Shown: positions 1 through 64,000 of the stretch, piece by piece
Numbering within the stretch: position 1 is the stretch's first letter
How the letters are laid out: each line of letters begins with the position of its first letter
NCBI RefSeq assembly: GCF_963515975.1
Contig: NZ_CAUPZM010000002.1
Span: forward strand, 40,853 to 104,852
DNA: 64,000 nucleotides
Reading direction: 5' to 3'
From: Campylobacter showae
Lineage (GTDB): Bacteria > Campylobacterota > Campylobacteria > Campylobacterales > Campylobacteraceae
Made by a program: the position numbers and the translations under genes
Notes under the pieces: generated by a model
The model's input: the letters and a program-made list of their open reading frames with translations, nothing else
Databases searched by the model: none
What the model was told of the DNA's origin: nothing

Positions 1-563
1 CCGTAGTTTATCGCAACAGATCCTAGTCCGCCGCCGCCGACCGCGCCCGCCATCGCCGAAAAGCCGATGATGACGATAAGCGTGAGCGTGATAGAAGCCA
101 CGATGCCGGGCAGTGCCTCTACGAACATTACCTTAAAAATGATCTGAAAATTTGAGCTACCAAAGCTCCTAGCAGCCTCGATGATGCCTTTATCGACCTC
201 TTTTAGTGCGCTCTCTATGAGCCTAGCGATAAACGGCGCCGCGCCGATAGTAAGCGGAACGATAGCCGCGCTAGTGCCGATACTGGTGCCTACGATCAGG
301 CGCGTGAGCGGGAAAAGCACGATGATGAGGATGATAAAAGGAAAGCTTCTTAGCGTATTTACCGTGATATCAAGCGCGATAAATAGCGGCTTGTTTGGCT
401 TTAGGCCGTCTTGCGCCGAAAGAACGAGCAAGATAGCGGGCACTAAGCCTATCAAAAACGCTAAAAGCGTCGAAACAACGCTCATATAAAGCGTCTCGCC
501 GATGGCCGGGAGCAAAATACGCTCGAAAACGTCGGGAAATTTAGAAAAATCTATGCCAAACAT
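1..563 (-). CDS. metI: Methionine ABC transporter permease (partial; 3' end beyond window)
   Basis: ATG (cat 561-563) overlaps the metN stop. Manual translation gives [28 protein letters not shown]...VNTLRSFPFIILII...IGTSAAIVPL...ARLIESALKEVDKGIIEAARSFG (EAA loop). Confidence 0.93.
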   Translation of the reverse strand, partial: MFGIDFSKFPDVFERILLPAIGETLYMSVVSTLLAFLIGLVPAILLVLSAQDGLKPNKPLFIALDITVNTLRSFPFIILIIVLFPLTRLIVGTSIGTSAAIVPLTIGAAPFIARLIESALKEVDKGIIEAARSFGSSNFQIIFKVMFVEALPGIVASITLTLIVIIGFSAMAGAVGGGGLGSVAINY

Positions 564-1519
564 CACGCCACCTCCCATAATACGCCGCTTTGCTTGATGT
601 ACTCGGTCACGCGCGCTTCGTCTTTAGGATCGACGTTTATAACGAGCGAGCCTAGTACGTTTTCGTTTAGCTTCTCAAGCTTGCCCCAGACGATGTTAAA
701 GTCGATATTTAGCGTGCGCGCCATGTGTGTGATGACGCTGTTTTGAGCGACTTCTTTCGGGAAAAAGAGCCTGATATTTACGCCCTCGCTCGGCAAAATT
801 TCATCCTCGCCGAGGAATTCCTTCATCTTTTCGTCGGGTTTTAAAAATAACTCCTCGATCGTGCCGCTGCCGATTATCTTGCCGCTTTCTAGCAGCACTG
901 CGCGGCGCGCGATGCTTTTTACGACTTCCATCTCGTGCGTGACTAAAACGACGCTGATATTTAGCGTTTGATTGATTTGCTTTAAAAGCTCGAGTATCGA
1001 ATTCGTCGTATTTGGATCAAGCGCCGAGGTCGCTTCGTCGGAGAGTAAAATTTTTGGACTTAGCGCAAGGGCACGGGCGATGGCGACGCGCTGCTTTTGT
1101 CCGCCGCTTAGTTCGCCGGGGTAGCTTGCGGCTTTGTTTGCAAGGCCGACTAGCTCTAGCAGCTCGCTCACCCTTTTTTTGATTTCGCTATCTGAGTAAC
1201 CCCAAAATTTAAGCGGAGTAGCGACGTTTTCAAACGCCGTTTTCCTCGCCATCAGCGCAAAGTGCTGAAATATCATCCCCACGTCTCGCCTAAGCTCTCT
1301 TAGCTCTTTATCTTTTAGCGCCGAGATTTCTTTGTCAAATACCTTTAGGCTGCCGCCTTGATAGTCCTCTAGGCCGTTTATGCAGCGAAGTAGGGTGGAT
1401 TTACCTGCGCCGCTGTGGCCTACGATGGCGAAAATTTCGCCTTTTTCTACGGTTAGGCTGACGCCGTCTATGATCTGCGTCGCTCCGTAAAATTTCTTTA
1501 AATTTTCTATTTTTATCAC
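563..1519 (-). CDS. metN: Methionine ABC transporter ATP-binding protein
   Basis: Walker [17 protein letters not shown] signature, [10 protein letters not shown]-terminal NIL-like domain; adjacent to metI; GTG start. Confidence 0.95.
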
Positions 1520-1562
1520 TCAAATTTCCTCGTTCGTAATTCCGCCGAAGCGCTACTAAAAT

Positions 1563-2549
1563 TTATAAAATTTCGCGCCTTAGCTCATCTGCGCTCTTTG
1601 GCGAAAGAAGCACCGGAGCGATGTCAAACACGCTAAATGCGCCGCGCTCGCCCTTTTGCGCCAAACGATACGCTGCTCGGGCGTAGGCTACGAGTACGCT
1701 TGCGGTAAATTCCGGATTTGAGTCAAGCTTTAGCGAAAACTCGATCAGATGTTTATTTTCTCCGTGCTCGCCAGTCGCTCCGCTTCGCAAAACAAATCCT
1801 CCGTGAGGGATGCCGCCGTGCTCTTTTTTTAGCGTTTCAAGACCCACGAAATGCACGCTCGTGTCATAGTCGGCGAAGTAGTTTGGCATCGTTTTTATCT
1901 CTTTTTCGATGCGCGCTTTATCGGCGCCGTCCTCGACCACGACGTAGCACTCGCGCAGGTGCTTTTCGCGCGTAGTTAAATTTGGATTTTTACCCGCGCG
2001 AACTTGTTCCAAGGCGCTTTCTATTGGTACGGTGTATTGGCGCGCATCCACGACGCCCTCGATTCTGCGGATAGCGTCTGAGTGGCCTTGGCTCACGCCT
2101 TTACCCCAAAACGTATAACTGCTGCCGTTTTCCAGCACGCTCTCGCCAAATAGTCTATTTAGCGAAAACAGTCCCGGATCCCAGCCAACGGCGATGATGC
2201 CTACGTTTCCGCCCGCTTTGGCGGCGGCGTCCACCGCGGCGAAGTGCTCGGGGATTTTTGCGTGCGTGTCAAAGCTATCTACGACGTTAAAATTTAGCGC
2301 AAACTCAGGCGTCTGCGTCGGTAGATCCGTCGCGCTACCGCCGCAAAGCACCAAAACGTCAAATTTGCCCTTGTGCGATAAAATTTCGTCCACGCTAAAC
2401 ACCGGAGCTCCGTATGTTTTTACTTCGTTTGGGTTTCTGCGGCTAAAAACAGCCGAAAGCTGCAAATCCTTGCTATTTCGCGCGGCAAGCTCTACGCCGC
2501 GACCTAAATTTCCATATCCCAAAACCGCTATTTTTATTTTTTCGTTCAT
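1563..2549 (-). CDS. ddh: meso-diaminopimelate D-dehydrogenase
   Basis: GYGNLG Rossmann motif, CGGSATDLP, DSFDTHAKIP, GWDPG, WGKGVSQGHSDA, NPEFTASV. Confidence 0.95.
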   Translation of the reverse strand: MNEKIKIAVLGYGNLGRGVELAARNSKDLQLSAVFSRRNPNEVKTYGAPVFSVDEILSHKGKFDVLVLCGGSATDLPTQTPEFALNFNVVDSFDTHAKIPEHFAAVDAAAKAGGNVGIIAVGWDPGLFSLNRLFGESVLENGSSYTFWGKGVSQGHSDAIRRIEGVVDARQYTVPIESALEQVRAGKNPNLTTREKHLRECYVVVEDGADKARIEKEIKTMPNYFADYDTSVHFVGLETLKKEHGGIPHGGFVLRSGATGEHGENKHLIEFSLKLDSNPEFTASVLVAYARAAYRLAQKGERGAFSVFDIAPVLLSPKSADELRREIL

Positions 2550-2588
2550 TTTTCTGTCCTTTTATTTTTTTTTAAATTTTTGCGCACT

Positions 2589-2633
2589 AAACGGTACGCC
2601 GTAGTTTAAATTTAACCGCTCAAGGTACCGTTT
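2589..2633. repeat. Intergenic inverted repeat with AAATTT in the loop
   Basis: aaacggtac (2589-2597) / gtaccgttt (2625-2633) between valS and ddh. Confidence 0.55.
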
Positions 2634-2669
2634 GGATCTGCCAAGTCCTAACGCAAAAACCAAAAAATA

Positions 2670-5513
2670 TCAATCGACCGCTCCCAAATTCGCTAGCTCG
2701 CTATCTACCTTTTCTAGCTTTTGCGTCGCGCTAGCTAGCCCTTCGCGGTTGGCTTCGACCACGGCTTGCGGGGCTGAGGCTACGAATTTCTCGTTATTTA
2801 GCATGCTTGATAGCTTTGCTATCTCTTTTTCTAGTTTGGTTTTTTGCGACCGCAGTCGCATGATAACAGCACTCATATCCATGCCCTCAAGCGGTACGAA
2901 TACCTCTAAATTTTCGCTCACGTCGCGCGCGGCGTTTTCGATTTTGGCGTCGCAAAACTCGATCTGTTCGCATTTAGCTAGCAGCGAGACGTAGTTTGTC
3001 GCCTCGGTCAAATTTTCGTTTCCGTTTAGCTTGATAAAGGCTTTTGCGATCTTTGAGTTGCCTTGCTCGATGGTCGCCTTTGCGCGGCGGATCGCGACGA
3101 TGGCTTCGATCACCAGCTCAAAGGTCTTTTCTATCTTCAAATCGCGCTCATTTGCCTGCGGATACGCCTCTATCATGATAGAGCTCGCGCTTTCTAAATT
3201 TGAGCCGCTAAGCTCGTGGAAAAGGTATTCTGAGATAAACGGCATAAAAGGACTTAGTAGTCTCATAGCCTCTTTAAATATCGCTCCAAGCTCCCTTACG
3301 CTGCCTTTATCGGCTTTGCTAAGCTCGATGCCCCAGTCGCAAAACTCGTCCCATAAAAATTTATAAATAGCGTTTGCCGCGTCGTTAAAGCGGTAGGCGT
3401 CGATGTTCTCTCGCACTTCGCGCACGCACTCGTTAAAGCGGCTTAGCATGTATTTGCCAAGCTTTGTTTCGATTTTCGCGTCGCTTAAATTTGCAAATTT
3501 AGACTCGTTTAGCAGCAGGTATTTGCTCGCGTTGTAAAGCTTGTTCGTAAAATTTCTCACGAGCTTCATCTTTTCGTCGCTTAGCTTTATGTCGCGTCCC
3601 TGCACGGCAAGCAGTGCAAGCGTAAAGCGCAAGACGTCGGCGCTGTACTCATCGATGCTAACGAGCGGATCGATGACGTTGCCTAGGCTCTTGCTCATCT
3701 TTCTGCCTTGCTCGTCTTTAACCAAAGCGTGCAGGTAGATATCGTCAAACGGCAGCTTGCCTAGCGCGTTTTCGCCCTGAAACATCATCCTAGCCACCCA
3801 GAAAAACAAGATATCAAAGCCGGTGATTAGTAGATTGTTTGGGTAAAATTCGGTCAAATCGCCATCAAACCATTTCTCGTTTTTTAGCTCCTCGCCGTTG
3901 CCCCAGCCAAGCGTGCTAAACGGCCAAAGTCCCGAGCTAAACCAGGTATCAAGGACATCCGGGTCTTGATGGAAATTTACGCTTTTGCATTTTGGGCACT
4001 GCGTCGGTTCGCCTTCGTCCGCCCACTCGTGTCCGCACTTGCCGCAGTAAAATACCGGGATCTGATGTCCCCACCATAGCTGGCGCGAGATACACCAGTC
4101 GCGAAGCTCGCGCATCCAGGCGTTAAAGCTGTTTATCCAGTGAGCCGGGTAAAATTTAGCTAAGCCTTCGCCGACCTTTGCGATCGCGTCGTCCGCGATC
4201 TGTTTTTTGACGAACCACTGCTTTGAGATGTATGGCTCGACGACGTTTTTGCAGCGGTAACAGTAGCCGACTTGATTTTCGTAGTCTTCGATCTTCTCGA
4301 CGTTTCCGAGCTTTTCTAGCTCTGCGACGATGACGTCTCTAGCCTCAAGTCTTTCTAAGCCCTTAAACTGCGCGCACTGCTCGTTTAGGATGCCTTTTTC
4401 GTCAAAAACTGTGATAAACTCTAGATCATGCCTTTTGCCGACCTCGTAGTCGTTAGTGTCGTGCGCCGGGGTGACTTTCACAAGACCTGTTCCAAACTCC
4501 ATATCGACGTGCTCGTCGGCGATGATCTTTATCTCGCGACCGATTATCGGCAGGATTACTTTTTTGCCGATCAAATTTTTATAGCGTTCGTCGTTCGGGT
4601 TTACCATTACCGCGGTATCGCCGAAATATGTTTCAGGCCTTGTCGTTGCTACAACGATATACGGCAAATTCTCGCTTTGATATGCTTTGTTAGAGCGGAT
4701 TTCTCCTCGGTCACGCACGACCAGTGCGCTCCCGTCGTCAAAATCCACTCCGCCTCGCCTCTCTTCGCGATAATTCGCCTCGTCTTTTTGGTTTAAATTT
4801 TGCGCCTCGTTCGTGCCCCTCTTGCAACCCGCAAATTCACCGCACGATACTTCGGCTTGTTTGTTTAAATTTGATGTTAAATTTTGTTCGTCCGCAAGGT
4901 AGTATCTCAAATGATAAAGTTTGCCCTTGTTTTCTTTATGCTCGACCTCGATGTCGCTGAGCGCGCCGTCGTGCGTACACCAGTTTATCATGTAGTTTTC
5001 GCGCACGATGAGGCCTTTTTCGTAGAGATTTACGAAGGCTTTTTTGACCGCTTTTCTTAGCCCTTCATCCATCGTAAATCTTTGGCGCGACCATGCCGGA
5101 GAGATACCTAGTTTTCGCATCTGATGCACGATCATACCGCCGCTTTTTTCTTTCCATTCCCAGACTTTTTCTACAAATTTTTCGCGTCCGAGTTCTTCTT
5201 TTTTGACGCCTTGGGCTAGGAGCTGCTTTTCAACGACATTTTGCGTGGCGATACCGGCATGATCAAGGCCCGGCTGCCACAGCGTTTTGTAGCCGTCCAT
5301 TCTTTTGTAGCGCGTCATTATGTCTTGTAGCGTAAAGGTTAGCGCATGCCCGATGTGAAGCGAGCCCGTTACGTTTGGAGGCGGCATCATGATGCAAAAT
5401 TTACGGCCGTCTTTGCGGATATTTTTGTTCGCGTCTATCTCGAAATATCCGCGTTCTTCCCAAATTTTATAAAATTTATCTTCTATCTCTTTTGCGTCGT
5501 AAAATTCCGCCAT
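2670..5513 (-). CDS. valS: Valine--tRNA ligase, with a ~73-aa in-frame insertion
   Basis: PPPNVTGSLHIGH, ATTRPET, DWCISRQLWWGH, KMSKS, C-terminal coiled coil. Confidence 0.98.
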   Translation of the reverse strand: MAEFYDAKEIEDKFYKIWEERGYFEIDANKNIRKDGRKFCIMMPPPNVTGSLHIGHALTFTLQDIMTRYKRMDGYKTLWQPGLDHAGIATQNVVEKQLLAQGVKKEELGREKFVEKVWEWKEKSGGMIVHQMRKLGISPAWSRQRFTMDEGLRKAVKKAFVNLYEKGLIVRENYMINWCTHDGALSDIEVEHKENKGKLYHLRYYLADEQNLTSNLNKQAEVSCGEFAGCKRGTNEAQNLNQKDEANYREERRGGVDFDDGSALVVRDRGEIRSNKAYQSENLPYIVVATTRPETYFGDTAVMVNPNDERYKNLIGKKVILPIIGREIKIIADEHVDMEFGTGLVKVTPAHDTNDYEVGKRHDLEFITVFDEKGILNEQCAQFKGLERLEARDVIVAELEKLGNVEKIEDYENQVGYCYRCKNVVEPYISKQWFVKKQIADDAIAKVGEGLAKFYPAHWINSFNAWMRELRDWCISRQLWWGHQIPVFYCGKCGHEWADEGEPTQCPKCKSVNFHQDPDVLDTWFSSGLWPFSTLGWGNGEELKNEKWFDGDLTEFYPNNLLITGFDILFFWVARMMFQGENALGKLPFDDIYLHALVKDEQGRKMSKSLGNVIDPLVSIDEYSADVLRFTLALLAVQGRDIKLSDEKMKLVRNFTNKLYNASKYLLLNESKFANLSDAKIETKLGKYMLSRFNECVREVRENIDAYRFNDAANAIYKFLWDEFCDWGIELSKADKGSVRELGAIFKEAMRLLSPFMPFISEYLFHELSGSNLESASSIMIEAYPQANERDLKIEKTFELVIEAIVAIRRAKATIEQGNSKIAKAFIKLNGNENLTEATNYVSLLAKCEQIEFCDAKIENAARDVSENLEVFVPLEGMDMSAVIMRLRSQKTKLEKEIAKLSSMLNNEKFVASAPQAVVEANREGLASATQKLEKVDSELANLGAVD
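4662..4889 (-). repeat. In-frame AAATTT-containing insertion in valS
   Basis: 76 residues between YYLAD and YIVVATTRPET, where orthologues have about 3; the insert starts with tandem AAATTT units (NLTSNL). Confidence 0.75.
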
Positions 5514-5604
5514 ATTTTATCCTTAATAATTGTTTAAAAAATGTCGGATTTTACTACAAATTTGCTAATAGTATGTTTAAAATAGGTTGTTTTTAAGAAT
5601 AGGC

Positions 5605-5636
5605 AAAGAAAGCGAAGCGGCTAAAAACCGCTTCGC
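5605..5636 (-). terminator. Intrinsic terminator after alpha-2-macroglobulin gene
   Basis: gcgaagcgg (5612-5620) / ccgcttcgc (5628-5636) stem followed on the minus strand by TTTCTTT. Confidence 0.75.
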
Positions 5637-5642
5637 AAAGGA

Positions 5643-8600
5643 TTATTTGACGATAAATTCGTGCTGAGCTAGATCGTAGTCGCTCATGCTCTCGTCGTAC
5701 ATGTTTTCCGTGATGACCGCAGGCAGCATGCACTTACCGCTCATGACGACGCGAAGAGGCGTGTAGAGCACGTGCGCATCCTTGCTAGCGTCCAAGCTGT
5801 AAAAGCTCAAAACTCTGTCGTCCTCGATGTTTTGATGCTCGAGAGTTAAAGAGTTTTTCGTAGCTTCAGTTCTTACGTTAGGTACGATATTTTCGTTTAC
5901 CACCTCAAGGCAAGGGCTGATCGTTTCGTTTATCACGCCGTTTCTGATAAACTCATTCGTTTTAAGAGAAAGCTTCGAGTAGATGACGTCGTTTACCTTA
6001 AGCGCGTTGATATCGATCTCTTTGCCGTCTTTGCCGACGAAGGTTCTGTAGATATCAAGCCCTTTTTTGTCAAATTTATGATTTACGTCTAGCTTTTTGT
6101 AGCCTGACGCGCTAACGCCTAGATACACGGCTGCGCCGTTCTCAGGTACGATAGTGATCTCAGGCTTTTTAGGAGCGATGTTGATAGCTCCGCGGCCGTC
6201 GAAATTTAGATCGTGTCCGTCGGCGATAAGCTTAAATTTGTTCTCGCTTGAGACGTCTTTGATATAGGCTCTTAGCGCTCTTAGCGTAAATGCGCGCTCC
6301 TGCGTCGAATGTAGCTTATCGACGCGAGCGATCAGGTAGTCGGCTAGCTCATCGCTAAATGCGTTTTTCTCAAAGTGATTAGCGTGTAAAAGCAGCATAA
6401 AGGCCTTGTTTCTGATCTCTGAACCGAAGTTATCTGCTAGCTCTTTTTCGCGGTTATAGGTCGATTTATTTAGCTCTTTTAGCACTTTTTCGCTCTCTTT
6501 ATTTAATCCCTCGTTTTTGAGGATCGCCGCCATCAAGTAGCCCTCAAGCGCGCTGCCCTGGTATCTCTTTTGATCGTATAGAGCGTTTAGCTTTGATCTA
6601 TCGAGTTTCTTTTGCGTGCTTAGGACGTAGGCTGCGTAAAGAGCTTGGAAGTTGTCGTTGCTACCAAACGCCCTTAACCAGTCGATCGCTTTATTTTTTA
6701 CGTGGCTATCAAGCGCAAAGCCTGATTTTTCAAGCGTAAACAGCATATCGATAGAGTAGATAGAAGCAAAGTTGTTCGTATAGCCTAGCTGATTCCAGTA
6801 GCCGATGCTGCCGTCTGTTTTTTGCATATTGACGACGTCTTGTATGCCCGCTTCGACGAATCTTCTTCTATCGGCTTCTTTTGCTTTAGCTTCTTTAGAA
6901 TCATCTCCGCCAAGCACTAGGAAATTTAGCTCAAAAAGCTTACTTGAGCGCTGTTCGGCGCATCCGTAAGGGTAGTTGACGAGCTTATCGCTATTTGCGC
7001 TTAGTACGCCTTTTATAGAGCTTGAAGCGTCGATTCTGATGCGTTTAAACTCACTGTCAAGCTTAAATGTTTTTTCCACTGTAGCCTGGAAATTTTTAGC
7101 GTAGGTGCTAAGCGGATAGGCGTGGATGACGTCAAGCTTTTGCGAGTAGGTATAGCCGTTTTTACCGTCGTTTGCGGTGAAATTTATATATGATTTGCCA
7201 GTAGCGTTAGCGTCGATCGTGAAATTTAACTTCGCGTTTTCGTTAGGTTTTAGCTCGATACTATCGACGGCTAGCTGCGCGTTTAGGTTCGTATCTATAC
7301 TTAGAGCGACGGTTTTTGGCTCTTTAGTCGTATTTATCACTCTTAGTGTGTAGTTTACCTGGTCGCCCTGGATCAAATACGCCGTTTGCGTCGGTTTTAG
7401 GATGATATCGTCTTTTACCTTGACGGCATTTACGCTAAAGCCTAGTTTATCGCCGATGACGCTAAGCGCGGCCAAATTTATCTCGGAGTTAAAGTCGCTC
7501 GGAACCTCTACGTCAAAGTTTGCTACGCCGTCCGTGCCCGCTTTTGCGGTTTGCATTTTGATGTATGTTTTGACGTTTTTCTTATCGACGGGGCTAGCAA
7601 ATTTTGCCATTCTCATCTCCATGAGAGCAGCCGCCGCGTCGCCGCCGAAGCTTAGTACTTTGCCGTCTTTTTTAAATCCGCTCAAATTTGAGTAGATGTC
7701 GTAGTCAAGCACGCCGTCGTTTAAAATTTTGTCAAAGAAGTCAAGAGGGCTTTTTAGCTTTTGATTTGTTATCTGAAGCACGCCTTCATCGACCGCAAAT
7801 AGCGTAACTTCCGCATTTGGCTCGGTTTTTACGCTAGTTTTAAATTTGGAGTTTGACTTCACGACTTTGGGCGCTTCGATGCTGACGTTTGTCGCTCGGT
7901 ATGATTTATCCGCTTTTGCATAGACTTTATCGTAGGTTCTAAACGGCATAGTGTCGTTATCGGCTACGCGCATGATAGATGCCGTGACGTAAAGTCCCTC
8001 AAAGTCGAAATCAAGGTCAAATTTAGCGTTTGCGACGTTGTTTTGGATGTTTACGACTTTATACTTTTTGACGTTTTCGGACTCTACCGTGATGATACCG
8101 ATACCGCTTTTTAGCACGGAGCTAACGTCTACGTTTAGCGAGTCGCCTTTTTTATAGACTTTTTGGTTTAGCTTGATTTTGGCTTTAGCTAGCTCTTTTG
8201 TCGGTTGCAAAGTGCCGCCGTAGTCCCAGCCGCTAACATAGATATCTAAATTTGACGAGTGGCCGCTTAGGATATCGGAAACTACGACTACGTAGTCGCC
8301 GCTTTGTTTGAAGTCATAAACGAACTCGCTACCGCTAAGAGTATCGCTAAATACTTTCTCGTAGCGTTTGCTCCATTTTAGATAGCCTTCTTTGTTATAG
8401 TTGTAGTCCCAAATGGCTTTTTTGATCTCTACGGCTTTTTGTCTATCTTTTAGCTCCTCGTCCTTGAGCGGATCGACGCTGACGAAATTTAGCGTTAGTT
8501 TGGAGTTTGCGTCGATGTAGGTGTCGTTTGCTCTGACGCCGACCATCACGTCAAAAGGATATACGCTAAAGTCGTTGCTAGCGCTCACGTTTTTGCCGTC

Positions 8601-10808
8601 GTCGTTAATGGTAAATACCGCGGTGCCTTTTAAGATGCTCGCGATTTTGCCTTTGTTCTGCAGCTTAAACGCAGTTGCGCCTTTACCTTCGCCGTCTAGA
8701 GTTACGGGCTTAGTAAACTGATCTAGGCCGTTTGCGGCGTATTCGCCGTTGCTAAATTTATACTCTTTAAATTTATCGTTTTTGTAATCTTGCTGATATA
8801 AATTTAACGCCACGTCGCCCTCTAAATTAGCTGCCGCGCCGCCGAAAAGGTAGTTGCTTTGCAGTTTTACGTCTATTAGATCATCTAGAGCGTAAATTTG
8901 CTTATCTAGCTTGACCTCGTTTTTGATGCGTTGCGGAGTGAATGACTCGACCGAGAAGTCGTAGCTATCGATGATTTTATTTGCAAAGATCACTTCAAAT
9001 TTAAAGGTTCCCGTTAGTCCCGAGTTTACCGGCTCGTCGAAATTTATCACGCCAAGCTCGGTCGTGTTTATGCTTTTATCTAGGATTACTTTGTTTTGCG
9101 GATCTCTGATTTTTAGCTTAACGGGCATGTTTGAGAGGCTCTTAAACAGCGCGTTTTTGATGATGATTTCGCCTTTTATGTTTTCCTGCGGGCGGATGAT
9201 GTTGCTAGCAAAATGCAAATATGCGTTATAAATTTCGCTTCTATCTTTGGCGTCTAAATTCGACTCCTCGTTTAAGCGTTTATTTTGCGATAGAGCGATG
9301 AAGCTTTGCTCCTTGCCCAGCGTTAAAACTGCGCTTGAGACGTCTTTGCCGATGTCTTTTTTGTTAAATTTAAACACGCCTTCGTCGTTTGTAATGCCGC
9401 TTGCGATGAGATTATTTTTTACGGAGTAGATTTTGACGTCCGCGTTTGCGACCACTTCGTTTTTACTCAAGCGGTTGGCAAATAAAAATACCTCGTCTTT
9501 TGAAACTTTCATGCTTAGGCCGATATCTGTTAGATAGACCGGTTTTTGGACGCTTTTGTCTTTGTCGTAGTAGATCGTGACCAGATAAACTCCGTCGCCG
9601 CCCTCGGCAAAGTCAAGTTTGATCTTGCTTTTTTGCATTTCGTTTTGAGCGCCACCGATCTCGTAGTTTTTGCTAGCGACCTCTTCGGCATAGTTATCTA
9701 AAGGAGTCTCGGTGAAATTTAAAAAGTATCTTAAATTTTGCTCTTTTAGCTTCTCGACGACGACTTTAGCGGTGTTTGTGTTTACGCTTTTTACGCCGAT
9801 CTCGCCTAGGCTAGACATATACGTGCCGCTATCGGTAAACTCTAAAAACGGCTTTAGATCGCCGAACTCGACGTTAAAGATAGAGTTTTCTCGAAGCATC
9901 GAGTAGTCGTCGCCAAAGCCCTTGTAGAAAGTGACTTTGTATGTTGTCTGCGGTTTGAAGTCGTTGCTGGTGATGTCGATATAGTAGTAGTAATACTCGC
10001 CGTCAGCGTCTTGATGGCTGGTGTACTCCATATCGCTCACTTCAAAGCTATTTACGCCCTCGACCTTAATGAATTTTTTAATATTATCCAAATCCACCCA
10101 ATCTTTAAGATAGAGTCTAGCCGCTAGTTTGCCGTTATCTAAGCTAATGCCCTCGACCTCGTTTAAAAACATAGTCTTGGCTTTTGGCTTATCGACGAAA
10201 TTTTCATCAGGGTTTGAGACTTTTTGCACGACTTCAAAGTTGTCGGCTAAATTTACACCCGAAGCGTTTTTGAGATTTTTGGAGACCGCAAATACCAAAT
10301 TGTCGCCGCTTTCAAGTAGCTTTATCTGAAAGCTTCTAGGCGTTTTGGCTACGATTTTATATTTGATATTTTGCTTGGCTAAATTTTGCTTGTCGTAAAT
10401 TTTAAAATTTGCGGCAAACTCATCCTCGCTAACATCATCGTTAAATACCGCTAAAAAGGTATCCCCGGAGTATTCGATCATATTTGATAGTACGAAGTCC
10501 CCGCCGTAAAATTTGGCCTTGCTCTCGCCTTTTTTGCACGAGTAGCTTACGCCTTTTGCTAGAGGCTTTTTAGGGTAAAATAAAATCTGGCTTGATCCGT
10601 ATTCAAAGGCTCCGGTTACCTCTGGAGAGCACTCGATTATCTTTTTGTGCGTAACTTTGCCTATGAGCGACTGTTCGTTTTGAGCGTATTTGACGCCAAG
10701 ACTCACCGAGCCGTCGTCTAATGCCCTGCTTGAACCGTCAAGCGTAAAGGCGCTTAAATGTGATGCCAAAAGGCAACTTAGGCTTAAGCCGATTAGCTTA
10801 AAACGCAT
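5643..10808 (-). CDS. Bacterial alpha-2-macroglobulin family protein (YfhM-like)
   Basis: 1721 aa, N-terminal signal peptide, thioester motif YPYGCAEQ, LFAVDEGVLQIT, bait-region FGGD, EDDRV; adjacent to pbpC. Confidence 0.95.
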   Translation of the reverse strand: MRFKLIGLSLSCLLASHLSAFTLDGSSRALDDGSVSLGVKYAQNEQSLIGKVTHKKIIECSPEVTGAFEYGSSQILFYPKKPLAKGVSYSCKKGESKAKFYGGDFVLSNMIEYSGDTFLAVFNDDVSEDEFAANFKIYDKQNLAKQNIKYKIVAKTPRSFQIKLLESGDNLVFAVSKNLKNASGVNLADNFEVVQKVSNPDENFVDKPKAKTMFLNEVEGISLDNGKLAARLYLKDWVDLDNIKKFIKVEGVNSFEVSDMEYTSHQDADGEYYYYYIDITSNDFKPQTTYKVTFYKGFGDDYSMLRENSIFNVEFGDLKPFLEFTDSGTYMSSLGEIGVKSVNTNTAKVVVEKLKEQNLRYFLNFTETPLDNYAEEVASKNYEIGGAQNEMQKSKIKLDFAEGGDGVYLVTIYYDKDKSVQKPVYLTDIGLSMKVSKDEVFLFANRLSKNEVVANADVKIYSVKNNLIASGITNDEGVFKFNKKDIGKDVSSAVLTLGKEQSFIALSQNKRLNEESNLDAKDRSEIYNAYLHFASNIIRPQENIKGEIIIKNALFKSLSNMPVKLKIRDPQNKVILDKSINTTELGVINFDEPVNSGLTGTFKFEVIFANKIIDSYDFSVESFTPQRIKNEVKLDKQIYALDDLIDVKLQSNYLFGGAAANLEGDVALNLYQQDYKNDKFKEYKFSNGEYAANGLDQFTKPVTLDGEGKGATAFKLQNKGKIASILKGTAVFTINDDGKNVSASNDFSVYPFDVMVGVRANDTYIDANSKLTLNFVSVDPLKDEELKDRQKAVEIKKAIWDYNYNKEGYLKWSKRYEKVFSDTLSGSEFVYDFKQSGDYVVVVSDILSGHSSNLDIYVSGWDYGGTLQPTKELAKAKIKLNQKVYKKGDSLNVDVSSVLKSGIGIITVESENVKKYKVVNIQNNVANAKFDLDFDFEGLYVTASIMRVADNDTMPFRTYDKVYAKADKSYRATNVSIEAPKVVKSNSKFKTSVKTEPNAEVTLFAVDEGVLQITNQKLKSPLDFFDKILNDGVLDYDIYSNLSGFKKDGKVLSFGGDAAAALMEMRMAKFASPVDKKNVKTYIKMQTAKAGTDGVANFDVEVPSDFNSEINLAALSVIGDKLGFSVNAVKVKDDIILKPTQTAYLIQGDQVNYTLRVINTTKEPKTVALSIDTNLNAQLAVDSIELKPNENAKLNFTIDANATGKSYINFTANDGKNGYTYSQKLDVIHAYPLSTYAKNFQATVEKTFKLDSEFKRIRIDASSSIKGVLSANSDKLVNYPYGCAEQRSSKLFELNFLVLGGDDSKEAKAKEADRRRFVEAGIQDVVNMQKTDGSIGYWNQLGYTNNFASIYSIDMLFTLEKSGFALDSHVKNKAIDWLRAFGSNDNFQALYAAYVLSTQKKLDRSKLNALYDQKRYQGSALEGYLMAAILKNEGLNKESEKVLKELNKSTYNREKELADNFGSEIRNKAFMLLLHANHFEKNAFSDELADYLIARVDKLHSTQERAFTLRALRAYIKDVSSENKFKLIADGHDLNFDGRGAINIAPKKPEITIVPENGAAVYLGVSASGYKKLDVNHKFDKKGLDIYRTFVGKDGKEIDINALKVNDVIYSKLSLKTNEFIRNGVINETISPCLEVVNENIVPNVRTEATKNSLTLEHQNIEDDRVLSFYSLDASKDAHVLYTPLRVVMSGKCMLPAVITENMYDESMSDYDLAQHEFIVK

Positions 10809-12976
10809 TAAAACCTCCTTATTTCGATATTGATTTCACTTAAATTCGAATTTTCGTCCAGACACCCGAGCTTATGTTTGCCTTGCGTTAAATTTAATGT
10901 ATTTTCGCTCGCGTTGTTTACTTTTTCCCATTCGTTTTCGTCGATCTTGAGATATATCTCATCGCCGATATATGCGTAACATTTTAGCATAACTTTAGTT
11001 AAATTCTCGTCGCTTAGCAGAATTTGATTATTTGACGGCGTTGCAACGAGAGGTTTATAGCTTTTAAACTTATAGTAACAAGGACTATCTTTGATATCTT
11101 CTTGAGTGATCGCGCCGTTTTTGAGTAAAAATCCTACTTCATCGCCCCTGATACTCTCGCAGATATCTTTTAGCTCTACTCCCTCTATCCGCCAGTCCTC
11201 CTCCTCGTCTCTGCACTCTTTAAATTTAAATGCGTCAAGGCAGGTTTTTTTGCTCTCTATGCCGCTTGGCGTGTTCATGAAAGATAATTTTTGCTTTTGA
11301 GCCAGCAGCTTAAAGACGTCAAAAACCGTGCGAGAAGCGTCGCTAAATCCGCTTAAATTTTGCGTCTTTTTGCCGTTAAAGTTACCAAACCACACCGCGA
11401 CCGTGTAGTCGCTATTTACGCCGATCGTATAGATATCGCGCGAGCCGTAGCTGGTACCGGTTTTAAAGGCGATTTGCGGCGTGTCTTTTGCATATTGCCA
11501 CGCGACGCCTAGATAACTGCGGGAGGCGGAGGAGAGCATTTTTGAGGTTAGATAGGCGCTTTGCGGGCTTATTAGCCGTCCGTAGCCTAGTAGCGTCTTA
11601 CCCGCGACTTCAAGCGGTTTTAGCTCGCCGCCGTTTGCGTAGATCGTGTAGAGGTGGGCTAAATTTAGCAAACTCATCTCCGCGCTTCCAAGCGCGATAC
11701 TGTCTGCGTAAAATTCCTTTGAATAACTCACCAAATGCACTCTAGAAAGCAACTCGTAAAGAGAGTTTTCGCCAAGCTTGTTGTTTAGGCTAACGGCGGG
11801 GATATTTAAACTGAGCGCTAGCGCCTCGGTCGCCGAGATGATACCGAAAAACCTGCTGTCGTAGTTTTTGGGCGCGTACTCTCCGAGGAAAATTTCTGTA
11901 TCTATCATCTGGCTTTTTGGCGTGATGAAGCCCTCGTCGAGTCCTAGCGAAAATATAAACGGCTTTAGCGTCGAGCCCACGTTTCTACTCATCGTTACGC
12001 CGTCGTTTTGTCCCTGCGGAGCGTGCCAGTCGTGCGAGCCTACGTATGCCGCTACGCTCATATTTTTGTTATCGATTATTATCCCCGCGGCATTGTAGGC
12101 GTCTTTTGATTTTAGCGAGGTTGCCGTATTTTTTAGCGCGTTTTCGAGTAAAATTTGCAAATTTAGATCCAAATTTGAGTGCGTAACGCCGTTTTTTAGA
12201 GCTTGTGCGGCGTAGTGCCTGGCCTTATAAACGGCGTCGTAGCGTTTGTTTTTAAACGGCTCTCTTTGTGCCCTTTGGAAGGCGCTTTGATCTATCACGC
12301 CCGCTTTATAAAGTAGCTTAATGGCGCGGTTTTTTAGCGCGTTGATATTTGATTTTTTATCTAGGCGGTTGGCGTTTGGATTTTTTGGGATCGTGCTTAA
12401 AAGCGCGCATTCGGCGATACTAAGCTCGCTAAGCTCTTTACCGAAATAAAACCTCGCCGCAGCCGCAGCACCCTCGATATTTCCGCCGTATGGAGCGAGG
12501 TTAAAGTAAAAATCTAAAATTTCGTCCTTACTGTAATGCCACTCAAGCTGAAGCGCGGTAAAGATTTCTTTAAATTTATTTGCGTAGGTGCGTTCGTCCC
12601 GTTTCATCATGCGCGCGACTTGCATCGTGATCGTGGATGCGCCGATGCGGTTAGAGTGCGTGAAATTATGCGCTGCAGCGCGGATCATGGCAAATGGATT
12701 TACGCCGATGTGGTAGTAGAAAAATTTGTCCTCAAACAAAATAACGCTATCTTTTAGCGTCTGCGGGATGTTTTTGGCTTCAAATCTCCAAATTTCGTCG
12801 CTACTAGGCCGAAGGGCTATGATTTGGCCGTTTTTATCAAAAAGTATAAGCGAATTTTCCCGCTTTAGCGCTTTCGTGTCAAGCGGATAAGCGTAATCAA
12901 GCGCCAAAAAAGCTACGAAGCAAAGCAGGACAAAGGCGAGAAAAAATTTGATAAATTTAGCTAAAACTCTTTTCAT
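10808..12976 (-). CDS. pbpC: Penicillin-binding protein 1C
   Basis: Transglycosylase EDKFFYYHIG and GASTITMQVAR; transpeptidase STLK, SLN, KTGT; paired with A2M. Start set at MKRVL (12976). Confidence 0.93.
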   Translation of the reverse strand: MKRVLAKFIKFFLAFVLLCFVAFLALDYAYPLDTKALKRENSLILFDKNGQIIALRPSSDEIWRFEAKNIPQTLKDSVILFEDKFFYYHIGVNPFAMIRAAAHNFTHSNRIGASTITMQVARMMKRDERTYANKFKEIFTALQLEWHYSKDEILDFYFNLAPYGGNIEGAAAAARFYFGKELSELSIAECALLSTIPKNPNANRLDKKSNINALKNRAIKLLYKAGVIDQSAFQRAQREPFKNKRYDAVYKARHYAAQALKNGVTHSNLDLNLQILLENALKNTATSLKSKDAYNAAGIIIDNKNMSVAAYVGSHDWHAPQGQNDGVTMSRNVGSTLKPFIFSLGLDEGFITPKSQMIDTEIFLGEYAPKNYDSRFFGIISATEALALSLNIPAVSLNNKLGENSLYELLSRVHLVSYSKEFYADSIALGSAEMSLLNLAHLYTIYANGGELKPLEVAGKTLLGYGRLISPQSAYLTSKMLSSASRSYLGVAWQYAKDTPQIAFKTGTSYGSRDIYTIGVNSDYTVAVWFGNFNGKKTQNLSGFSDASRTVFDVFKLLAQKQKLSFMNTPSGIESKKTCLDAFKFKECRDEEEDWRIEGVELKDICESIRGDEVGFLLKNGAITQEDIKDSPCYYKFKSYKPLVATPSNNQILLSDENLTKVMLKCYAYIGDEIYLKIDENEWEKVNNASENTLNLTQGKHKLGCLDENSNLSEINIEIRRF

Positions 12977-13076
12977 TTCGCGATTATATCGAATTTTACG
13001 CATAAAATCTCGAAAGATTAAATTTATGATAATTGATATATAATTTCAAATATTAATTTAAGCAAAGGAGAAAACC

Positions 13077-14504
13077 GTGGAATATAGAATAGAAAAAGAC
13101 ACGATGGGCGAGGTAAAGGTTCCAAACGACAAATATTGGGGAGCGCAAACGCAGCGTAGCCGCGAAAATTTCGAGATCGGAGTGGGGCTGGAGACGATGC
13201 CAAGAGAGGTCATAGAGGGCTTTGCCTACCTAAAAAAGGCGTGCGCGCTGGTTAATCGCAAGCTGGGCCGCCTAGACGAGCCTCGCACCGAGGCGATCGC
13301 GCAGGCGTGCGATGAAATTTTAAACGGCAAGCTGGACGGAAATTTCCCTCTGGTCGTGTGGCAGACGGGCTCGGGCACGCAGTCGAATATGAATTTAAAC
13401 GAAGTCGTTTCAAACCGCGCGATGGAGATTTTGGGGCTAAATTTCCGCGATAAGGCGGCATTGGACGCCAAAGACGCAAAATTCGTGCACCCAAACGATC
13501 ACGTAAATAAAGGCCAGAGCTCAAACGACACCTATCCTACGGCGATGCGAATAGCCTTTGTACTGGAGCTGCAAAAAAAGCTACTGCCAGCAATCCAAAA
13601 ACTTGAAGCGACGCTGGATAAAAAGACCGCCGAGTTTGCGGGGATCGTAAAGATCGGCCGCACCCACTTGCAAGACGCCACGCCGCTCACGCTCGGACAG
13701 GAATTTAGCGGCTACGCGCATATGCTAAAGGCGAGCAAGGCGCAGATCCTAGCTACCATGCCGTTTTTAGAAGAACTTGCCATCGGCGGCACCGCGGTGG
13801 GCACGGGGCTAAACTCGCACCCGAAATTTAGCGAAATGGTAAGCGACGAGCTAAACGCGCTAACTGGCACGGCGTTTAAATTTAAGTCCCATCCGAATAA
13901 ATTTCACGGCCTAACCAGCCACGACGCCGAGGTATTTTTAAGCGGCGCGCTAAACGGTCTGGCGGCAAATTTGATGAAGATCGCAAACGACGTGCGCTGG
14001 CTGGCAAGCGGGCCAAGATGCGGCATCGGCGAGATAAACATCCCCGAAAACGAGCCCGGAAGCTCGATAATGCCGGGCAAGGTAAATCCGACGCAGTGCG
14101 AAGCCGTCACGATGGTAGCGGCGCAAGTAATGGGCAACCACGTCTCGATCTCCATCGCCGCCAGCCAGGGCAACTTCGAGTTAAACGTCTTTAAGCCGGT
14201 GCTTACCTACAACCTCATCCAAAGCATCCGCCTGCTAAGCGACGCTATGGTAAGCTTTGAGAAACACTGCGCTTGCGGTATCACGGCAAACGAGGCTAAA
14301 ATCGACAAGCTACTGCACGAAAGTCTGATGCTCGTAACCGCGCTAAATCCGCACATCGGCTACGCAAATGCCGCTAAGATCGCCAAAACCGCGCACCATA
14401 ACGGCACGACGCTGCGTGAGGAAGCGATAAAATCGGGCATACTAACCGCTGAGGAATTTGACGCGTGGGTGGTGCCTGAGGATATGATCGCGCCGAAGGA
14501 GTAA
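13077..14504 (+). CDS. fumC: Class II fumarate hydratase
   Basis: [52 protein letters not shown] start. Confidence 0.97.
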
Positions 14505-14591
14505 ATTTGGTCGCTTGATTTTTGGGCTCGGCGAGATTTGGGCGATTTTGCCGAGCCTAAGTAAAATCCGTAAATTTAAGAGCGAAATTTA
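14502..14591. repeat. AAATTT-bounded imperfect hairpin after fumC
   Basis: Outer taaatttggtcgctt / aagagcgaaattta; inner ttgggctcggcgagat / attttgccgagcctaa; begins in the fumC TAA. Confidence 0.7.
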
Positions 14592-14602
14592 CGGTTGCGC
14601 CT

Positions 14603-14628
14603 TAAATTTTACTCAAATTTGCCGATAT
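14603..14628 (+). promoter_or_regulatory. Putative sigma28 (FliA) promoter
   Basis: TAAA (14603-14606)-N14-GCCGATAT (14621-14628), 24 nt upstream of ATG 14653. Confidence 0.6.
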
Positions 14629-14652
14629 ACTTTTAAATTTAAAGGCGCGGCG

Positions 14653-15054
14653 ATGGATGTAAAACTAAACATAAATTTAAACTCAAATTTGATGAGCGTC
14701 GGCAAAAGCTCAGCGGCGGCTAGCGCGGCAAATTTAAACGCAGGCGCGCTAAATTTAAAAAGCGTAAATTTGCAAAGCGGCGATAGAGGCGATATCTTGC
14801 GCGGCGCGTCAGATTTTTTTGATAGCGCAAACGAGGGTGAAAGCAGCGCCGATATCTTAAAAAAGCAGCTAGAAAAACTGCAAAAACGACTAAAAGAGCT
14901 TGAAGCCGCGATAAAGCGAGTAAAAGCGAGCAAAAATCCATACGCAAAAGATATGGCGGCCTCGCTTGAGACGCAAAAGGGAGCGGTATTTGCGCAGATA
15001 ATGCAAATAAGCGCGCGAATTTTAGAAATGCAAGGCGGCCAGAGTAAAATTTGA
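14653..15054 (+). CDS. Hypothetical coiled-coil protein, FlxA-like
   Basis: ATG 14653 after AAAGG; C-terminal heptads ILKKQLEKLQKRLKELE...LETQKGAVFAQIMQI resemble FlxA-like proteins; sigma28-type promoter upstream. Confidence 0.6.
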   Translation: MDVKLNINLNSNLMSVGKSSAAASAANLNAGALNLKSVNLQSGDRGDILRGASDFFDSANEGESSADILKKQLEKLQKRLKELEAAIKRVKASKNPYAKDMAASLETQKGAVFAQIMQISARILEMQGGQSKI

Positions 15055-15308
15055 CGCCGTAAATTTGTATTTCAAATTTTAAAGCCTTTGAACTAAATTC
15101 GTAAATTTAAGAAATAGGGCGATTTTGATTTTAAAATATCAAAATATAAAAATAATTTGTCAAATCTATCTTTTTATACTTTAATTATTTTTTAGAGCTT
15201 TATTTGCAAAAATATCACTAAAATAACAATAAACTTAATCATAAAAACTAATATTTTTGCTAAATATAAAATTTTAAATTTTAGTTGTAATATTTCAATT
15301 TCTAAAGC

Positions 15309-15369
15309 TATTTGATAATGATTAAAGACAAATTTACTCCGTTATCAAATATGCAAAAAATGCATATTT
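15309..15369. promoter_or_regulatory. Two overlapping inverted repeats upstream of hydA
   Basis: tatttgataa (15309-15318) / ttatcaaata (15342-15351), and aaatatgca (15347-15355) / tgcatattt (15361-15369), in an AT-rich promoter region. Confidence 0.45.
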
Positions 15370-15387
15370 TACCCCAAAGGAGAGAGC

Positions 15388-16536
15388 ATGAGAGATGACG
15401 TCCTAGTTAGGATAAACGAGAGGCTTAACGTGCTTGCCGCGCTTCCGACTCTAAAAAATGGATCGATCGGCGAAGCTTTAAAGAAAAGCGGATTTAGCAG
15501 GCGCGATTTTATGAAATGGGCGGGCGCGATGACGGCGTTTATGGCGCTACCTGCGTCGATGGCGCCTACAGTGGCTAGAGCCGCCGAGCTTAGCGATAGA
15601 TTGCCCGTGATATGGCTACACATGGCCGAGTGTACGGGATGTAGCGAGAGCTTGCTTCGCACCGATGCGCCTACGATCGATAGTCTTATTTTTGACTACA
15701 TTAGCCTTGAGTATCATGAAACCGTGATGGCGGCGGCAGGCTGGCAGGCGGAAGAAAATTTAGAAAGCGCGATCGAAAAATACAAAGACAGATACATCCT
15801 GCTGGTTGAGGGCGGCATACCTACGGGCGAGACGGAAAACTATCTAACGGTCGGTCCTTTGGGGCTTAGCGGCCTTCATCACGCAAAACACGCAAGCGAG
15901 AACGCCGCGGCGATATTTGCTATCGGCACCTGTTCGAGCTTCGGCGGAGTGCAGGCCGCAAGGCCAAATCCCTCAAATTCCGTCGGTCTATCAAAAGTAA
16001 CCTCAAAACCCGTTATAAACGTCCCGGGCTGTCCTCCCAGCGAGAAAAATATCGTGGGCAACGTCCTTCACTACATACTTTTTGGTACTTTACCAGCGCT
16101 TGACGTATTTAACCGTCCAAAGTGGGCTTACGGGCTTAGGATCCACGATCTATGCGAGCGAAGGGGGCATTTTGACGCGGGCGAGTTCGTGCAGACCTTT
16201 GGCGACGAGGGCGCAAAAAACGGCTACTGCCTCTATAAAGTCGGCTGCAAGGGCCCATATACGTTTAATAACTGCTCTCGCGAGAGATTTAATCAGCACA
16301 CCAGCTGGCCGGTGCAAGCAGGCCACGGCTGTATAGGCTGCTCGGAGCCTAATTTTTGGGATACTATGGGGCCTTTTGAGGAGCCGATGGCAGATAGGCT
16401 ATTTAACACCGTTTTGGGTCTAGGCGCCGATAACGTCAGCGATAAAATCGGCATCGGAGTGCTGGCGCTCGCAGGCATCGGCATAGCAGCGCACGCCGCG
16501 ATAAGCATTTTTGCTAAAGACAAAGAGGAGGCGTAA
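15388..16536 (+). CDS. hydA: Ni/Fe uptake hydrogenase small subunit
   Basis: Tat motif SRRDFMK, ECTGCSES, GCPP, HDLCERR, GCKGP, C-terminal membrane anchor. Confidence 0.97.
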   Translation: MRDDVLVRINERLNVLAALPTLKNGSIGEALKKSGFSRRDFMKWAGAMTAFMALPASMAPTVARAAELSDRLPVIWLHMAECTGCSESLLRTDAPTIDSLIFDYISLEYHETVMAAAGWQAEENLESAIEKYKDRYILLVEGGIPTGETENYLTVGPLGLSGLHHAKHASENAAAIFAIGTCSSFGGVQAARPNPSNSVGLSKVTSKPVINVPGCPPSEKNIVGNVLHYILFGTLPALDVFNRPKWAYGLRIHDLCERRGHFDAGEFVQTFGDEGAKNGYCLYKVGCKGPYTFNNCSRERFNQHTSWPVQAGHGCIGCSEPNFWDTMGPFEEPMADRLFNTVLGLGADNVSDKIGIGVLALAGIGIAAHAAISIFAKDKEEA

Positions 16537-16538
16537 AA

Positions 16539-18257
16539 ATGAGCGAACAAAGAATAGTAATAGACCCCATAACTAGGATAGAGGGTCACCTGCGCGTAGA
16601 GGTCGTCGTAGATGAAAATAACGTAGTTAAAGAGGCCTACTCGGGCTCGACGCTTTGGCGCGGTATAGAGCAGATCGTAAAGGGGCGCGATCCGAGGGAT
16701 GCGGGATTTTTCACGCAGAGGATTTGCGGCGTTTGTACGTTTTCGCACTACCGCGCGGGCATCATGGCCGTCGAGGACGCGCTAGGTATCACGCCTCCGC
16801 TAAACGCGCAGCTAACGCGCACCCTGATGAACAACGCCCTTTATATGCACGATCATCCCGTGCATTTTTATCAGCTTCACGGGCTTGACTGGGTAGACGT
16901 GGTCTCGGCTCTAAGCGCGGACGTGCACAAGGCTAGCGACGAGGCGTTTAAATACTGCGACACGCCTTACGCTACGGGCGCAGATAAGCTAAAAGAGGTA
17001 AAAGAGCGAGTCGAGGCCTTCGTAAAAAAGGGAAATTTAGGGCCTTTTGCCAACGCCTACTGGGGACATCCGACCTATAAATTTACGCCCGAGCAAAATT
17101 TGATCGCGCTTTCTCACTATTTAGAGTGCCTAAGGATACAAAGAACGGTAGCGCAGATGATGGCGATATTTGGAGCAAAACAGCCTCATCCTCAAAGTCT
17201 CACCGTGGGCGGCGTGACCTGCGTGATGGACTTGCTAGATCCCGCAAGATTAGGCGAATATCTAACCAAATTTCAAGAAACGGCTGATTTTATCAACCGA
17301 GCGTATTATCCAGATCTAGTCATGGCGGCTAAAGCCTACGGCAGCGAGCCAAGCGTACTAAAAGACGTCGGCGTATCAAATTTATTCGCTTACGACGAGT
17401 TTTTAGTCGGCAAAAACGAGTATCTGATCCAAGGCGGAGTTATCCTAAACGGCGACATCAGTAAGGTTTACGAAGTAAACGGCGACAAGATCACCGAAGA
17501 AGCCACTCGCGCATGGTATAAAAACCCGGCTCCGCTGCATCCGTACGACGGCGAGACCGAGCCAAACTACACCGGCTTAAAAGATATGAAAACATTGGGC
17601 GGCAGCGGCAAAGAGGTAGATACCAAGGTCTTTGACGAAAAGGGCAAATATAGCTGGATCAAAGCCCCTCGCTATGACGGCAAACCGATGCAGGTGGGGC
17701 CTCTTGCCAGTATCGTCATAAACTACGCCAAAGGCAACGAGCGCGTGGTAAAGATCGTAGATAAATTTTTAAAAGACACGGGACTTCCGCTTGAGGCGGT
17801 ATTTTCTACTCTAGGCAGAACCGCAACCAGGATGCTAGAGGCTAAACTAGTAGCCGATCATGGATTAACGGCCTTTAATAGCCTAGTAGAAAATCTAAAA
17901 ACCGATCAAGAAACCTGCGCTAAGTACGTCATAGATAACGGTAAAGAGTATAAGGGAAATTTCCAAGGCAACGCCCCTCGCGGCGCGCTTAGCCACTGGT
18001 GCCGCATAAAAGACGGCGTGATAACCAACTGGCAAGCAGTCGTGCCTAGCACGTGGAACGCCTCGCCAAAAGATGCCGCAAACGCGCGCGGAAGCTACGA
18101 GGAGTGCCTCATCGGGCTAAAGATCGCCGATCTAACCAAGCCGCTTGAGATCATCCGCAAGATCCATTCGTACGATCCTTGTATCGCATGCGCCGTGCAC
18201 GTGATGGATGCGCGCGGCAAGCAGCTGGGCGAATACAAAATCAACCCGAATTTGTGA
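16539..18257 (+). CDS. hydB: Ni/Fe uptake hydrogenase large subunit
   Basis: DPITRIEGH, L1 RICGVC, L2 DPCIACAVH plus C-terminal maturation tail. Confidence 0.98.
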   Translation: MSEQRIVIDPITRIEGHLRVEVVVDENNVVKEAYSGSTLWRGIEQIVKGRDPRDAGFFTQRICGVCTFSHYRAGIMAVEDALGITPPLNAQLTRTLMNNALYMHDHPVHFYQLHGLDWVDVVSALSADVHKASDEAFKYCDTPYATGADKLKEVKERVEAFVKKGNLGPFANAYWGHPTYKFTPEQNLIALSHYLECLRIQRTVAQMMAIFGAKQPHPQSLTVGGVTCVMDLLDPARLGEYLTKFQETADFINRAYYPDLVMAAKAYGSEPSVLKDVGVSNLFAYDEFLVGKNEYLIQGGVILNGDISKVYEVNGDKITEEATRAWYKNPAPLHPYDGETEPNYTGLKDMKTLGGSGKEVDTKVFDEKGKYSWIKAPRYDGKPMQVGPLASIVINYAKGNERVVKIVDKFLKDTGLPLEAVFSTLGRTATRMLEAKLVADHGLTAFNSLVENLKTDQETCAKYVIDNGKEYKGNFQGNAPRGALSHWCRIKDGVITNWQAVVPSTWNASPKDAANARGSYEECLIGLKIADLTKPLEIIRKIHSYDPCIACAVHVMDARGKQLGEYKINPNL

Positions 18258-18268
18258 AAGGAGCGGCT

Positions 18269-18952
18269 ATGAGCGAGCATAAATTTGACCGCAAAAGCGA
18301 ATATGAATTTTCCATCGGGCTTAGGGCGACGCACTGGATCAGGTTTTTTGCCATCACGTTTTTAGTCGTGAGCGGCTACTATATATCGTATGTTTTCGTT
18401 AGTCCCGAAATCACGAGCGAACCGACGAATTTTATGAACGCTAAATGGCGTATGGCGCACCAAATCGCGGGATTTATCTTGATAGCGTGCTTTATTTTCA
18501 AGCTTTATCTATTTATATTCGACAAACACAGTCGCAAAGAGGTCGTGAGCGTAGTCGATTTTTTTAGCCCGAAAGTCTGGATAGCGCAGATAAAATACTA
18601 TCTGTTTTTAGGTCCGCACCCGCATCTAAAGGGCGTTTATAACCCGCTTCAGTTTGCGTCGTATTTTTTCTTTTACGTCGTGCTTTTTCTGATCTGCCTA
18701 ACGGGCCTTGCGCTCTACGTTCACGTCTATCACGAGGGGCTTGGCGGGCTGCTTTACGAGCCGATGAGGCAGTGCGAGGAGCTAATGGGCGGGCTAGCAA
18801 ACGTCCGCACGGTACATCGCGTCTGCATGTGGATCATTATCGTTTTTGTAGCCATTCACGTGTATATGGCCGTCTTTAACGCCGTAAAAGGCAAAAACGG
18901 AGCTATGGACGCGATTATTAGCGGCTACAAATACGTAAAAGACGAGCACTGA
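18269..18952 (+). CDS. hydC: Hydrogenase b-type cytochrome subunit
   Basis: ATG 18269 after AAGGAG; RATHW, YNPLQ, haem-ligand His; position in operon. Confidence 0.95.
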   Translation: MSEHKFDRKSEYEFSIGLRATHWIRFFAITFLVVSGYYISYVFVSPEITSEPTNFMNAKWRMAHQIAGFILIACFIFKLYLFIFDKHSRKEVVSVVDFFSPKVWIAQIKYYLFLGPHPHLKGVYNPLQFASYFFFYVVLFLICLTGLALYVHVYHEGLGGLLYEPMRQCEELMGGLANVRTVHRVCMWIIIVFVAIHVYMAVFNAVKGKNGAMDAIISGYKYVKDEH

Positions 18953-19626
18953 TGCGCGTTTTGGTGCTAGGTATCGGCAACGTGATGTTTGGCGACGAGG
19001 GCGTGGGAGTGCATTTTGTCAAAATGATGGAGCGAAACTACAAATTTAGCCCTAAAATCAGGGCTAAATTTGACTCCGCTTTAAATTTGGACGATAAATT
19101 TGACGCGTCAAATTTGGACGTTGCAAACTCAAATTTAAGCGGCGATTTGGCTAGTCGAGGCGGCTTTAAATTTAATGCAGACGGCGCAAATTCGGAGCTA
19201 AGATTTATCGATGGCGGTACGCTAGCTATGGCGCTAACGCCCCTCATAGCTCAGGCGGACGTTTTGATAGTAGCCGACTGCATCAGCGCAGATGGCGGCG
19301 AGACGGGGGACGTGTATTTTTTCGGTTACGAGCAGATGCCGCCCACAATTTCCTGGAACGGCTCCGCGCACGAGGTCGAGATGTTAGAAACATTGCGGCT
19401 GATGGAGCTTGCGGGCGATTTGCCGCGGACTAAAATTTTAGGTATCGTGCCAAAACGCATCGAGCCTATGAGTTTTGAGATCTCGTCGCAGGCGCAAGAG
19501 GGCGTAAATTTGATGGAAAAGACGCTTTTAAACGAGCTTTCGCAGCTTGGATTTAGCTACGAAAAGATCGCAAATTTTAGCGTCTGCGATATCGCTTTAG
19601 AGTTTTCAAAAAGGGGCGCGATATGA
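18952..19626 (+). CDS. hydD: Hydrogenase maturation protease, with a ~44-aa palindromic insertion
   Basis: LGIGNVMFGDEGVG, DGGT, SAHEV motifs (HyaD/HybD family). Confidence 0.93.
   Translation: MRVLVLGIGNVMFGDEGVGVHFVKMMERNYKFSPKIRAKFDSALNLDDKFDASNLDVANSNLSGDLASRGGFKFNADGANSELRFIDGGTLAMALTPLIAQADVLIVADCISADGGETGDVYFFGYEQMPPTISWNGSAHEVEMLETLRLMELAGDLPRTKILGIVPKRIEPMSFEISSQAQEGVNLMEKTLLNELSQLGFSYEKIANFSVCDIALEFSKRGAI
19041..19197 (+). repeat. In-frame AAATTT palindrome array inside hydD
   Basis: 7 AAATTT copies; perfect 13-bp stem 19041-19053/19060-19072; perfect 20-bp palindrome aaatttgacgcgtcaaattt at 19096-19115. Confidence 0.85.
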
Positions 19627-21164
19627 TTTTGGCCTACGAGTTTGACTGTGCGAGCGAAAATTTCGCCTTTTTTCTTAAATTTTACGCGCAAAAAAGCGGA
19701 CTAAATTTTAGCATTAAAAAACAGCGGGGCTTAACTACGCTTTACGTCAAGGGCACACAAGAGGAGCTTTTGGAGTTTTCGGATATGCTTGCTAGCTCGC
19801 TGCCTCACAGCCTGTTTTTGCGTGGCTCAAAGGTCTATGCAGGCCAAAATTTACCGCAAGGCCAAACCAGCGAACCGCAAAACGCCCTCTCAAACATCAC
19901 GCCGCGCGTCGTTAGCGCTTATTTTAAAGGCGAGCTAAAAGAGTGCGAAAACGGCGTTTTTAGCGATGTTTTCGTTTTTACGGACGACAAATTTACGCCC
20001 GTAACGAAGGCGAATTTTAACGGGCTTTTGGATTTTGCTTTTAAAAATTTAAGCGCGGGCGCGAGCGTTAAATTTAAAGATCTTAGCGGCGAATTTGAAG
20101 CTTTAAATTTTACCGAGCTAAACGAAAATTTTAATCTTTTAATGCCTACAAATCTTAAAAATTTACCCAAAATTTTTATCGCAAACGAAGCCGAACAAGT
20201 AGCCCTAGCAAGCTACGAAAAGCCCGCCGTTACGCTAAAAACGACGGCGATTTACCGCGGCAATTACCCAAACTCGCCAAGGTTTTTTGACGTCTGCGCC
20301 GCTAGAGACATTTTCCTCTACGCGCTTTGCGACAAGCTTTTTAAAGCGGGCGTAAATTTTATCGCGTTAAAAGCGCAAAAGCCGCCGTTTAAGGCTATCG
20401 TGCTTGAAAACGGATATATTTTTAGCGGCTCTAGGATTTATTATTCGCGCGCAAATTTGAGCGAGGTAGAGGGCGCCGCGGATAAAAATCTAGCGAATTT
20501 TAATCTCGCAAAAAAAGAATTTGACGAAGAGGGCGGGATAGTTAGGATATTTTTAAGCAGGTTTAAAGACGATGAAGTTAAAATTTACCCCAAATTTGAT
20601 GATTTTAACGTCTTAAATTTCGCCTTGCCCGCAAGCTTTGACGAGCTTTACGCGCAGATAAAGCGTGAGGAGGGCGGCGAGAGATTGCTTCAAAATTACG
20701 GCGAAAGCTTTAGCCTGCCGCGCGGCGAGCTAAACGTACAAAACGGCTTTTTCGGGCTGTTTTGTATGGCGGGAGCGCTGCTTGGATTTGATAGCGATAC
20801 GCAAAAAGCGGGCGAGATTTTACTGCAAAACGCGAGCGATTTTAACGGCGCAAAAGGGCCTAGGCTTGATTTTAAAATGCTAAACAAAACGCATTTTGAC
20901 GTCGTTAAATTTGCTAGAAGCGGCATGAGCTTTAGGCTCGCTGGTGTCGATGCGAGGCTGCTTAGCTACGGATACGCCGAGTCGTTAGCGTATTTTTTGA
21001 GCGATTTTTCGGACGCGATAAAGCAGGATTTTAGCGTGCAAAACGCGCTACTTTGCGGCTCGCTTTTTGAGAATAAAACGCTTGCAAATTTGACGTTAAA
21101 GCATTTAAAAACAGGCTTAAACGCCAAATTTAGTAAAGAGTTTGTGATTGAAGAGATGTTTTAA
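19623..21164 (+). CDS. hydE: Hydrogenase accessory protein, HydE-like
   Basis: Follows hydD with ATGA overlap; LPHSLFL, GPRLDF, SGMSFRLAGVD, LSYGYAESLA, LCGSLF resemble epsilonproteobacterial HydE. Confidence 0.75.
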   Translation: MILAYEFDCASENFAFFLKFYAQKSGLNFSIKKQRGLTTLYVKGTQEELLEFSDMLASSLPHSLFLRGSKVYAGQNLPQGQTSEPQNALSNITPRVVSAYFKGELKECENGVFSDVFVFTDDKFTPVTKANFNGLLDFAFKNLSAGASVKFKDLSGEFEALNFTELNENFNLLMPTNLKNLPKIFIANEAEQVALASYEKPAVTLKTTAIYRGNYPNSPRFFDVCAARDIFLYALCDKLFKAGVNFIALKAQKPPFKAIVLENGYIFSGSRIYYSRANLSEVEGAADKNLANFNLAKKEFDEEGGIVRIFLSRFKDDEVKIYPKFDDFNVLNFALPASFDELYAQIKREEGGERLLQNYGESFSLPRGELNVQNGFFGLFCMAGALLGFDSDTQKAGEILLQNASDFNGAKGPRLDFKMLNKTHFDVVKFARSGMSFRLAGVDARLLSYGYAESLAYFLSDFSDAIKQDFSVQNALLCGSLFENKTLANLTLKHLKTGLNAKFSKEFVIEEMF

Positions 21165-23373
21165 ATATGAAATTTCAGGTTTAGTCCAAGGCGTCGGCTT
21201 TCGCCCTTTTGTTTATAATCTAGCCCTTAAATTCGGCCTTGCGGGCGAAATTTACAACGACGACGAGGGCGTGAAGCTAACGCTTTGCGGCCTATGCGAG
21301 CAGATAGAAAAATTTGAAAAAGCGCTGCATGAGGAGCTACCAAGCCTCGCTCGTATCGACGAGATGAGAAAAACCGAGCTAGAGGATGCGAAATTTGACG
21401 AGTTTAAGATAGTCGCCTCAAAATCAGCCAAAAAACACGCGCCCATCTTGCCCGATTTTGCCCTCTGCGCAGACTGCGAGCGCGAGTTTTACGATCCCAC
21501 AGACCCGAGGTATCATTATCCTTTTATCAACTGCACCAACTGCGGCCCGAGGTTTTCGATTATCGAATCGCTGCCTTATGACCGCGCAAACACGACGATG
21601 AACGCGTTTAAGATGTGCGAATTTTGCGGCGGCGAATACAAAAATCCGCTAAATCGCCGCTATCACGCCCAGCCCGTCTCCTGCCCAAACTGCGGCCCCA
21701 GGCTTGCTCTAAAAGATAAATTTGGGCGGGTTTTAGCGCGGGATAACGAAAGCGCAAAGCAGGCCGCGCGGCTCATAAACGAGGGTAAAATTTTAGCCGT
21801 AAAGGGGCTTGGCGGATTTCATCTGATGTGCCGCTTAAAGGATGATACGGTGGGGCTTTTAAGAGAGCGAAAAAAGCGCCCTAAAAAGCCATTTGCCGTG
21901 ATGTGCAAAGACCTTACGCGCGCTAAAAAATACGCACAAATTTCGCCCGAAGAAGAGCGGCTTTTAAGCTCAAATTTAAAACCGATCGTCGTTTTGCAAA
22001 GCTTGCCTGATACGCCGGTTCCGTCAAATTTGGCGCCGGGGCTTAATAAAATCGGCATATTTTTGCCATACACGGGCGTTCATCTCTTACTTTTTGAGTA
22101 CCTAGAGGGCGACGTCATCGCTACCTCGGCCAACGTCTCCGGCGAGCCCATCATCTACGACGAAAAAGACCTGCGAGAAAAGCTAGGCGGCGTGATAGAT
22201 TTTTACCTAGATAACGACCGCGAGATACGCTCGCCAAGCGACGATAGTATCGCGTTCGTAGCGGGCGGCGAGCCTATATTTATCCGCACCAGCCGCGGCG
22301 TGCATCCTAAGTTTATCCGCACGAAATTTAAGAGCGAAAAGACCGTTTTAGCAGTCGGAGCGGAGCTAAAAAATCAGTTTGCGATCTTTAAGGACGGCGA
22401 GCTGATGATAAGCCCATATATCGGCGATCTAAAAAACGTCGCGACCTATGAGCGTTTTTGCGCGCTAATCAATCTTTTTAGCGAGATTTACGAGCTAAAA
22501 TTCGACGAGATCGTAGCTGACTTGCACCCGCATTTTTTAAACCTAAAATGGGCGCGCGAATACGCTGCCAATTTTGGCCCAAATATCACGCAAATCCAGC
22601 ACCATCACGCGCATTTGCTATCGGTGATTTTAGAAAACGATCTGGATGCAAAGCGCGAGTATCTGGGCTTTTGCTTTGACGGTACGGGATACGGCGCGGA
22701 CGGGAGCGTATGGGGCGGAGAGATCATGAAAGTGCGCGGCAAAGAGTACGAGCGAGTTTGCAAATTTGACGAAATTTTGCTGATCGGCGGCGAAGCTAGC
22801 GTGAAAAATATCCGGCAGATAGCTTATGCCGCGATTTTAAAATATGATCTAGAGCGCGAGGCGGAGGCGTTTTTGGCCAAATTTGAGCCCGCTAAGCTAA
22901 AAAATCTAAAAATCCTGCACGAAAAGCAAATAAACTGCGTCAAAACCAGCTCGCTAGGACGCATTTTCGACGCGTTTGCGGCCGTGATCTTAGGGCTTGA
23001 TAGCATTAGCTACGAGGGGGAGGCGGGGATGAGCCTGGAGGCGCTTTTTGACGCAAATTTGGACGCCTGCTACGAGTTTGAAATCAGGAGTGACAAAATT
23101 TGCTTTAAAGAGGCCTTTAAAAGAGCTTTAAAAGACGATGCTAAAACGGCTGCGACGGGCTTTATAAAAGGGCTCGTAAAGCTCGTAGCAGACGCGGCTT
23201 GCGCGCAGCCTAACGACGTCTTGCTAGCGGGCGGAGTTTTTCAAAATAAAGCCCTGCTTGAAAATGTAATTTTAATTCTTAAGCAAAAAGGTAAGAAGTA
23301 TTACATAAATAAAAACTTTTCGTCAAACGACTCTTCGGTAGCTATCGGTCAAATCGCGCTTACATTAATTTAA
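21148..23373 (+). CDS. hypF: Carbamoyltransferase HypF
   Basis: GLVQGVGFRP acylphosphatase domain, CxxC zinc fingers (CTNCGPR), KGLGGFHL, QHHHAH, DGTGYG. Confidence 0.97.
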   Translation: MKRCFKYEISGLVQGVGFRPFVYNLALKFGLAGEIYNDDEGVKLTLCGLCEQIEKFEKALHEELPSLARIDEMRKTELEDAKFDEFKIVASKSAKKHAPILPDFALCADCEREFYDPTDPRYHYPFINCTNCGPRFSIIESLPYDRANTTMNAFKMCEFCGGEYKNPLNRRYHAQPVSCPNCGPRLALKDKFGRVLARDNESAKQAARLINEGKILAVKGLGGFHLMCRLKDDTVGLLRERKKRPKKPFAVMCKDLTRAKKYAQISPEEERLLSSNLKPIVVLQSLPDTPVPSNLAPGLNKIGIFLPYTGVHLLLFEYLEGDVIATSANVSGEPIIYDEKDLREKLGGVIDFYLDNDREIRSPSDDSIAFVAGGEPIFIRTSRGVHPKFIRTKFKSEKTVLAVGAELKNQFAIFKDGELMISPYIGDLKNVATYERFCALINLFSEIYELKFDEIVADLHPHFLNLKWAREYAANFGPNITQIQHHHAHLLSVILENDLDAKREYLGFCFDGTGYGADGSVWGGEIMKVRGKEYERVCKFDEILLIGGEASVKNIRQIAYAAILKYDLEREAEAFLAKFEPAKLKNLKILHEKQINCVKTSSLGRIFDAFAAVILGLDSISYEGEAGMSLEALFDANLDACYEFEIRSDKICFKEAFKRALKDDAKTAATGFIKGLVKLVADAACAQPNDVLLAGGVFQNKALLENVILILKQKGKKYYINKNFSSNDSSVAIGQIALTLI

Positions 23374-23390
23374 ATTAAAGTTTTCTGATG

Positions 23391-23396
23391 TATAAT
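23391..23396 (+). promoter_or_regulatory. sigma70 -10 box of nikR
   Basis: TATAAT in AT-rich context upstream of AAGGAGG and the GTG start. Confidence 0.5.
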
Positions 23397-23424
23397 ATCT
23401 AATAATTTCTTTAAGGAGGCGATA

Positions 23425-23838
23425 GTGGAAAATATCATAAGATTCAGCGTCTCGTTGCCAAAGCAGTTATTAGACGAACTTGACAACAAAATAAGCGCTC
23501 AGGGCTATGCTTCGAGAAGCGAGTTCACTCGCGATCTGATTAGGGAAAAAATAGTAAATGACAGCTGGAAGGACGCAGATGAGGATCTTATCGGCGTTTT
23601 GACGCTCATTTATCTACATCACCAAAACGACCTCGTCGTGAAAATGATGGACATCGAGCACAAGGCGAACCTGCATATCGCCTGCACGACTCACGTCCAT
23701 GTGGATCACGATAACTGCCTAGAAACTCTGATACTGCGCGGCAAAGCAGGGTCTATCGAGAAATTTTCAGAAAAAATGGGCGGACTAAAAGGGGTTAAAT
23801 TTGCAAAACTCACCAAAGCTGCCATCCCGCGCTCATAG
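23425..23838 (+). CDS. nikR: Nickel-responsive regulator NikR
   Basis: RFSVSL ribbon-helix-helix, [12 protein letters not shown], Ni ligands [11 protein letters not shown]. Confidence 0.96.
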
Positions 23839-23847
23839 CGCTTAAAA

Positions 23848-23886
23848 TGCGGGCGGGTCTGATAAGCTCTATCAAATTTGCCCGCA
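23848..23886 (+). terminator. Hairpin after nikR (possible terminator)
   Basis: tgcgggcgggtctgata / tatcaaatttgcccgca imperfect stem; T-rich tract a few nt downstream. Confidence 0.55.
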
Positions 23887-23970
23887 AAAATCTCTTTTTT
23901 TATCGCGCATTTAGCCCTTTGATGTTAAAATCGCCGGAATTTATCGCTATTTTTATCCTAAGGCTAAAAT

Positions 23971-25155
23971 TTGAAACATATTTCTTTTAAAAATTTCGTC
24001 CAAAACGAGGCGAGCTCGGGTATCTTGCTCATACTTGCCGCGATTTTTGCGATGATATTTCAAAACGGTTTTTTGAGCGGATTTTACAACTCTTTTTTAC
24101 GCATAAATATGGGCGTGGTTTTTGGCGAATTTAGCCTGCAAAAGCCGCTCATTTTGTGGGTAAACGACGGGCTCATGGCAGTTTTTTTCTTTCTTTTAGG
24201 GCTTGAGCTAAAGCGCGAGATAGTCGAGGGCGAGATGCGAAATCCCGCTCAGATCGTGCTACCTATCGTAGGCGCCGTCGGCGGCATCGTCATGCCTGCG
24301 CTCGTTTTTTACGCGTTTAGCCACGCCGACGCTTTCGCGCTAAAAGGCTGGGCGATCCCGACTGCGACGGACACGGCGTTTGCTCTAGGTATCATAATGA
24401 TTTTAGGCAAAAGAGTGCCGGCGAGTCTAAAAATTTTCCTCGTGACGCTATCTATCATCGACGACGTTTGTGCGATTTTGATAATGGCGATATTTTACAG
24501 CGGACATCTCTCGGCTATGTCGTTTGTGGTTGCCGGAGCGGCTACTTTAGGGCTTTTGGCCTTAAATTTAGCTGGCGTAAATAAAAAAGCCTGCTACGTG
24601 ATTTTGGGCATAATCCTTTGGGTGAGCGTGCTAAAATCAGGCGTGCATGCGACGCTAGCGGGAGTCGTGGCGGCATTTTTCATACCGCTTAAGGCAAAGG
24701 ACGGCGAGGGCTCGATGTTAAAACAGATCGAACACGACCTGCACGGCTACGTCGCATTTTTCGTGCTGCCGGTATTTGCCTTTGTAAATGCGGGCATCTC
24801 GCTAAAAGGCATCGGGCTGGAGCAGATTTTCCACCCCGTGTCGCTAGGTGTCATACTAGGGCTGTTTGCGGGCAAGCAGCTAGGGGTGTTTGGGTTTTGC
24901 TTTCTTGCGATCAAATTTAAGCTCGCAAAGCTACCGAAATACTGCAATCTAGCTCAGTTTTACGGCCTTTGCTTGCTTGCTGGTATCGGCTTTACGATGA
25001 GTCTTTTTATAAATTCGCTCTCCTATCACGACACGTACGAGTTTGCGTACGCCGATAAGCTCGCGGTACTCATCGCATCGCTGATCTCGGGTGTGACGGG
25101 CTATTCGATGCTCTACTGGGCCGGACGACACAGGATAATGAAATGCGTGGAGTAG
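23971..25155 (+). CDS. nhaA: Na+/H+ antiporter NhaA
   Basis: WVNDGLMAVFF, GWAIPTATD, IIDD, KSGVHATLAG, GKQLG, GIGFTMSLFI; TTG start. Confidence 0.96.
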   Translation: MKHISFKNFVQNEASSGILLILAAIFAMIFQNGFLSGFYNSFLRINMGVVFGEFSLQKPLILWVNDGLMAVFFFLLGLELKREIVEGEMRNPAQIVLPIVGAVGGIVMPALVFYAFSHADAFALKGWAIPTATDTAFALGIIMILGKRVPASLKIFLVTLSIIDDVCAILIMAIFYSGHLSAMSFVVAGAATLGLLALNLAGVNKKACYVILGIILWVSVLKSGVHATLAGVVAAFFIPLKAKDGEGSMLKQIEHDLHGYVAFFVLPVFAFVNAGISLKGIGLEQIFHPVSLGVILGLFAGKQLGVFGFCFLAIKFKLAKLPKYCNLAQFYGLCLLAGIGFTMSLFINSLSYHDTYEFAYADKLAVLIASLISGVTGYSMLYWAGRHRIMKCVE

Positions 25156-25159
25156 AAAA

Positions 25160-26443
25160 ATGATGATATTTCATAAAAATTTTCTCGCAGACGAGCTTGC
25201 GAAGTGGCGAGAAGAAGGGCTAATAAGCGATGAGGCGGCGCGCAAGATAGCGGCTAGATACGATATAGATTTATCGGGCGCAAACGAGCGGCGAAGCTTT
25301 ATATTAAAGCTCGTTGCATATCTATTTTTGGCGCTTTCGCTATTTACTCTAGTGGGCGCAAACTGGGAGGAGCTACCGCGCGCTCTAAGGCTGATTATAG
25401 TTCTTGGCATACTGGCAGCGGTAAATTTTAGCGGAGTTTGGGCGCAAAAAAACGGCAAAGAGACGCAGGCTACGACGCTGTTTTTTCTAGGTAACTTTTG
25501 CTACGGCGCGGCGATCGTTTTAGTTGCGCAAATTTACCACCTAGGCGAGCATATGCCTGACGGCGTGCTGCTGTGGGCGGTCGGAGCTTTGGTGCTAGCG
25601 CTTGCGACGCGTAAATCCATCATCGCATTGCAAGCTCTTGTTTTGGGGCTTATTTGGTTTTTGATGGAGTTTGAGTTTAGCGGCGTTTCGCACGGATTTT
25701 TGTTATTTATAGTAGCTTGCGCGGCGGTGCTTTGGCGCGACGACTCCAGGTTGCTAATGGCTGCGCTTTTTGCGAGCGTGTTTGCTTATATCGTTTCTTT
25801 CGTGCTTTACGAGCGGTATTTTCTAGCTGATTTGCGCGTGGACGATGCGCTTTACGGAGTTCATTTTTTTGCGCTTAGCTACTGCTTGCTCGCCGTTTGC
25901 GCCTCGTTTTTGCTTGAGAGGGCGGGTAAATTTGAACTCGCGTTTTACCTTAAAAACATCGGCATCGTCTGCGGTGCGGGCATCTTGTGCTTTGATATGT
26001 CGCTTTACGAGGATTTGCATTTTTCGCGTCCGTGGTCTTACGGCGCCCAGAACTACGAGTATGTTTTAAACGGCGTTACGTTTTTAAAAAGCGTGTTTGG
26101 AGCGCTATTTGCCGCATTTTGCGCGGTATCTTTGGGGCTTGCGTTTTACTTTAAAAAATACGCCGCCGCTACCGCCATAGCGCTTTTAGTCGCGCTGCCT
26201 TTTATCTTAGACGCGTTTGCGGGCTACGAGGAGGGCGTGTTTTCGCTCATCGGCGTTTGCGTCGCGGTCGCTCTTATCAAGCAAAATAATATGAAATTCG
26301 GCATAGCGCTTATCTTTTGGGTGGCGTTCGTGCGCTACGTCGATCTAGTCGGTGATTACGTCAGCGCCAGCGCGCTATTTTTGGTATTTGCGCTCGTGGT
26401 GCTCGGGGTCTCTAGGATATCTAAAAAAAGGAGCGCGAAATGA
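25160..26443 (+). CDS. DUF2157 domain membrane protein
   Basis: LAKWREEGLIS, VGANWEELP, LVAQIYHL motifs; multi-TM; coupled to a GDYXXLXY gene. Confidence 0.85.
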   Translation: MMIFHKNFLADELAKWREEGLISDEAARKIAARYDIDLSGANERRSFILKLVAYLFLALSLFTLVGANWEELPRALRLIIVLGILAAVNFSGVWAQKNGKETQATTLFFLGNFCYGAAIVLVAQIYHLGEHMPDGVLLWAVGALVLALATRKSIIALQALVLGLIWFLMEFEFSGVSHGFLLFIVACAAVLWRDDSRLLMAALFASVFAYIVSFVLYERYFLADLRVDDALYGVHFFALSYCLLAVCASFLLERAGKFELAFYLKNIGIVCGAGILCFDMSLYEDLHFSRPWSYGAQNYEYVLNGVTFLKSVFGALFAAFCAVSLGLAFYFKKYAAATAIALLVALPFILDAFAGYEEGVFSLIGVCVAVALIKQNNMKFGIALIFWVAFVRYVDLVGDYVSASALFLVFALVVLGVSRISKKRSAK

Positions 26444-26967
26444 AACTAAAGCTGATTTTTGCCGCCGCGGTATTTCAAATTTTAGCCGTGATCGCGATGC
26501 TTGCGTATGCGTACGCGCCGATATATTTTGGTAAAGAGATATTGATACGAACTACGGTTTACGATCCGCGCGATATGTTTCGCGGCGATTACGTGCGCCT
26601 TAGCTACGGCTTTGCGAGCGTTTACGAACTAGACAAAAGAGACTCGAATTTAAGCAAAAGGCAGCAGCTACACGGTGCTAAAATTTACGCCGTTTTAAAG
26701 CAGGATAAAGACGGCAGGTATAAATTTGACAGATATAGCTTCGAGCGACCTAAGGGCGGCACGTTTTTAGCGGGCAGGGTTGATTATAATACCGCAAATT
26801 TCGGCATCGAGGCCTTTTTCATGCCGCCCAAAAGTGCAAAGCAAATGGAGCGAGATATGATGGAGTTTAACGCCACGGCCGTCATCAGCGTGATGGATAA
26901 CGGCAAAGCTCGCATCAAGGATATCGTAATAGAAAAGCCAAAAGTCGGAGAATCTAGCAAGCGTTAA
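26440..26967 (+). CDS. GDYXXLXY domain protein
   Basis: YDPRDMFRGDYVRLSY, FGIEAFF; N-terminal membrane anchor; ATGA overlap with the DUF2157 gene. Confidence 0.9.
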   Translation: MKLKLIFAAAVFQILAVIAMLAYAYAPIYFGKEILIRTTVYDPRDMFRGDYVRLSYGFASVYELDKRDSNLSKRQQLHGAKIYAVLKQDKDGRYKFDRYSFERPKGGTFLAGRVDYNTANFGIEAFFMPPKSAKQMERDMMEFNATAVISVMDNGKARIKDIVIEKPKVGESSKR

Positions 26968-27070
26968 ATTTACGGGCGGCTAGAGGGGCTAAATTTGACT
27001 AGATTTATCTAAGCTCAAATTTAGCCCTAGCCTTCAAAATTTGACTCAGCTTAAATTTGAGTCAAATTTG
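26965..27070. repeat. Tandem AAATTT hairpins
   Basis: gggctaaatttga / tcaaatttagccc and aaatttgactca / tgagtcaaattt stems. Confidence 0.8.
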
Positions 27071-27136
27071 ACCGATCTCGCCGCCGCCACAAAAATCTCA
27101 AAATATAAATAAAACGCAACAAAATAATATCCGCAA

Positions 27137-27177
27137 GTATGAAACTAAAGCAATTTTTTAACATCTAAGAGTATAAT
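27137..27177 (+). promoter_or_regulatory. hypB promoter with candidate NikR operator
   Basis: GTATGA (27137-27142)-N16-TAACAT (27159-27164), then TATAAT at 27172-27177. Confidence 0.5.
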
Positions 27178-27207
27178 AACCCCAAAAAATCGCTAAGGAG
27201 AAGCAAG

Positions 27208-28014
27208 ATGTGTAAAGATTGCGGATGCTCGCTGGGCGGGCACGATCACGCTCATACTCACGCCGACGGCACGACTCACTCGCACGCTCACGATCATGGC
27301 GCCCAGCACGGACACGGAGCGGCTCACGAGCATAGTCACGGCCACGCGCACCCGGCGCTAAACGACAGCAAAACGGTCGAAGTGATAACGAAAATTTTAT
27401 CCCAAAACGACGAAGAGGCCGCGCACAACCGCGCTCACTTGGACGAGCACGGGATTTTATGCGTAAATCTCATGAGTAGCCCCGGCAGCGGCAAAACTAC
27501 GCTACTAGAAGCTACGATAAAAAGCGGTAAATTTAAAATCGGCGTCGTCGAGGGCGATCTAGAAACCAACCAAGACGCCGACCGCATAGTAAAAGCCGGC
27601 GGCAAAGCCCACCAAATCACGACCGGACAGGCATGTCACCTGGATGCGTTTATGGTGCACGAGGGGCTTCATCATCTGCCCCTAGAGGGCCTTGATATAG
27701 TTTTCGTAGAAAACGTCGGCAACCTCGTTTGCCCTGCTAGCTACGACGTCGGCTCGCACTTTAACGTCGTGCTGCTATCGGTGCCAGAGGGCGACGACAA
27801 GGTAGCCAAATACCCCGTGATGTTTCGTGCCGCCGATCTTATCGTGATAACCAAAACTTCGCTGTTGCCGCATTTTGAATTTGACGTTAAAAAAGTCGTC
27901 AAAGAGGCTCGCAAGCTAAATCCGAAGGTCGACGTCGTCGAGCTTGACGCAAAAACGGGCGAGGGCATGGAGAAGTGGCTGGATTTTTTAAAATTTAAAA
28001 AAGAGCTTAGATAA
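27208..28014 (+). CDS. hypB: Hydrogenase nickel incorporation GTPase HypB
   Basis: CKDCGC, His-rich N-terminus, SSPGSGKT, CHLD, ENVGNLVCP. Confidence 0.97.
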   Translation: MCKDCGCSLGGHDHAHTHADGTTHSHAHDHGAQHGHGAAHEHSHGHAHPALNDSKTVEVITKILSQNDEEAAHNRAHLDEHGILCVNLMSSPGSGKTTLLEATIKSGKFKIGVVEGDLETNQDADRIVKAGGKAHQITTGQACHLDAFMVHEGLHHLPLEGLDIVFVENVGNLVCPASYDVGSHFNVVLLSVPEGDDKVAKYPVMFRAADLIVITKTSLLPHFEFDVKKVVKEARKLNPKVDVVELDAKTGEGMEKWLDFLKFKKELR

Positions 28015-28328
28015 TGTGCCTCTCAATCCCTTCAAAAGTAATCGCTATCGACGAAAATAACGTCGCTACCGTAGAGACGCTAGGCGTGAGTCGCCGCGTG
28101 AGCCTCGATCTCATCGCCCAGCCCGTGGCCGTCGGCGAATACGTACTCATCCACGTCGGCTACGCGATGGAGAAAATCGATACGAAATTTGCGCTAGAAA
28201 GCATCGAAATCTACCGCCAAATCGCCAAAGATATGCAAAGCGGCCAGATCGGCGCGAATGAGGGCGACGCGGGGCTAAGTGCCATGCAAGCGGCGGCAAA
28301 TAAGCCGGGCGCAAAGGAAAAAGCGTGA
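28014..28328 (+). CDS. hypC: Hydrogenase assembly chaperone HypC
   Basis: MCLSIP start, YVLIHVGYA. Confidence 0.96.
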   Translation: MCLSIPSKVIAIDENNVATVETLGVSRRVSLDLIAQPVAVGEYVLIHVGYAMEKIDTKFALESIEIYRQIAKDMQSGQIGANEGDAGLSAMQAAANKPGAKEKA

Positions 28329-29422
28329 ATCTAATCAATGATTTTCGCGATAAAGAGCTTATTTTGGCGCTTTCAAAACTCATCAAAAAAGAGAGCGTAA
28401 AACCGCTAAATATCATGGAAATTTGCGGCGGACACACGCACTCGATCATGAAATTCGGCCTGCCACAGCTAGTGGGCGAGCATATAAATTTCGTCCACGG
28501 CCCAGGCTGTCCCGTGTGCGTGATGCCAAGGAGTCGCGTAGACGAGGCTATCAAGCTAGCCCAGATGCCGGGCACCATCCTGTGCACTCTAGCCGATATG
28601 ATGAGAGTCCCTGGCTCAAGCACCAGCCTGCAAAAGCTACGTGGCGAGGGTTGCGATATCAGAGCGCTATATAGCCCGCTAGACTGCATCAAAATCGCGC
28701 GGGAAAATCTCGACAAGAGCGTGATATTTTTTGCGATCGGGTTTGAGACGACGACGCCTATGAGCGCAAATTTAGTGCAAAAGACGCTAGAGCTCGGGCT
28801 AAAAAATCTATTTTTCCATATAAATCACGTTACCGTCCCCGCACCCGTGCGAGCGATCCTAAACGACGAAAACGTCAAGATCGACGCATTTTTGGGGCCT
28901 AGCCACGTGAGCGTGATCACGGGATACGGCATCTACGAGAGCATCGCGGCCGAGTATAAAAAACCTATCGCGGTTAGCGGATTTGAGCCGCTTGATCTGA
29001 TGGACGGTATCCTAAACCTCGTTCGCCAGCAAAACGCGGGCACGCACGAGGTCTATAACGAATACGCAAGAGTCGTCACGCGCGAGGGCAATCAAAAAGC
29101 AAAGGCGCTCATAGACGAGTTTTTCGAGCCGTGCGACTTCTCGTGGCGCGGTCTTGGCGTTATAGCTCAAAGCGGTATGAAGCTACGCCCCGAGTACGCG
29201 AAGCTTGACGCGAGGGTAAAATTTGACTGTAGCGTGCAAAGCAAAGGCGAGAGCAAGGCCTGTATCTGCCCTGAAATTTTACGCGGACGAGCAAAGCCCT
29301 TTGACTGTAAAATTTTCGCTAAAGCCTGCACGCCAAAAACCCCGGTTGGCTCGTGCATGGTCTCTAGCGAGGGCGCATGTGCGGCATACTACAAATACGG
29401 CGACGTCAAAAGCGCGGGCTAA
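28325..29422 (+). CDS. hypD: Hydrogenase formation protein HypD
   Basis: CGGHT, GPGCPVC, GFETT, PSHVS, CMVSSEGAC. Confidence 0.97.
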   Translation: MNLINDFRDKELILALSKLIKKESVKPLNIMEICGGHTHSIMKFGLPQLVGEHINFVHGPGCPVCVMPRSRVDEAIKLAQMPGTILCTLADMMRVPGSSTSLQKLRGEGCDIRALYSPLDCIKIARENLDKSVIFFAIGFETTTPMSANLVQKTLELGLKNLFFHINHVTVPAPVRAILNDENVKIDAFLGPSHVSVITGYGIYESIAAEYKKPIAVSGFEPLDLMDGILNLVRQQNAGTHEVYNEYARVVTREGNQKAKALIDEFFEPCDFSWRGLGVIAQSGMKLRPEYAKLDARVKFDCSVQSKGESKACICPEILRGRAKPFDCKIFAKACTPKTPVGSCMVSSEGACAAYYKYGDVKSAG

Positions 29423-29434
29423 GAGGAGACAAAT

Positions 29435-30484
29435 TTGAGCAAGATAATGCTAAGCCACGGCGGCGGCGGCGAGGAGATGAACTCGCTCATAAACGAGACG
29501 ATTTTTAGGATATTCGATAATGAAATTTTGCGCGAGAGCAACGATAGCGCGATACTAAAATTTAGCGACCTTTACGCGGACGAGAGCGATAAATGCTCGG
29601 CAAATTTGACACCTAAATTTAAAGGCAAACTTGCCTTTAGCACCGATAGCTTCGTGGTTACGCCGATATTTTTTAACGGCGGCGACATCGGCAAGATCGC
29701 GGCGTGCGGCACGATAAACGACCTAGCCATGGTCGGTGCCGAGGCAAGATACCTAAGCTGCGCGCTAATAATCGAAGAGGGGCTTGAGATATCCGAACTA
29801 GAGCGCGTGCTAGGCTCGCTAGCCGCCGTCGCTCGCGAAAACGGCGTGCAAATCGTCTGCGGCGATACCAAGGTCGTGCCGCGCGGCAAATGCGATAAAA
29901 TTTTCATCAACACGAGCGGCATCGGCGAGATCGTCTTCGAGGGCGTGGAGCTAAAAAGCCTGCGCGCGGGCGCTAAGATCCTGATCTCGGGCGACGTGGG
30001 CAGGCACGGCGCCGTGGTGCTGGCTAGCCGCGAGGAGCTGGATCTACAAAGCGAGCTAAAAAGCGACTGCAAGGCGCTAATGGGCGCGGTAAAGGCGCTG
30101 ATAGAGGGCGGCGTAAAGCCTCTTTGTATGCGCGACGCGACGCGCGGCGGTCTTTCGGCGGTGCTAAACGAATGGGCGAAATTTAGCGGCCTAGATATCC
30201 TCGTGCGCGAGGAGGATATCAAGGTCAGCGACGAAGTGACGGGCGTTTGCGAGCTATTTGGCTTTGAGCCTTATGAGCTAGCCAACGAGGGTACGTTCGT
30301 GCTGGCCGTAGATGAAAAAGACGAGGCGCGCGCGCTTGAAATTTTACGCAAATTTGACGCTAACGCAGCCTCGATCGGCGAGATTTTGGGTGCCTCAAAC
30401 GGCCGCGTCATCTTGCAAAACGCATACGGCTCAAAGCGCTTTTTAGAAGCGCCAAAGGGCGAGCTGTTGCCCAGGATATGCTAG
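29435..30484 (+). CDS. hypE: Hydrogenase maturation protein HypE
   Basis: HGGGG, STDSF, GTINDLAM, RDATRGG, C-terminal LPRIC; TTG start after GAGGAG. Confidence 0.96.
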   Translation: MSKIMLSHGGGGEEMNSLINETIFRIFDNEILRESNDSAILKFSDLYADESDKCSANLTPKFKGKLAFSTDSFVVTPIFFNGGDIGKIAACGTINDLAMVGAEARYLSCALIIEEGLEISELERVLGSLAAVARENGVQIVCGDTKVVPRGKCDKIFINTSGIGEIVFEGVELKSLRAGAKILISGDVGRHGAVVLASREELDLQSELKSDCKALMGAVKALIEGGVKPLCMRDATRGGLSAVLNEWAKFSGLDILVREEDIKVSDEVTGVCELFGFEPYELANEGTFVLAVDEKDEARALEILRKFDANAASIGEILGASNGRVILQNAYGSKRFLEAPKGELLPRIC

Positions 30485-30629
30485 GCGCGGCGATGGCTAG
30501 ATCAAATTTAGATGCGCTAGATTTTCTGGCTTATACGTCACGCGAGCTGGCTCGCAAAATTTATCAAATTTACGCCCTAGACGCGTGCGTAAAAATAAAA
30601 TCCGCTCCGTCTGCAAGCGAGGCAAGCCG

Positions 30630-30971
30630 ATGCACGAACTAAGCATAGTGCAAAGCCTAGTCGTGCTTTGCGAGAAAAACGCCGCCGCAAACGGCGCGAA
30701 AGAGGTCGTGCGCCTTGAAGTGCGTATCGGGCGGCTAAGCGGCGTCGAACCTCACTATCTGCAAAGCGCGTTTGAAGTTTATAAAGCGGGCACGATCTGC
30801 GAAAATGCCGAGCTTTTGATCGTCTTGCAAAACGTCTCCGTGGAGTGCAAAAGCTGCGGCTTTAGCGGCGAGCTTAGCGAAAACGACTTCACCTGTCCGG
30901 CCTGCGGCTCGCAGGAGCTTGATGTCACGGGCGGCGAGGATATGCACCTCATGCGCCTTGAGATGCGGTGA
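30630..30971 (+). CDS. hypA: Hydrogenase nickel metallochaperone HypA
   Basis: MHELS start at 30630, two CxxC motifs (CKSC, CPAC). Confidence 0.95.
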   Translation: MHELSIVQSLVVLCEKNAAANGAKEVVRLEVRIGRLSGVEPHYLQSAFEVYKAGTICENAELLIVLQNVSVECKSCGFSGELSENDFTCPACGSQELDVTGGEDMHLMRLEMR

Positions 30972-31053
30972 TTTTGCCGCAAATTTTAGCTCAAATTCGG
31001 CGTTTAAATTTGAGCTAATTTTTAAAATTTACTTCCAAAAACGCGGCAAATTT
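30972..31053. repeat. AAATTT-rich nested hairpin after hypA
   Basis: Outer tttgccgc / gcggcaaa; inner tagctcaaat / atttgagcta. Confidence 0.65.
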
Positions 31054-31114
31054 GACGAAACTCTGTCTACTTGCCCCTCTAAAAAGCGCCTAGATAAATT
31101 TAAAAGGAAGCTAG

Positions 31115-31405
31115 ATGCCTAGATATTCGTTTGAAACCATAGAGCAAATGCTGCTAAAATGCGTAGCCCAGGGCGGCGAGCCCGAGCTTAGCTTTTGCCT
31201 GCGCGGCGCAGAGTACATGATCATCGCCTATGCGCATCGCTGCTCGTTTCAAAGGTGCGCGGACGGATCCGGCGCAAACGCGAGCGGCGAGCGGTATTTT
31301 GCCACGCTGCAAGAACTCTACGTCGCGCCGTAGATAGACGGGCGCTCGCTAGAGGAGCTTTGGGGCGAGGCGGATGATTTTTACTGTTTTGATTTCGAGC
31401 CGTGA
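31115..31405 (+). pseudogene. Hypothetical protein interrupted by an in-frame TAG (31331-31333)
   Basis: AGGAAG RBS + ATG; after the TAG the frame continues IDGRSLEELWGEADDFYCFDFEP to TGA at 31403-31405. Confidence 0.6.
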
Positions 31406-31476
31406 GACCCCGAGATTTGTGCGGCGCAGGCAAATGCGCGGGTAAATTTGAACTAAATAAATTTGAAAGGAAATAA

Positions 31477-31965
31477 ATGGGTTCTGCTTGGAATTGCAGC
31501 GCGAAAGAGCGTAGCGCGGACAGTAAATTTAACGCGGAATTTGATGGTCTCGACCTAGCCATGGGTGCGCCAAGTCTTGGCGAGCTACGGCTTTACGCGA
31601 GCGCGGAGACGCAGGGTTTAAATTTGAAGCGCAAAGAAAGCGATGGCGAGAGCAAAAACGTAAAATTTAGCCGAAGCGGCGAGATTGAGCAAATTTTACT
31701 AAGCGAGCAGGCTACGGCGTGCTTTACGTTTTCGGGCGATTTGCGGTTTTTGGCGTTTGCCGAGTGGACGGCCGATAAAATGCAGCTCGCAAAGGTGCTA
31801 CGGCTAGCGGACATGAGCATAAAAACCGTGGACGGACTCCAGAGAGTCGCGGAGTTTTTATCTTTTAAGGACGGTTTGCTGGAGATTTTGGACTCGCCGA
31901 TTTTTATGCCCGAAAGCTTTTGGGTGGACGTCCGCGAGCTTTTTGACGATGAGATCAAAAACTAA
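31477..31965 (+). CDS. Hypothetical protein
   Basis: 162 aa, AAGGAA RBS, protein-like composition (AMGAP, RFLAFAEWT). Confidence 0.7.
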   Translation: MGSAWNCSAKERSADSKFNAEFDGLDLAMGAPSLGELRLYASAETQGLNLKRKESDGESKNVKFSRSGEIEQILLSEQATACFTFSGDLRFLAFAEWTADKMQLAKVLRLADMSIKTVDGLQRVAEFLSFKDGLLEILDSPIFMPESFWVDVRELFDDEIKN

Positions 31966-32010
31966 ATTTGACGCCGTAAAACGCCCGAGCCGCTAGCGAA
32001 AAAATTTAAA

Positions 32011-32228
32011 ACGCAAGCAAATTTAATAAAAATCGTAGTCCTAGCAAGACGGCGCCGAGCGCCAAAACCTACCGCAAATTTGCAGGAAATACACAAAAAC
32101 CTACGGTCGGTGCGCTAATTTTATGAGGCCGTTTTTGCCCTGAGCGCATTTAGCGCGTCTGTATACTATACACCTACGCCTGGTTTATCTTGCCAGCCTT
32201 TGCGCCGTTTTCATTAAATTTGACGCGT
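32011..32228. repeat. ~220-bp imperfect inverted-repeat (MITE-like) module
   Basis: acgcaagcaaatttaataaaaatcg...ctagcaaga pairs imperfectly with tcttgccag...cgttttcattaaatttgacgcgt. Confidence 0.5.
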
Positions 32229-32589
32229 ACGCAATTTTTGACTTTGTGCCGTAAAATATTGCGGCGACATTTGGCGTTTTGCTTGCCGTTTTACCGCCGT
32301 TGCGATCTATAAAGATTACAAATTTACGAAAATCCGCAGCGACTCTAGTCTATTTTAAGGGCGAAATTTTTGCTACGCGGACATTGACGCTGCGATTTTG
32401 GATTTTGTTTTCGACTCGGTTTTTAAGTATGGCGCTCATGCTTGCCGTTTAAAAATAGCAAAGACCACAAATTTGATTAAATTTGCCGATACTCAGCGAA
32501 CGCCTTGCGCAGCCAAGCGGTGCTGGGTATCAAATTTGGCTTAAATTTAACCCGCAAACTAGCGGCGCAGACGCTTGCACTCGTCAAAT

Positions 32590-35139
32590 TTACTCAAATA
32601 TCAAAAACGGCGCTTCAAGTACGTTTCTGATTATCTTAAACGGCGAGAGAAGCGCATCTTGCAGGATTTGCGTCGAGTACTGCGGCTTTTGCAACGTTCC
32701 GCGCACCTTGATGACGGTCGAGAGAGTGCGGTCTTTACCCAGCACGATCTGATTTATGAGCGGGATTTTGTCGATGATGGAGCTGGCGTCCTTTAGCAGC
32801 TTTAGCTCCAGATCCACGTCGATCTCTTTGGTTGCGAGATTTATCGTGCCGTGACCGCCGATATCCGCGCTCGAGCTCTCTAACTCGATGGCTAGAAACT
32901 TTAGCACGTCTGCCTTTTTCTCAAATAAAATTTTGCCGAATTTTACCGGATAGCCGTCGGCGCCGAAGTCGGGCGTCTTAAACACGAGCAAGGACGGCAC
33001 GGAGTTTAAAAACGTGAGAAGCTGATTGTAAAACGTGTAGTCTTTTAGCGTGGCGCCGATTAGCCTTACTTCACCCTTAAAATCATCTGTGCTAGCACCC
33101 AAAACGCGCATTTTAAAGCTGCCGCCCTCAAAGCTCTTAATGTTAAAGATCGAGTTGATAAACTCGCCTCTGATGTCGTTTGCCGATATTTCAAATTTTT
33201 TGTCCGATTTTATAAGCGAAAAGTTGCCGCGAGCGGGCTTAGCGTCAAATCTCACCGTCCCGCCCGCACTTTGACCGCTATATGCTAGCAGATCTAGAGT
33301 CGCGTTAAAATCATTTAAAACAAGCTTCGAGCCCTTGGCTTCAAACTCGATGTCGCCTTCCTTATCGGTCAAATTTTCATCGCCGCTAAGCACAAGATCG
33401 AGCTCCTTTATAAAAAGCTCCGTTTTGCCGCCCGCGATTTTGAAATTTAGACCGCCGCTTTTGCTTTTGCCCGTTGCGCCCTTTGCATTTACGTCGATGG
33501 TAAAGCTATCGGCGTCATACGGCGAGCCGTCTTTTTTAAGTAGCGGAGTTTCAAATTTGACATCGTTAGCCTCTATGCTAAGATTTTCAAAATCCTTGGT
33601 TTTTATATTTACGCCGCCTTCAGAGATTTGCAGGCTTTTTAGCAGCGGCGAGTAGGGCAGCAGATCGCGCGCGTCGGGTAAATTTATCTCGTTTTGCGCG
33701 GCGAATTTTAAACTGGCGGCAGCCGGAGACGCGATATCTAGCTTCGTATCTTTGCCGCTAAAATCAAGCCTAGCCGCAAACGGCGTCGTGCCCAGTTTTA
33801 AAATTTCGCTCTTGCCGAAGGCTAAATTTAGTCCTTTTAGCGTACCGTTTATGTCGCCTGCGAGCTTTCCTAGATCGAGATTTACCGCTGCGTCCGCGCT
33901 AAAAAAATCCATCCCCGTGTTTTTCGCATTTACCTTTAACTTGTCGTTTAAAAGCTCGACGTCTGCGGTATCTACGTTAAATTTAGCTCCAGCGATTAGC
34001 GTCTGTCCGCCGGTGATCTTAAATTTGCCCTTAGGCGTCACTTCTAGCGGGTCAAATTTGATATCAAGCGCGAGTTTGGCGTCGGTTTTGCCGCTTAGCT
34101 GCTCGACGGGAACTTCGATATCGTAGGCCTTTAGTATGGAGTTTACGCTTTTGTCGTAGAGAGCCGAGGTTTGCAGATTTAGCGTGAGCCCGGCGCCTTT
34201 TTCCTCGAAAATTTTATAGATTTCAAGATTGCTTCCGTTTAGATTTTTGCCCTGCCATTTTGGGTTTTTTAGCGTGAAAAATAGCGAACCCTTTTTTAGC
34301 TCGACATCTACTCCTTCGGCGGTCGCAGCGGGCAACTTTTCGTGAAATTTAACCTTTACGTTCTTAGAAAATCCCTGCGCGCTAAGCTCGTTTAGATAGG
34401 GTTCTTGCTTGTTTAGGTCAAATCTGCCCCGAAGCGATTTTACGAAGTAGTTATCCGCTGTGATGTAGCCGTAGATCCAGCTTTTTATCTCTTTATCTAG
34501 TCCCGTTTTTGCGCCCAGCTCGTCCATAAAGCCTCTTAGGCTAGTCGCATTTATGTCGCTTAGCTCGTATGATAGCTCGCCTTTTTTGAGATTTACCGTA
34601 GCGTTTCCGTTTAGCTCGTGACTGGAAAACGTACCGTTAAAATCGTAAATTTGACGCCTCAAATCGGCATTGCTAACGCCGCTTAAAGTGATGTTAAAGT
34701 CCTTAAACTCGAGTAGATAAACATTTGCGGTAATGCCGTCGTCGGTGTCTTTAAAATTTGAGCTAACCGCCAAAAACGGGCTATCTAGGTAAAAAACGTC
34801 GTCTCTGTAAAATAGCGTGGACTCGCTGTTTAGAAATTTGACGCGTTCGAGCAAAATTTCGTCAAATAGCCTGTCGATCCAGACGATGTTTTTGGAGAGG
34901 TCTAGTAGCGCTTCCTCGGAGCTATCCTTGGCGCTTTGTTTAGGTATCTCTATATTTTTCGCGCGTAAAATTATTTTTTTATCGAGTTTTATATATAATT
35001 GCTCTATTTTAAAGTCGCCCGCGTCGATATTTTCTATCTCGACGCCGTGTTTTAGGACGGCTATAAAAATGACGAATATCAAAACCGCAGGGATCAAAAT
35101 GCGCCAAATTTTCTTCATTATCAGCGAGATGATTTTCAT
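32590..35139 (-). CDS. AsmA-like/YhdP family (DUF3971) envelope protein
   Basis: 849 aa, N-terminal TM, beta-rich; C-terminal IGGHGTINL...IDKIPLINQIVLG...VRGTLQKP typical of the AsmA-like C-terminus. Start may be 35118. Confidence 0.85.
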   Translation of the reverse strand: MKIISLIMKKIWRILIPAVLIFVIFIAVLKHGVEIENIDAGDFKIEQLYIKLDKKIILRAKNIEIPKQSAKDSSEEALLDLSKNIVWIDRLFDEILLERVKFLNSESTLFYRDDVFYLDSPFLAVSSNFKDTDDGITANVYLLEFKDFNITLSGVSNADLRRQIYDFNGTFSSHELNGNATVNLKKGELSYELSDINATSLRGFMDELGAKTGLDKEIKSWIYGYITADNYFVKSLRGRFDLNKQEPYLNELSAQGFSKNVKVKFHEKLPAATAEGVDVELKKGSLFFTLKNPKWQGKNLNGSNLEIYKIFEEKGAGLTLNLQTSALYDKSVNSILKAYDIEVPVEQLSGKTDAKLALDIKFDPLEVTPKGKFKITGGQTLIAGAKFNVDTADVELLNDKLKVNAKNTGMDFFSADAAVNLDLGKLAGDINGTLKGLNLAFGKSEILKLGTTPFAARLDFSGKDTKLDIASPAAASLKFAAQNEINLPDARDLLPYSPLLKSLQISEGGVNIKTKDFENLSIEANDVKFETPLLKKDGSPYDADSFTIDVNAKGATGKSKSGGLNFKIAGGKTELFIKELDLVLSGDENLTDKEGDIEFEAKGSKLVLNDFNATLDLLAYSGQSAGGTVRFDAKPARGNFSLIKSDKKFEISANDIRGEFINSIFNIKSFEGGSFKMRVLGASTDDFKGEVRLIGATLKDYTFYNQLLTFLNSVPSLLVFKTPDFGADGYPVKFGKILFEKKADVLKFLAIELESSSADIGGHGTINLATKEIDVDLELKLLKDASSIIDKIPLINQIVLGKDRTLSTVIKVRGTLQKPQYSTQILQDALLSPFKIIRNVLEAPFLIFE

Positions 35140-36031
35140 ATTTTTTCTGAGCTTTCTTGTTTATCTTAGCCGCCCGGTGAGCGTGAGCGAGGTCATTTTC
35201 GTGCCTCAGGGCAGTACGCTTGGGATTATATCATATCTAAGCGAAAAAAATACGGACGCAAATAAAATAGACGCCGTGATCTTGCGCGCTATGGGGCATG
35301 TGCAAGCAGGCTGGATAGACCTGGGCGCGGCAAAGCTTAGCAAGCTTGATTTTTTATATAAGCTCACGACCGCAAAAGCGGCTTTAACGCAAATAACGCT
35401 GATTCCTGGCGAAACGACGGCCGTATTTTTGCAAGAGGTCGCAAAAAAGCTAAATTTGAGCGAGGCGAAGCTAAATGAATTTTACGCCAAATTTGCTCCG
35501 CTAGAGGACGGCTTTTTGGTGCCTGAGACATACAAAGTACCGCTTGGCGTAAACGAAGAACAGCTAGCGGTGCATCTGGTAAATTTATCTAAAAAATCCC
35601 ACGAAAAAACGGCTAAAGAGCTGCTGGGAAGCTACGACGAAAAGCGCTGGAGCGAGTATCTCGTGACGGCCTCGGTCGTGCAAAAAGAGGCTGCAAACGA
35701 GGATGAGATGCCCCTTGTCGCCTCCGTCATCCAAAACCGCCTAAAAAAGGGTATGAAGCTGCAAATGGACGGCACGCTAAACTACGGGCTATATTCGCAC
35801 GAGACGGTCACGGCCGAGCGCATACGAACCGATAAAAGCAAATTTAACACCTATCTAAACGAAGGTCTGCCGCCAAGCCCCGTCTGCACCGTGGGTCTAG
35901 CGGCGATAAGAGCGGCGATAAGGCCCGCGCAGAGCGAGTTTTTGTACTTTGTTCGCGATAAAAAGACGGGCAAGCATAAATTTAGCGCGACGTACGAGGA
36001 ACACGTAGGCGCGATAAACTCTCAAAAATAG
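35069..36031 (+). CDS. mltG: Endolytic transglycosylase MltG
   Basis: ITLIPGET, DGFLVPETY, ASVVQKEA, NRLKKGMKLQMD, FNTY, GLPPSPV. Start ATG 35069 (after AGGA) is uncertain. Confidence 0.9.
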   Translation: MTNIKTAGIKMRQIFFIISEMIFIFFLSFLVYLSRPVSVSEVIFVPQGSTLGIISYLSEKNTDANKIDAVILRAMGHVQAGWIDLGAAKLSKLDFLYKLTTAKAALTQITLIPGETTAVFLQEVAKKLNLSEAKLNEFYAKFAPLEDGFLVPETYKVPLGVNEEQLAVHLVNLSKKSHEKTAKELLGSYDEKRWSEYLVTASVVQKEAANEDEMPLVASVIQNRLKKGMKLQMDGTLNYGLYSHETVTAERIRTDKSKFNTYLNEGLPPSPVCTVGLAAIRAAIRPAQSEFLYFVRDKKTGKHKFSATYEEHVGAINSQK

Positions 36032-36095
36032 CCCGCCAAAAGGCGTTTTAATATAAATTTGGATAAGATTTTGCGAAATTTATTTAGGAGAAAAG

Positions 36096-38312
36096 ATGAG
36101 CGACATCGTCTATACTAGAACCGACGAATCCCCGCTGTTTGCTAGCTACTCGTTGTTTCCGATCCTGCAGGCGTTTTTGCGCGCGGGCGGCATAGAGATA
36201 AAGCAGGCCGACATAGGGCTAGCCGCGCGGATCATCGCCGCTTTTAACGACAAGCTACCGCCCGATCTGCGCGTGAGCGACGACCTTGAGATGCTGCGAA
36301 ATTTGACGCAAGAAAAGCGCGCGAATATAATTAAGCTGCCAAACATCTCGGCAAGCTTGCCTCAGCTAAACGCCGCTATCACCGAGCTTCGCGCTAAGGG
36401 CTACGATCTGCCCCCATATCCGTCAGATCCAAAAACGCCGGAGGAAAAAGACGCGACCGCTAGATACGCCAAAGTGCTAGGAAGCGCTGTAAATCCGGTG
36501 CTGCGCGAGGGCAACTCCGACCGCAGATGCGTCGGTGCGGTAAAACGCTACGCCCGCGAAAACCCATACAAAATCACCCCTTTTGAAAAAGATAGCAAAA
36601 CCGAAGTCGCTTATATGAAAGGCGGAGATTTTTACTCCTCCGAGCGCTCGGTTAGCTTTGAAACGGATGAAAATTTACGCGTCGAATTTATCTCAAAAAG
36701 CGGCGAAAAACGCGTACTAAAAGAAAATTTAGCGGTAGAAAAAGGCGATATAATCGACGCTAGCTTTATGAGCGCGCGGGAGCTGGATGCCTTTATCAAG
36801 GAGCAAATCGCGGATGCGAAAGCAAAAAATTTGCTCTTTAGCGTGCATCTAAAAGCCTCGATGATGAAGGTGAGCGATCCCGTGGTTTTCGGGCATTTCG
36901 TGAAGATTTTTTTCGCGGAAGTTTTTGATGAGTTTGAAAGCGAGCTAAAAAGCGTAAACGTCAGCGAAAACAACGGGCTAAAAGACCTTTTTGCGCGGAT
37001 TTTAAATTTACCTCAAGCTACGCAGGAAAAAATCAAAGCCAAATTTGATGAAATTTACGCAAAGAGGCCAAATTTAGCGATGGTAAACTCGGCTGCCGGC
37101 GTTACAAATTTACACGTGCCTAGCGACGTTATCATCGATGCTTCGATGCCCGCGATGATAAAAAACGGCGGCAAAATGTGGGACAAAGAGGGCATAGCCA
37201 GGGAAACCAAAGCCGTGATACCCGACAAAACCTATGCCGTCGTTTATGAAGCCGCGATCGCGGATATCAAGGCAAACGGCGCGCTAGATCCGGCTAAAAT
37301 CGGCAGCGTCTCAAACGTCGGACTGATGGCTAAAAAGGCCGAGGAGTACGGCAGCCACGATAAGACCTTTGTGATAAGCGAAGCGGGCGAGGCGCGCGTA
37401 CTAAATGAAAAAGGCGAAATTTTATTTAAATTTGAGTTAGAACAAGGCGATATATTTAGGATGACGCAGGTTAAAGACGTCGCCGTGCGAAACTGGGTCG
37501 AGCTGGCGCTAAAACGCGCAAAAATCACGGGACAAAAGGCGATATTTTGGCTGGACGAAAACAGGGCTCACGACCGAGAAATCCTAAAAAAAGTAAGAGC
37601 GCAGCTAGCAAGCGCGGATACTAGCGGGCTTGATATAGAGATCATGTCTCCCGCGGCTGCTTGCAAAAAGTCGCTTGAGATCATGAGGCGCGGCGAGGAC
37701 TGTATCAGTGTCACGGGCAACGTCCTGCGCGACTATCTGACCGATCTTTTCCCGATCTTAGAGCTTGAAACCAGCGCCAAGATGCTCTCTATAGTGCCTC
37801 TGCTAGAGGGCGGAAGTATCTTTGAGACGGGAGCGGGGGGCAGCGCACCTAGGCTCGCCGAGCAGCTACTGGAGCAAAATCACCTAAGCTGGGATAGCCT
37901 TGGCGAGTTTTTGGCTCTGGGCGCTAGTCTCGAGCAGTTAGCTATCTTTAAGCAAAGCCCTGAGGCGCAAATTTTAGCCGATGCCCTAAATGCGGCCGTA
38001 GAGCGCTATCTAAAAGAAAATAAGGTTCCACGGTTTGAAGTGGGGCAGCTAGATACGCGTACGAGCCATTTTTATATCGCGCTTTACTGGGCGAGCGAGC
38101 TTGCCGCTAGCGGCACGCAGCTAGGCGATAAATTTAAACTCATCGCTCAAAATCTCGCGAAAAACGAGAGCGTAATCGCGGATGAAATAAACACGGCGCA
38201 AGGACGAAAGATCGATGTAGGCGGATACTATAAGCCGGATGATAAAAAGACAAGCGCGGCGATGAGGCCAAGCGCGACGTTTAATCAAATTTTACAAAAT
38301 CAAATTTTATAA
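36096..38312 (+). CDS. icd: Monomeric isocitrate dehydrogenase
   Basis: TDESP, KLPNISAS, GSAVNPVLREGNSDRR, HVPSDVIIDASMP, GNVLRDYLTDLFP. Confidence 0.96.
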   Translation: MSDIVYTRTDESPLFASYSLFPILQAFLRAGGIEIKQADIGLAARIIAAFNDKLPPDLRVSDDLEMLRNLTQEKRANIIKLPNISASLPQLNAAITELRAKGYDLPPYPSDPKTPEEKDATARYAKVLGSAVNPVLREGNSDRRCVGAVKRYARENPYKITPFEKDSKTEVAYMKGGDFYSSERSVSFETDENLRVEFISKSGEKRVLKENLAVEKGDIIDASFMSARELDAFIKEQIADAKAKNLLFSVHLKASMMKVSDPVVFGHFVKIFFAEVFDEFESELKSVNVSENNGLKDLFARILNLPQATQEKIKAKFDEIYAKRPNLAMVNSAAGVTNLHVPSDVIIDASMPAMIKNGGKMWDKEGIARETKAVIPDKTYAVVYEAAIADIKANGALDPAKIGSVSNVGLMAKKAEEYGSHDKTFVISEAGEARVLNEKGEILFKFELEQGDIFRMTQVKDVAVRNWVELALKRAKITGQKAIFWLDENRAHDREILKKVRAQLASADTSGLDIEIMSPAAACKKSLEIMRRGEDCISVTGNVLRDYLTDLFPILELETSAKMLSIVPLLEGGSIFETGAGGSAPRLAEQLLEQNHLSWDSLGEFLALGASLEQLAIFKQSPEAQILADALNAAVERYLKENKVPRFEVGQLDTRTSHFYIALYWASELAASGTQLGDKFKLIAQNLAKNESVIADEINTAQGRKIDVGGYYKPDDKKTSAAMRPSATFNQILQNQIL

Positions 38313-38325
38313 AAAAAGGAAAAAA

Positions 38326-39213
38326 ATGAAAATTTCAGTTATCGGAGCCGGAAACGTAGGTGCAAGCGCGGCTAGCGCTATCTTGCTAAGAGGCATCGCA
38401 GACGATATTGCGCTAGTTGATATTTTTGGCGACGTGGCGCGCGCAAAGGCGATCGACCTATCTCAGAGCGCGGCGGTTTTTGGTCTGGACGTGAGCGTCG
38501 CGGGCGGAGATGATTTTGGGCTTATTAAGGATAGCGACATCGTGGTCGTGACCGCCGGAAGCCCTAGAAAAGAGGGGCAGACTAGAGAGGATTTGTTGCT
38601 AAAAAACGCCGGCATCGTAAAAGGCACAGTGGAGAAAATCGCTAAATTTGCCCCAAACTGCGTCATCATAAACGTAACAAACCCGCTCGATGCGCTCACG
38701 TACCTAGTCTATAAAACTAGCGGTTTTGATAAAAGCAGGATACTAGGAATGGCGGGCGAACTAGACTCCGCGCGCCTAAAATACGAGATATCTCAAAAAA
38801 CCGGACTAAAAAACAGCGCCTTTAGCGCGCACATCATAGGCTCTCACAACGACGATATGGTAGCGCTGCAAAGCAACGTGAGCGTGGATTTGGGCGGCGA
38901 ATTTGACGCGGTAGCGCAGGAGGCTAAAACGGGCGGCGCAAAGATCGTTAAGCTACTTGGTACGTCGGCGTATTACGCTCCGGGCGCGGCTGCGGCCAAG
39001 ATGTGCGAGGCGATAAAAACCGGCAGCGATCAGTGGCTAAGCTGCTGCGTGATAGATGGCGAGTGCGCGGGCGGTAGACTCGTGAAGCTAGGCAAAGGCG
39101 GAGTACGCGAGATCAAGCAGCCAAGCGAGGAGGAAAAAGCAGCGCTAGAAAAAGGCGAAGCCCAAACTGCCGCAAATATCAAATTTTTAAAAGAAAGCGG
39201 GGTAATCGCGTAG
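38326..39213 (+). CDS. mdh: Malate dehydrogenase (LDH-like)
   Basis: GAGNVG, TAGSPRKEGQTREDL, TNPLD, LDSAR; follows icd. Confidence 0.92.
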   Translation: MKISVIGAGNVGASAASAILLRGIADDIALVDIFGDVARAKAIDLSQSAAVFGLDVSVAGGDDFGLIKDSDIVVVTAGSPRKEGQTREDLLLKNAGIVKGTVEKIAKFAPNCVIINVTNPLDALTYLVYKTSGFDKSRILGMAGELDSARLKYEISQKTGLKNSAFSAHIIGSHNDDMVALQSNVSVDLGGEFDAVAQEAKTGGAKIVKLLGTSAYYAPGAAAAKMCEAIKTGSDQWLSCCVIDGECAGGRLVKLGKGGVREIKQPSEEEKAALEKGEAQTAANIKFLKESGVIA

Positions 39214-39216
39214 CTG

Positions 39217-39990
39217 ATGTTTATAAAATCTAAGATCAAAACAAAACAAATCCATGCGCTATTTTTAGCGGCTTTTATTTCGGGCTGCGCTAACGTTTCT
39301 CCGAGCGCTCCGAAAAATGAAGCCTCGGTCGCGACGCAGACAAAGCAAAGCCAAACTCAGGCTGTAATGCCGGCGGAGAAAGGTCAAATTCAAGTTGCGA
39401 CTTTGCTAGAAAAAGATAAAGCCCAAAACTCGGGAAGCGAGACGACGAGCAAAGTCGGCGACCGATTTGACGTGAAAGAAAAAGCCCTGCTTGACCTTAT
39501 ACAAAAATATGTGGGCAAAAGAGACGGCGGCGACTGCTCAGGCTTTGTGACGCTTATAAATAAAAAATTTAATCGAGACTTTTTTGACGAAAAGGAACTC
39601 GATAAATTTTACACCAAGCGCGGCCTAAAAAGCGAAGCGATGTTTAAGCTTTACGAGAGTAAAAATCTAATCGCCTTTGACGATCCGCAGGTCGGGGATT
39701 TGATATTTTTCAACAACACAACTAGAAGCACGAAAAATAACAAAAAAGCTAAAATCGTCACTCACGTAGGCATCGTTAGCAGCGTCGAAAAAGACGGCAC
39801 CGTAGCTTTTACGCACCATACCAAGGGTAAAAATATGGTGGATTTTATGAATCTAAACGATAAAAATACCCGCAAAAAAGGCAAAAAAGAGCTAAATTCC
39901 TACGTCGTATCTTGCAAAAACAAAAGCACGTCGTGCCTTGCGTCAAATAGATTTTCTGGATTTGGCAAAGCAGGCGTAAGGAGAAACTAA
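39217..39990 (+). CDS. NlpC/P60 family lipoprotein
   Basis: Lipobox ISGC, DCSGF catalytic Cys, GDLIFF, THVGI. Confidence 0.85.
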   Translation: MFIKSKIKTKQIHALFLAAFISGCANVSPSAPKNEASVATQTKQSQTQAVMPAEKGQIQVATLLEKDKAQNSGSETTSKVGDRFDVKEKALLDLIQKYVGKRDGGDCSGFVTLINKKFNRDFFDEKELDKFYTKRGLKSEAMFKLYESKNLIAFDDPQVGDLIFFNNTTRSTKNNKKAKIVTHVGIVSSVEKDGTVAFTHHTKGKNMVDFMNLNDKNTRKKGKKELNSYVVSCKNKSTSCLASNRFSGFGKAGVRRN

Positions 39991-40016
39991 GTTTAGTTAT
40001 TTATGCTTATCGCTTC

Positions 40017-40076
40017 AAATTTACCGCCGTATCCGTTAAATCGTCGCCAAATTTACGGATCGGCGGCGGTAAATTT
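40017..40076. repeat. AAATTT-bounded hairpin after NlpC/P60 gene
   Basis: aaatttaccgccg...atccgt / acggat...cggcggtaaattt. Confidence 0.75.
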
Positions 40077-40293
40077 AACTTCTAAATTTACTCTACGCCA
40101 AATTGCGTAGTAGTCGTTAAATTTGAACCAAAAATCCTAAATATCAAGAACGGCATATCCGCTAGGGCGTTTCAAATTTGCTCGTTTTCATACAAAAAAT
40201 CTCCAAATTTTATTTTACTATCCGATTTAAATACCAAATTTAACTTAAATGCTATAAAATTATCGTTACGAGTTAAATTTGATAAGGAAAAAT

Positions 40294-40605
40294 ATGCTGA
40301 TAAAAACTGACGCCCCCGTCTGGGTCGATATCTCGCGCTGCAAAGCGTGCGATATCTGCGTGAGCCGCTGTCCTGCGGGCGTGCTGGCGATGGCCGTAGA
40401 GCCGCGCGCTGTGCTAGGTAAAACGATCGAAGTGGTGCATCCTGAGGCCTGTATCGGGTGCAGAGAGTGCGAGCTACACTGCCCCGATTTTGCGATTTAC
40501 GTAGCGGAAAAGGGATTTAAATTCGCCAAACTAACCGCCCAAAGTAAAGAGCGCGCGACCGCCGTAAAAGAGAATAAATTTGAAAAATTAGAGGCGGAGC
40601 AATGA
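40294..40605 (+). CDS. oorD: 2-oxoglutarate:acceptor oxidoreductase ferredoxin subunit
   Basis: Two CxxCxxCxxxCP motifs; ATG 40294 after AAGGAA. Confidence 0.93.
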   Translation: MLIKTDAPVWVDISRCKACDICVSRCPAGVLAMAVEPRAVLGKTIEVVHPEACIGCRECELHCPDFAIYVAEKGFKFAKLTAQSKERATAVKENKFEKLEAEQ

Positions 40606-41753
40606 GCGAATTTTTAAATAATAACGGCGGCAAAAGAGAGGTCATCGCTAGCGGCAACGAGCTAGTCGCGCTTGCGGCGGTGGAGTGCGGGTGTAACTTT
40701 TTCGGCGGTTATCCGATCACGCCAAGCAGCGAGATCGCGCACGAACTAAGCGTGCTACTTCCAAAGCACGGCGGTAAATTTATCCAGATGGAGGACGAGA
40801 TCGCAGGCATCTCGGTGGCGCTTGGAGCCTCGATGAGCGGGGCAAAGGCGATGACTGCAAGCTCGGGTCCCGGTATCTCGCTAAAAGCCGAGCAGATCGG
40901 GCTTGGCTTTATTGCGGAGGTGCCGCTAGTGATCGTAAACGTCATGCGCGGCGGCCCTAGTACGGGGCTACCTACCCGCGTGGCGCAGGGCGATCTCTTG
41001 CAGGCGAAAAACCCGACTCACGGCGACGTAAACAGCATCGTTATCGCGCCCTCAAGCCTAGAGGAGTGCTATACGCAGACCGTTCGCGCGTTTAATCTCG
41101 CCGAGAGGTTCATGACGCCCGTGTTTTTGCTACTAGACGAAACGATCGGACACATGCACGCAAAAGCCGTGCTGCCGCAGATCGGCGAGCTAGAGATCTA
41201 CTCGCGCAAGCAGTTTGGCGGCGATCCCGCGGACTACCGCCCATATAGGGCCGCAGCCAACGAGCCTGCCGTACTAAATAAATTTTTCGGCGGTTACCGC
41301 TATCACGTTACGGGCCTGCATCACGGCGAGACGGGTTTTCCTACCGAGGACGGCGCGGTCGTGGACTACAACATCAAGCGCCTTTTTAACAAAATAAACG
41401 CACATGCGCATGAGTTTGAGCTTTGCGAGGAGTTTATGCTAGATGACGCGGAGATTTGCATTATCGCGTTTGGCTCCGTGGCTCGCGCGGCAAAGGAAGC
41501 GGTGCTAAATTTACGCGAAAAAGGTGTGAAAGTAGGGCTTTTTAAGCCTATCACGCTATTTCCGACGCCAAGTGCGAAACTACGCGAGATCTCGGCTAAA
41601 TTTAGCAAAATTTTGATCTGCGAGTTAAATTTGGGCCAGTATACGGGAGAGGTAATCAAAGCTACGCTAAGAGACGACTTTAAGACGCTACTAAAAGCCA
41701 ACGGCCGTCCGATCAGCCCGCAAGAAATCGCGCAAAAAATAGGAGAATTTTAA
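40602..41753 (+). CDS. oorA: 2-oxoglutarate:acceptor oxidoreductase alpha subunit
   Basis: GYPITPSSE, QMEDEI, ASSGPG, RGGPSTGLPT. Confidence 0.95.
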   Translation: MSEFLNNNGGKREVIASGNELVALAAVECGCNFFGGYPITPSSEIAHELSVLLPKHGGKFIQMEDEIAGISVALGASMSGAKAMTASSGPGISLKAEQIGLGFIAEVPLVIVNVMRGGPSTGLPTRVAQGDLLQAKNPTHGDVNSIVIAPSSLEECYTQTVRAFNLAERFMTPVFLLLDETIGHMHAKAVLPQIGELEIYSRKQFGGDPADYRPYRAAANEPAVLNKFFGGYRYHVTGLHHGETGFPTEDGAVVDYNIKRLFNKINAHAHEFELCEEFMLDDAEICIIAFGSVARAAKEAVLNLREKGVKVGLFKPITLFPTPSAKLREISAKFSKILICELNLGQYTGEVIKATLRDDFKTLLKANGRPISPQEIAQKIGEF

Positions 41754-42598
41754 TGGCATTTAACTACGACGACTACCTACGCACGGACAAAACGCCGACT
41801 CTGTGGTGCTGGGGCTGCGGCGACGGCGTGATACTAAAGGCGCTAATCCGCGCAATCCATAAGCTAGGCTGGGACATGAACGATGTGTGCGTGGTCTCTG
41901 GTATCGGCTGCTCGGGACGCTTTAGCTCCTACATCAACTGCAACACCGTCCACACGACGCACGGGCGCGCGATAGCCTATGCTACGGGTATCAAGCTAGC
42001 AAACCCGAGTAAACACGTCATCGTGGTAACCGGCGACGGCGACGGGCTAGCTATAGGCGGCAATCACACGATCCACGGATGCCGCAGAAATATAAATTTA
42101 AACCACGTTTTGATAAATAACTTCATCTACGGGCTAACGAACTCCCAAACCAGTCCGACCACGCCGACCGGGTTTTGGACGGTGACGGCGCAGTACGGTA
42201 ACGTCGATCCAAATTTTGACGCGTGCAAGCTCGCAACCGCCGCAGGAGCGACCTTTGTAGCGCGCAGCAGCGTGATAGAGCCCGCAAAGCTGGAAAAGAT
42301 ATTTGCCGAGGGCTTCGAGCATGATGGATACAGTTTTTTTGACGTATTTTCAAACTGCCACATAAATCTAGGCCGCAAAAACAAGATGGGGCAGGCCACG
42401 CAGATGCTAGAGTGGATAGACGGTCGCACGGTGAGCAAGGCTAAATTTGACGCGATGAGCGAGGATGAGCGGGAGGGTAAATTTCCGCTCGGAGTGCTGC
42501 ACAAAGACGAGTCTCGCATGGAGTACACGAAGGCCTACGACATGGTGATAAAAGCCGCTAGAGACGGCGAAAAAATCGACTTTGGAGCGCTAAAATGA
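41753..42598 (+). CDS. oorB: 2-oxoglutarate:acceptor oxidoreductase beta subunit
   Basis: WCWGCG, SGIGCS, TPP motif GDGD...NN. Confidence 0.95.
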   Translation: MAFNYDDYLRTDKTPTLWCWGCGDGVILKALIRAIHKLGWDMNDVCVVSGIGCSGRFSSYINCNTVHTTHGRAIAYATGIKLANPSKHVIVVTGDGDGLAIGGNHTIHGCRRNINLNHVLINNFIYGLTNSQTSPTTPTGFWTVTAQYGNVDPNFDACKLATAAGATFVARSSVIEPAKLEKIFAEGFEHDGYSFFDVFSNCHINLGRKNKMGQATQMLEWIDGRTVSKAKFDAMSEDEREGKFPLGVLHKDESRMEYTKAYDMVIKAARDGEKIDFGALK

Positions 42599-43155
42599 AA
42601 AGGCAGTTGAGATTCGTCGGAGTGGGCGGCCAGGGCGTGATACTAGCGGGCGAAATTTTAGCCGCGGCCAAGATCGAGGAGGGCGGATACGGCGTCAAGG
42701 CCTCGACCTACACCTCGCAGGTGCGCGGCGGACCGACGAAGGTCGATATCATTTTGAGCGAGCGCGAGATATTTTACCCCTACGCAAACGAAGGCGAGAT
42801 CGAGTTTATGCTCGCTACCGCGCAGGTTAGCTTCGAGCAGTTTAAAGACGGCGTAAGAGAGGGCGGCATCATCGTCGTGGAGCCAAATTTAGTACGCGCT
42901 AGCGATGAAGATAAAAAACGGTGGAAAATCTACGAAATACCCATCATCTCCATCGCTAAAGACGAAGTGGGCAACGTCATAACCCAAAGCGTCGTCGCGC
43001 TCGCAGTCGCCGTGCAGATGAGCGGCTGCCTAGATACTGAGCTGGTTAAACGCGTAATGCTCTCAAAAGTACCTAAAAAAGTCTACGCTGAAAACGAAAA
43101 AGCTTACGAACTGGGGCTCAAATACGCCGAAATTTGCATAGAAAACGGCAAATAA
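42595..43155 (+). CDS. oorC: 2-oxoglutarate:acceptor oxidoreductase gamma subunit
   Basis: GVGGQG, YTSQVRGG. Confidence 0.95.
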   Translation: MKRQLRFVGVGGQGVILAGEILAAAKIEEGGYGVKASTYTSQVRGGPTKVDIILSEREIFYPYANEGEIEFMLATAQVSFEQFKDGVREGGIIVVEPNLVRASDEDKKRWKIYEIPIISIAKDEVGNVITQSVVALAVAVQMSGCLDTELVKRVMLSKVPKKVYAENEKAYELGLKYAEICIENGK

Positions 43156-43237
43156 AAGCGTGATTTGAAATAAGATAGATTAAGTATCATTTCGTTATAA
43201 TTCAGGTATTAATTTATTTGATTTTAAGGAGAACGAA

Positions 43238-43717
43238 ATGAGCGTTGGTATTTTTTACACGACGACAAAGGGGCACACAAAGAGCGCATGCGAGTATCTA
43301 GCGGGCAAAATAGGAGCTCAGCTAATAGATGTCAAGAGCGCAGGGGCGCAGGATTTTTCTAAATTTGACGTCATCATCGTAGCGGCGCCTAGCTACGGCG
43401 ACGGCGAGTTGCAGTCTGACTGGGCGGAGAAACTGCCGCTTTTAAAAGCCGGTAGTAAAGGCAAAAAAGCTGCCATCGTAGCCATCGGCAATCAAGCCAA
43501 CCACCCGCAAACGCTTTTTAGTGGCGCGGTGGATTTTCTGCCGTATCTAAAAGATGCGCAAATTTTCGGCGCTAGCGACGTGGACGGATATAAATTTAAC
43601 CACTCCGCGTTTTTAGTAAACGGCAAATTTATCGGTCTCGCGCTTGACGTTAAGGGTGATGAAAACTACGCAAAACGCATCGACAAATGGGTTGAGCAAA
43701 ACAAGTCTAATTTTTAA
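43238..43717 (+). CDS. Flavodoxin (long-chain type, divergent)
   Basis: GIFYTTTKGHT, PSYGDGELQSDW, GKFIGLALD, RIDKWV; TATAAT at 43196-43201 and AAGGAG RBS. Confidence 0.88.
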   Translation: MSVGIFYTTTKGHTKSACEYLAGKIGAQLIDVKSAGAQDFSKFDVIIVAAPSYGDGELQSDWAEKLPLLKAGSKGKKAAIVAIGNQANHPQTLFSGAVDFLPYLKDAQIFGASDVDGYKFNHSAFLVNGKFIGLALDVKGDENYAKRIDKWVEQNKSNF

Positions 43718-43731
43718 TTTTCTACTTTCCG

Positions 43732-43768
43732 CCGCTTCGCTCGTTAAATTTGAGCGAGGCGGTTTTTT
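43732..43768 (+). terminator. Intrinsic terminator after flavodoxin
   Basis: ccgcttcgctc / gagcgaggcgg stem, loop gttaaattt, then T6. Confidence 0.85.
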
Positions 43769-43902
43769 AATTGCCAAATTAACGAGTTCACGTCAAATTT
43801 AGATAGCTATTTTTTAGTAAAATTTGCTTACGAAATCTCAAAATTTAAAAACTCAGAAAATCGGCATTTATTATCCGAATTCCTGAGCCTAAAATACAAA
43901 TT

Positions 43903-44676
43903 TTATTTTCCAAAAAGCTTCTTTATGGCGCCGAAAAAGCCTCCTGAGCCTTCGTTTTTATCGCTTTCGCTTTTCTTTTTATCCAGCTTCATCGCTTTGC
44001 TTAGTTGCTGAGCTGCCGTATCGGCGTAGATAAACGCGCCTTCCGGGTCGCAATTAAAAAGATTTGAGTAGCACTCAGAATCATTTAAATCAATCGGGTT
44101 GGGTATAATCACGTCTGTCGCCTCAAGCAGCCCGTAGCCGTTTTCTACGCTAAATTTAACTGCGCTCAAAAACGCAGGCAAATTTTGCGCGTAAAAGTCA
44201 TCTACTTTTTGTTTTATATTTTCATCGGCATTGTAGTCCTGCCAAAATTTGGCCAAATTTGTTACGTTTATAAATGCGCCAGACGAGTAGTTTCCGTCAA
44301 ATTCGCCCGTAAATTTAGCTTTTATTTCAGGCGGTATAACGCCGCTTATATCGCTTAGATACTGCTTAAATTCGCCGTGCTCCTGCGCCAAAAAGCCAAA
44401 CGCCGTGCCGCGCGTGTAGAAGTATTTTCTAAAAAATCCTTGCACGGTAGCAAGTATGTAGCCGTGTCCCGTCGAAAAGCTCTCGTCATCTTTGGTTTCA
44501 AGCGCGGTTTTTAGGGTATCGATGTATTTTTGCGCGTAAAAATCCTCCATGCCGTACTCTTTTGCAAGCCTTTGTACGACCGACCAGTCGCCCTCTCTCG
44601 CGCTTTTTAATGCGTCAAAATACCACTGCTTTATCTCGTTTTCGTTGATCGGATGATAACTCACATCGTAGCCCAT
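43903..44676 (-). CDS. Hypothetical protein (acidic, soluble)
   Basis: 257-aa ORF with AAGGAA RBS; no family recognised. Confidence 0.8.
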   Translation of the reverse strand: MGYDVSYHPINENEIKQWYFDALKSAREGDWSVVQRLAKEYGMEDFYAQKYIDTLKTALETKDDESFSTGHGYILATVQGFFRKYFYTRGTAFGFLAQEHGEFKQYLSDISGVIPPEIKAKFTGEFDGNYSSGAFINVTNLAKFWQDYNADENIKQKVDDFYAQNLPAFLSAVKFSVENGYGLLEATDVIIPNPIDLNDSECYSNLFNCDPEGAFIYADTAAQQLSKAMKLDKKKSESDKNEGSGGFFGAIKKLFGK

Positions 44677-44729
44677 TTTGATTCCTTTTTAGGTAGATTT
44701 TTTCTAAATTTACAAAGGATTCGGCCGAT

Positions 44730-45365
44730 TTACGCGTATAAAATCGACCCTAGACGAATCATATTTGAGCCGCATTTTATCGCTAGTTCAAAGTCGCCGC
44801 TCATGCCCATCGAGCAGATTTTTGCGCCGCAAGGTTGCAGATTTTCGTAAATTTTACGCGTAGTCTCAAAGCTCTTTTGCACGACCTTTTCGTCATCTAC
44901 GTGCGCGCCGATACTCATCACGCCGACGGGTTTTAAAAATTTACACTCCTGCGCGATTTGTAAAAATGCATCCTGGGCGGCCTCGGGCGAGATGCCTTGT
45001 TTCGTGTCTTCGCGCGCGGAGTTTATTTGCAATAGGCAAGGCAGCTCATAGTCAAGCCTCTTATCCACCGCAAGCGCGGCTTCTACGCTCTCGCAGCTTT
45101 GCCAAAGAGCGGGTTTGAGCGCTAGCAGGTGGTTTATTTTGTTGCTTTGAAGTCGCCCGATGAAGTGCCACTCTATCGGCAAATTTGACAGAATTTCGCT
45201 CTTATTTTTGAGCTCTTGCACGCGGTTTTCGCCAAAGCTCGTTTGCCCCTGCTCAAAAAGCTGCAAAACCTCTTTGGTCGTTACGTTTTTGCTTACGGCG
45301 ATTAGCTTCACTGCTTCGCCCGTGCGTGCGTTTTCGATGCGTTCTAAAATTTGCGCGAGCTTCAT
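44730..45365 (-). CDS. yggS: YggS family PLP-binding protein
   Basis: LIAVSK, FGENRVQE, WHFIGRLQSNK, SMGMSGD, IRLGS. Confidence 0.95.
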   Translation of the reverse strand: MKLAQILERIENARTGEAVKLIAVSKNVTTKEVLQLFEQGQTSFGENRVQELKNKSEILSNLPIEWHFIGRLQSNKINHLLALKPALWQSCESVEAALAVDKRLDYELPCLLQINSAREDTKQGISPEAAQDAFLQIAQECKFLKPVGVMSIGAHVDDEKVVQKSFETTRKIYENLQPCGAKICSMGMSGDFELAIKCGSNMIRLGSILYA

Positions 45366-46474
45366 TGTCCCGCTCCACTTAGGCGCATCACGTCGTTAAA
45401 GGTCGCAAACGCCATCAGGCAGAGCAAAAATGCCCAGCCGCAGTAGGTGAGGCCGATATAGACTTTTTCGTTCATCTCGCGGCGGAAAACGAGCTCATAA
45501 AGGTTGAAAAATATATGACCGCCGTCAAGCGCGGGGATCGGGAGTAGGTTTAGCACGCCTAAATTTACGGAGATCAGCGCAGCGATGATGAGTAGGGTCG
45601 AGAGGCCGATGCCTGCGGCTTTTGAGGTGATGTCGGTGATCTGGATGATGCCGCCCATCTCTTTTAGCGGCACGACGCCCACTATCAGCTTTTCAAGTCC
45701 CGTAAATATGAGCTTTGAGGCGTTTACGGTCTCAACGAGCGCAAATTTGAGCGAGCTAAAGCCGGTGTTTCGTATCGTGACGGCCTCGCCTGAGGGCGAA
45801 ATGCCGATGAGCGGTTTTTCTATCTTTTCGCCAAATATTGTTACGCTCTGCCCGATTTTAGGCGTCAAATTTATCGTTTTTATTTCGCCTGCGCGCTCGA
45901 GCATGATCGCCGTGGAGGTTAAATTTACGTTTTTGCTTATCTCGTCCCATTCGCTGATTTTGATGCCGTTTATGTTTAAAATTTTATCGCCTTTTTGCAG
46001 TCCGGCACTTGCCGCGGCGGAGTTTTCAAGTACTTTGCCCACAGTCGGCGCAAGCCTTTCAACCCCGATGTGCCCGAGCGCGATAAAGATAAAAAACGCC
46101 AAAGCGAAGTTAAAAAACGGCCCGGCAAAAAGGATAAAAATACGTCCAAGAGGGCTAAGCCTCGTGTAGCTGTCGGCATCCTCGTTTTTTAGCCCCAGTT
46201 TGGAGTCCTCTTGTCCTTTTAGGCTCACGTAGCCGCCAAGCGGTATCGCACCGATGGCGTACTCGGTGTCGCCGATGGTTTTTGAGTAGACGCTTTGCCC
46301 AAAGCCCACGCTAAATTTTAACACGCCGACTTTTAGCATGCGAGCGGCAAGAAAGTGGCCAAGCTCGTGGAAAAATATAAGAAAGCTAATCACCAAAACC
46401 GTGATCAAAAAGTGCCAAGAGTACGCATAAATGCCGACGGCTAGCATCGCCGCCACAAAGATAATGCTTTTCAA
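45362..46474 (-). CDS. rseP: RIP metalloprotease RseP
   Basis: HELGH, PLGGYV, AGP, PDZ domain, NLLPIPALDGG. Confidence 0.95.
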   Translation of the reverse strand: MKSIIFVAAMLAVGIYAYSWHFLITVLVISFLIFFHELGHFLAARMLKVGVLKFSVGFGQSVYSKTIGDTEYAIGAIPLGGYVSLKGQEDSKLGLKNEDADSYTRLSPLGRIFILFAGPFFNFALAFFIFIALGHIGVERLAPTVGKVLENSAAASAGLQKGDKILNINGIKISEWDEISKNVNLTSTAIMLERAGEIKTINLTPKIGQSVTIFGEKIEKPLIGISPSGEAVTIRNTGFSSLKFALVETVNASKLIFTGLEKLIVGVVPLKEMGGIIQITDITSKAAGIGLSTLLIIAALISVNLGVLNLLPIPALDGGHIFFNLYELVFRREMNEKVYIGLTYCGWAFLLCLMAFATFNDVMRLSGAGQ

Positions 46475-46495
46475 AATTTACCTTTAAATTTGATT

Positions 46496-47512
46496 TTACC
46501 GCTCGAGTTTATCGCTGAGCAAAACGGCGATAAATTTCGTGCTCGGGTTTGCGTCAAGCGCGATCTTTAGGCTCATGGTAAGCGGTACGGCTAAAAACAT
46601 ACCGCCGATGCCGAACAAAAATCCCCAAAAAAGTAGGCTCAAAAGCACCACAAGCGTGCTGATACCAAGGCCTTTGCCAAGAAATTTCGGCTCGATAAAG
46701 TTGCCGATAATGATATTTACGGCTAAATATAGAGCCGCAGTCCAAGCGCAAGAGGCTGCGTCGTTTAGCAAAAGCGCCACCAAAAGCGCCGGGACGGCCG
46801 CGATAATAGAGCCGATCGTCGGGATAAAATTTAGCACGAAAGCTAAAATCCCCCAAAGCGGCGCGTAAGGCACGCCGATGAAATTTAACCCGATAAATAT
46901 AAAAACGCCCGTCGCAAACGATGCTGCGGACTTGATCGCGAGATAGCGCTTGAGATTTGATATAAACGTATCTACGATCTGGTTCGTTTGCGGATTTTTA
47001 CTCGCAAAATACTCGACTTTTTGAGAAAATACCTGCACCTCAAAAAGCATAAAAGTAACGAGCAAAAACACAAAAAAGCTCTTTGAAACGAGCTCGGTGC
47101 CGCTCCTTAAAAATCCGCCTAGCACGGCAAAAATTTTATTTATATCAAAGTCTGCGGGTGCGGCGACGCTCTCGGGATCGATTAGACCGCGGCTCGCTAA
47201 CATCTGGTGGTAATGATCGGCGAGGGCTTTAAATTTACTTTGAAGCTCGGGCATGTAGCTAACTAGCCCGTTTATCGTCTTTATCACGGTGTTTGCGATA
47301 AATCCCAGCGACAAAAACACGACCGCCGTAACGAGCGCAAAGGCTAAAACGCGCGGAAATTTGAGCTTTTCGAGCGCATTTATCGCAGGCGTCGCCACGA
47401 TAGCGATAAAAACCGCCATCAAAAACGGTAGCACGACGACGCTAGCGGCCTTTAGTCCGGCTGCTACCACGACGAAGCTTGCTAGATAGATTATGGCGTT
47501 TCCTGTTCTCAA
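46496..47512 (-). CDS. AI-2E family transporter
   Basis: Multi-TM; NFIPTIGS, GNFIEPK, GMFLAVPLT. Confidence 0.9.
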   Translation of the reverse strand: MRTGNAIIYLASFVVVAAGLKAASVVVLPFLMAVFIAIVATPAINALEKLKFPRVLAFALVTAVVFLSLGFIANTVIKTINGLVSYMPELQSKFKALADHYHQMLASRGLIDPESVAAPADFDINKIFAVLGGFLRSGTELVSKSFFVFLLVTFMLFEVQVFSQKVEYFASKNPQTNQIVDTFISNLKRYLAIKSAASFATGVFIFIGLNFIGVPYAPLWGILAFVLNFIPTIGSIIAAVPALLVALLLNDAASCAWTAALYLAVNIIIGNFIEPKFLGKGLGISTLVVLLSLLFWGFLFGIGGMFLAVPLTMSLKIALDANPSTKFIAVLLSDKLER

Positions 47513-47514
47513 AT

Positions 47515-48069
47515 TTATGCCTTTTTGGCTTGATTTTTAACGTGCTTTACATAAGCATTTACGTACTCAAAGCCCGAATACAGCGTCAGTGCGACGCTAA
47601 GCCAGAGCAAAAACTCGCCAAAAGGCCACTGCATGGTTAAAAAGCCGATTGCGACCATCTGGCAAACGGTTTTAACCTTGCCCGCCATCGACGCGGCGAC
47701 CTCTACGCCTTCGCCCGCCATCACGACGCGAAATCCCGTGATAAAAAACTCGCGAACTAGTATGAGATACACCGCCCACGGGCTCGCGCGGTCTATCATC
47801 ATGAGTCCTAAAAACGCGCCAAGAGTCAGCATCTTATCGGCAAGCGGGTCGATCACGGCTCCAAGTTTGGTCTTTTGATCCCATGCGCGCGCGATAAATC
47901 CGTCGAAAAAGTCCGTAACGCTAGCGATCACAAATACAAGCGCGGCAAAGTAGTTCATCCAGCTAACGTGCACGCCTGAAAAGGAATTTACGCTAAGTAG
48001 CAGCCAAAACATTAGAGGCGCTAGAAATACGCGCAGGAAGGCTAGGGCGTTTGGTAAATTTAGGCTCAT
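47515..48069 (-). CDS. pgsA: CDP-diacylglycerol--glycerol-3-phosphate 3-phosphatidyltransferase
   Basis: NLPN, TDFFDGFIAR, GAVIDPLADK. Confidence 0.96.
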   Translation of the reverse strand: MSLNLPNALAFLRVFLAPLMFWLLLSVNSFSGVHVSWMNYFAALVFVIASVTDFFDGFIARAWDQKTKLGAVIDPLADKMLTLGAFLGLMMIDRASPWAVYLILVREFFITGFRVVMAGEGVEVAASMAGKVKTVCQMVAIGFLTMQWPFGEFLLWLSVALTLYSGFEYVNAYVKHVKNQAKKA

Positions 48070-48428
48070 TTATTTGTTCTTTCTTTTTGATTTCGGAGTT
48101 TAAAATTTGACGGCTCGGCGCTAAAGCCTGCATAAAATTTGCCGACTCGCATTTTGTTTGTTTTTGTCGGTCGCGGATTTGCGCTTTGCTTAAATTTGCT
48201 CGTCGCTTCGTCAAATTTGAGCGATTTTGGATTTAAATTTAACGGCAAAAAGCATTTCGACTCTTTCAAATTTAGATCAAATTTGAAAGAATCGTCCGCG
48301 CCGCAAAATTTGCTTTTAAATTTTAAATTTTCAAATTTAGCCTGCAAACGCATTAAATTTATACTGCCGAATTTGCCCGAAATGCGAACAATCGGCAAAG
48401 GAGCGCAGGCTAAATTTGCTTTTTTCAT
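48066..48428 (-). other. AAATTT-repeat-derived 120-aa ORF (possible de novo gene or repeat array)
   Basis: 13 AAATTT copies and several inverted repeats; ATGA overlaps with both neighbours. Confidence 0.5.
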
Positions 48429-49210
48429 TTAAACGTAGTACCGCCGTCGATGATGAAGGTGTGACCCGTGACCCAGCTGGCTTTTGAGCTGCAGAGAAAC
48501 AAACATGCGCCGGCGATATCTGCGGGCTGACCCATGCGGTTTAGCGGGCTTAGTTCGGCCGTTTTGTCGCGTACTTCCTCGTAGTTCGTAAAAGCCCTAA
48601 GCGCGTCCGTCTCGATCGGGCCGCCGCTAACGACGTTTACGCGGATGTTTTTTTCGCCAAGCTCGGTCGCCGCATAGCGCGCCATAGCTTCTACCGCGGC
48701 TTTTGCGGTGCCGTGGCCCGCGTAGTTTTCGATATAGACGAGATTGCCCGTCGATGATAGCGAGATGATACTGCCGCCGCCCGTTTTTTCCATGCGTTTT
48801 GCGGCTTCTTGCGCGCCTACGACGAATGCATTTACGGTCGCGGTGAAAATGTTATTGATACCGCGAGGGCGAAGTTTCATAAATTTAGTATATCCGCCTG
48901 CTACCGGGCGACCCGAGATGATGGCGTTTGAGATGAAAAAATCTATACGGTCAAAATCGGCGTCGATCTCTAAAAATAGATCCTTGTAAGTCTCTGGTTC
49001 TAGTATATTTAGCGCGTAGGCTCTGGCTTTTATGCCGTATGTCGCTTCAAGCTCGGCGGCTTGGGTTTTGGCTAGCTCTTCGTTTGAGTTATAAGTAAAG
49101 GCGATATTTACGCCCTTTGCGGCAAATTCCTCCACGATGGCGCGTCCGATACCGCGCGTTCCGCCGCTGATTACTAGAGTTTTGCCTTTAAATTCGTTTT
49201 CGAAATTCAT
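48425..49210 (-). CDS. SDR family enoyl-ACP reductase (FabL-like; Cj0807-type)
   Basis: Start MNFENEF (ATG 49208-49210 overlapping dapA stop); SGGTRGIG, Y-x6-K (YAGHGTAK), IDGG. Confidence 0.88.
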   Translation of the reverse strand: MNFENEFKGKTLVISGGTRGIGRAIVEEFAAKGVNIAFTYNSNEELAKTQAAELEATYGIKARAYALNILEPETYKDLFLEIDADFDRIDFFISNAIISGRPVAGGYTKFMKLRPRGINNIFTATVNAFVVGAQEAAKRMEKTGGGSIISLSSTGNLVYIENYAGHGTAKAAVEAMARYAATELGEKNIRVNVVSGGPIETDALRAFTNYEEVRDKTAELSPLNRMGQPADIAGACLFLCSSKASWVTGHTFIIDGGTTFK

Positions 49211-50106
49211 TAAAATCCTTTTATATTGTATTGTTTTATGGTTTGTTCGATTTTTTTGAGATTTTCGGTGCTCGGCTCGCAAAGCGGCAGGCGGTACTCG
49301 AGGCTTGATATGAGCCCGGCGATATACATCGCGGCTTTGACCGGGATCGGGTTGCTCTCGCAAAACATTATTTTATTTACCGCATAAAGATCGTCGTTTA
49401 TGGCTTTTGCGCGCGCAAATTCGCCTTTTAGTGCAAAGTGGGTCAAATTTGAGATCTCGTCCGGGAGCAAATTTGCCGTAACCGAGATCACGCCCTTGCC
49501 GCCATTTGAGAGGATAGGGTAGTTTATCGCGTCCTCGCCGCTGATGACGGATAGATTGGGTTCGTGCGCGAGCAGGTCGACGCAGCGCTCGATGCTGCCG
49601 GTGGCTTCTTTTACGCCGTAGACGTTCTCGCAATCTTTAAACAACCTAAAAACCGTGCACGGCTGGATATCTACGCCCACTCGGCCCGGGACGTTGTAGA
49701 GTAGCACCGGGATTTCGACGCTTGAGGCGATCGCTTTGTAGTGGCGGTATAGGCCTTCTTGCGTCGGTTTGTTATAGTATGGGGCTACCGAGAGGATGCC
49801 GTCTGCGCCGTGATCTTGCGCGAATTTTGCAAGGCCTACCGCCTCGTGAGTGGCGTTGCTACCAGCGCCCGCGAGTACTTTTACGCCGGTATTTTTGCAG
49901 GTATTTACGGCGATTTCTATGCAAATTCTATGCTCGTCGTGCGTTAGCGTCGCGCTCTCGCCCGTCGTGCCTACGGGTACGACCGCGTCGATGCCGTTTG
50001 CGATTTGTCTTTTGATTAACTTTTCATAACCGATTTCGTCTAGTTTACCGTCTTTAAAAGGCGTAATCAGCGCCGTCATAGCGCCCGTTATTGCTTTTTT
50101 ATTCAC
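49210..50106 (-). CDS. dapA: 4-hydroxy-tetrahydrodipicolinate synthase
   Basis: [32 protein letters not shown]. Confidence 0.97.
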
Positions 50107-51352
50107 TTTTTTCCTTTCTTAGGATGATCGTCGTGGATTTTTCTTTTCTCACGTATTTTTTGCAAATTTCATTTAGATCGGCCGGTTTTAGCGCGGCTGT
50201 TTTTTCAGGCAGCTCAAAAAGCGGCTTTATATCGCCTCTAACGAGATATCCGCCGTATAAATTCGCCACCTTCGACGCGCTATCTAGCGAGTAAATGAGA
50301 TCGCTTTTTAAACTATTTTTTATCTTGGTTATCTCGTCTTCGTCTATTTTTTGCGTTTTTGCGTTTCCAAGCACTCGCCAGATTTCGTCCTCTACGACCT
50401 CTGCCTTGACGCCTGGATTACAAACGGCAAGCACTATGAGCAGGCTCTCGTCGATATTGCTCATATTATAGACGTCTACGCTGTTTACGAGGCATTTTTC
50501 ATCTATCAAAATGCGCTGCAAAACAGAGCTTTGTCCGCTGCCTAGATACTCTGCTAGCGCGCCTAACGCAGGCTGATCCTCGTGATTAAACGGCGGGATC
50601 TTAAAGGCAAGCGCTAGCATCTCTACCTCGCTATCCTTGTAAATTTCAGCCCTTTTCGCGCCGTTTTGTTCGGGCTCGATGCAGTGCAACTTAGGTAGCG
50701 GTTTTTTGTTTTTTATATTTTCAAAGTGCTTTTTGCCTAGCTCAAACGCGCTTTTTTTGTCGATGTCGCCGCTTATTAGCAGGATCGCGTTTTGCGGCTG
50801 ATAGTACGTCTCGTGAAATTCTTTTATATCCTCTATGCTCCAGTTTCTGATATCGCCGATAAAGCCGATCGGAGTCCAGTGATACGGGTGATAGCTAAAA
50901 GCGACGTTAAAGAGCGTAAAGTACAAAAAGCCGATCGGAGAGTTGTCCGTGCGCCATCTGCGCTCCTCGGTCACGACGTCGCGCTCGGGCTGAAATTCTT
51001 TATCTTTTAGGCTCAAATTTTCCATTATATCGGCGTAAAGCCTAAGAGCCTCGTCTAGGTTGCCTTTTGAGCATTTGACGAAATAATGCGTATAATCAAA
51101 GCCGGTGCTAGCGTTATTTACGCCGCCAAAACCCTTTACGATCTCGTCAAATTCGCCCGCTTTCATATTTTTCGTAGATTTAAAATTTAGATGCTCTAGC
51201 ATGTGCGCGATGCCGCTTTTGCCCATGGTTTCGTTTCGCGAGCCCACGCGGTAAAACACGTCTACGCTAATTACGCTAGAGCCCTTGCTGGCGGGGATGT
51301 AATAGATCTCAAAGCCGTTTTTGAGCTTTGTTTTGGAGTATTTTATAAGCAT
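50099..51352 (-). CDS. M16 family zinc metallopeptidase
   Basis: [23 protein letters not shown]. Confidence 0.92.
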
Positions 51353-51360
51353 AAATTTCC

Positions 51361-52434
51361 TTAAATTTTGTTTTTTATATCGCAGCCCACCGCTTCGCTA
51401 ATCGAGGCGAAATTATCCTCTTTTAAAAGCTTTAAAATACCTTCGTTTATCTGTTTTGCGATGTTTGGGCCTTTAAATATAAAGGAAGTGTAAATTTGAA
51501 CCAAATTTGCGCCCGATTTTATGCGTGCGTATGCCTCCTCGGCGCTGTCTATGCCGCCGCTTGCGATCAAAACCGTCTTGCCGTAAAGCTCGCTAGCCAC
51601 CGCGCTAAAAAGCTCGCGCGAGCGTTTAGCGATGACCTTACCGCTTAGTCCGCCGAAATTTTGTAAATTCGCAGATTTTGATAGCGAATAATCCACGCTC
51701 GTATTATTTACGATGACGCCCTTCGCGCCGCTTTCGACGGCCGTTTTACAGATCTGCACGGCCTTGTCGTCGTCCATGTCGGGCGCTATTTTAAAGATTA
51801 TCGGCTTTTTTGCGATCGGCGATAGGCGCGCAAATAGATCTTTAATAAAGCTTTCTTCTTGTAGTTCGCGTAAATTCGGAGTGTTTGGCGAGGAGACGTT
51901 GATAACGAAGCAGTCGCAAATTTCGTTAAATTTAGCGACTAAAATTTCATAGTCTTTTATCGCTTCTTCGTTAGGAGTGATTTTGTTTTTACCGATGTTG
52001 GCAAAAAGCGGTATCGCAAACGGATATAGTTTGCCGACGCGCGCGCCAAGAGCGTCTGCGCCCTCGTTGTTAAAGCCCATCGCGTTTTGGATACTCTCTT
52101 CTTCGATTAGGCGAAAAAGGCGCGGCTTTGCGTTGCCCTCTTGCGCTTTTGGCGTCACGGTGCCAAACTCCACGTGCCCAAATCCGAGCGCTGCTAGCGG
52201 ACGCAGCATGGTGGCGTTTTTATCAAAGCCGCCGGCGATTCCTACGGGATTTAAAAAGCTAGTTCCCAGCAAATTTTGCGAAAGAGCCGCGTCCGTAACG
52301 ACGCAGTTTTTGGCGACGATGCTATAAAGCCCCGGAAATACGCAGTCTGAGATACTTAGCGTTTTTTCGACGATTTTGTGAGCGGTTTCGGGGTCAAATT
52401 TAAAAAATATGGATTTTAGTGTTTCGTAATTCAA
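51361..52434 (-). CDS. pyrD: Quinone-dependent dihydroorotate dehydrogenase
   Basis: AGGFDKN, GNAKPRLFR, NVSSPNTPNLR, KIAPD, GGLSG. Confidence 0.96.
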   Translation of the reverse strand: MNYETLKSIFFKFDPETAHKIVEKTLSISDCVFPGLYSIVAKNCVVTDAALSQNLLGTSFLNPVGIAGGFDKNATMLRPLAALGFGHVEFGTVTPKAQEGNAKPRLFRLIEEESIQNAMGFNNEGADALGARVGKLYPFAIPLFANIGKNKITPNEEAIKDYEILVAKFNEICDCFVINVSSPNTPNLRELQEESFIKDLFARLSPIAKKPIIFKIAPDMDDDKAVQICKTAVESGAKGVIVNNTSVDYSLSKSANLQNFGGLSGKVIAKRSRELFSAVASELYGKTVLIASGGIDSAEEAYARIKSGANLVQIYTSFIFKGPNIAKQINEGILKLLKEDNFASISEAVGCDIKNKI

Positions 52435-52475
52435 ATTTTATCCTTAAATTTTGAGCGATTTTATCAAATTTAGGC

Positions 52476-54200
52476 TTAAACAAGGGCTTCGCCTTTTAGT
52501 TTCGCGTAAATTTCGCAGCTCTTGCTAAGCGCCTCGTCGGTATCAAAACCGACCACTTTTCCGCCGCTGATAACGGCGATCTTATCGGCATTTTGCACCG
52601 TGCTTAGGCGGTGCGCGATGATAAATATTATCTTTTCCTTTTGTAAATTCGCGATGGCTTTGGTTATCTGCTGCTCGCTTTCGTTATCTAGGGCGCTCGT
52701 AGCCTCGTCAAATATCAAAATCTGCGGGTCGTCGTAGAGCGCGCGGGCGATGGCGATACGCTGACGCTGGCCGCCTGAGAGATTGGTGCCAAATTCATTT
52801 AAAACAGTCTGCGTGCCCTCGGGTAAATTTGACACGAAATCATACGCATTTGCCGTTTTTAGCGCGAGTTCGACTTTGGCTTCGTCGTATTCGCGGCCGT
52901 AGGCGACGTTGTTTGCGACCGTGTCGTTAAAGATATAGACGCGCTGGGTCACTAGGCCGATATTTTGTCTAAGCGAACCGAGGTCAAAATTTTTGATATT
53001 TTCGCCGTTTATCTCGATCGCTCCGTCGTTTGCGTCGTAAAATCTCATGAGTAGATTTACGATCGAGCTTTTTCCGCCGCCGCTACTGCCTACGAGCGCG
53101 ACAGTTTGGGATTTGCTCGCGCTTAGATTTATGCCTTTTAGCACCTCTTTGTCGTCGTAGTTTAGCCTGACGTCTTTAAAATTTATCAAATTTATTTCAG
53201 CCGGTACGGGCTTGTCGCCGCTTAAAATTTGAGGCTCTTTATCAAGTAGCTCAAAGGTTCGCTCGGCTGCGACCACGGCGTCTTGCATCTTGTTGTAAAG
53301 GCCTGAAATGCGTTTAATAGGCGTATAAAGCATGAAAAGCGCGGTTAGGAAAGAAAAGAAGCTTCCCATCGTCAAATTTCCGTCTATGACCTCTTTGCCG
53401 CCGATGATAACGACCGCTGCGACGCCTACGGAGCCGAAAATTTCCATCATCGGGCTTACCATTTCGTTTACTTTTACGCTTTTTAAATTTAGTTTGAAAA
53501 ATTTAGCGTTTTCGTCGGTAAATTTAGCGTGCTCAAACTCCTGCGCGTTATTTGCCTTGATGATTTCGATGTTGGTAAAAATTTCGCTTAGCTTCGAGCT
53601 GATGTCGGAGGTTTTTTCTTGCGAGGCGCGGGAGATTTTTTTCATCTTTTTTGCTAGTTTTGAGAGCGGATATACGGCTGCAGGCATGATAACTAGCGCA
53701 AAAAACGCAAGTTGCAAGCTCTGATAAAGCACGATGCAAAGCAGTCCCGCGATCGTAATAGCCTCGCGGATGAGTTCGGGGATCATGGAGCTAACGATGC
53801 TTCTGATGCGGTCGATGTCGTTGATATTTCGGCTTATTAGCTCGCCCGTGCGGTAGTCATTAAAAAACTTCATATCCAAATTTAGCAGGTTTTTTAGCAG
53901 CCGCTCGCGAAATCTCCTCACGATATCCTGCCCGATATACGCCGTAAAATACGCCTGTAAAAACGTCCCGAGCCCCTTTAAAACGTAAATTGCGATGATG
54001 GCGTAGGGCAAAAGATAAAGCAGGTCTTTGTTTTTTTCGATAAAAATTTTATTTAGCACGGGCTCGATCACCCACGCCGACGCCGCAGTGCCGCCGCTAG
54101 CCATCAGCATGCCGGCGATGGCGATGATAAAATACGAAATATAATCCCTAAAATAGGGCGCAAACCGCCGCAAAACCTCTTTTAGGCTCATCTGTTTCAT
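52476..54200 (-). CDS. msbA: Lipid A export ABC transporter MsbA-like
   Basis: Fused TMD+[30 protein letters not shown] 54200 overlaps cysS stop; same synteny as C. jejuni. Confidence 0.85.
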
Positions 54201-55585
54201 ATTTTTTCCCACATGCAGCCGTTTGGCGTATCCATGAGGCTGATGCCGTTTGCGGCTAGCATATCGCGGATTTTATCCGATAGCTCGTAATTTTTGGCCG
54301 CTTTAGCTTCGTTTCTTTGGTTTATCAGATCCTCGATGTAGGCTCGCTTTTCGTCGCTCACGCCAAACTGAAAATACTCAAACACGTCTACTTGCAAGAT
54401 ACCTAGCACGCGCGCTATCAGCTCCAAATTTGCCGCGATTTCGCCCTTTTTGGCTTTGTCTTTAGGGTTTGCGTCTAGCTCGTCGTTTGCGTTGCGGACG
54501 AACTCGTCTACGCTAGCAAGAGCTTTTGAGGTATTTAGATCGTCCTCCATCGCAGACATAAACTCGCTCTTAAATTTCTCGTTTGCGCTCAAATTTGCCG
54601 CCGCACCCAGCACTCGTTTTTTTAGGCGGTAAATTTTATCTAGGCGCTTTTTTGCCGCGTTTAGATCATCTTCGCTAAAGTTAAAATTCGCTCTATAGTG
54701 GCTAGAGATCAGATAAAATCTTACCGCCTCGCCCAAATTTCGCTCTAGCGCGTCCTTAACGAAAAAGCTATTTCCCAGACTCTTACTCATTTTTTCGTTA
54801 TTTACTTGGATAAAGCCGTTGTGTAGCCAGTATTTAGCCAGGCTCTTACGCTCGGCGCAGCGGCACTGCGCAGCCTCGTTTTCATGATGAGGAAAGAGCA
54901 GGTCAAGTCCGCCTGCGTGGATATCGATCTCAAATTTTTCGCCGCTACTTAGGTGCTTTTTTATCATCGCGACGCACTCGGTGTGCCAGCCTGGACGCCC
55001 CCGGCCAAACGGACTCTCGTACCATTTCTCGTCAAATTTCCACAGCACGAAGTCTTTTTTATCCTCTTTTTGTAAATTTGACTCGACGCGAGCGACGTTT
55101 GCTTCGGTGTCAAATTTACCGCTAAGGCTCAGATACTGCGCGTCTTTTGCGGTGTCAAAGTATATGCCGTCGCCCGCGATCTCGTAAGCAAAGCCGTTTT
55201 TTAGCAAAATTTCGATGTACTCTATCATCTCTTTTAGCGTCTGCGTCGCCTTTGGTTTGACGTCTGGCTCAAGTACGTTAAGCGCGCTCATATCTCGCTC
55301 GTAGCTTGCGATGTATCTATCCGTGATCGTTTCTAAACTCTCGCCGCTCTCCGCCATTTTCTTTAAAATTTTATCGTCGATGTCGGTGTAGTTTCGCACA
55401 AATTTAACCTTGTAGCCAAGCTCGCTTAACGTGCGTCTAAGCAAATCAAAGCTAATCGCGCTTTTGGCGTGTCCCAAATGCGCATCGTCATAAACCGTCG
55501 GCCCGCAAACGTAAATACGGACAAAGTCGCTTTTTACGGGCTCAAATTCTACTTTTTTTCTCTTTACGCTATCAAAAATTTGCAT
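54197..55585 (-). CDS. cysS: Cysteine--tRNA ligase
   Basis: [31 protein letters not shown]. Confidence 0.98.
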
Positions 55586-56972
55586 CTAAAAATTTCCTTA
55601 AAAATATCAAAATCACCGCCTCTAAAGCCAAAACCACGCTTAAAAGCGTTAACTTTTTAGGCTCAATTATAGCTAAAAATTTCCTTATCCCAAAAAATTT
55701 GACGTTTAAGGCTAGCGTCAAAAACCCGCCTAGCGAGCTAGCTAGAGCTAGTCCGAACGCGCCGCACGCTTGCATCAAAATAGCGGCCAAAACGAGGTTA
55801 AAAACGAGCGTGATAACGGCGATTTTGGAGGCTAGTTTTTGCTGTAAATGCGCATAAAGCCAAAGCGAAAAAAGTTTAGCAAGCCCAAACGGCAAAAGTC
55901 CGATCATATAGGCGGCCAAAACGCTCGCGGTCGCCGCCGTATCGGATGCCGTGAAGCTTCCGCGCTCAAAAAGCAGCTTGATGATGGGCTGAGCCAAAAT
56001 AATGCCGCCGATGGCCGCCGCAAAGAGCAGGAAATATAAAATTTCAAAGCTTTTCCGCATCCATTTTAGAGCTTCGGCTTCGTTACCGGCCTTGATCTGG
56101 CGCGTGATTTTAGGAAAAAGCGCGGTTGAGAGCGCGATCGCAAATATCGCTAAAGGCAGCTGAAAAATGCGGTTGGCATAGAAAAGATAGCTGATCGATC
56201 CGGCCGCCAAAAACGACGCCAGCCACGTATCCATAAACGAGCTTAGCTGCATCGCGGACGATCCGACTAGACCATGGAAAAAGTTGCTAAAAAATCCCTT
56301 CGTATCGGCTCTTTTACCGCGTGCAAATTTAACTAGACCGCCGAAAAAGAGCTTTGAGATGCCGTTAAATTTAAGTGCGATAAGGTGCGCGATGAGCTGC
56401 AAAACGCCGCCTACCACGACGCCGAAACTCAAATAATAAGCCGCGACTTTAGGCTCCTGTCCGCGAGCTAAAACTAAAGAGCCTATCATGGCTAAATTTA
56501 GCAAAGCGGTCGAAAACGCCGTCGTGGCAAAGTGCCCGCGATACTGCAAAAGCGAGGCTAAAAATGTAACGGCAAAGATGAGCGCTAGGTAGTAGAAGTT
56601 GATTTTTACGAGCGGGACGGCTTCGTTTATGTCGCTCTCCGCTAGGCCCGTGGCGATAATGGAGGTAAAAAAAGGAGCGAATAAATTTACTAAAAGCGTG
56701 AGAATACCGATAAAGGCTAGAAATTTAAGAAAAATCTCGGCGCTAAAGAGCGATTTTTTATTTGATTTAGTAAAATTTGGCAAAAAAGCGTTGGCAAAAG
56801 CGCCTTCGCCAAAGATACGGCGCAGTAAATTTGGTATCTTAAACGCGATGAAAAATATATCGCTGTAAATGCCCGCACCTAAAGTCGAAGCCGTGAGCAG
56901 GTCGCGCACGAGCCCTAAAACTCGCGAAACCATGATGCCGATGCTGTTTGAAAAAAAGCCTTTTATGAGCAT
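55572..56972 (-). CDS. murJ: Lipid II flippase MurJ
   Basis: [30 protein letters not shown]. Confidence 0.95.
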
Positions 56973-57117
56973 AAAATTTCCTATCTAAAATTGGCGTAAT
57001 AATAGACAAAATTTGTTTTAAAATACGTAAAAGCGGGCGCGAAAATCTCGCATAACGTCTTTTTAATGAAATTTTAGAGATAATCTCGCGAAAATAAAAA
57101 TAACGCGAGAGTATCAC

Positions 57118-59019
57118 GTGCCAGAAAACCAAAACGCGCAGCAAAACTTCCTTGCCGAGATGGAGGTTGAGACCGCCAATCCGTACGGCGAGATATTAAA
57201 TTTAGTAAAGAGCTTCGGCGTCGATAGCAAATTTATAGATTTTGATATCTTGGAAATCAAAACCGAATGCAAGGTGGTAGGCGAGAGCCAACCTAGACAA
57301 ATCGCCGAAGACAAGCTAAACGTCTTTGATAACGATAAATTTTACGTAGATAGAGTTGAGAGTATCAAGCAAAGCTATCTGGTTAAATTTTACGACATTA
57401 GGCGCGCAAAACCTACGCCTTTGCCTAACGTTTCTGTCAATGCAAATAAAAATTTGACCAAAATTTTAGCCACCGTTTCGCAAAACGCCGACACGGTTTA
57501 TTTTAAAGAATTTGATAAAAAGCTGATAAATTTCATCTACAAAAAGCTGATAAAAGTAGGCATCCTGGTTGGCATCAGAAATAAAACGATGCTAGAAGAG
57601 GTCGCTAAAATTTCTTCGGTTTTAAGAGTAAAAGAATTTATCGACAAGGACTATACCTTTGCCGTGACTGTGGGCGTAAATGTAGTTCCGTCCACGGACG
57701 ACGCGCTAATCTATCACTACAAAACAAAAATCAGAAACGTAGATGAAAACGACAAGATCGACTACGCAAACAGAGGCTATCTGCTCGGAGTCGTCGAAAA
57801 TGAGCTCATAATCGAATACGTAAAACTAAGAGACGGCTCAAGCGGCCGCGACGTGAGGGGGAATTTCCTGCCTGCACAAAAAGCCAAAGCTACGATAACT
57901 AAAATGCCCGAACACACCGAAAATATCTACGTAAAAGAAGATAATGAGGGGATAAAATTTTTCGCCAAAAAACCGGGCTACGTCAAAGAGGAAAAAGGCG
58001 TTTTTGATATCAAAGACGAGCTTGACGTAAATGAAATCACGTTTAAAACCACTGGCTCGGTCGATACGGGGCTTGATACCAACGTAACGCTAAACGTAAA
58101 GGAAAAAGATCTAACAAAAGACGCCATAGGTACCGGTATGACGGTCGAGGCGAACGAAGTAAACGTCGAGGGAAACGTCGCCGCAAACGCCGTAGTAAAG
58201 GCGAACAAAGTAACAATCGGCGGACAAACCCACGCCAAAGCTCTCATCGAGGCGAAAGAGGCGAAAATAGCCGTACATATCGGTAGCTTTGAAGGCGAGA
58301 GCGTCGAGATAGATAGGCTAGAAGGCGGCAAGGTAAAAGCTAAAAAAGCCGTGATAAAATCGGTCATCGGCGGCGAGATAATCGCCGAAAGCGTCGCCAT
58401 CGATACGCTCGTATCAAACTCAAACATCATAATCGCCGATACTTTGGAGATAAAAAAACTAAAAGGCGTGAATAATAAAATTTTAGTCGATTTTAGCATG
58501 ATAAAAAACACGGGCGAGCAGATAAACGAGCGCATGGCGAAGATAAAAACCATCAGAGAACAGATCGTAAAAATGCCGCGCACGCTAGAGTCCAAAAGAT
58601 GCGTCATCGAAGAAAACAGAGGCCCAATAAACGTCATTAAGGCTAAAATCGAAGAACTAAAAAGCACGAACAACACTCCGCCCGCGACGTTTATGAAAAA
58701 ACTAAAAGAGTATCAGCAGCTAGTGCACGAGTACAACGCGCTTTTAAAAGAATTTCGCGAGAAAAAAGCCGCGATCGCCGAGCTAAGAGGCGAGATAACA
58801 AATATCCAAGAGGGTATATTTAACTCAAAAGTGATAAATCACAGTAATTGGCGCGAATTTAACGAGATAAAATTTAGGCTCGTAGACCCGGCTCGCGATA
58901 TCACGTACAGCACCCGCGAAAACGAGATCGCGCGAATAATCACGATAGCCAAAGTCGAGACCGAGGACGGCGACATAGACTACGTGATAAAGAAAAAAAA
59001 TAACGCTAAAAAGGCCTAA
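57118..59019 (+). CDS. Flagellar assembly protein A-like (FapA/DUF342 family)
   Basis: GRDVRG, TTGSV, beta-helix-like repeats, C-terminal coiled coil; divergent from murJ like Cj0800c. Confidence 0.75.
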   Translation: MPENQNAQQNFLAEMEVETANPYGEILNLVKSFGVDSKFIDFDILEIKTECKVVGESQPRQIAEDKLNVFDNDKFYVDRVESIKQSYLVKFYDIRRAKPTPLPNVSVNANKNLTKILATVSQNADTVYFKEFDKKLINFIYKKLIKVGILVGIRNKTMLEEVAKISSVLRVKEFIDKDYTFAVTVGVNVVPSTDDALIYHYKTKIRNVDENDKIDYANRGYLLGVVENELIIEYVKLRDGSSGRDVRGNFLPAQKAKATITKMPEHTENIYVKEDNEGIKFFAKKPGYVKEEKGVFDIKDELDVNEITFKTTGSVDTGLDTNVTLNVKEKDLTKDAIGTGMTVEANEVNVEGNVAANAVVKANKVTIGGQTHAKALIEAKEAKIAVHIGSFEGESVEIDRLEGGKVKAKKAVIKSVIGGEIIAESVAIDTLVSNSNIIIADTLEIKKLKGVNNKILVDFSMIKNTGEQINERMAKIKTIREQIVKMPRTLESKRCVIEENRGPINVIKAKIEELKSTNNTPPATFMKKLKEYQQLVHEYNALLKEFREKKAAIAELRGEITNIQEGIFNSKVINHSNWREFNEIKFRLVDPARDITYSTRENEIARIITIAKVETEDGDIDYVIKKKNNAKKA

Positions 59020-59021
59020 AA

Positions 59022-60158
59022 TTGCCTCTTTTTTTAAAATTTGAAAGCGAATTTTACAAGTGTGAGCAAAGCGGCGGCAAGCTAACTATAAACCTAAAAA
59101 ACGACTGGACCTACAAACTGCCGGCTCAAATTTGGACTCAGACGGCCACGCTCATCGGCTCAAGAAAATTTAACAAAATCATTTTAAATTTTAAAGACGT
59201 AAAAGAGCTTGATTACGCAGCGGCGCTGTTTTTTAAAAATACCTTTTTAAACGCTCGCAAAGAGTATGAGCTCGTAAATTTAAATCCGCACGCTCAAAAG
59301 ATTTTTGATTCGATAAATAGCGAAATAAATCCCAAAATAAAGCAGATCATAAACGCCAAACCTCACGAAAATCCGCTCTCTCAAATCGGCAAAAATTTAA
59401 CTGCGTTTTTTGCGGGATTTTGCGCATTTTTAAATTTTATGGGCGAGTTTTTGGTCAAATTTAGCAAGATATTTATGCTAAAAAATATCCGCGTGAAGGA
59501 AATTTTGGCTTATTTCGAGGATGCGGGCATAAAGTCGGTTTTTATCGTGTGCCTCACCTCTTTTCTCATCGGCATCGTGCTGGCATATCAGGGATCAAAT
59601 TTGCTCGAGAGTTTCGGCGCCACGATAATAATCGTCGAGATGATGGGGCTTTTAACTCTGCGCGAGATAGCTCCGCTCATTGCCGCTATCATCGTGGCGG
59701 GGCGTCTGGCGTCTAGCTTTACCGCGCAAATCGGCGTTATGAAAATCACCGAAGAGATCGACGCGATGAAAACGATGGGATTTGATCCGTTTAAATTTCT
59801 CGTTCTGCCGCGCGTGATAGCTCTTATCGTTGCCATGCCTCTTATCGTGTTTTTAGCCGACGTGGCGGGGATTTTCGGCGAGATGGTCGTGATGGAAAAC
59901 TACCTAAACATCAGCTTTGATAGCTATCTGGCGAGGTTTGGCCAAGAGGTGGATATCAAACACCTTTACGTCGGGCTTTTTAAGGCTCCGTTTTTTGGCG
60001 TCGTTATCGCGTTTATCGGCTGCATGAGAGGCTTTCAGATCAGCGGAAATACTCAAAGCGTGGGCACATATACGACCGTGAGCGTGGTGAACGCGATATT
60101 TGGCGTGATCATGGTGGACGCGCTGTTTTCGATTATTTTCACGCAGCTAGGCATATAA
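59022..60158 (+). CDS. mlaE: MlaE family ABC permease
   Basis: N-terminal STAS-like region, REIAPL, AQIGVMKITEEIDAMKTMG, LPRVIAL. Confidence 0.9.
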   Translation: MPLFLKFESEFYKCEQSGGKLTINLKNDWTYKLPAQIWTQTATLIGSRKFNKIILNFKDVKELDYAAALFFKNTFLNARKEYELVNLNPHAQKIFDSINSEINPKIKQIINAKPHENPLSQIGKNLTAFFAGFCAFLNFMGEFLVKFSKIFMLKNIRVKEILAYFEDAGIKSVFIVCLTSFLIGIVLAYQGSNLLESFGATIIIVEMMGLLTLREIAPLIAAIIVAGRLASSFTAQIGVMKITEEIDAMKTMGFDPFKFLVLPRVIALIVAMPLIVFLADVAGIFGEMVVMENYLNISFDSYLARFGQEVDIKHLYVGLFKAPFFGVVIAFIGCMRGFQISGNTQSVGTYTTVSVVNAIFGVIMVDALFSIIFTQLGI

Positions 60159-60902
60159 ATGATAATAAAAGCGACTGATTTAACGACGAAATTTGGTGAG
60201 CGGGTGATCCACGACGGGCTAAATTTCCATGTAAACGAGGCTGAAATTTACGGGCTACTGGGCGGTAGCGGCACGGGTAAATCGACGCTGATGAAAACGA
60301 TGATATATCTAAAAGAGCTAAGCGCCGGCAAAGTCGAGATGCTGGGGCGCGATCTATGGTCGCTAGACGAAGCGGCTAGGCAGGAGATAAAGCTCGCTTG
60401 CAGCGTGATGTTTCAGTTCGGCGCGCTTTATACCTCGATGAACGTACTGGAAAACATCTACATCCTGCTAAAAGAGTATAGCGGGATGAGCGAGCGATCG
60501 ATGCGCGAGATAGCGATGTTTTGGCTGCAAAAAGTTGGCCTTAGCGAAAACGTCGCTTTGCAGTATCCAAGCGAGCTAAGCGGCGGTATGAAAAAGCGCG
60601 TGGCGATGGCTAGAGCTCTAGTGCTGAGTCCCAAAATTCTGTTTTTAGACGAGCCAAACTCCGGCCTTGACCCAAGTAGCGCTCGGGCGTTTGACGAGCT
60701 AGTGGTGGAGCTACGAGATACGCTTGGCGTCACGGTCGTGATGGTAACGCACGATATAGATAGTATTTGTACGATTTTGGATAGATTTTTGATACTTCAG
60801 GATAAAAAGATAGCCTTCGAGGGGACCTTTGAGCAGCTGATGCAAATGCCAGAAAATCCGCTCGAAGAGCTTTTAAAAACAAGGAAAAACGGTGGGAAAT
60901 AA
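60159..60902 (+). CDS. mlaF: MlaF family ABC ATP-binding protein
   Basis: GGSGTGKS, FQFGAL, LSGGMKKR, DEPNSGLDP. Confidence 0.88.
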   Translation: MIIKATDLTTKFGERVIHDGLNFHVNEAEIYGLLGGSGTGKSTLMKTMIYLKELSAGKVEMLGRDLWSLDEAARQEIKLACSVMFQFGALYTSMNVLENIYILLKEYSGMSERSMREIAMFWLQKVGLSENVALQYPSELSGGMKKRVAMARALVLSPKILFLDEPNSGLDPSSARAFDELVVELRDTLGVTVVMVTHDIDSICTILDRFLILQDKKIAFEGTFEQLMQMPENPLEELLKTRKNGGK

Positions 60903-61824
60903 AATAAATTATACTTTGATAGGCCTCTTTTTCGTGCTCGTAGTGAGCGCGCTAGGTATCGCGGCGTGGTGGCTGGGCGGATACGGGAAAAAAGCCGATG
61001 ATTACAGGTCGTATTTCATCAAAACTACAAGCCTGCCAAGCGGCATCAAAAAGGACTCCACGGTCAAATTTATCGGCGTAGACGCGGGCACGGTCAAGGA
61101 TATCCGATTTGCCGACGAAAAAGAGGCGCTCATCGAGCTTGAACTCTCCGTAAGGAAAGACATACCGATAAGAACCGATAGCACGGCGTCTGCGGAGATA
61201 CAGGGCATCACGGGCATCGGCTACCTAAACATCTCGCGCGGTAGCATGGACAGCCCGCTCTTTGATAAAAACGAAAAAGCCTACATCGGGCTTGAGGCGA
61301 GCTTTTTTGATAAAATCGGCGACAGAGCCGAGTATCTAACGAAAAATTTAGAGTCTACCTTTAAAAATATCAATAAATTTTTAAGCGACGAAAACGCTGC
61401 TAAATTTTCGTCTATCCTAGTTTCAGTTGATGAAGCCGCAAAAAAGATAAACGCCGGAAATCTCGATATAAACGCGACTATCGCAAACGCGAACGAGGTT
61501 TTGGCAAATGCAAATTTGACGCTAACCGAGCTAAAAAAAGCGCTAAAAAACGCCTCGGGCACGCTTGAGTTCGTAAATTCGTTTACGACCAAGGCCACGG
61601 ACGCCGCGCAGGCGCTAAAAAATCTACAAACTGCGATAGCAGAAAAGATAAAAAGCGGCGAATACGACGTGAAAGACGCGCTAAATACGATTGGCGACGA
61701 GACGGAGAGGACGCTGCTTAGCTTCCAAAAGCTCATTTCGGATTTTAGAAATACCCTTTTTAGACTCGAGGACGACCCGTACGAATTTTTCTTTAAAGAT
61801 ACGCAGAAAAAGGACGAAAAATGA
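60892..61824 (+). CDS. mlaD: MlaD/MCE family protein
   Basis: N-terminal TM, MCE domain (VKFIGVDAGTV, QGITGIGYLNI), helical tail. Confidence 0.88.
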   Translation: MGNKINYTLIGLFFVLVVSALGIAAWWLGGYGKKADDYRSYFIKTTSLPSGIKKDSTVKFIGVDAGTVKDIRFADEKEALIELELSVRKDIPIRTDSTASAEIQGITGIGYLNISRGSMDSPLFDKNEKAYIGLEASFFDKIGDRAEYLTKNLESTFKNINKFLSDENAAKFSSILVSVDEAAKKINAGNLDINATIANANEVLANANLTLTELKKALKNASGTLEFVNSFTTKATDAAQALKNLQTAIAEKIKSGEYDVKDALNTIGDETERTLLSFQKLISDFRNTLFRLEDDPYEFFFKDTQKKDEK

Positions 61825-62384
61825 AAATTTTAAGCACGGTTTTAGCTCTGGCGGCGCTGTTTTTTAGCGGTTGTAGCGTTTTGGCAAAGCCTGCGCCTAG
61901 GACGAATTATTTTATGCTAGGTGGCGCGGAGGATAAATTTAAAGAGTGCGAAAATAGGCCCGAAAAAACGGTTTTCATCGAGGAGGTGCGGGTTTTTGGC
62001 GCGTACGAGAGCCGAGAAGTCCTAAAGATAGACGCAAACGGCGAGATCCGTCCGCTAAAAAATGTCAAATTTTTAGCGCTCCCAAGCGAGATGGCGAGGC
62101 GAAATTTGATCATAGCCGCAAGCGATCAATGCGCGTTTAAGCCGTCTTTTAAAAACGCGGACATAAGCGTAAAGTCAAATTTACTCACCCTTCAAATCAA
62201 AGATCAAAAAGCGCAAATTTCGATGATGTTTAGCTTTTTTAAAGACGGCAAAGAGCTAAAAAGCGTCGTGCTAAGCTCGCAAAAAGACGCAGGCGCGGAC
62301 GAGGGCGAAATCGCGATGAAGGCGCTAAACGCCGCATTTAGCGAGGTTACGGACAAATTTTTGCAAGAATTAATCAAATTTTAG
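61821..62384 (+). CDS. ABC-type transport auxiliary lipoprotein (PqiC-like)
   Basis: Lipobox FSGC; last gene of the MCE operon. Confidence 0.72.
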   Translation: MKILSTVLALAALFFSGCSVLAKPAPRTNYFMLGGAEDKFKECENRPEKTVFIEEVRVFGAYESREVLKIDANGEIRPLKNVKFLALPSEMARRNLIIAASDQCAFKPSFKNADISVKSNLLTLQIKDQKAQISMMFSFFKDGKELKSVVLSSQKDAGADEGEIAMKALNAAFSEVTDKFLQELIKF

Positions 62385-62412
62385 AGATAATCGCAAATTT
62401 TAAAGGAAAACG

Positions 62413-62967
62413 ATGATAAAAGCGATCGAGGGCGTCATAACCAAAAAAGAGCCCGCAAATCTCATCCTAAAAACAGCAGGCGGCGTGAGTTACGGCGTAG
62501 CTATCTCGCTTTTTTGCTCGGCAAAGCTCGAGCGAGGCCAGAGCGTGGAGCTAAACATCACGCAGATCATCCGCGAGGATGCGGACTTGCTTTACGGATT
62601 TTTAGATAGCAACGAGCAAAAGATGTTTGAGATGCTGATAAAACTAAGCGGAATCGGCACTGCGACGGCGATGGCGGTGTGCTCGAGCCTAAATCCGAAC
62701 GCATTCTTAAACGCGGTAAAAAGCGGAGACGCGGCGGCGCTACAAACGGTGCCGGGCATCGGCGCAAAGACGGCTAGACGCATCATCGCCGAACTTAGTG
62801 ACGCAAAGATGACGATGGACGAAAATCTGCCTAGCCACCAGCACGAAGCGATCTTGGCGCTTGAGAGCCTCGGCTTTAAAAGAGAAAAGATAACCAAGGC
62901 GCTTAGCGAGTGCGACGCGCAAAATACGGGCGAACTCGTCAAACAAGCCCTAAAAAAACTAGCATAA
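62413..62967 (+). CDS. ruvA: Holliday junction branch migration protein RuvA
   Basis: GGVSY, IREDADLLYGF, SGIG, VPGIGAKTARRII, ALESLGF. Confidence 0.97.
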   Translation: MIKAIEGVITKKEPANLILKTAGGVSYGVAISLFCSAKLERGQSVELNITQIIREDADLLYGFLDSNEQKMFEMLIKLSGIGTATAMAVCSSLNPNAFLNAVKSGDAAALQTVPGIGAKTARRIIAELSDAKMTMDENLPSHQHEAILALESLGFKREKITKALSECDAQNTGELVKQALKKLA

Positions 62968-62980
62968 AAAAGGAAAAGAT

Positions 62981-64000
62981 ATGAAATTTGCTGTGATATT
63001 CGGCGCTAAAAGCTACGAACACGAGATCAGTATCGTGAGCGCCATAGCCCTAAAAAAGGTGCTAAAAAATGAGCCTTTGTTTATATTTTGCGATAAATTT
63101 AGAGAATTTTACCTGATAAACGGCGCCGATATGAGGGCGAATTTTTTTAGCTCGGGCAAGTATAAAAACGCCAAAAAGCTCACTCTAAAACAGGGCGGAT
63201 TTTTCGCGGGCGGGTTACTCGGCGAGAAAAAGGTTGAGGCGGATGTGTTTATAAATTTAGTCCACGGTATGGACGGCGAGGACGGCAAGATCGCGGCGCT
63301 GCTAGAGTTTTACGGCCTTAGCTACGTCGGCCCTCGCGTGGAGGCTAGTGCGCTAAGCTACAACAAGGAGCTAACCAAGCTGCTAGCGCAAAAAGCGGGC
63401 GTAAATACCCTAAACTACGAGGTTGTAGGCAGAGGAAAAGCGCCTAGCCTGCCGCTACCCATGATCCTAAAGCCACTTCGCCTAGGAAGCTCGATAGGAG
63501 TTAGCGTGATAAAAGACGCTAGCGAGCTAGAATACGGCCTGGACGTGGCGTATGAGTTTGACAAAGAGATCCTGGTAGAGCCCTTTATCGAAGGCGTGAA
63601 GGAGTACAATCTAGCAGGCTACAAGGCCGATGGCGAGATCAAATTTTCCATCATCGAAGAGCCTAAAAAGAAGGAATTTTTAGACTACGAGCAAAAATAT
63701 ATGAGCTTTTCAAACGAGAGCAGGGCGCGCGAGGCCGACATCGGCACAGAGTTAGCCGCCAAGCTAAAACAAAGCTTTGAGCGCATCTACAACTGCGGCT
63801 TTGACGGGGCGCTGATACGCTGCGACTTTTTCGAGATAAACGGCGAAGTCTATCTAAACGAGATCAATCCAAACCCTGGTAGCATGGCGAATTATCTATT
63901 TGACGATTTTGAGGGCACGCTTGGTCGCCTAGCCGCAAGCTTGCCAAAAGAACGCGAGATAAATATCGACTACAAATTTATCAACTCCATAACGTCGGCA
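62981..64000 (+). CDS. ddl: D-alanine--D-alanine ligase (partial; runs off window)
   Basis: Manual translation MKFAVIFGAKSYEHEISIVS...HGMDGEDG...LGSSIGV...LDYEQKY...RCDFF...LNEINPNPGS. Confidence 0.95.
   Translation, partial: MKFAVIFGAKSYEHEISIVSAIALKKVLKNEPLFIFCDKFREFYLINGADMRANFFSSGKYKNAKKLTLKQGGFFAGGLLGEKKVEADVFINLVHGMDGEDGKIAALLEFYGLSYVGPRVEASALSYNKELTKLLAQKAGVNTLNYEVVGRGKAPSLPLPMILKPLRLGSSIGVSVIKDASELEYGLDVAYEFDKEILVEPFIEGVKEYNLAGYKADGEIKFSIIEEPKKKEFLDYEQKYMSFSNESRAREADIGTELAAKLKQSFERIYNCGFDGALIRCDFFEINGEVYLNEINPNPGSMANYLFDDFEGTLGRLAASLPKEREINIDYKFINSITSA

Follow-up and report, generated by a model that had tools for sequence, protein, structure and literature searches.

A genome-wide AAATTT excess and a separate hairpin repeat with exchangeable cores in Campylobacter showae

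Many intergenic gaps and several genes of the 64,000 nt of Campylobacter showae DNA analysed here (the window) carry the palindrome AAATTT, often in hairpins. Do these modules belong to one spreading repeat family, possibly tied to methylation or DNA uptake, as the original prediction proposed? We found an AAATTT excess throughout the genome and, separate from it, a genuine structured hairpin repeat.

AAATTT is in excess throughout the genome and conserved site by site

The genome contains 14,404 AAATTT sites, one per 146 bp; the 450 sites dispersed over the window (1..64000, on neither strand in particular, preferred context YAAATTTR) are a local sample of this excess. AAATTT ranked first among hexamers, at 17.8 times the zero-order and 4.6 times the order-2 Markov expectation, and reached 16 times the zero-order expectation in gaps. 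Within genes, 9,103 sites were observed versus 2,652 under a synonymous-shuffle null (3.4-fold), which confirmed the expected enrichment beyond codon bias. The excess was present in all three reading frames (1.5-, 9.9- and 10.1-fold), a frame-independent over-representation of the HIP type. AAATTT was carried at 9,078 of the 12,803 coding sites where it is attainable (71%), and peptide motifs able to encode it were 1.68 times as frequent as after amino-acid shuffling. Genome-wide, RAATTY made up 87% of all AATT, and AAATTC outnumbered AAATTG 6 to 1. Specific avoidance of GAATTC was ruled out, since 396 observed sites equalled the 399 predicted from independent end preferences. In the segments lowest in AAATTT, which lie on C11 and C12, it accounted for 20–43% of AATT, versus up to 87% elsewhere. 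GC content and ORF layout suggest that these segments are foreign, and foreign DNA would then be poor in AAATTT, as is typical of uptake sequences.

Gain and loss were compared, with unrooted polarity, in 509 genes of three genomes. Synonymous changes of AAATTT into a non-RAATTY word were 8 times rarer than expected from matched changes (26 vs. 210); changes into another RAATTY (37 vs. 72) and non-synonymous losses (14 vs. 32) were also reduced. Intergenic loss affected 59 of 950 AAATTT sites versus 588 of 4,947 other A/T hexamers. The sites are thus conserved beyond matched controls, as in HIP-type systems. Creation of AATT outside RAATTY was also suppressed (38 vs. 84). Amino-acid changes that create AAATTT were 3.6 times commoner than expected (12 vs. 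3.3), which bore out the claim that AAATTT shapes protein sequence: a DNA-level signal biases amino-acid substitution here. Synonymous gains showed no significant rise in these 509 genes (16 vs. 12.5 expected) and were near neutral, and the control word TTTAAA was partly conserved too (19 vs. 36); both observations speak against a drive towards AAATTT. A special role of AAATTT as indel breakpoint was ruled out, since with 3 of 63 and 1 of 37 indels it was no commoner there than other microhomologies; breakpoints were tied to it in 3/9 cases versus 12/35 in the null, nothing beyond generic microhomology.

Intergenic hairpins and in-frame inserts of the window

When 13 regions were compared by BLAST with their own genome, only the valS insert had a match at E ≤ 1e-6; the 9 intergenic gaps had none at this threshold. 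Folding was judged against shuffles that keep the AAATTT tokens. Hairpins had been proposed for eight gaps, and those at 2589, 14502, 26965, 40017 and 43732 held up (z −3.2 to −6.3). Folding was weak at 30972 and in both halves of 31964-32590 (z −1.7 to −2.7); gap 15047 did not fold beyond the AAATTT-keeping shuffles (z −0.4). The folded elements comprise locus-specific hairpins after valS (2560..2670, minus strand, z −3.2) and after fumC (14502..14612, plus strand, z −4.2), locus-specific hairpins with AAATTT arms at 26960..27085 (plus strand, z −5.6, no family in the genome) and 40000..40140 (no strand assigned, z −6.3, conserved in G004 and G005), and a terminator-like hairpin between convergent genes (43720..43860, plus strand, z −3.3). 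The 12-nt arm GGGCTAAATTTG and its complement were indeed present both in hydD (19061/19041) and in a gap (26986/27016); the arm occurs 46 times and consists of AAATTT and a common flank (32nd among upstream 5-mers).

The in-frame blocks described in valS, hydD and hypE are real, with 72, 44 and 19 amino acids against relatives. The 44-codon clade-specific insert of hydD (19041..19194, plus strand; 7–9 AAATTT per genome) was found in 5 genomes of the own clade and in none of the 17 other members of the genus that gave a match. Only 3 of its 54 motif columns varied, versus 47 of 122 others. Its part at 19119-19175 may be a decayed fragment of the hairpin family (E 5e-5). The idea of in-frame inserts of an RPE-like repeat held for valS, which carries the hairpin family, and failed for the 19-codon clade-specific insert of hypE (29567..29623, plus strand; two AAATTT), which is locus-specific DNA.

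The orphan ORF 48066..48428 (minus strand) fills the gap between the enoyl-ACP reductase gene and pgsA and overlaps both neighbours by ATGA. It was open in 5 of 6 close genomes (G000 120, G001 121, G004 109, G005 109 and G012 291 aa) and frameshifted in G002; G022 has a 36-nt gap. As proposed, it is rich in AAATTT blocks (14 sites), without being part of a repeat family. No Pfam domain was found among the best 120 of 226 matches. Protein-level constraint was not seen, as changes were distributed 12/11/12 by codon position, and the best-kept residues were those coded by AAATTT (0.96 vs. 0.81). Nor did AAATTT-rich gaps in general show selection for open frames (25 sense vs. 21 antisense of 238), and the ORF is therefore a local case. 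We concluded that the listed intergenic hairpins, the hypE insert and this ORF are locus-specific DNA saturated with AAATTT and not one family.

A hairpin family with exchangeable cores and its copy in valS

The hairpin family comprises 64 copies of about 120 nt in the genome and none in the reversed genome. The suggested covariation check supported its structure, with 22 of 27 pairs covarying. A fixed outer frame (GGCGAAGTAT ... AGACAAGCC), whose stem has invariant bulges, surrounds a variable hairpin core of about 100 nt. The copies are nearly all intergenic, and tandem copies occur. Strict matches numbered 12–27 in 7 genomes and 0–3 in 73 others, an expansion in the AAATTT-rich clade. Rfam gave no match at gathering score in the window and none at E ≤ 1 in two G005 loci, which together contain 8 copies.

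At orthologous sites the core differed in 29 of 46 comparisons with flanks 94% identical, and 18 of the 29 swapped cores matched a non-orthologous copy at at least 85%. Close relatives carry different cores at one and the same locus, and these cores have counterparts at other loci. The swaps are unlikely to stem from tandem arrays that lost copies differentially, because at 24 of 27 loci both genomes have just one copy.

The 72-codon insert of valS (4665..4880, minus strand) consists of an AAATTT leader with a partial hairpin, followed by a second leader with a full hairpin module. A degenerate family copy of core type A (4661..4800, minus strand) was recognised by the subtype profile with E 1.6e-12 (best reversed-window control 0.064); it folds with z −6.0 and fits the family alignment. 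The insert maps to residues ~204-202 of PDB 1gax, at the start of the editing region, which we take to be CP1. It is absent in G001, G002, G004, G005, G118, L033 and L034. The expected filled and empty sites were found here: the site is empty, holds one of two different in-frame cores, or retains remnants, which join AAATTT to AAATTC. The empty/filled pair showed no clean target-site duplication, and the empty allele 'EQDKFIVV' has AAATTT at the site. As in RPEs, a palindromic insert of 100–150 nt is kept in frame in a conserved protein, and the site makes it observable how such inserts change inside proteins. The insert matched no RPE model at E ≤ 1 in a search that alone included RPE3-5 and WPE; TIGR01045 gave a best E of 0.36, below cut-off, and TIGR03774 no match.

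The methyltransferase and candidate explanations

A D12-class methyltransferase gene (G000:C16:13982-15073) is conserved in 103 of 111 family genomes, and its product has 57% identity to the C. jejuni ortholog. AAATTT is probably a methylation target, presumably of this CtsM-like enzyme, a putative orphan by a partner-nuclease search that covered the two ORFs of L031. The AAATTT/TTTAAA ratio is confounded in high-GC genomes and was therefore replaced by matched pairs. AAATTC/AAATTG, a pair with the same A-tract, exceeded 1.4 in every one of the 40 genomes that carry the methyltransferase and in 4 of 22 without a match, a co-occurrence that represents one evolutionary origin and not independent cases. 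AAATTT/AAATTA spans 0.6 to 23 among carriers, with 23 in G000 versus 2.1–3.3 in the nine g18 genomes. By these comparisons the RAATTY bias tracks the methyltransferase, which is not sufficient for the AAATTT excess. Four genomes of genus g22 have the enzyme and no AAATTT excess (0.6–1.2; both of those searched for comEC have it), and G138 shows strong enrichment with no methyltransferase match; both cases count against a drive. The competence gene comEC (PF03772) was present above cut-off. C. jejuni imports only methylated DNA (PMC8468864), and RAATTY is frequent there, every 60 bp (10.1101/2024.09.10.611283). Of the predicted tie to methylation or DNA uptake, the RAATTY methylation link is plausible; the uptake route we infer.

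Spacing of AAATTT was examined at 6–130 bp in the draft genome of 46 contigs. The sites are phased with a period of 11.2 bp (amplitude 0.13 vs. background 0.015), likewise in G004, G005 and G022, and pair spacings peak at 11-12, 21-22, 33, 44, 55 and 66 bp in both genes and gaps. Uptake does not predict such phasing, and a density of one per 146 bp seems to exceed by far what cells would require to discriminate DNA for uptake.

We give an even chance to a drive on the methylated site like that of HIP1 or uptake sequences. What the data show is the enrichment of AAATTT, its conservation at individual sites, the surplus of amino-acid changes that create it, and the presence of the methyltransferase and of comEC. 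AAATTT would be the preferred variant of the RAATTY site recognised by the conserved, putatively orphan CtsM-like adenine methyltransferase. A reader of the methylated site may act in DNA uptake, presumably by transformation, or in recombination, so that alleles carrying AAATTT would be favoured and alleles losing it purged. Permissive DNA such as gaps, surface loops and filler ORFs would saturate with AAATTT, which, because it is self-complementary, would be reused as hairpin arms and give the look of a family. The main rival, though rather unlikely, is nucleoid architecture, in which AAATTT would be under selection as a helically phased A-tract or lattice for a (methyl-sensitive) chromosome bending or packing protein, with transformation secondary. 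It agrees with the 11.2-bp phasing in genes and gaps of several genomes, with the persistent A-tract periodicity published for C. curvus (PMC3431218) and with the argument that HIP1 serves chromosome structure (PMC5861425). However, other A-tracts are periodic as well (amplitude 0.074), and the phasing is therefore not specific to AAATTT; pure curvature also leaves the AAATTC:AAATTG bias, and its following of the methyltransferase, unexplained. A mutation or repair bias without selection, with methylated sites as mutational cold spots or restored by site-local repair (an Elhai-type ratchet, proposed as methylation-directed for HIP1; PMC4390886), would account for the 8-fold fewer losses and near-neutral synonymous gains, but is improbable in view of the excess non-synonymous gains, the suppressed creation of non-RAATTY AATT and the lack of a MutL match in 5/5 genomes searched.

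Spread of AAATTT modules into gaps and genes by one mobile family, as first predicted, is very improbable and largely refuted for the AAATTT excess. In its favour, the hairpin family is studded with AAATTT and clade-expanded, one copy lies in valS and possibly a fragment in hydD, and gaps were longer than in G022 in 29 versus 8 of 150 pairs. Yet the family holds 395 of the 14,404 sites (2.7%), concisus-like G022 is dense in AAATTT with few copies, only 1 of 13 regions had a genome match, the listed gaps having no homologues elsewhere, and ordinary genes conserve AAATTT at individual sites.

We read the core swaps as probable ectopic gene conversion between dispersed copies via their common leader and frame, with natural transformation as the likely supply of DNA. 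That swap boundaries are not sharp outside the frame counts against this reading. With one copy in frame in valS, exchange would rewrite a loop of an essential enzyme. Granted that the family exchanges cores, it is possible but somewhat unlikely that a dedicated site-specific recombinase or HUH nuclease recognises the conserved outer stem and moves the cores as cassettes, as for integron attC or REP/RAYT. Frame bases are 80–100% kept in swapped pairs while adjacent core bases fall to ~40%, and the invariant bulges, tandem copies and right-hand homology of only ~10 nt fit this. Against it, divergence often runs deep into the leader and continues for a few bases beyond the frame, and a search confined to Y1 (HUH) transposases found none in 5/5 genomes. 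We consider it doubtful that oral Campylobacters combine a dense methylation-read DNA code, rewriting the proteome and seeding protein segments and orphan ORFs, with an undescribed cassette system whose dedicated enzyme swaps structured hairpin cores between fixed sites including the valyl-tRNA synthetase loop.

The high densities of HIP1 and uptake sequences have long lacked an explanation. This bacterial family adds a second HIP-like case, in which a candidate enzyme is known and relatives are genetically tractable, and its natural gradient of AAATTT/AAATTA makes drive, architecture and repair models separable. Like HIP1 (GCGATCGC) of cyanobacteria, AAATTT is a hyper-abundant palindrome, found in gaps and in every reading frame, whose individual sites are conserved. 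HIP1 is tied to orphan methyltransferases and linked to transformation (PMC5861425; PMC4390886; 10.1101/2024.09.10.611283). Phylum and enzyme differ here, MutL was not found in the five genomes searched, and AAATTT is a six-base A-tract, dense and helically phased, whereas HIP1 periods are 10-90 kb. The CtsM/RAATTY system of C. jejuni, for which methylation-dependent uptake is known, shares the degenerate site and the orthologous methyltransferase; in the present clade the skew is much stronger and concentrates on AAATTT. Neisseria DUS and Pasteurellaceae USS are non-palindromic unmethylated words of 9-12 bases at about 1 per kb, which pile up in permissive regions, bias codons and peptides, serve as terminator arms and are scarce in foreign islands. 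AAATTT resembles them in accumulation in permissive regions, codon and peptide bias, reuse in hairpin arms and poverty in presumed foreign islands. The RPE-like features are the 100–150-nt palindrome in frame in a housekeeping enzyme, the filled and empty alleles and the lack of a linked transposase (for RPE, PMC3733652); unlike RPEs, the family matches neither RPE1 nor RPE2 models, is nearly all intergenic and exchanges cores at fixed loci. Like REP/BIME/REPIN with RAYT and the Neisseria dRS3-RS arrays, it forms composite mosaics between genes, in which variable parts sit inside a conserved frame; it differs in its longer single hairpin with covarying stems and in that no Y1 transposase was found in the five genomes searched.

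Abundance and maintenance of AAATTT

AAATTT occurred 450 times in the window, which spans G000:C2:40853-104852, and 14,404 times in the whole genome (G000; 2.10 Mb, GC ~46%), where it was the most frequent hexamer and exceeded a zero-order model by a factor of 17.8 and an order-2 model by a factor of 4.6. It made up 69% of genomic AATT, and RAATTY 87%. With our own gene calls (1,944 genes), its density was 16.9 per kb in gaps versus 5.2 per kb in genes. Synonymous shuffling of 1,792 genes yielded 2,652 coding sites (sd 27) versus 9,103 observed, with enrichment in every frame. The shuffling and the order-2 model thus bore out the original prediction that the enrichment exceeds codon and AT bias. 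The proteins permitted 1.68-fold as many AAATTT places as amino-acid shuffles, and 9,078 of 12,803 such places were realised. AAATTT-poor islands lay at G000:C11:4001-24000 and C12:20001-56000; one was low in GC and one harbored many short phage-like ORFs. CRISPR-like arrays at G000:C15:51440-53118 had AAATTT within the repeat itself.

Substitutions were counted in 509 genes (49,845 codon columns) after alignment to G000 of two relatives, each 91% identical: G005 over 1.36 Mb and G004 over 0.70 Mb. Polarity was set by the majority of the three genomes, unrooted. Synonymous changes from AAATTT to non-RAATTY words were seen 26 times (210 expected), to another RAATTY 37 times (72 expected), and from other RAATTY to non-RAATTY 20 times (38 expected). 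Protection was strongest at the central bases of AAATTT (10 seen versus 108), and Y-to-R changes of its flank were also lowered (4 versus 15); the control word TTTAAA was partly conserved as well (19 versus 36). Synonymous gains in these genes were not significant (16 versus 12.5 and 20 versus 13.6 expected). Non-synonymous losses of AAATTT amounted to 14 (32 expected) and gains to 12 (3.3 expected). Of the motif columns within the insert of hydD, 3 of 54 were variable, compared with 47 of the 122 other columns. New non-RAATTY AATT arose less than expected (38 versus 84). AATT outside RAATTY was depleted genome-wide, and no model offered here accounts for this depletion or for the suppressed creation of such AATT.

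A conserved methyltransferase and candidate roles of the motif

The original prediction called for a check for ctsM, and G000 encodes a single D12-class methyltransferase with an ortholog (57%) in a C. jejuni genome. We call it a putative CtsM, as we take its C. jejuni counterpart to be the RAATTY enzyme. Orthologs were present in 103 of 111 family genomes and 6 of 10 genera; with a cut-off of E<=1e-30, searches of 16 other families found none. Across a set of 62 genomes chosen by hand, the AAATTC/AAATTG ratio was above 1.4 in 40 of 40 methyltransferase carriers (median 2.5) versus 4 of 22 genomes without a match (median 1.0); since kin are not independent, this co-occurrence counts as one origin. 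AAATTT/AAATTA reached 23 in G000, the maximum of the set, and only 0.6-1.2 in four carriers of one genus, g22. These genomes (G060, G069, G076, G082), with the methyltransferase and no AAATTT excess, form a natural contrast group for a reader protein. G138 was enriched in AAATTT and had only a distant methyltransferase match, possibly due to an assembly gap. At loci of ~20 kb, the codon-aware ratio was 3.0-3.9 in concisus and gracilis-like genomes, 1.7 in C. jejuni, and between 0.6 and 1.1 at eight other loci from Campylobacterales. The clade labels "gracilis-like" (L042-L050) and "showae/rectus" (the group of G000) were inferred from GC and distance; the nearest named ValS relatives belonged to uncultured Campylobacter sp. 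(95-98%), followed by C. concisus.

AAATTT is best read as an extreme, new form of the HIP1 or uptake-sequence type, presumably based on a known methylation system. In the clade of G000 it would be methylated and recognised by a reader, for which we see an even chance of an action in uptake or recombination; comEC was found in G000. In C. fetus, a conserved enzyme correlates with RAATTY methylation and the motif is scarce in prophage (PMC13436318). A reader shaping the nucleoid, the main rival, is less likely. AAATTT pairs, whether genic or intergenic, were spaced with a period of 11.2 bp (amplitude 0.13 against a background of 0.015), and the amplitude was 0.18 for AAATTC/GAATTT, in phase. 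Other A-tracts were periodic too (0.074), so AAATTT rides on a general A-tract periodicity, which has been described in C. curvus (PMC3431218). That a repair bias maintains the motif appears improbable; MutL had no match in any of the five genomes searched. The readings are not mutually exclusive.

Beauchamp (2017) may already have reported RAATTY over-representation across species. In the mostly open-access literature searched, neither the hyper-abundance of AAATTT in oral Campylobacters nor the hairpin family treated below was described. A term search of the main text of two showae/rectus genome papers retrieved neither an AAATTT-type motif nor a hairpin repeat, and the accessible parts of PMC4390886 do not mention Campylobacter.

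A hairpin family with exchangeable cores

The original prediction had united AAATTT hairpins of intergenic gaps with blocks inside valS, hydD and hypE, gene names that our analysis confirmed. The observation was real, but the modules are not a single family: at E<=1e-6, no match elsewhere in the genome came up for any of 9 intergenic regions, and only the valS insert matched. Five of eight gaps folded clearly with their AAATTT tokens kept, the remaining ones not clearly. An inverted-repeat extension of at least 8 extra pairs was found for 0.67% of nearby intergenic AAATTT pairs versus 0.02% of random pairs.

With the valS insert as query, 10 further loci were retrieved, part of an 88-region cluster. 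A profile from 21 seeds detected 64 copies of a ~120-nt hairpin in G000, none of them inside called genes, and none in the reversed genome; a subtype profile recovered the valS copy (E 1.6e-12). The hairpin was oriented opposite to co-directional neighbour genes in 30 of 52 copies with both neighbours. The family holds 395 of the 14,404 AAATTT sites. For this family the proposed covariation check was positive, with two-sided changes in 22 of 27 base pairs of 33 aligned copies and 92% paired cells versus 38-48% in slid controls, the structure being derived from the same alignment. A strict frame pattern matched 12-27 times in 7 own-clade genomes and 0-3 times in 73 others. Upstream of the hairpin there was often a second, G-rich hairpin module together with a leader rich in AAATTT, forming composite elements of up to ~630 nt (G000:C16:8042-8489, C2:145432-146052 and others).

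Relatives were coreless in 4 of 50 orthologous comparisons. Among the other 46, 14 cores were at least 85% identical and 29 were below 75%, and the median identity of the downstream flanks was 94%; for 18 of these 29, the core of the relative matched another G000 locus at 85% or more. Cores are exchanged between sites, most simply by what would be ectopic gene conversion; exchange by a dedicated enzyme is possible. The family behaves like the Rickettsia palindromic elements (RPE), but the membership tests run here placed it outside both RPE and REP/RAYT, and its cores are exchanged at fixed sites.

As predicted, the valS site was empty in some relatives (G001, G002, G004, G005, G118, L033, L034) and filled in others; G000 and L032 carried core A, G012 and L049 core B. 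The G012 insert has its left part and right end in common with that of G000, and four gracilis-like loci kept remnants of 10-12 residues. Empty own-clade alleles fell into two types, of which one matched concisus and the other gracilis-like sequences (window 4860-4920 region; L033, L034, L264-L266), which suggests that short interspecies recombination tracts may occur at the valS loop. The in-frame copy at L049:862-983, in a gracilis-like lineage with few family copies, suggests movement of the filled allele between clades.

Extra segments and other genes of the window

Among 185 ortholog pairs shared with the concisus-like G022 (400 kb of 1.84 Mb), G000 had 11 extra internal protein segments (18.6 AAATTT per kb), including one TPR-like repeat and one His-rich stretch, versus 6 in G022 (9.8 per kb). 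Gaps were longer in G000 for 29 and in G022 for 8 of 150 adjacent gene pairs.

ORF 48066-48428 kept an ATGA overlap at each end, was open in 5 of 6 close genomes (109-291 codons) and corresponded to a 36-nt gap in G022. At E<=0.001 it matched 226 clusters of proteins 66-210 aa long; among the best 120, identity was 63-92% and Pfam domains were absent, and the 5 named entries among them were Campylobacter hypothetical proteins. Substitutions were spread evenly over codon positions. Our interpretation is a young ORF that fills the gap and stays open to allow translational coupling; it may have a function as a protein.

Large ORFs of 1721, ~700 and 849 aa lay at 5643-13003 and 32590-35139, the 849-aa ORF having no NCBIfam match. 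In many relatives (L032, L035, L036, L042-L050) valS and the gene for diaminopimelate dehydrogenase flanked a ~47-aa membrane-type ORF (window 2550-2670); this ORF was near-identical in two clades and missing from G000. Positions 15388-30971 comprised an ordinary Ni/Fe hydrogenase and maturation cluster (hydB, hydC, hydD, hypF, hypB, hypD, hypE, hypA). The hypE-hypA gap (30481-30630) contained a 54-codon frame starting within the hypE stop region and open also in G004 and G005; in G022 this junction was a 1-nt overlap.
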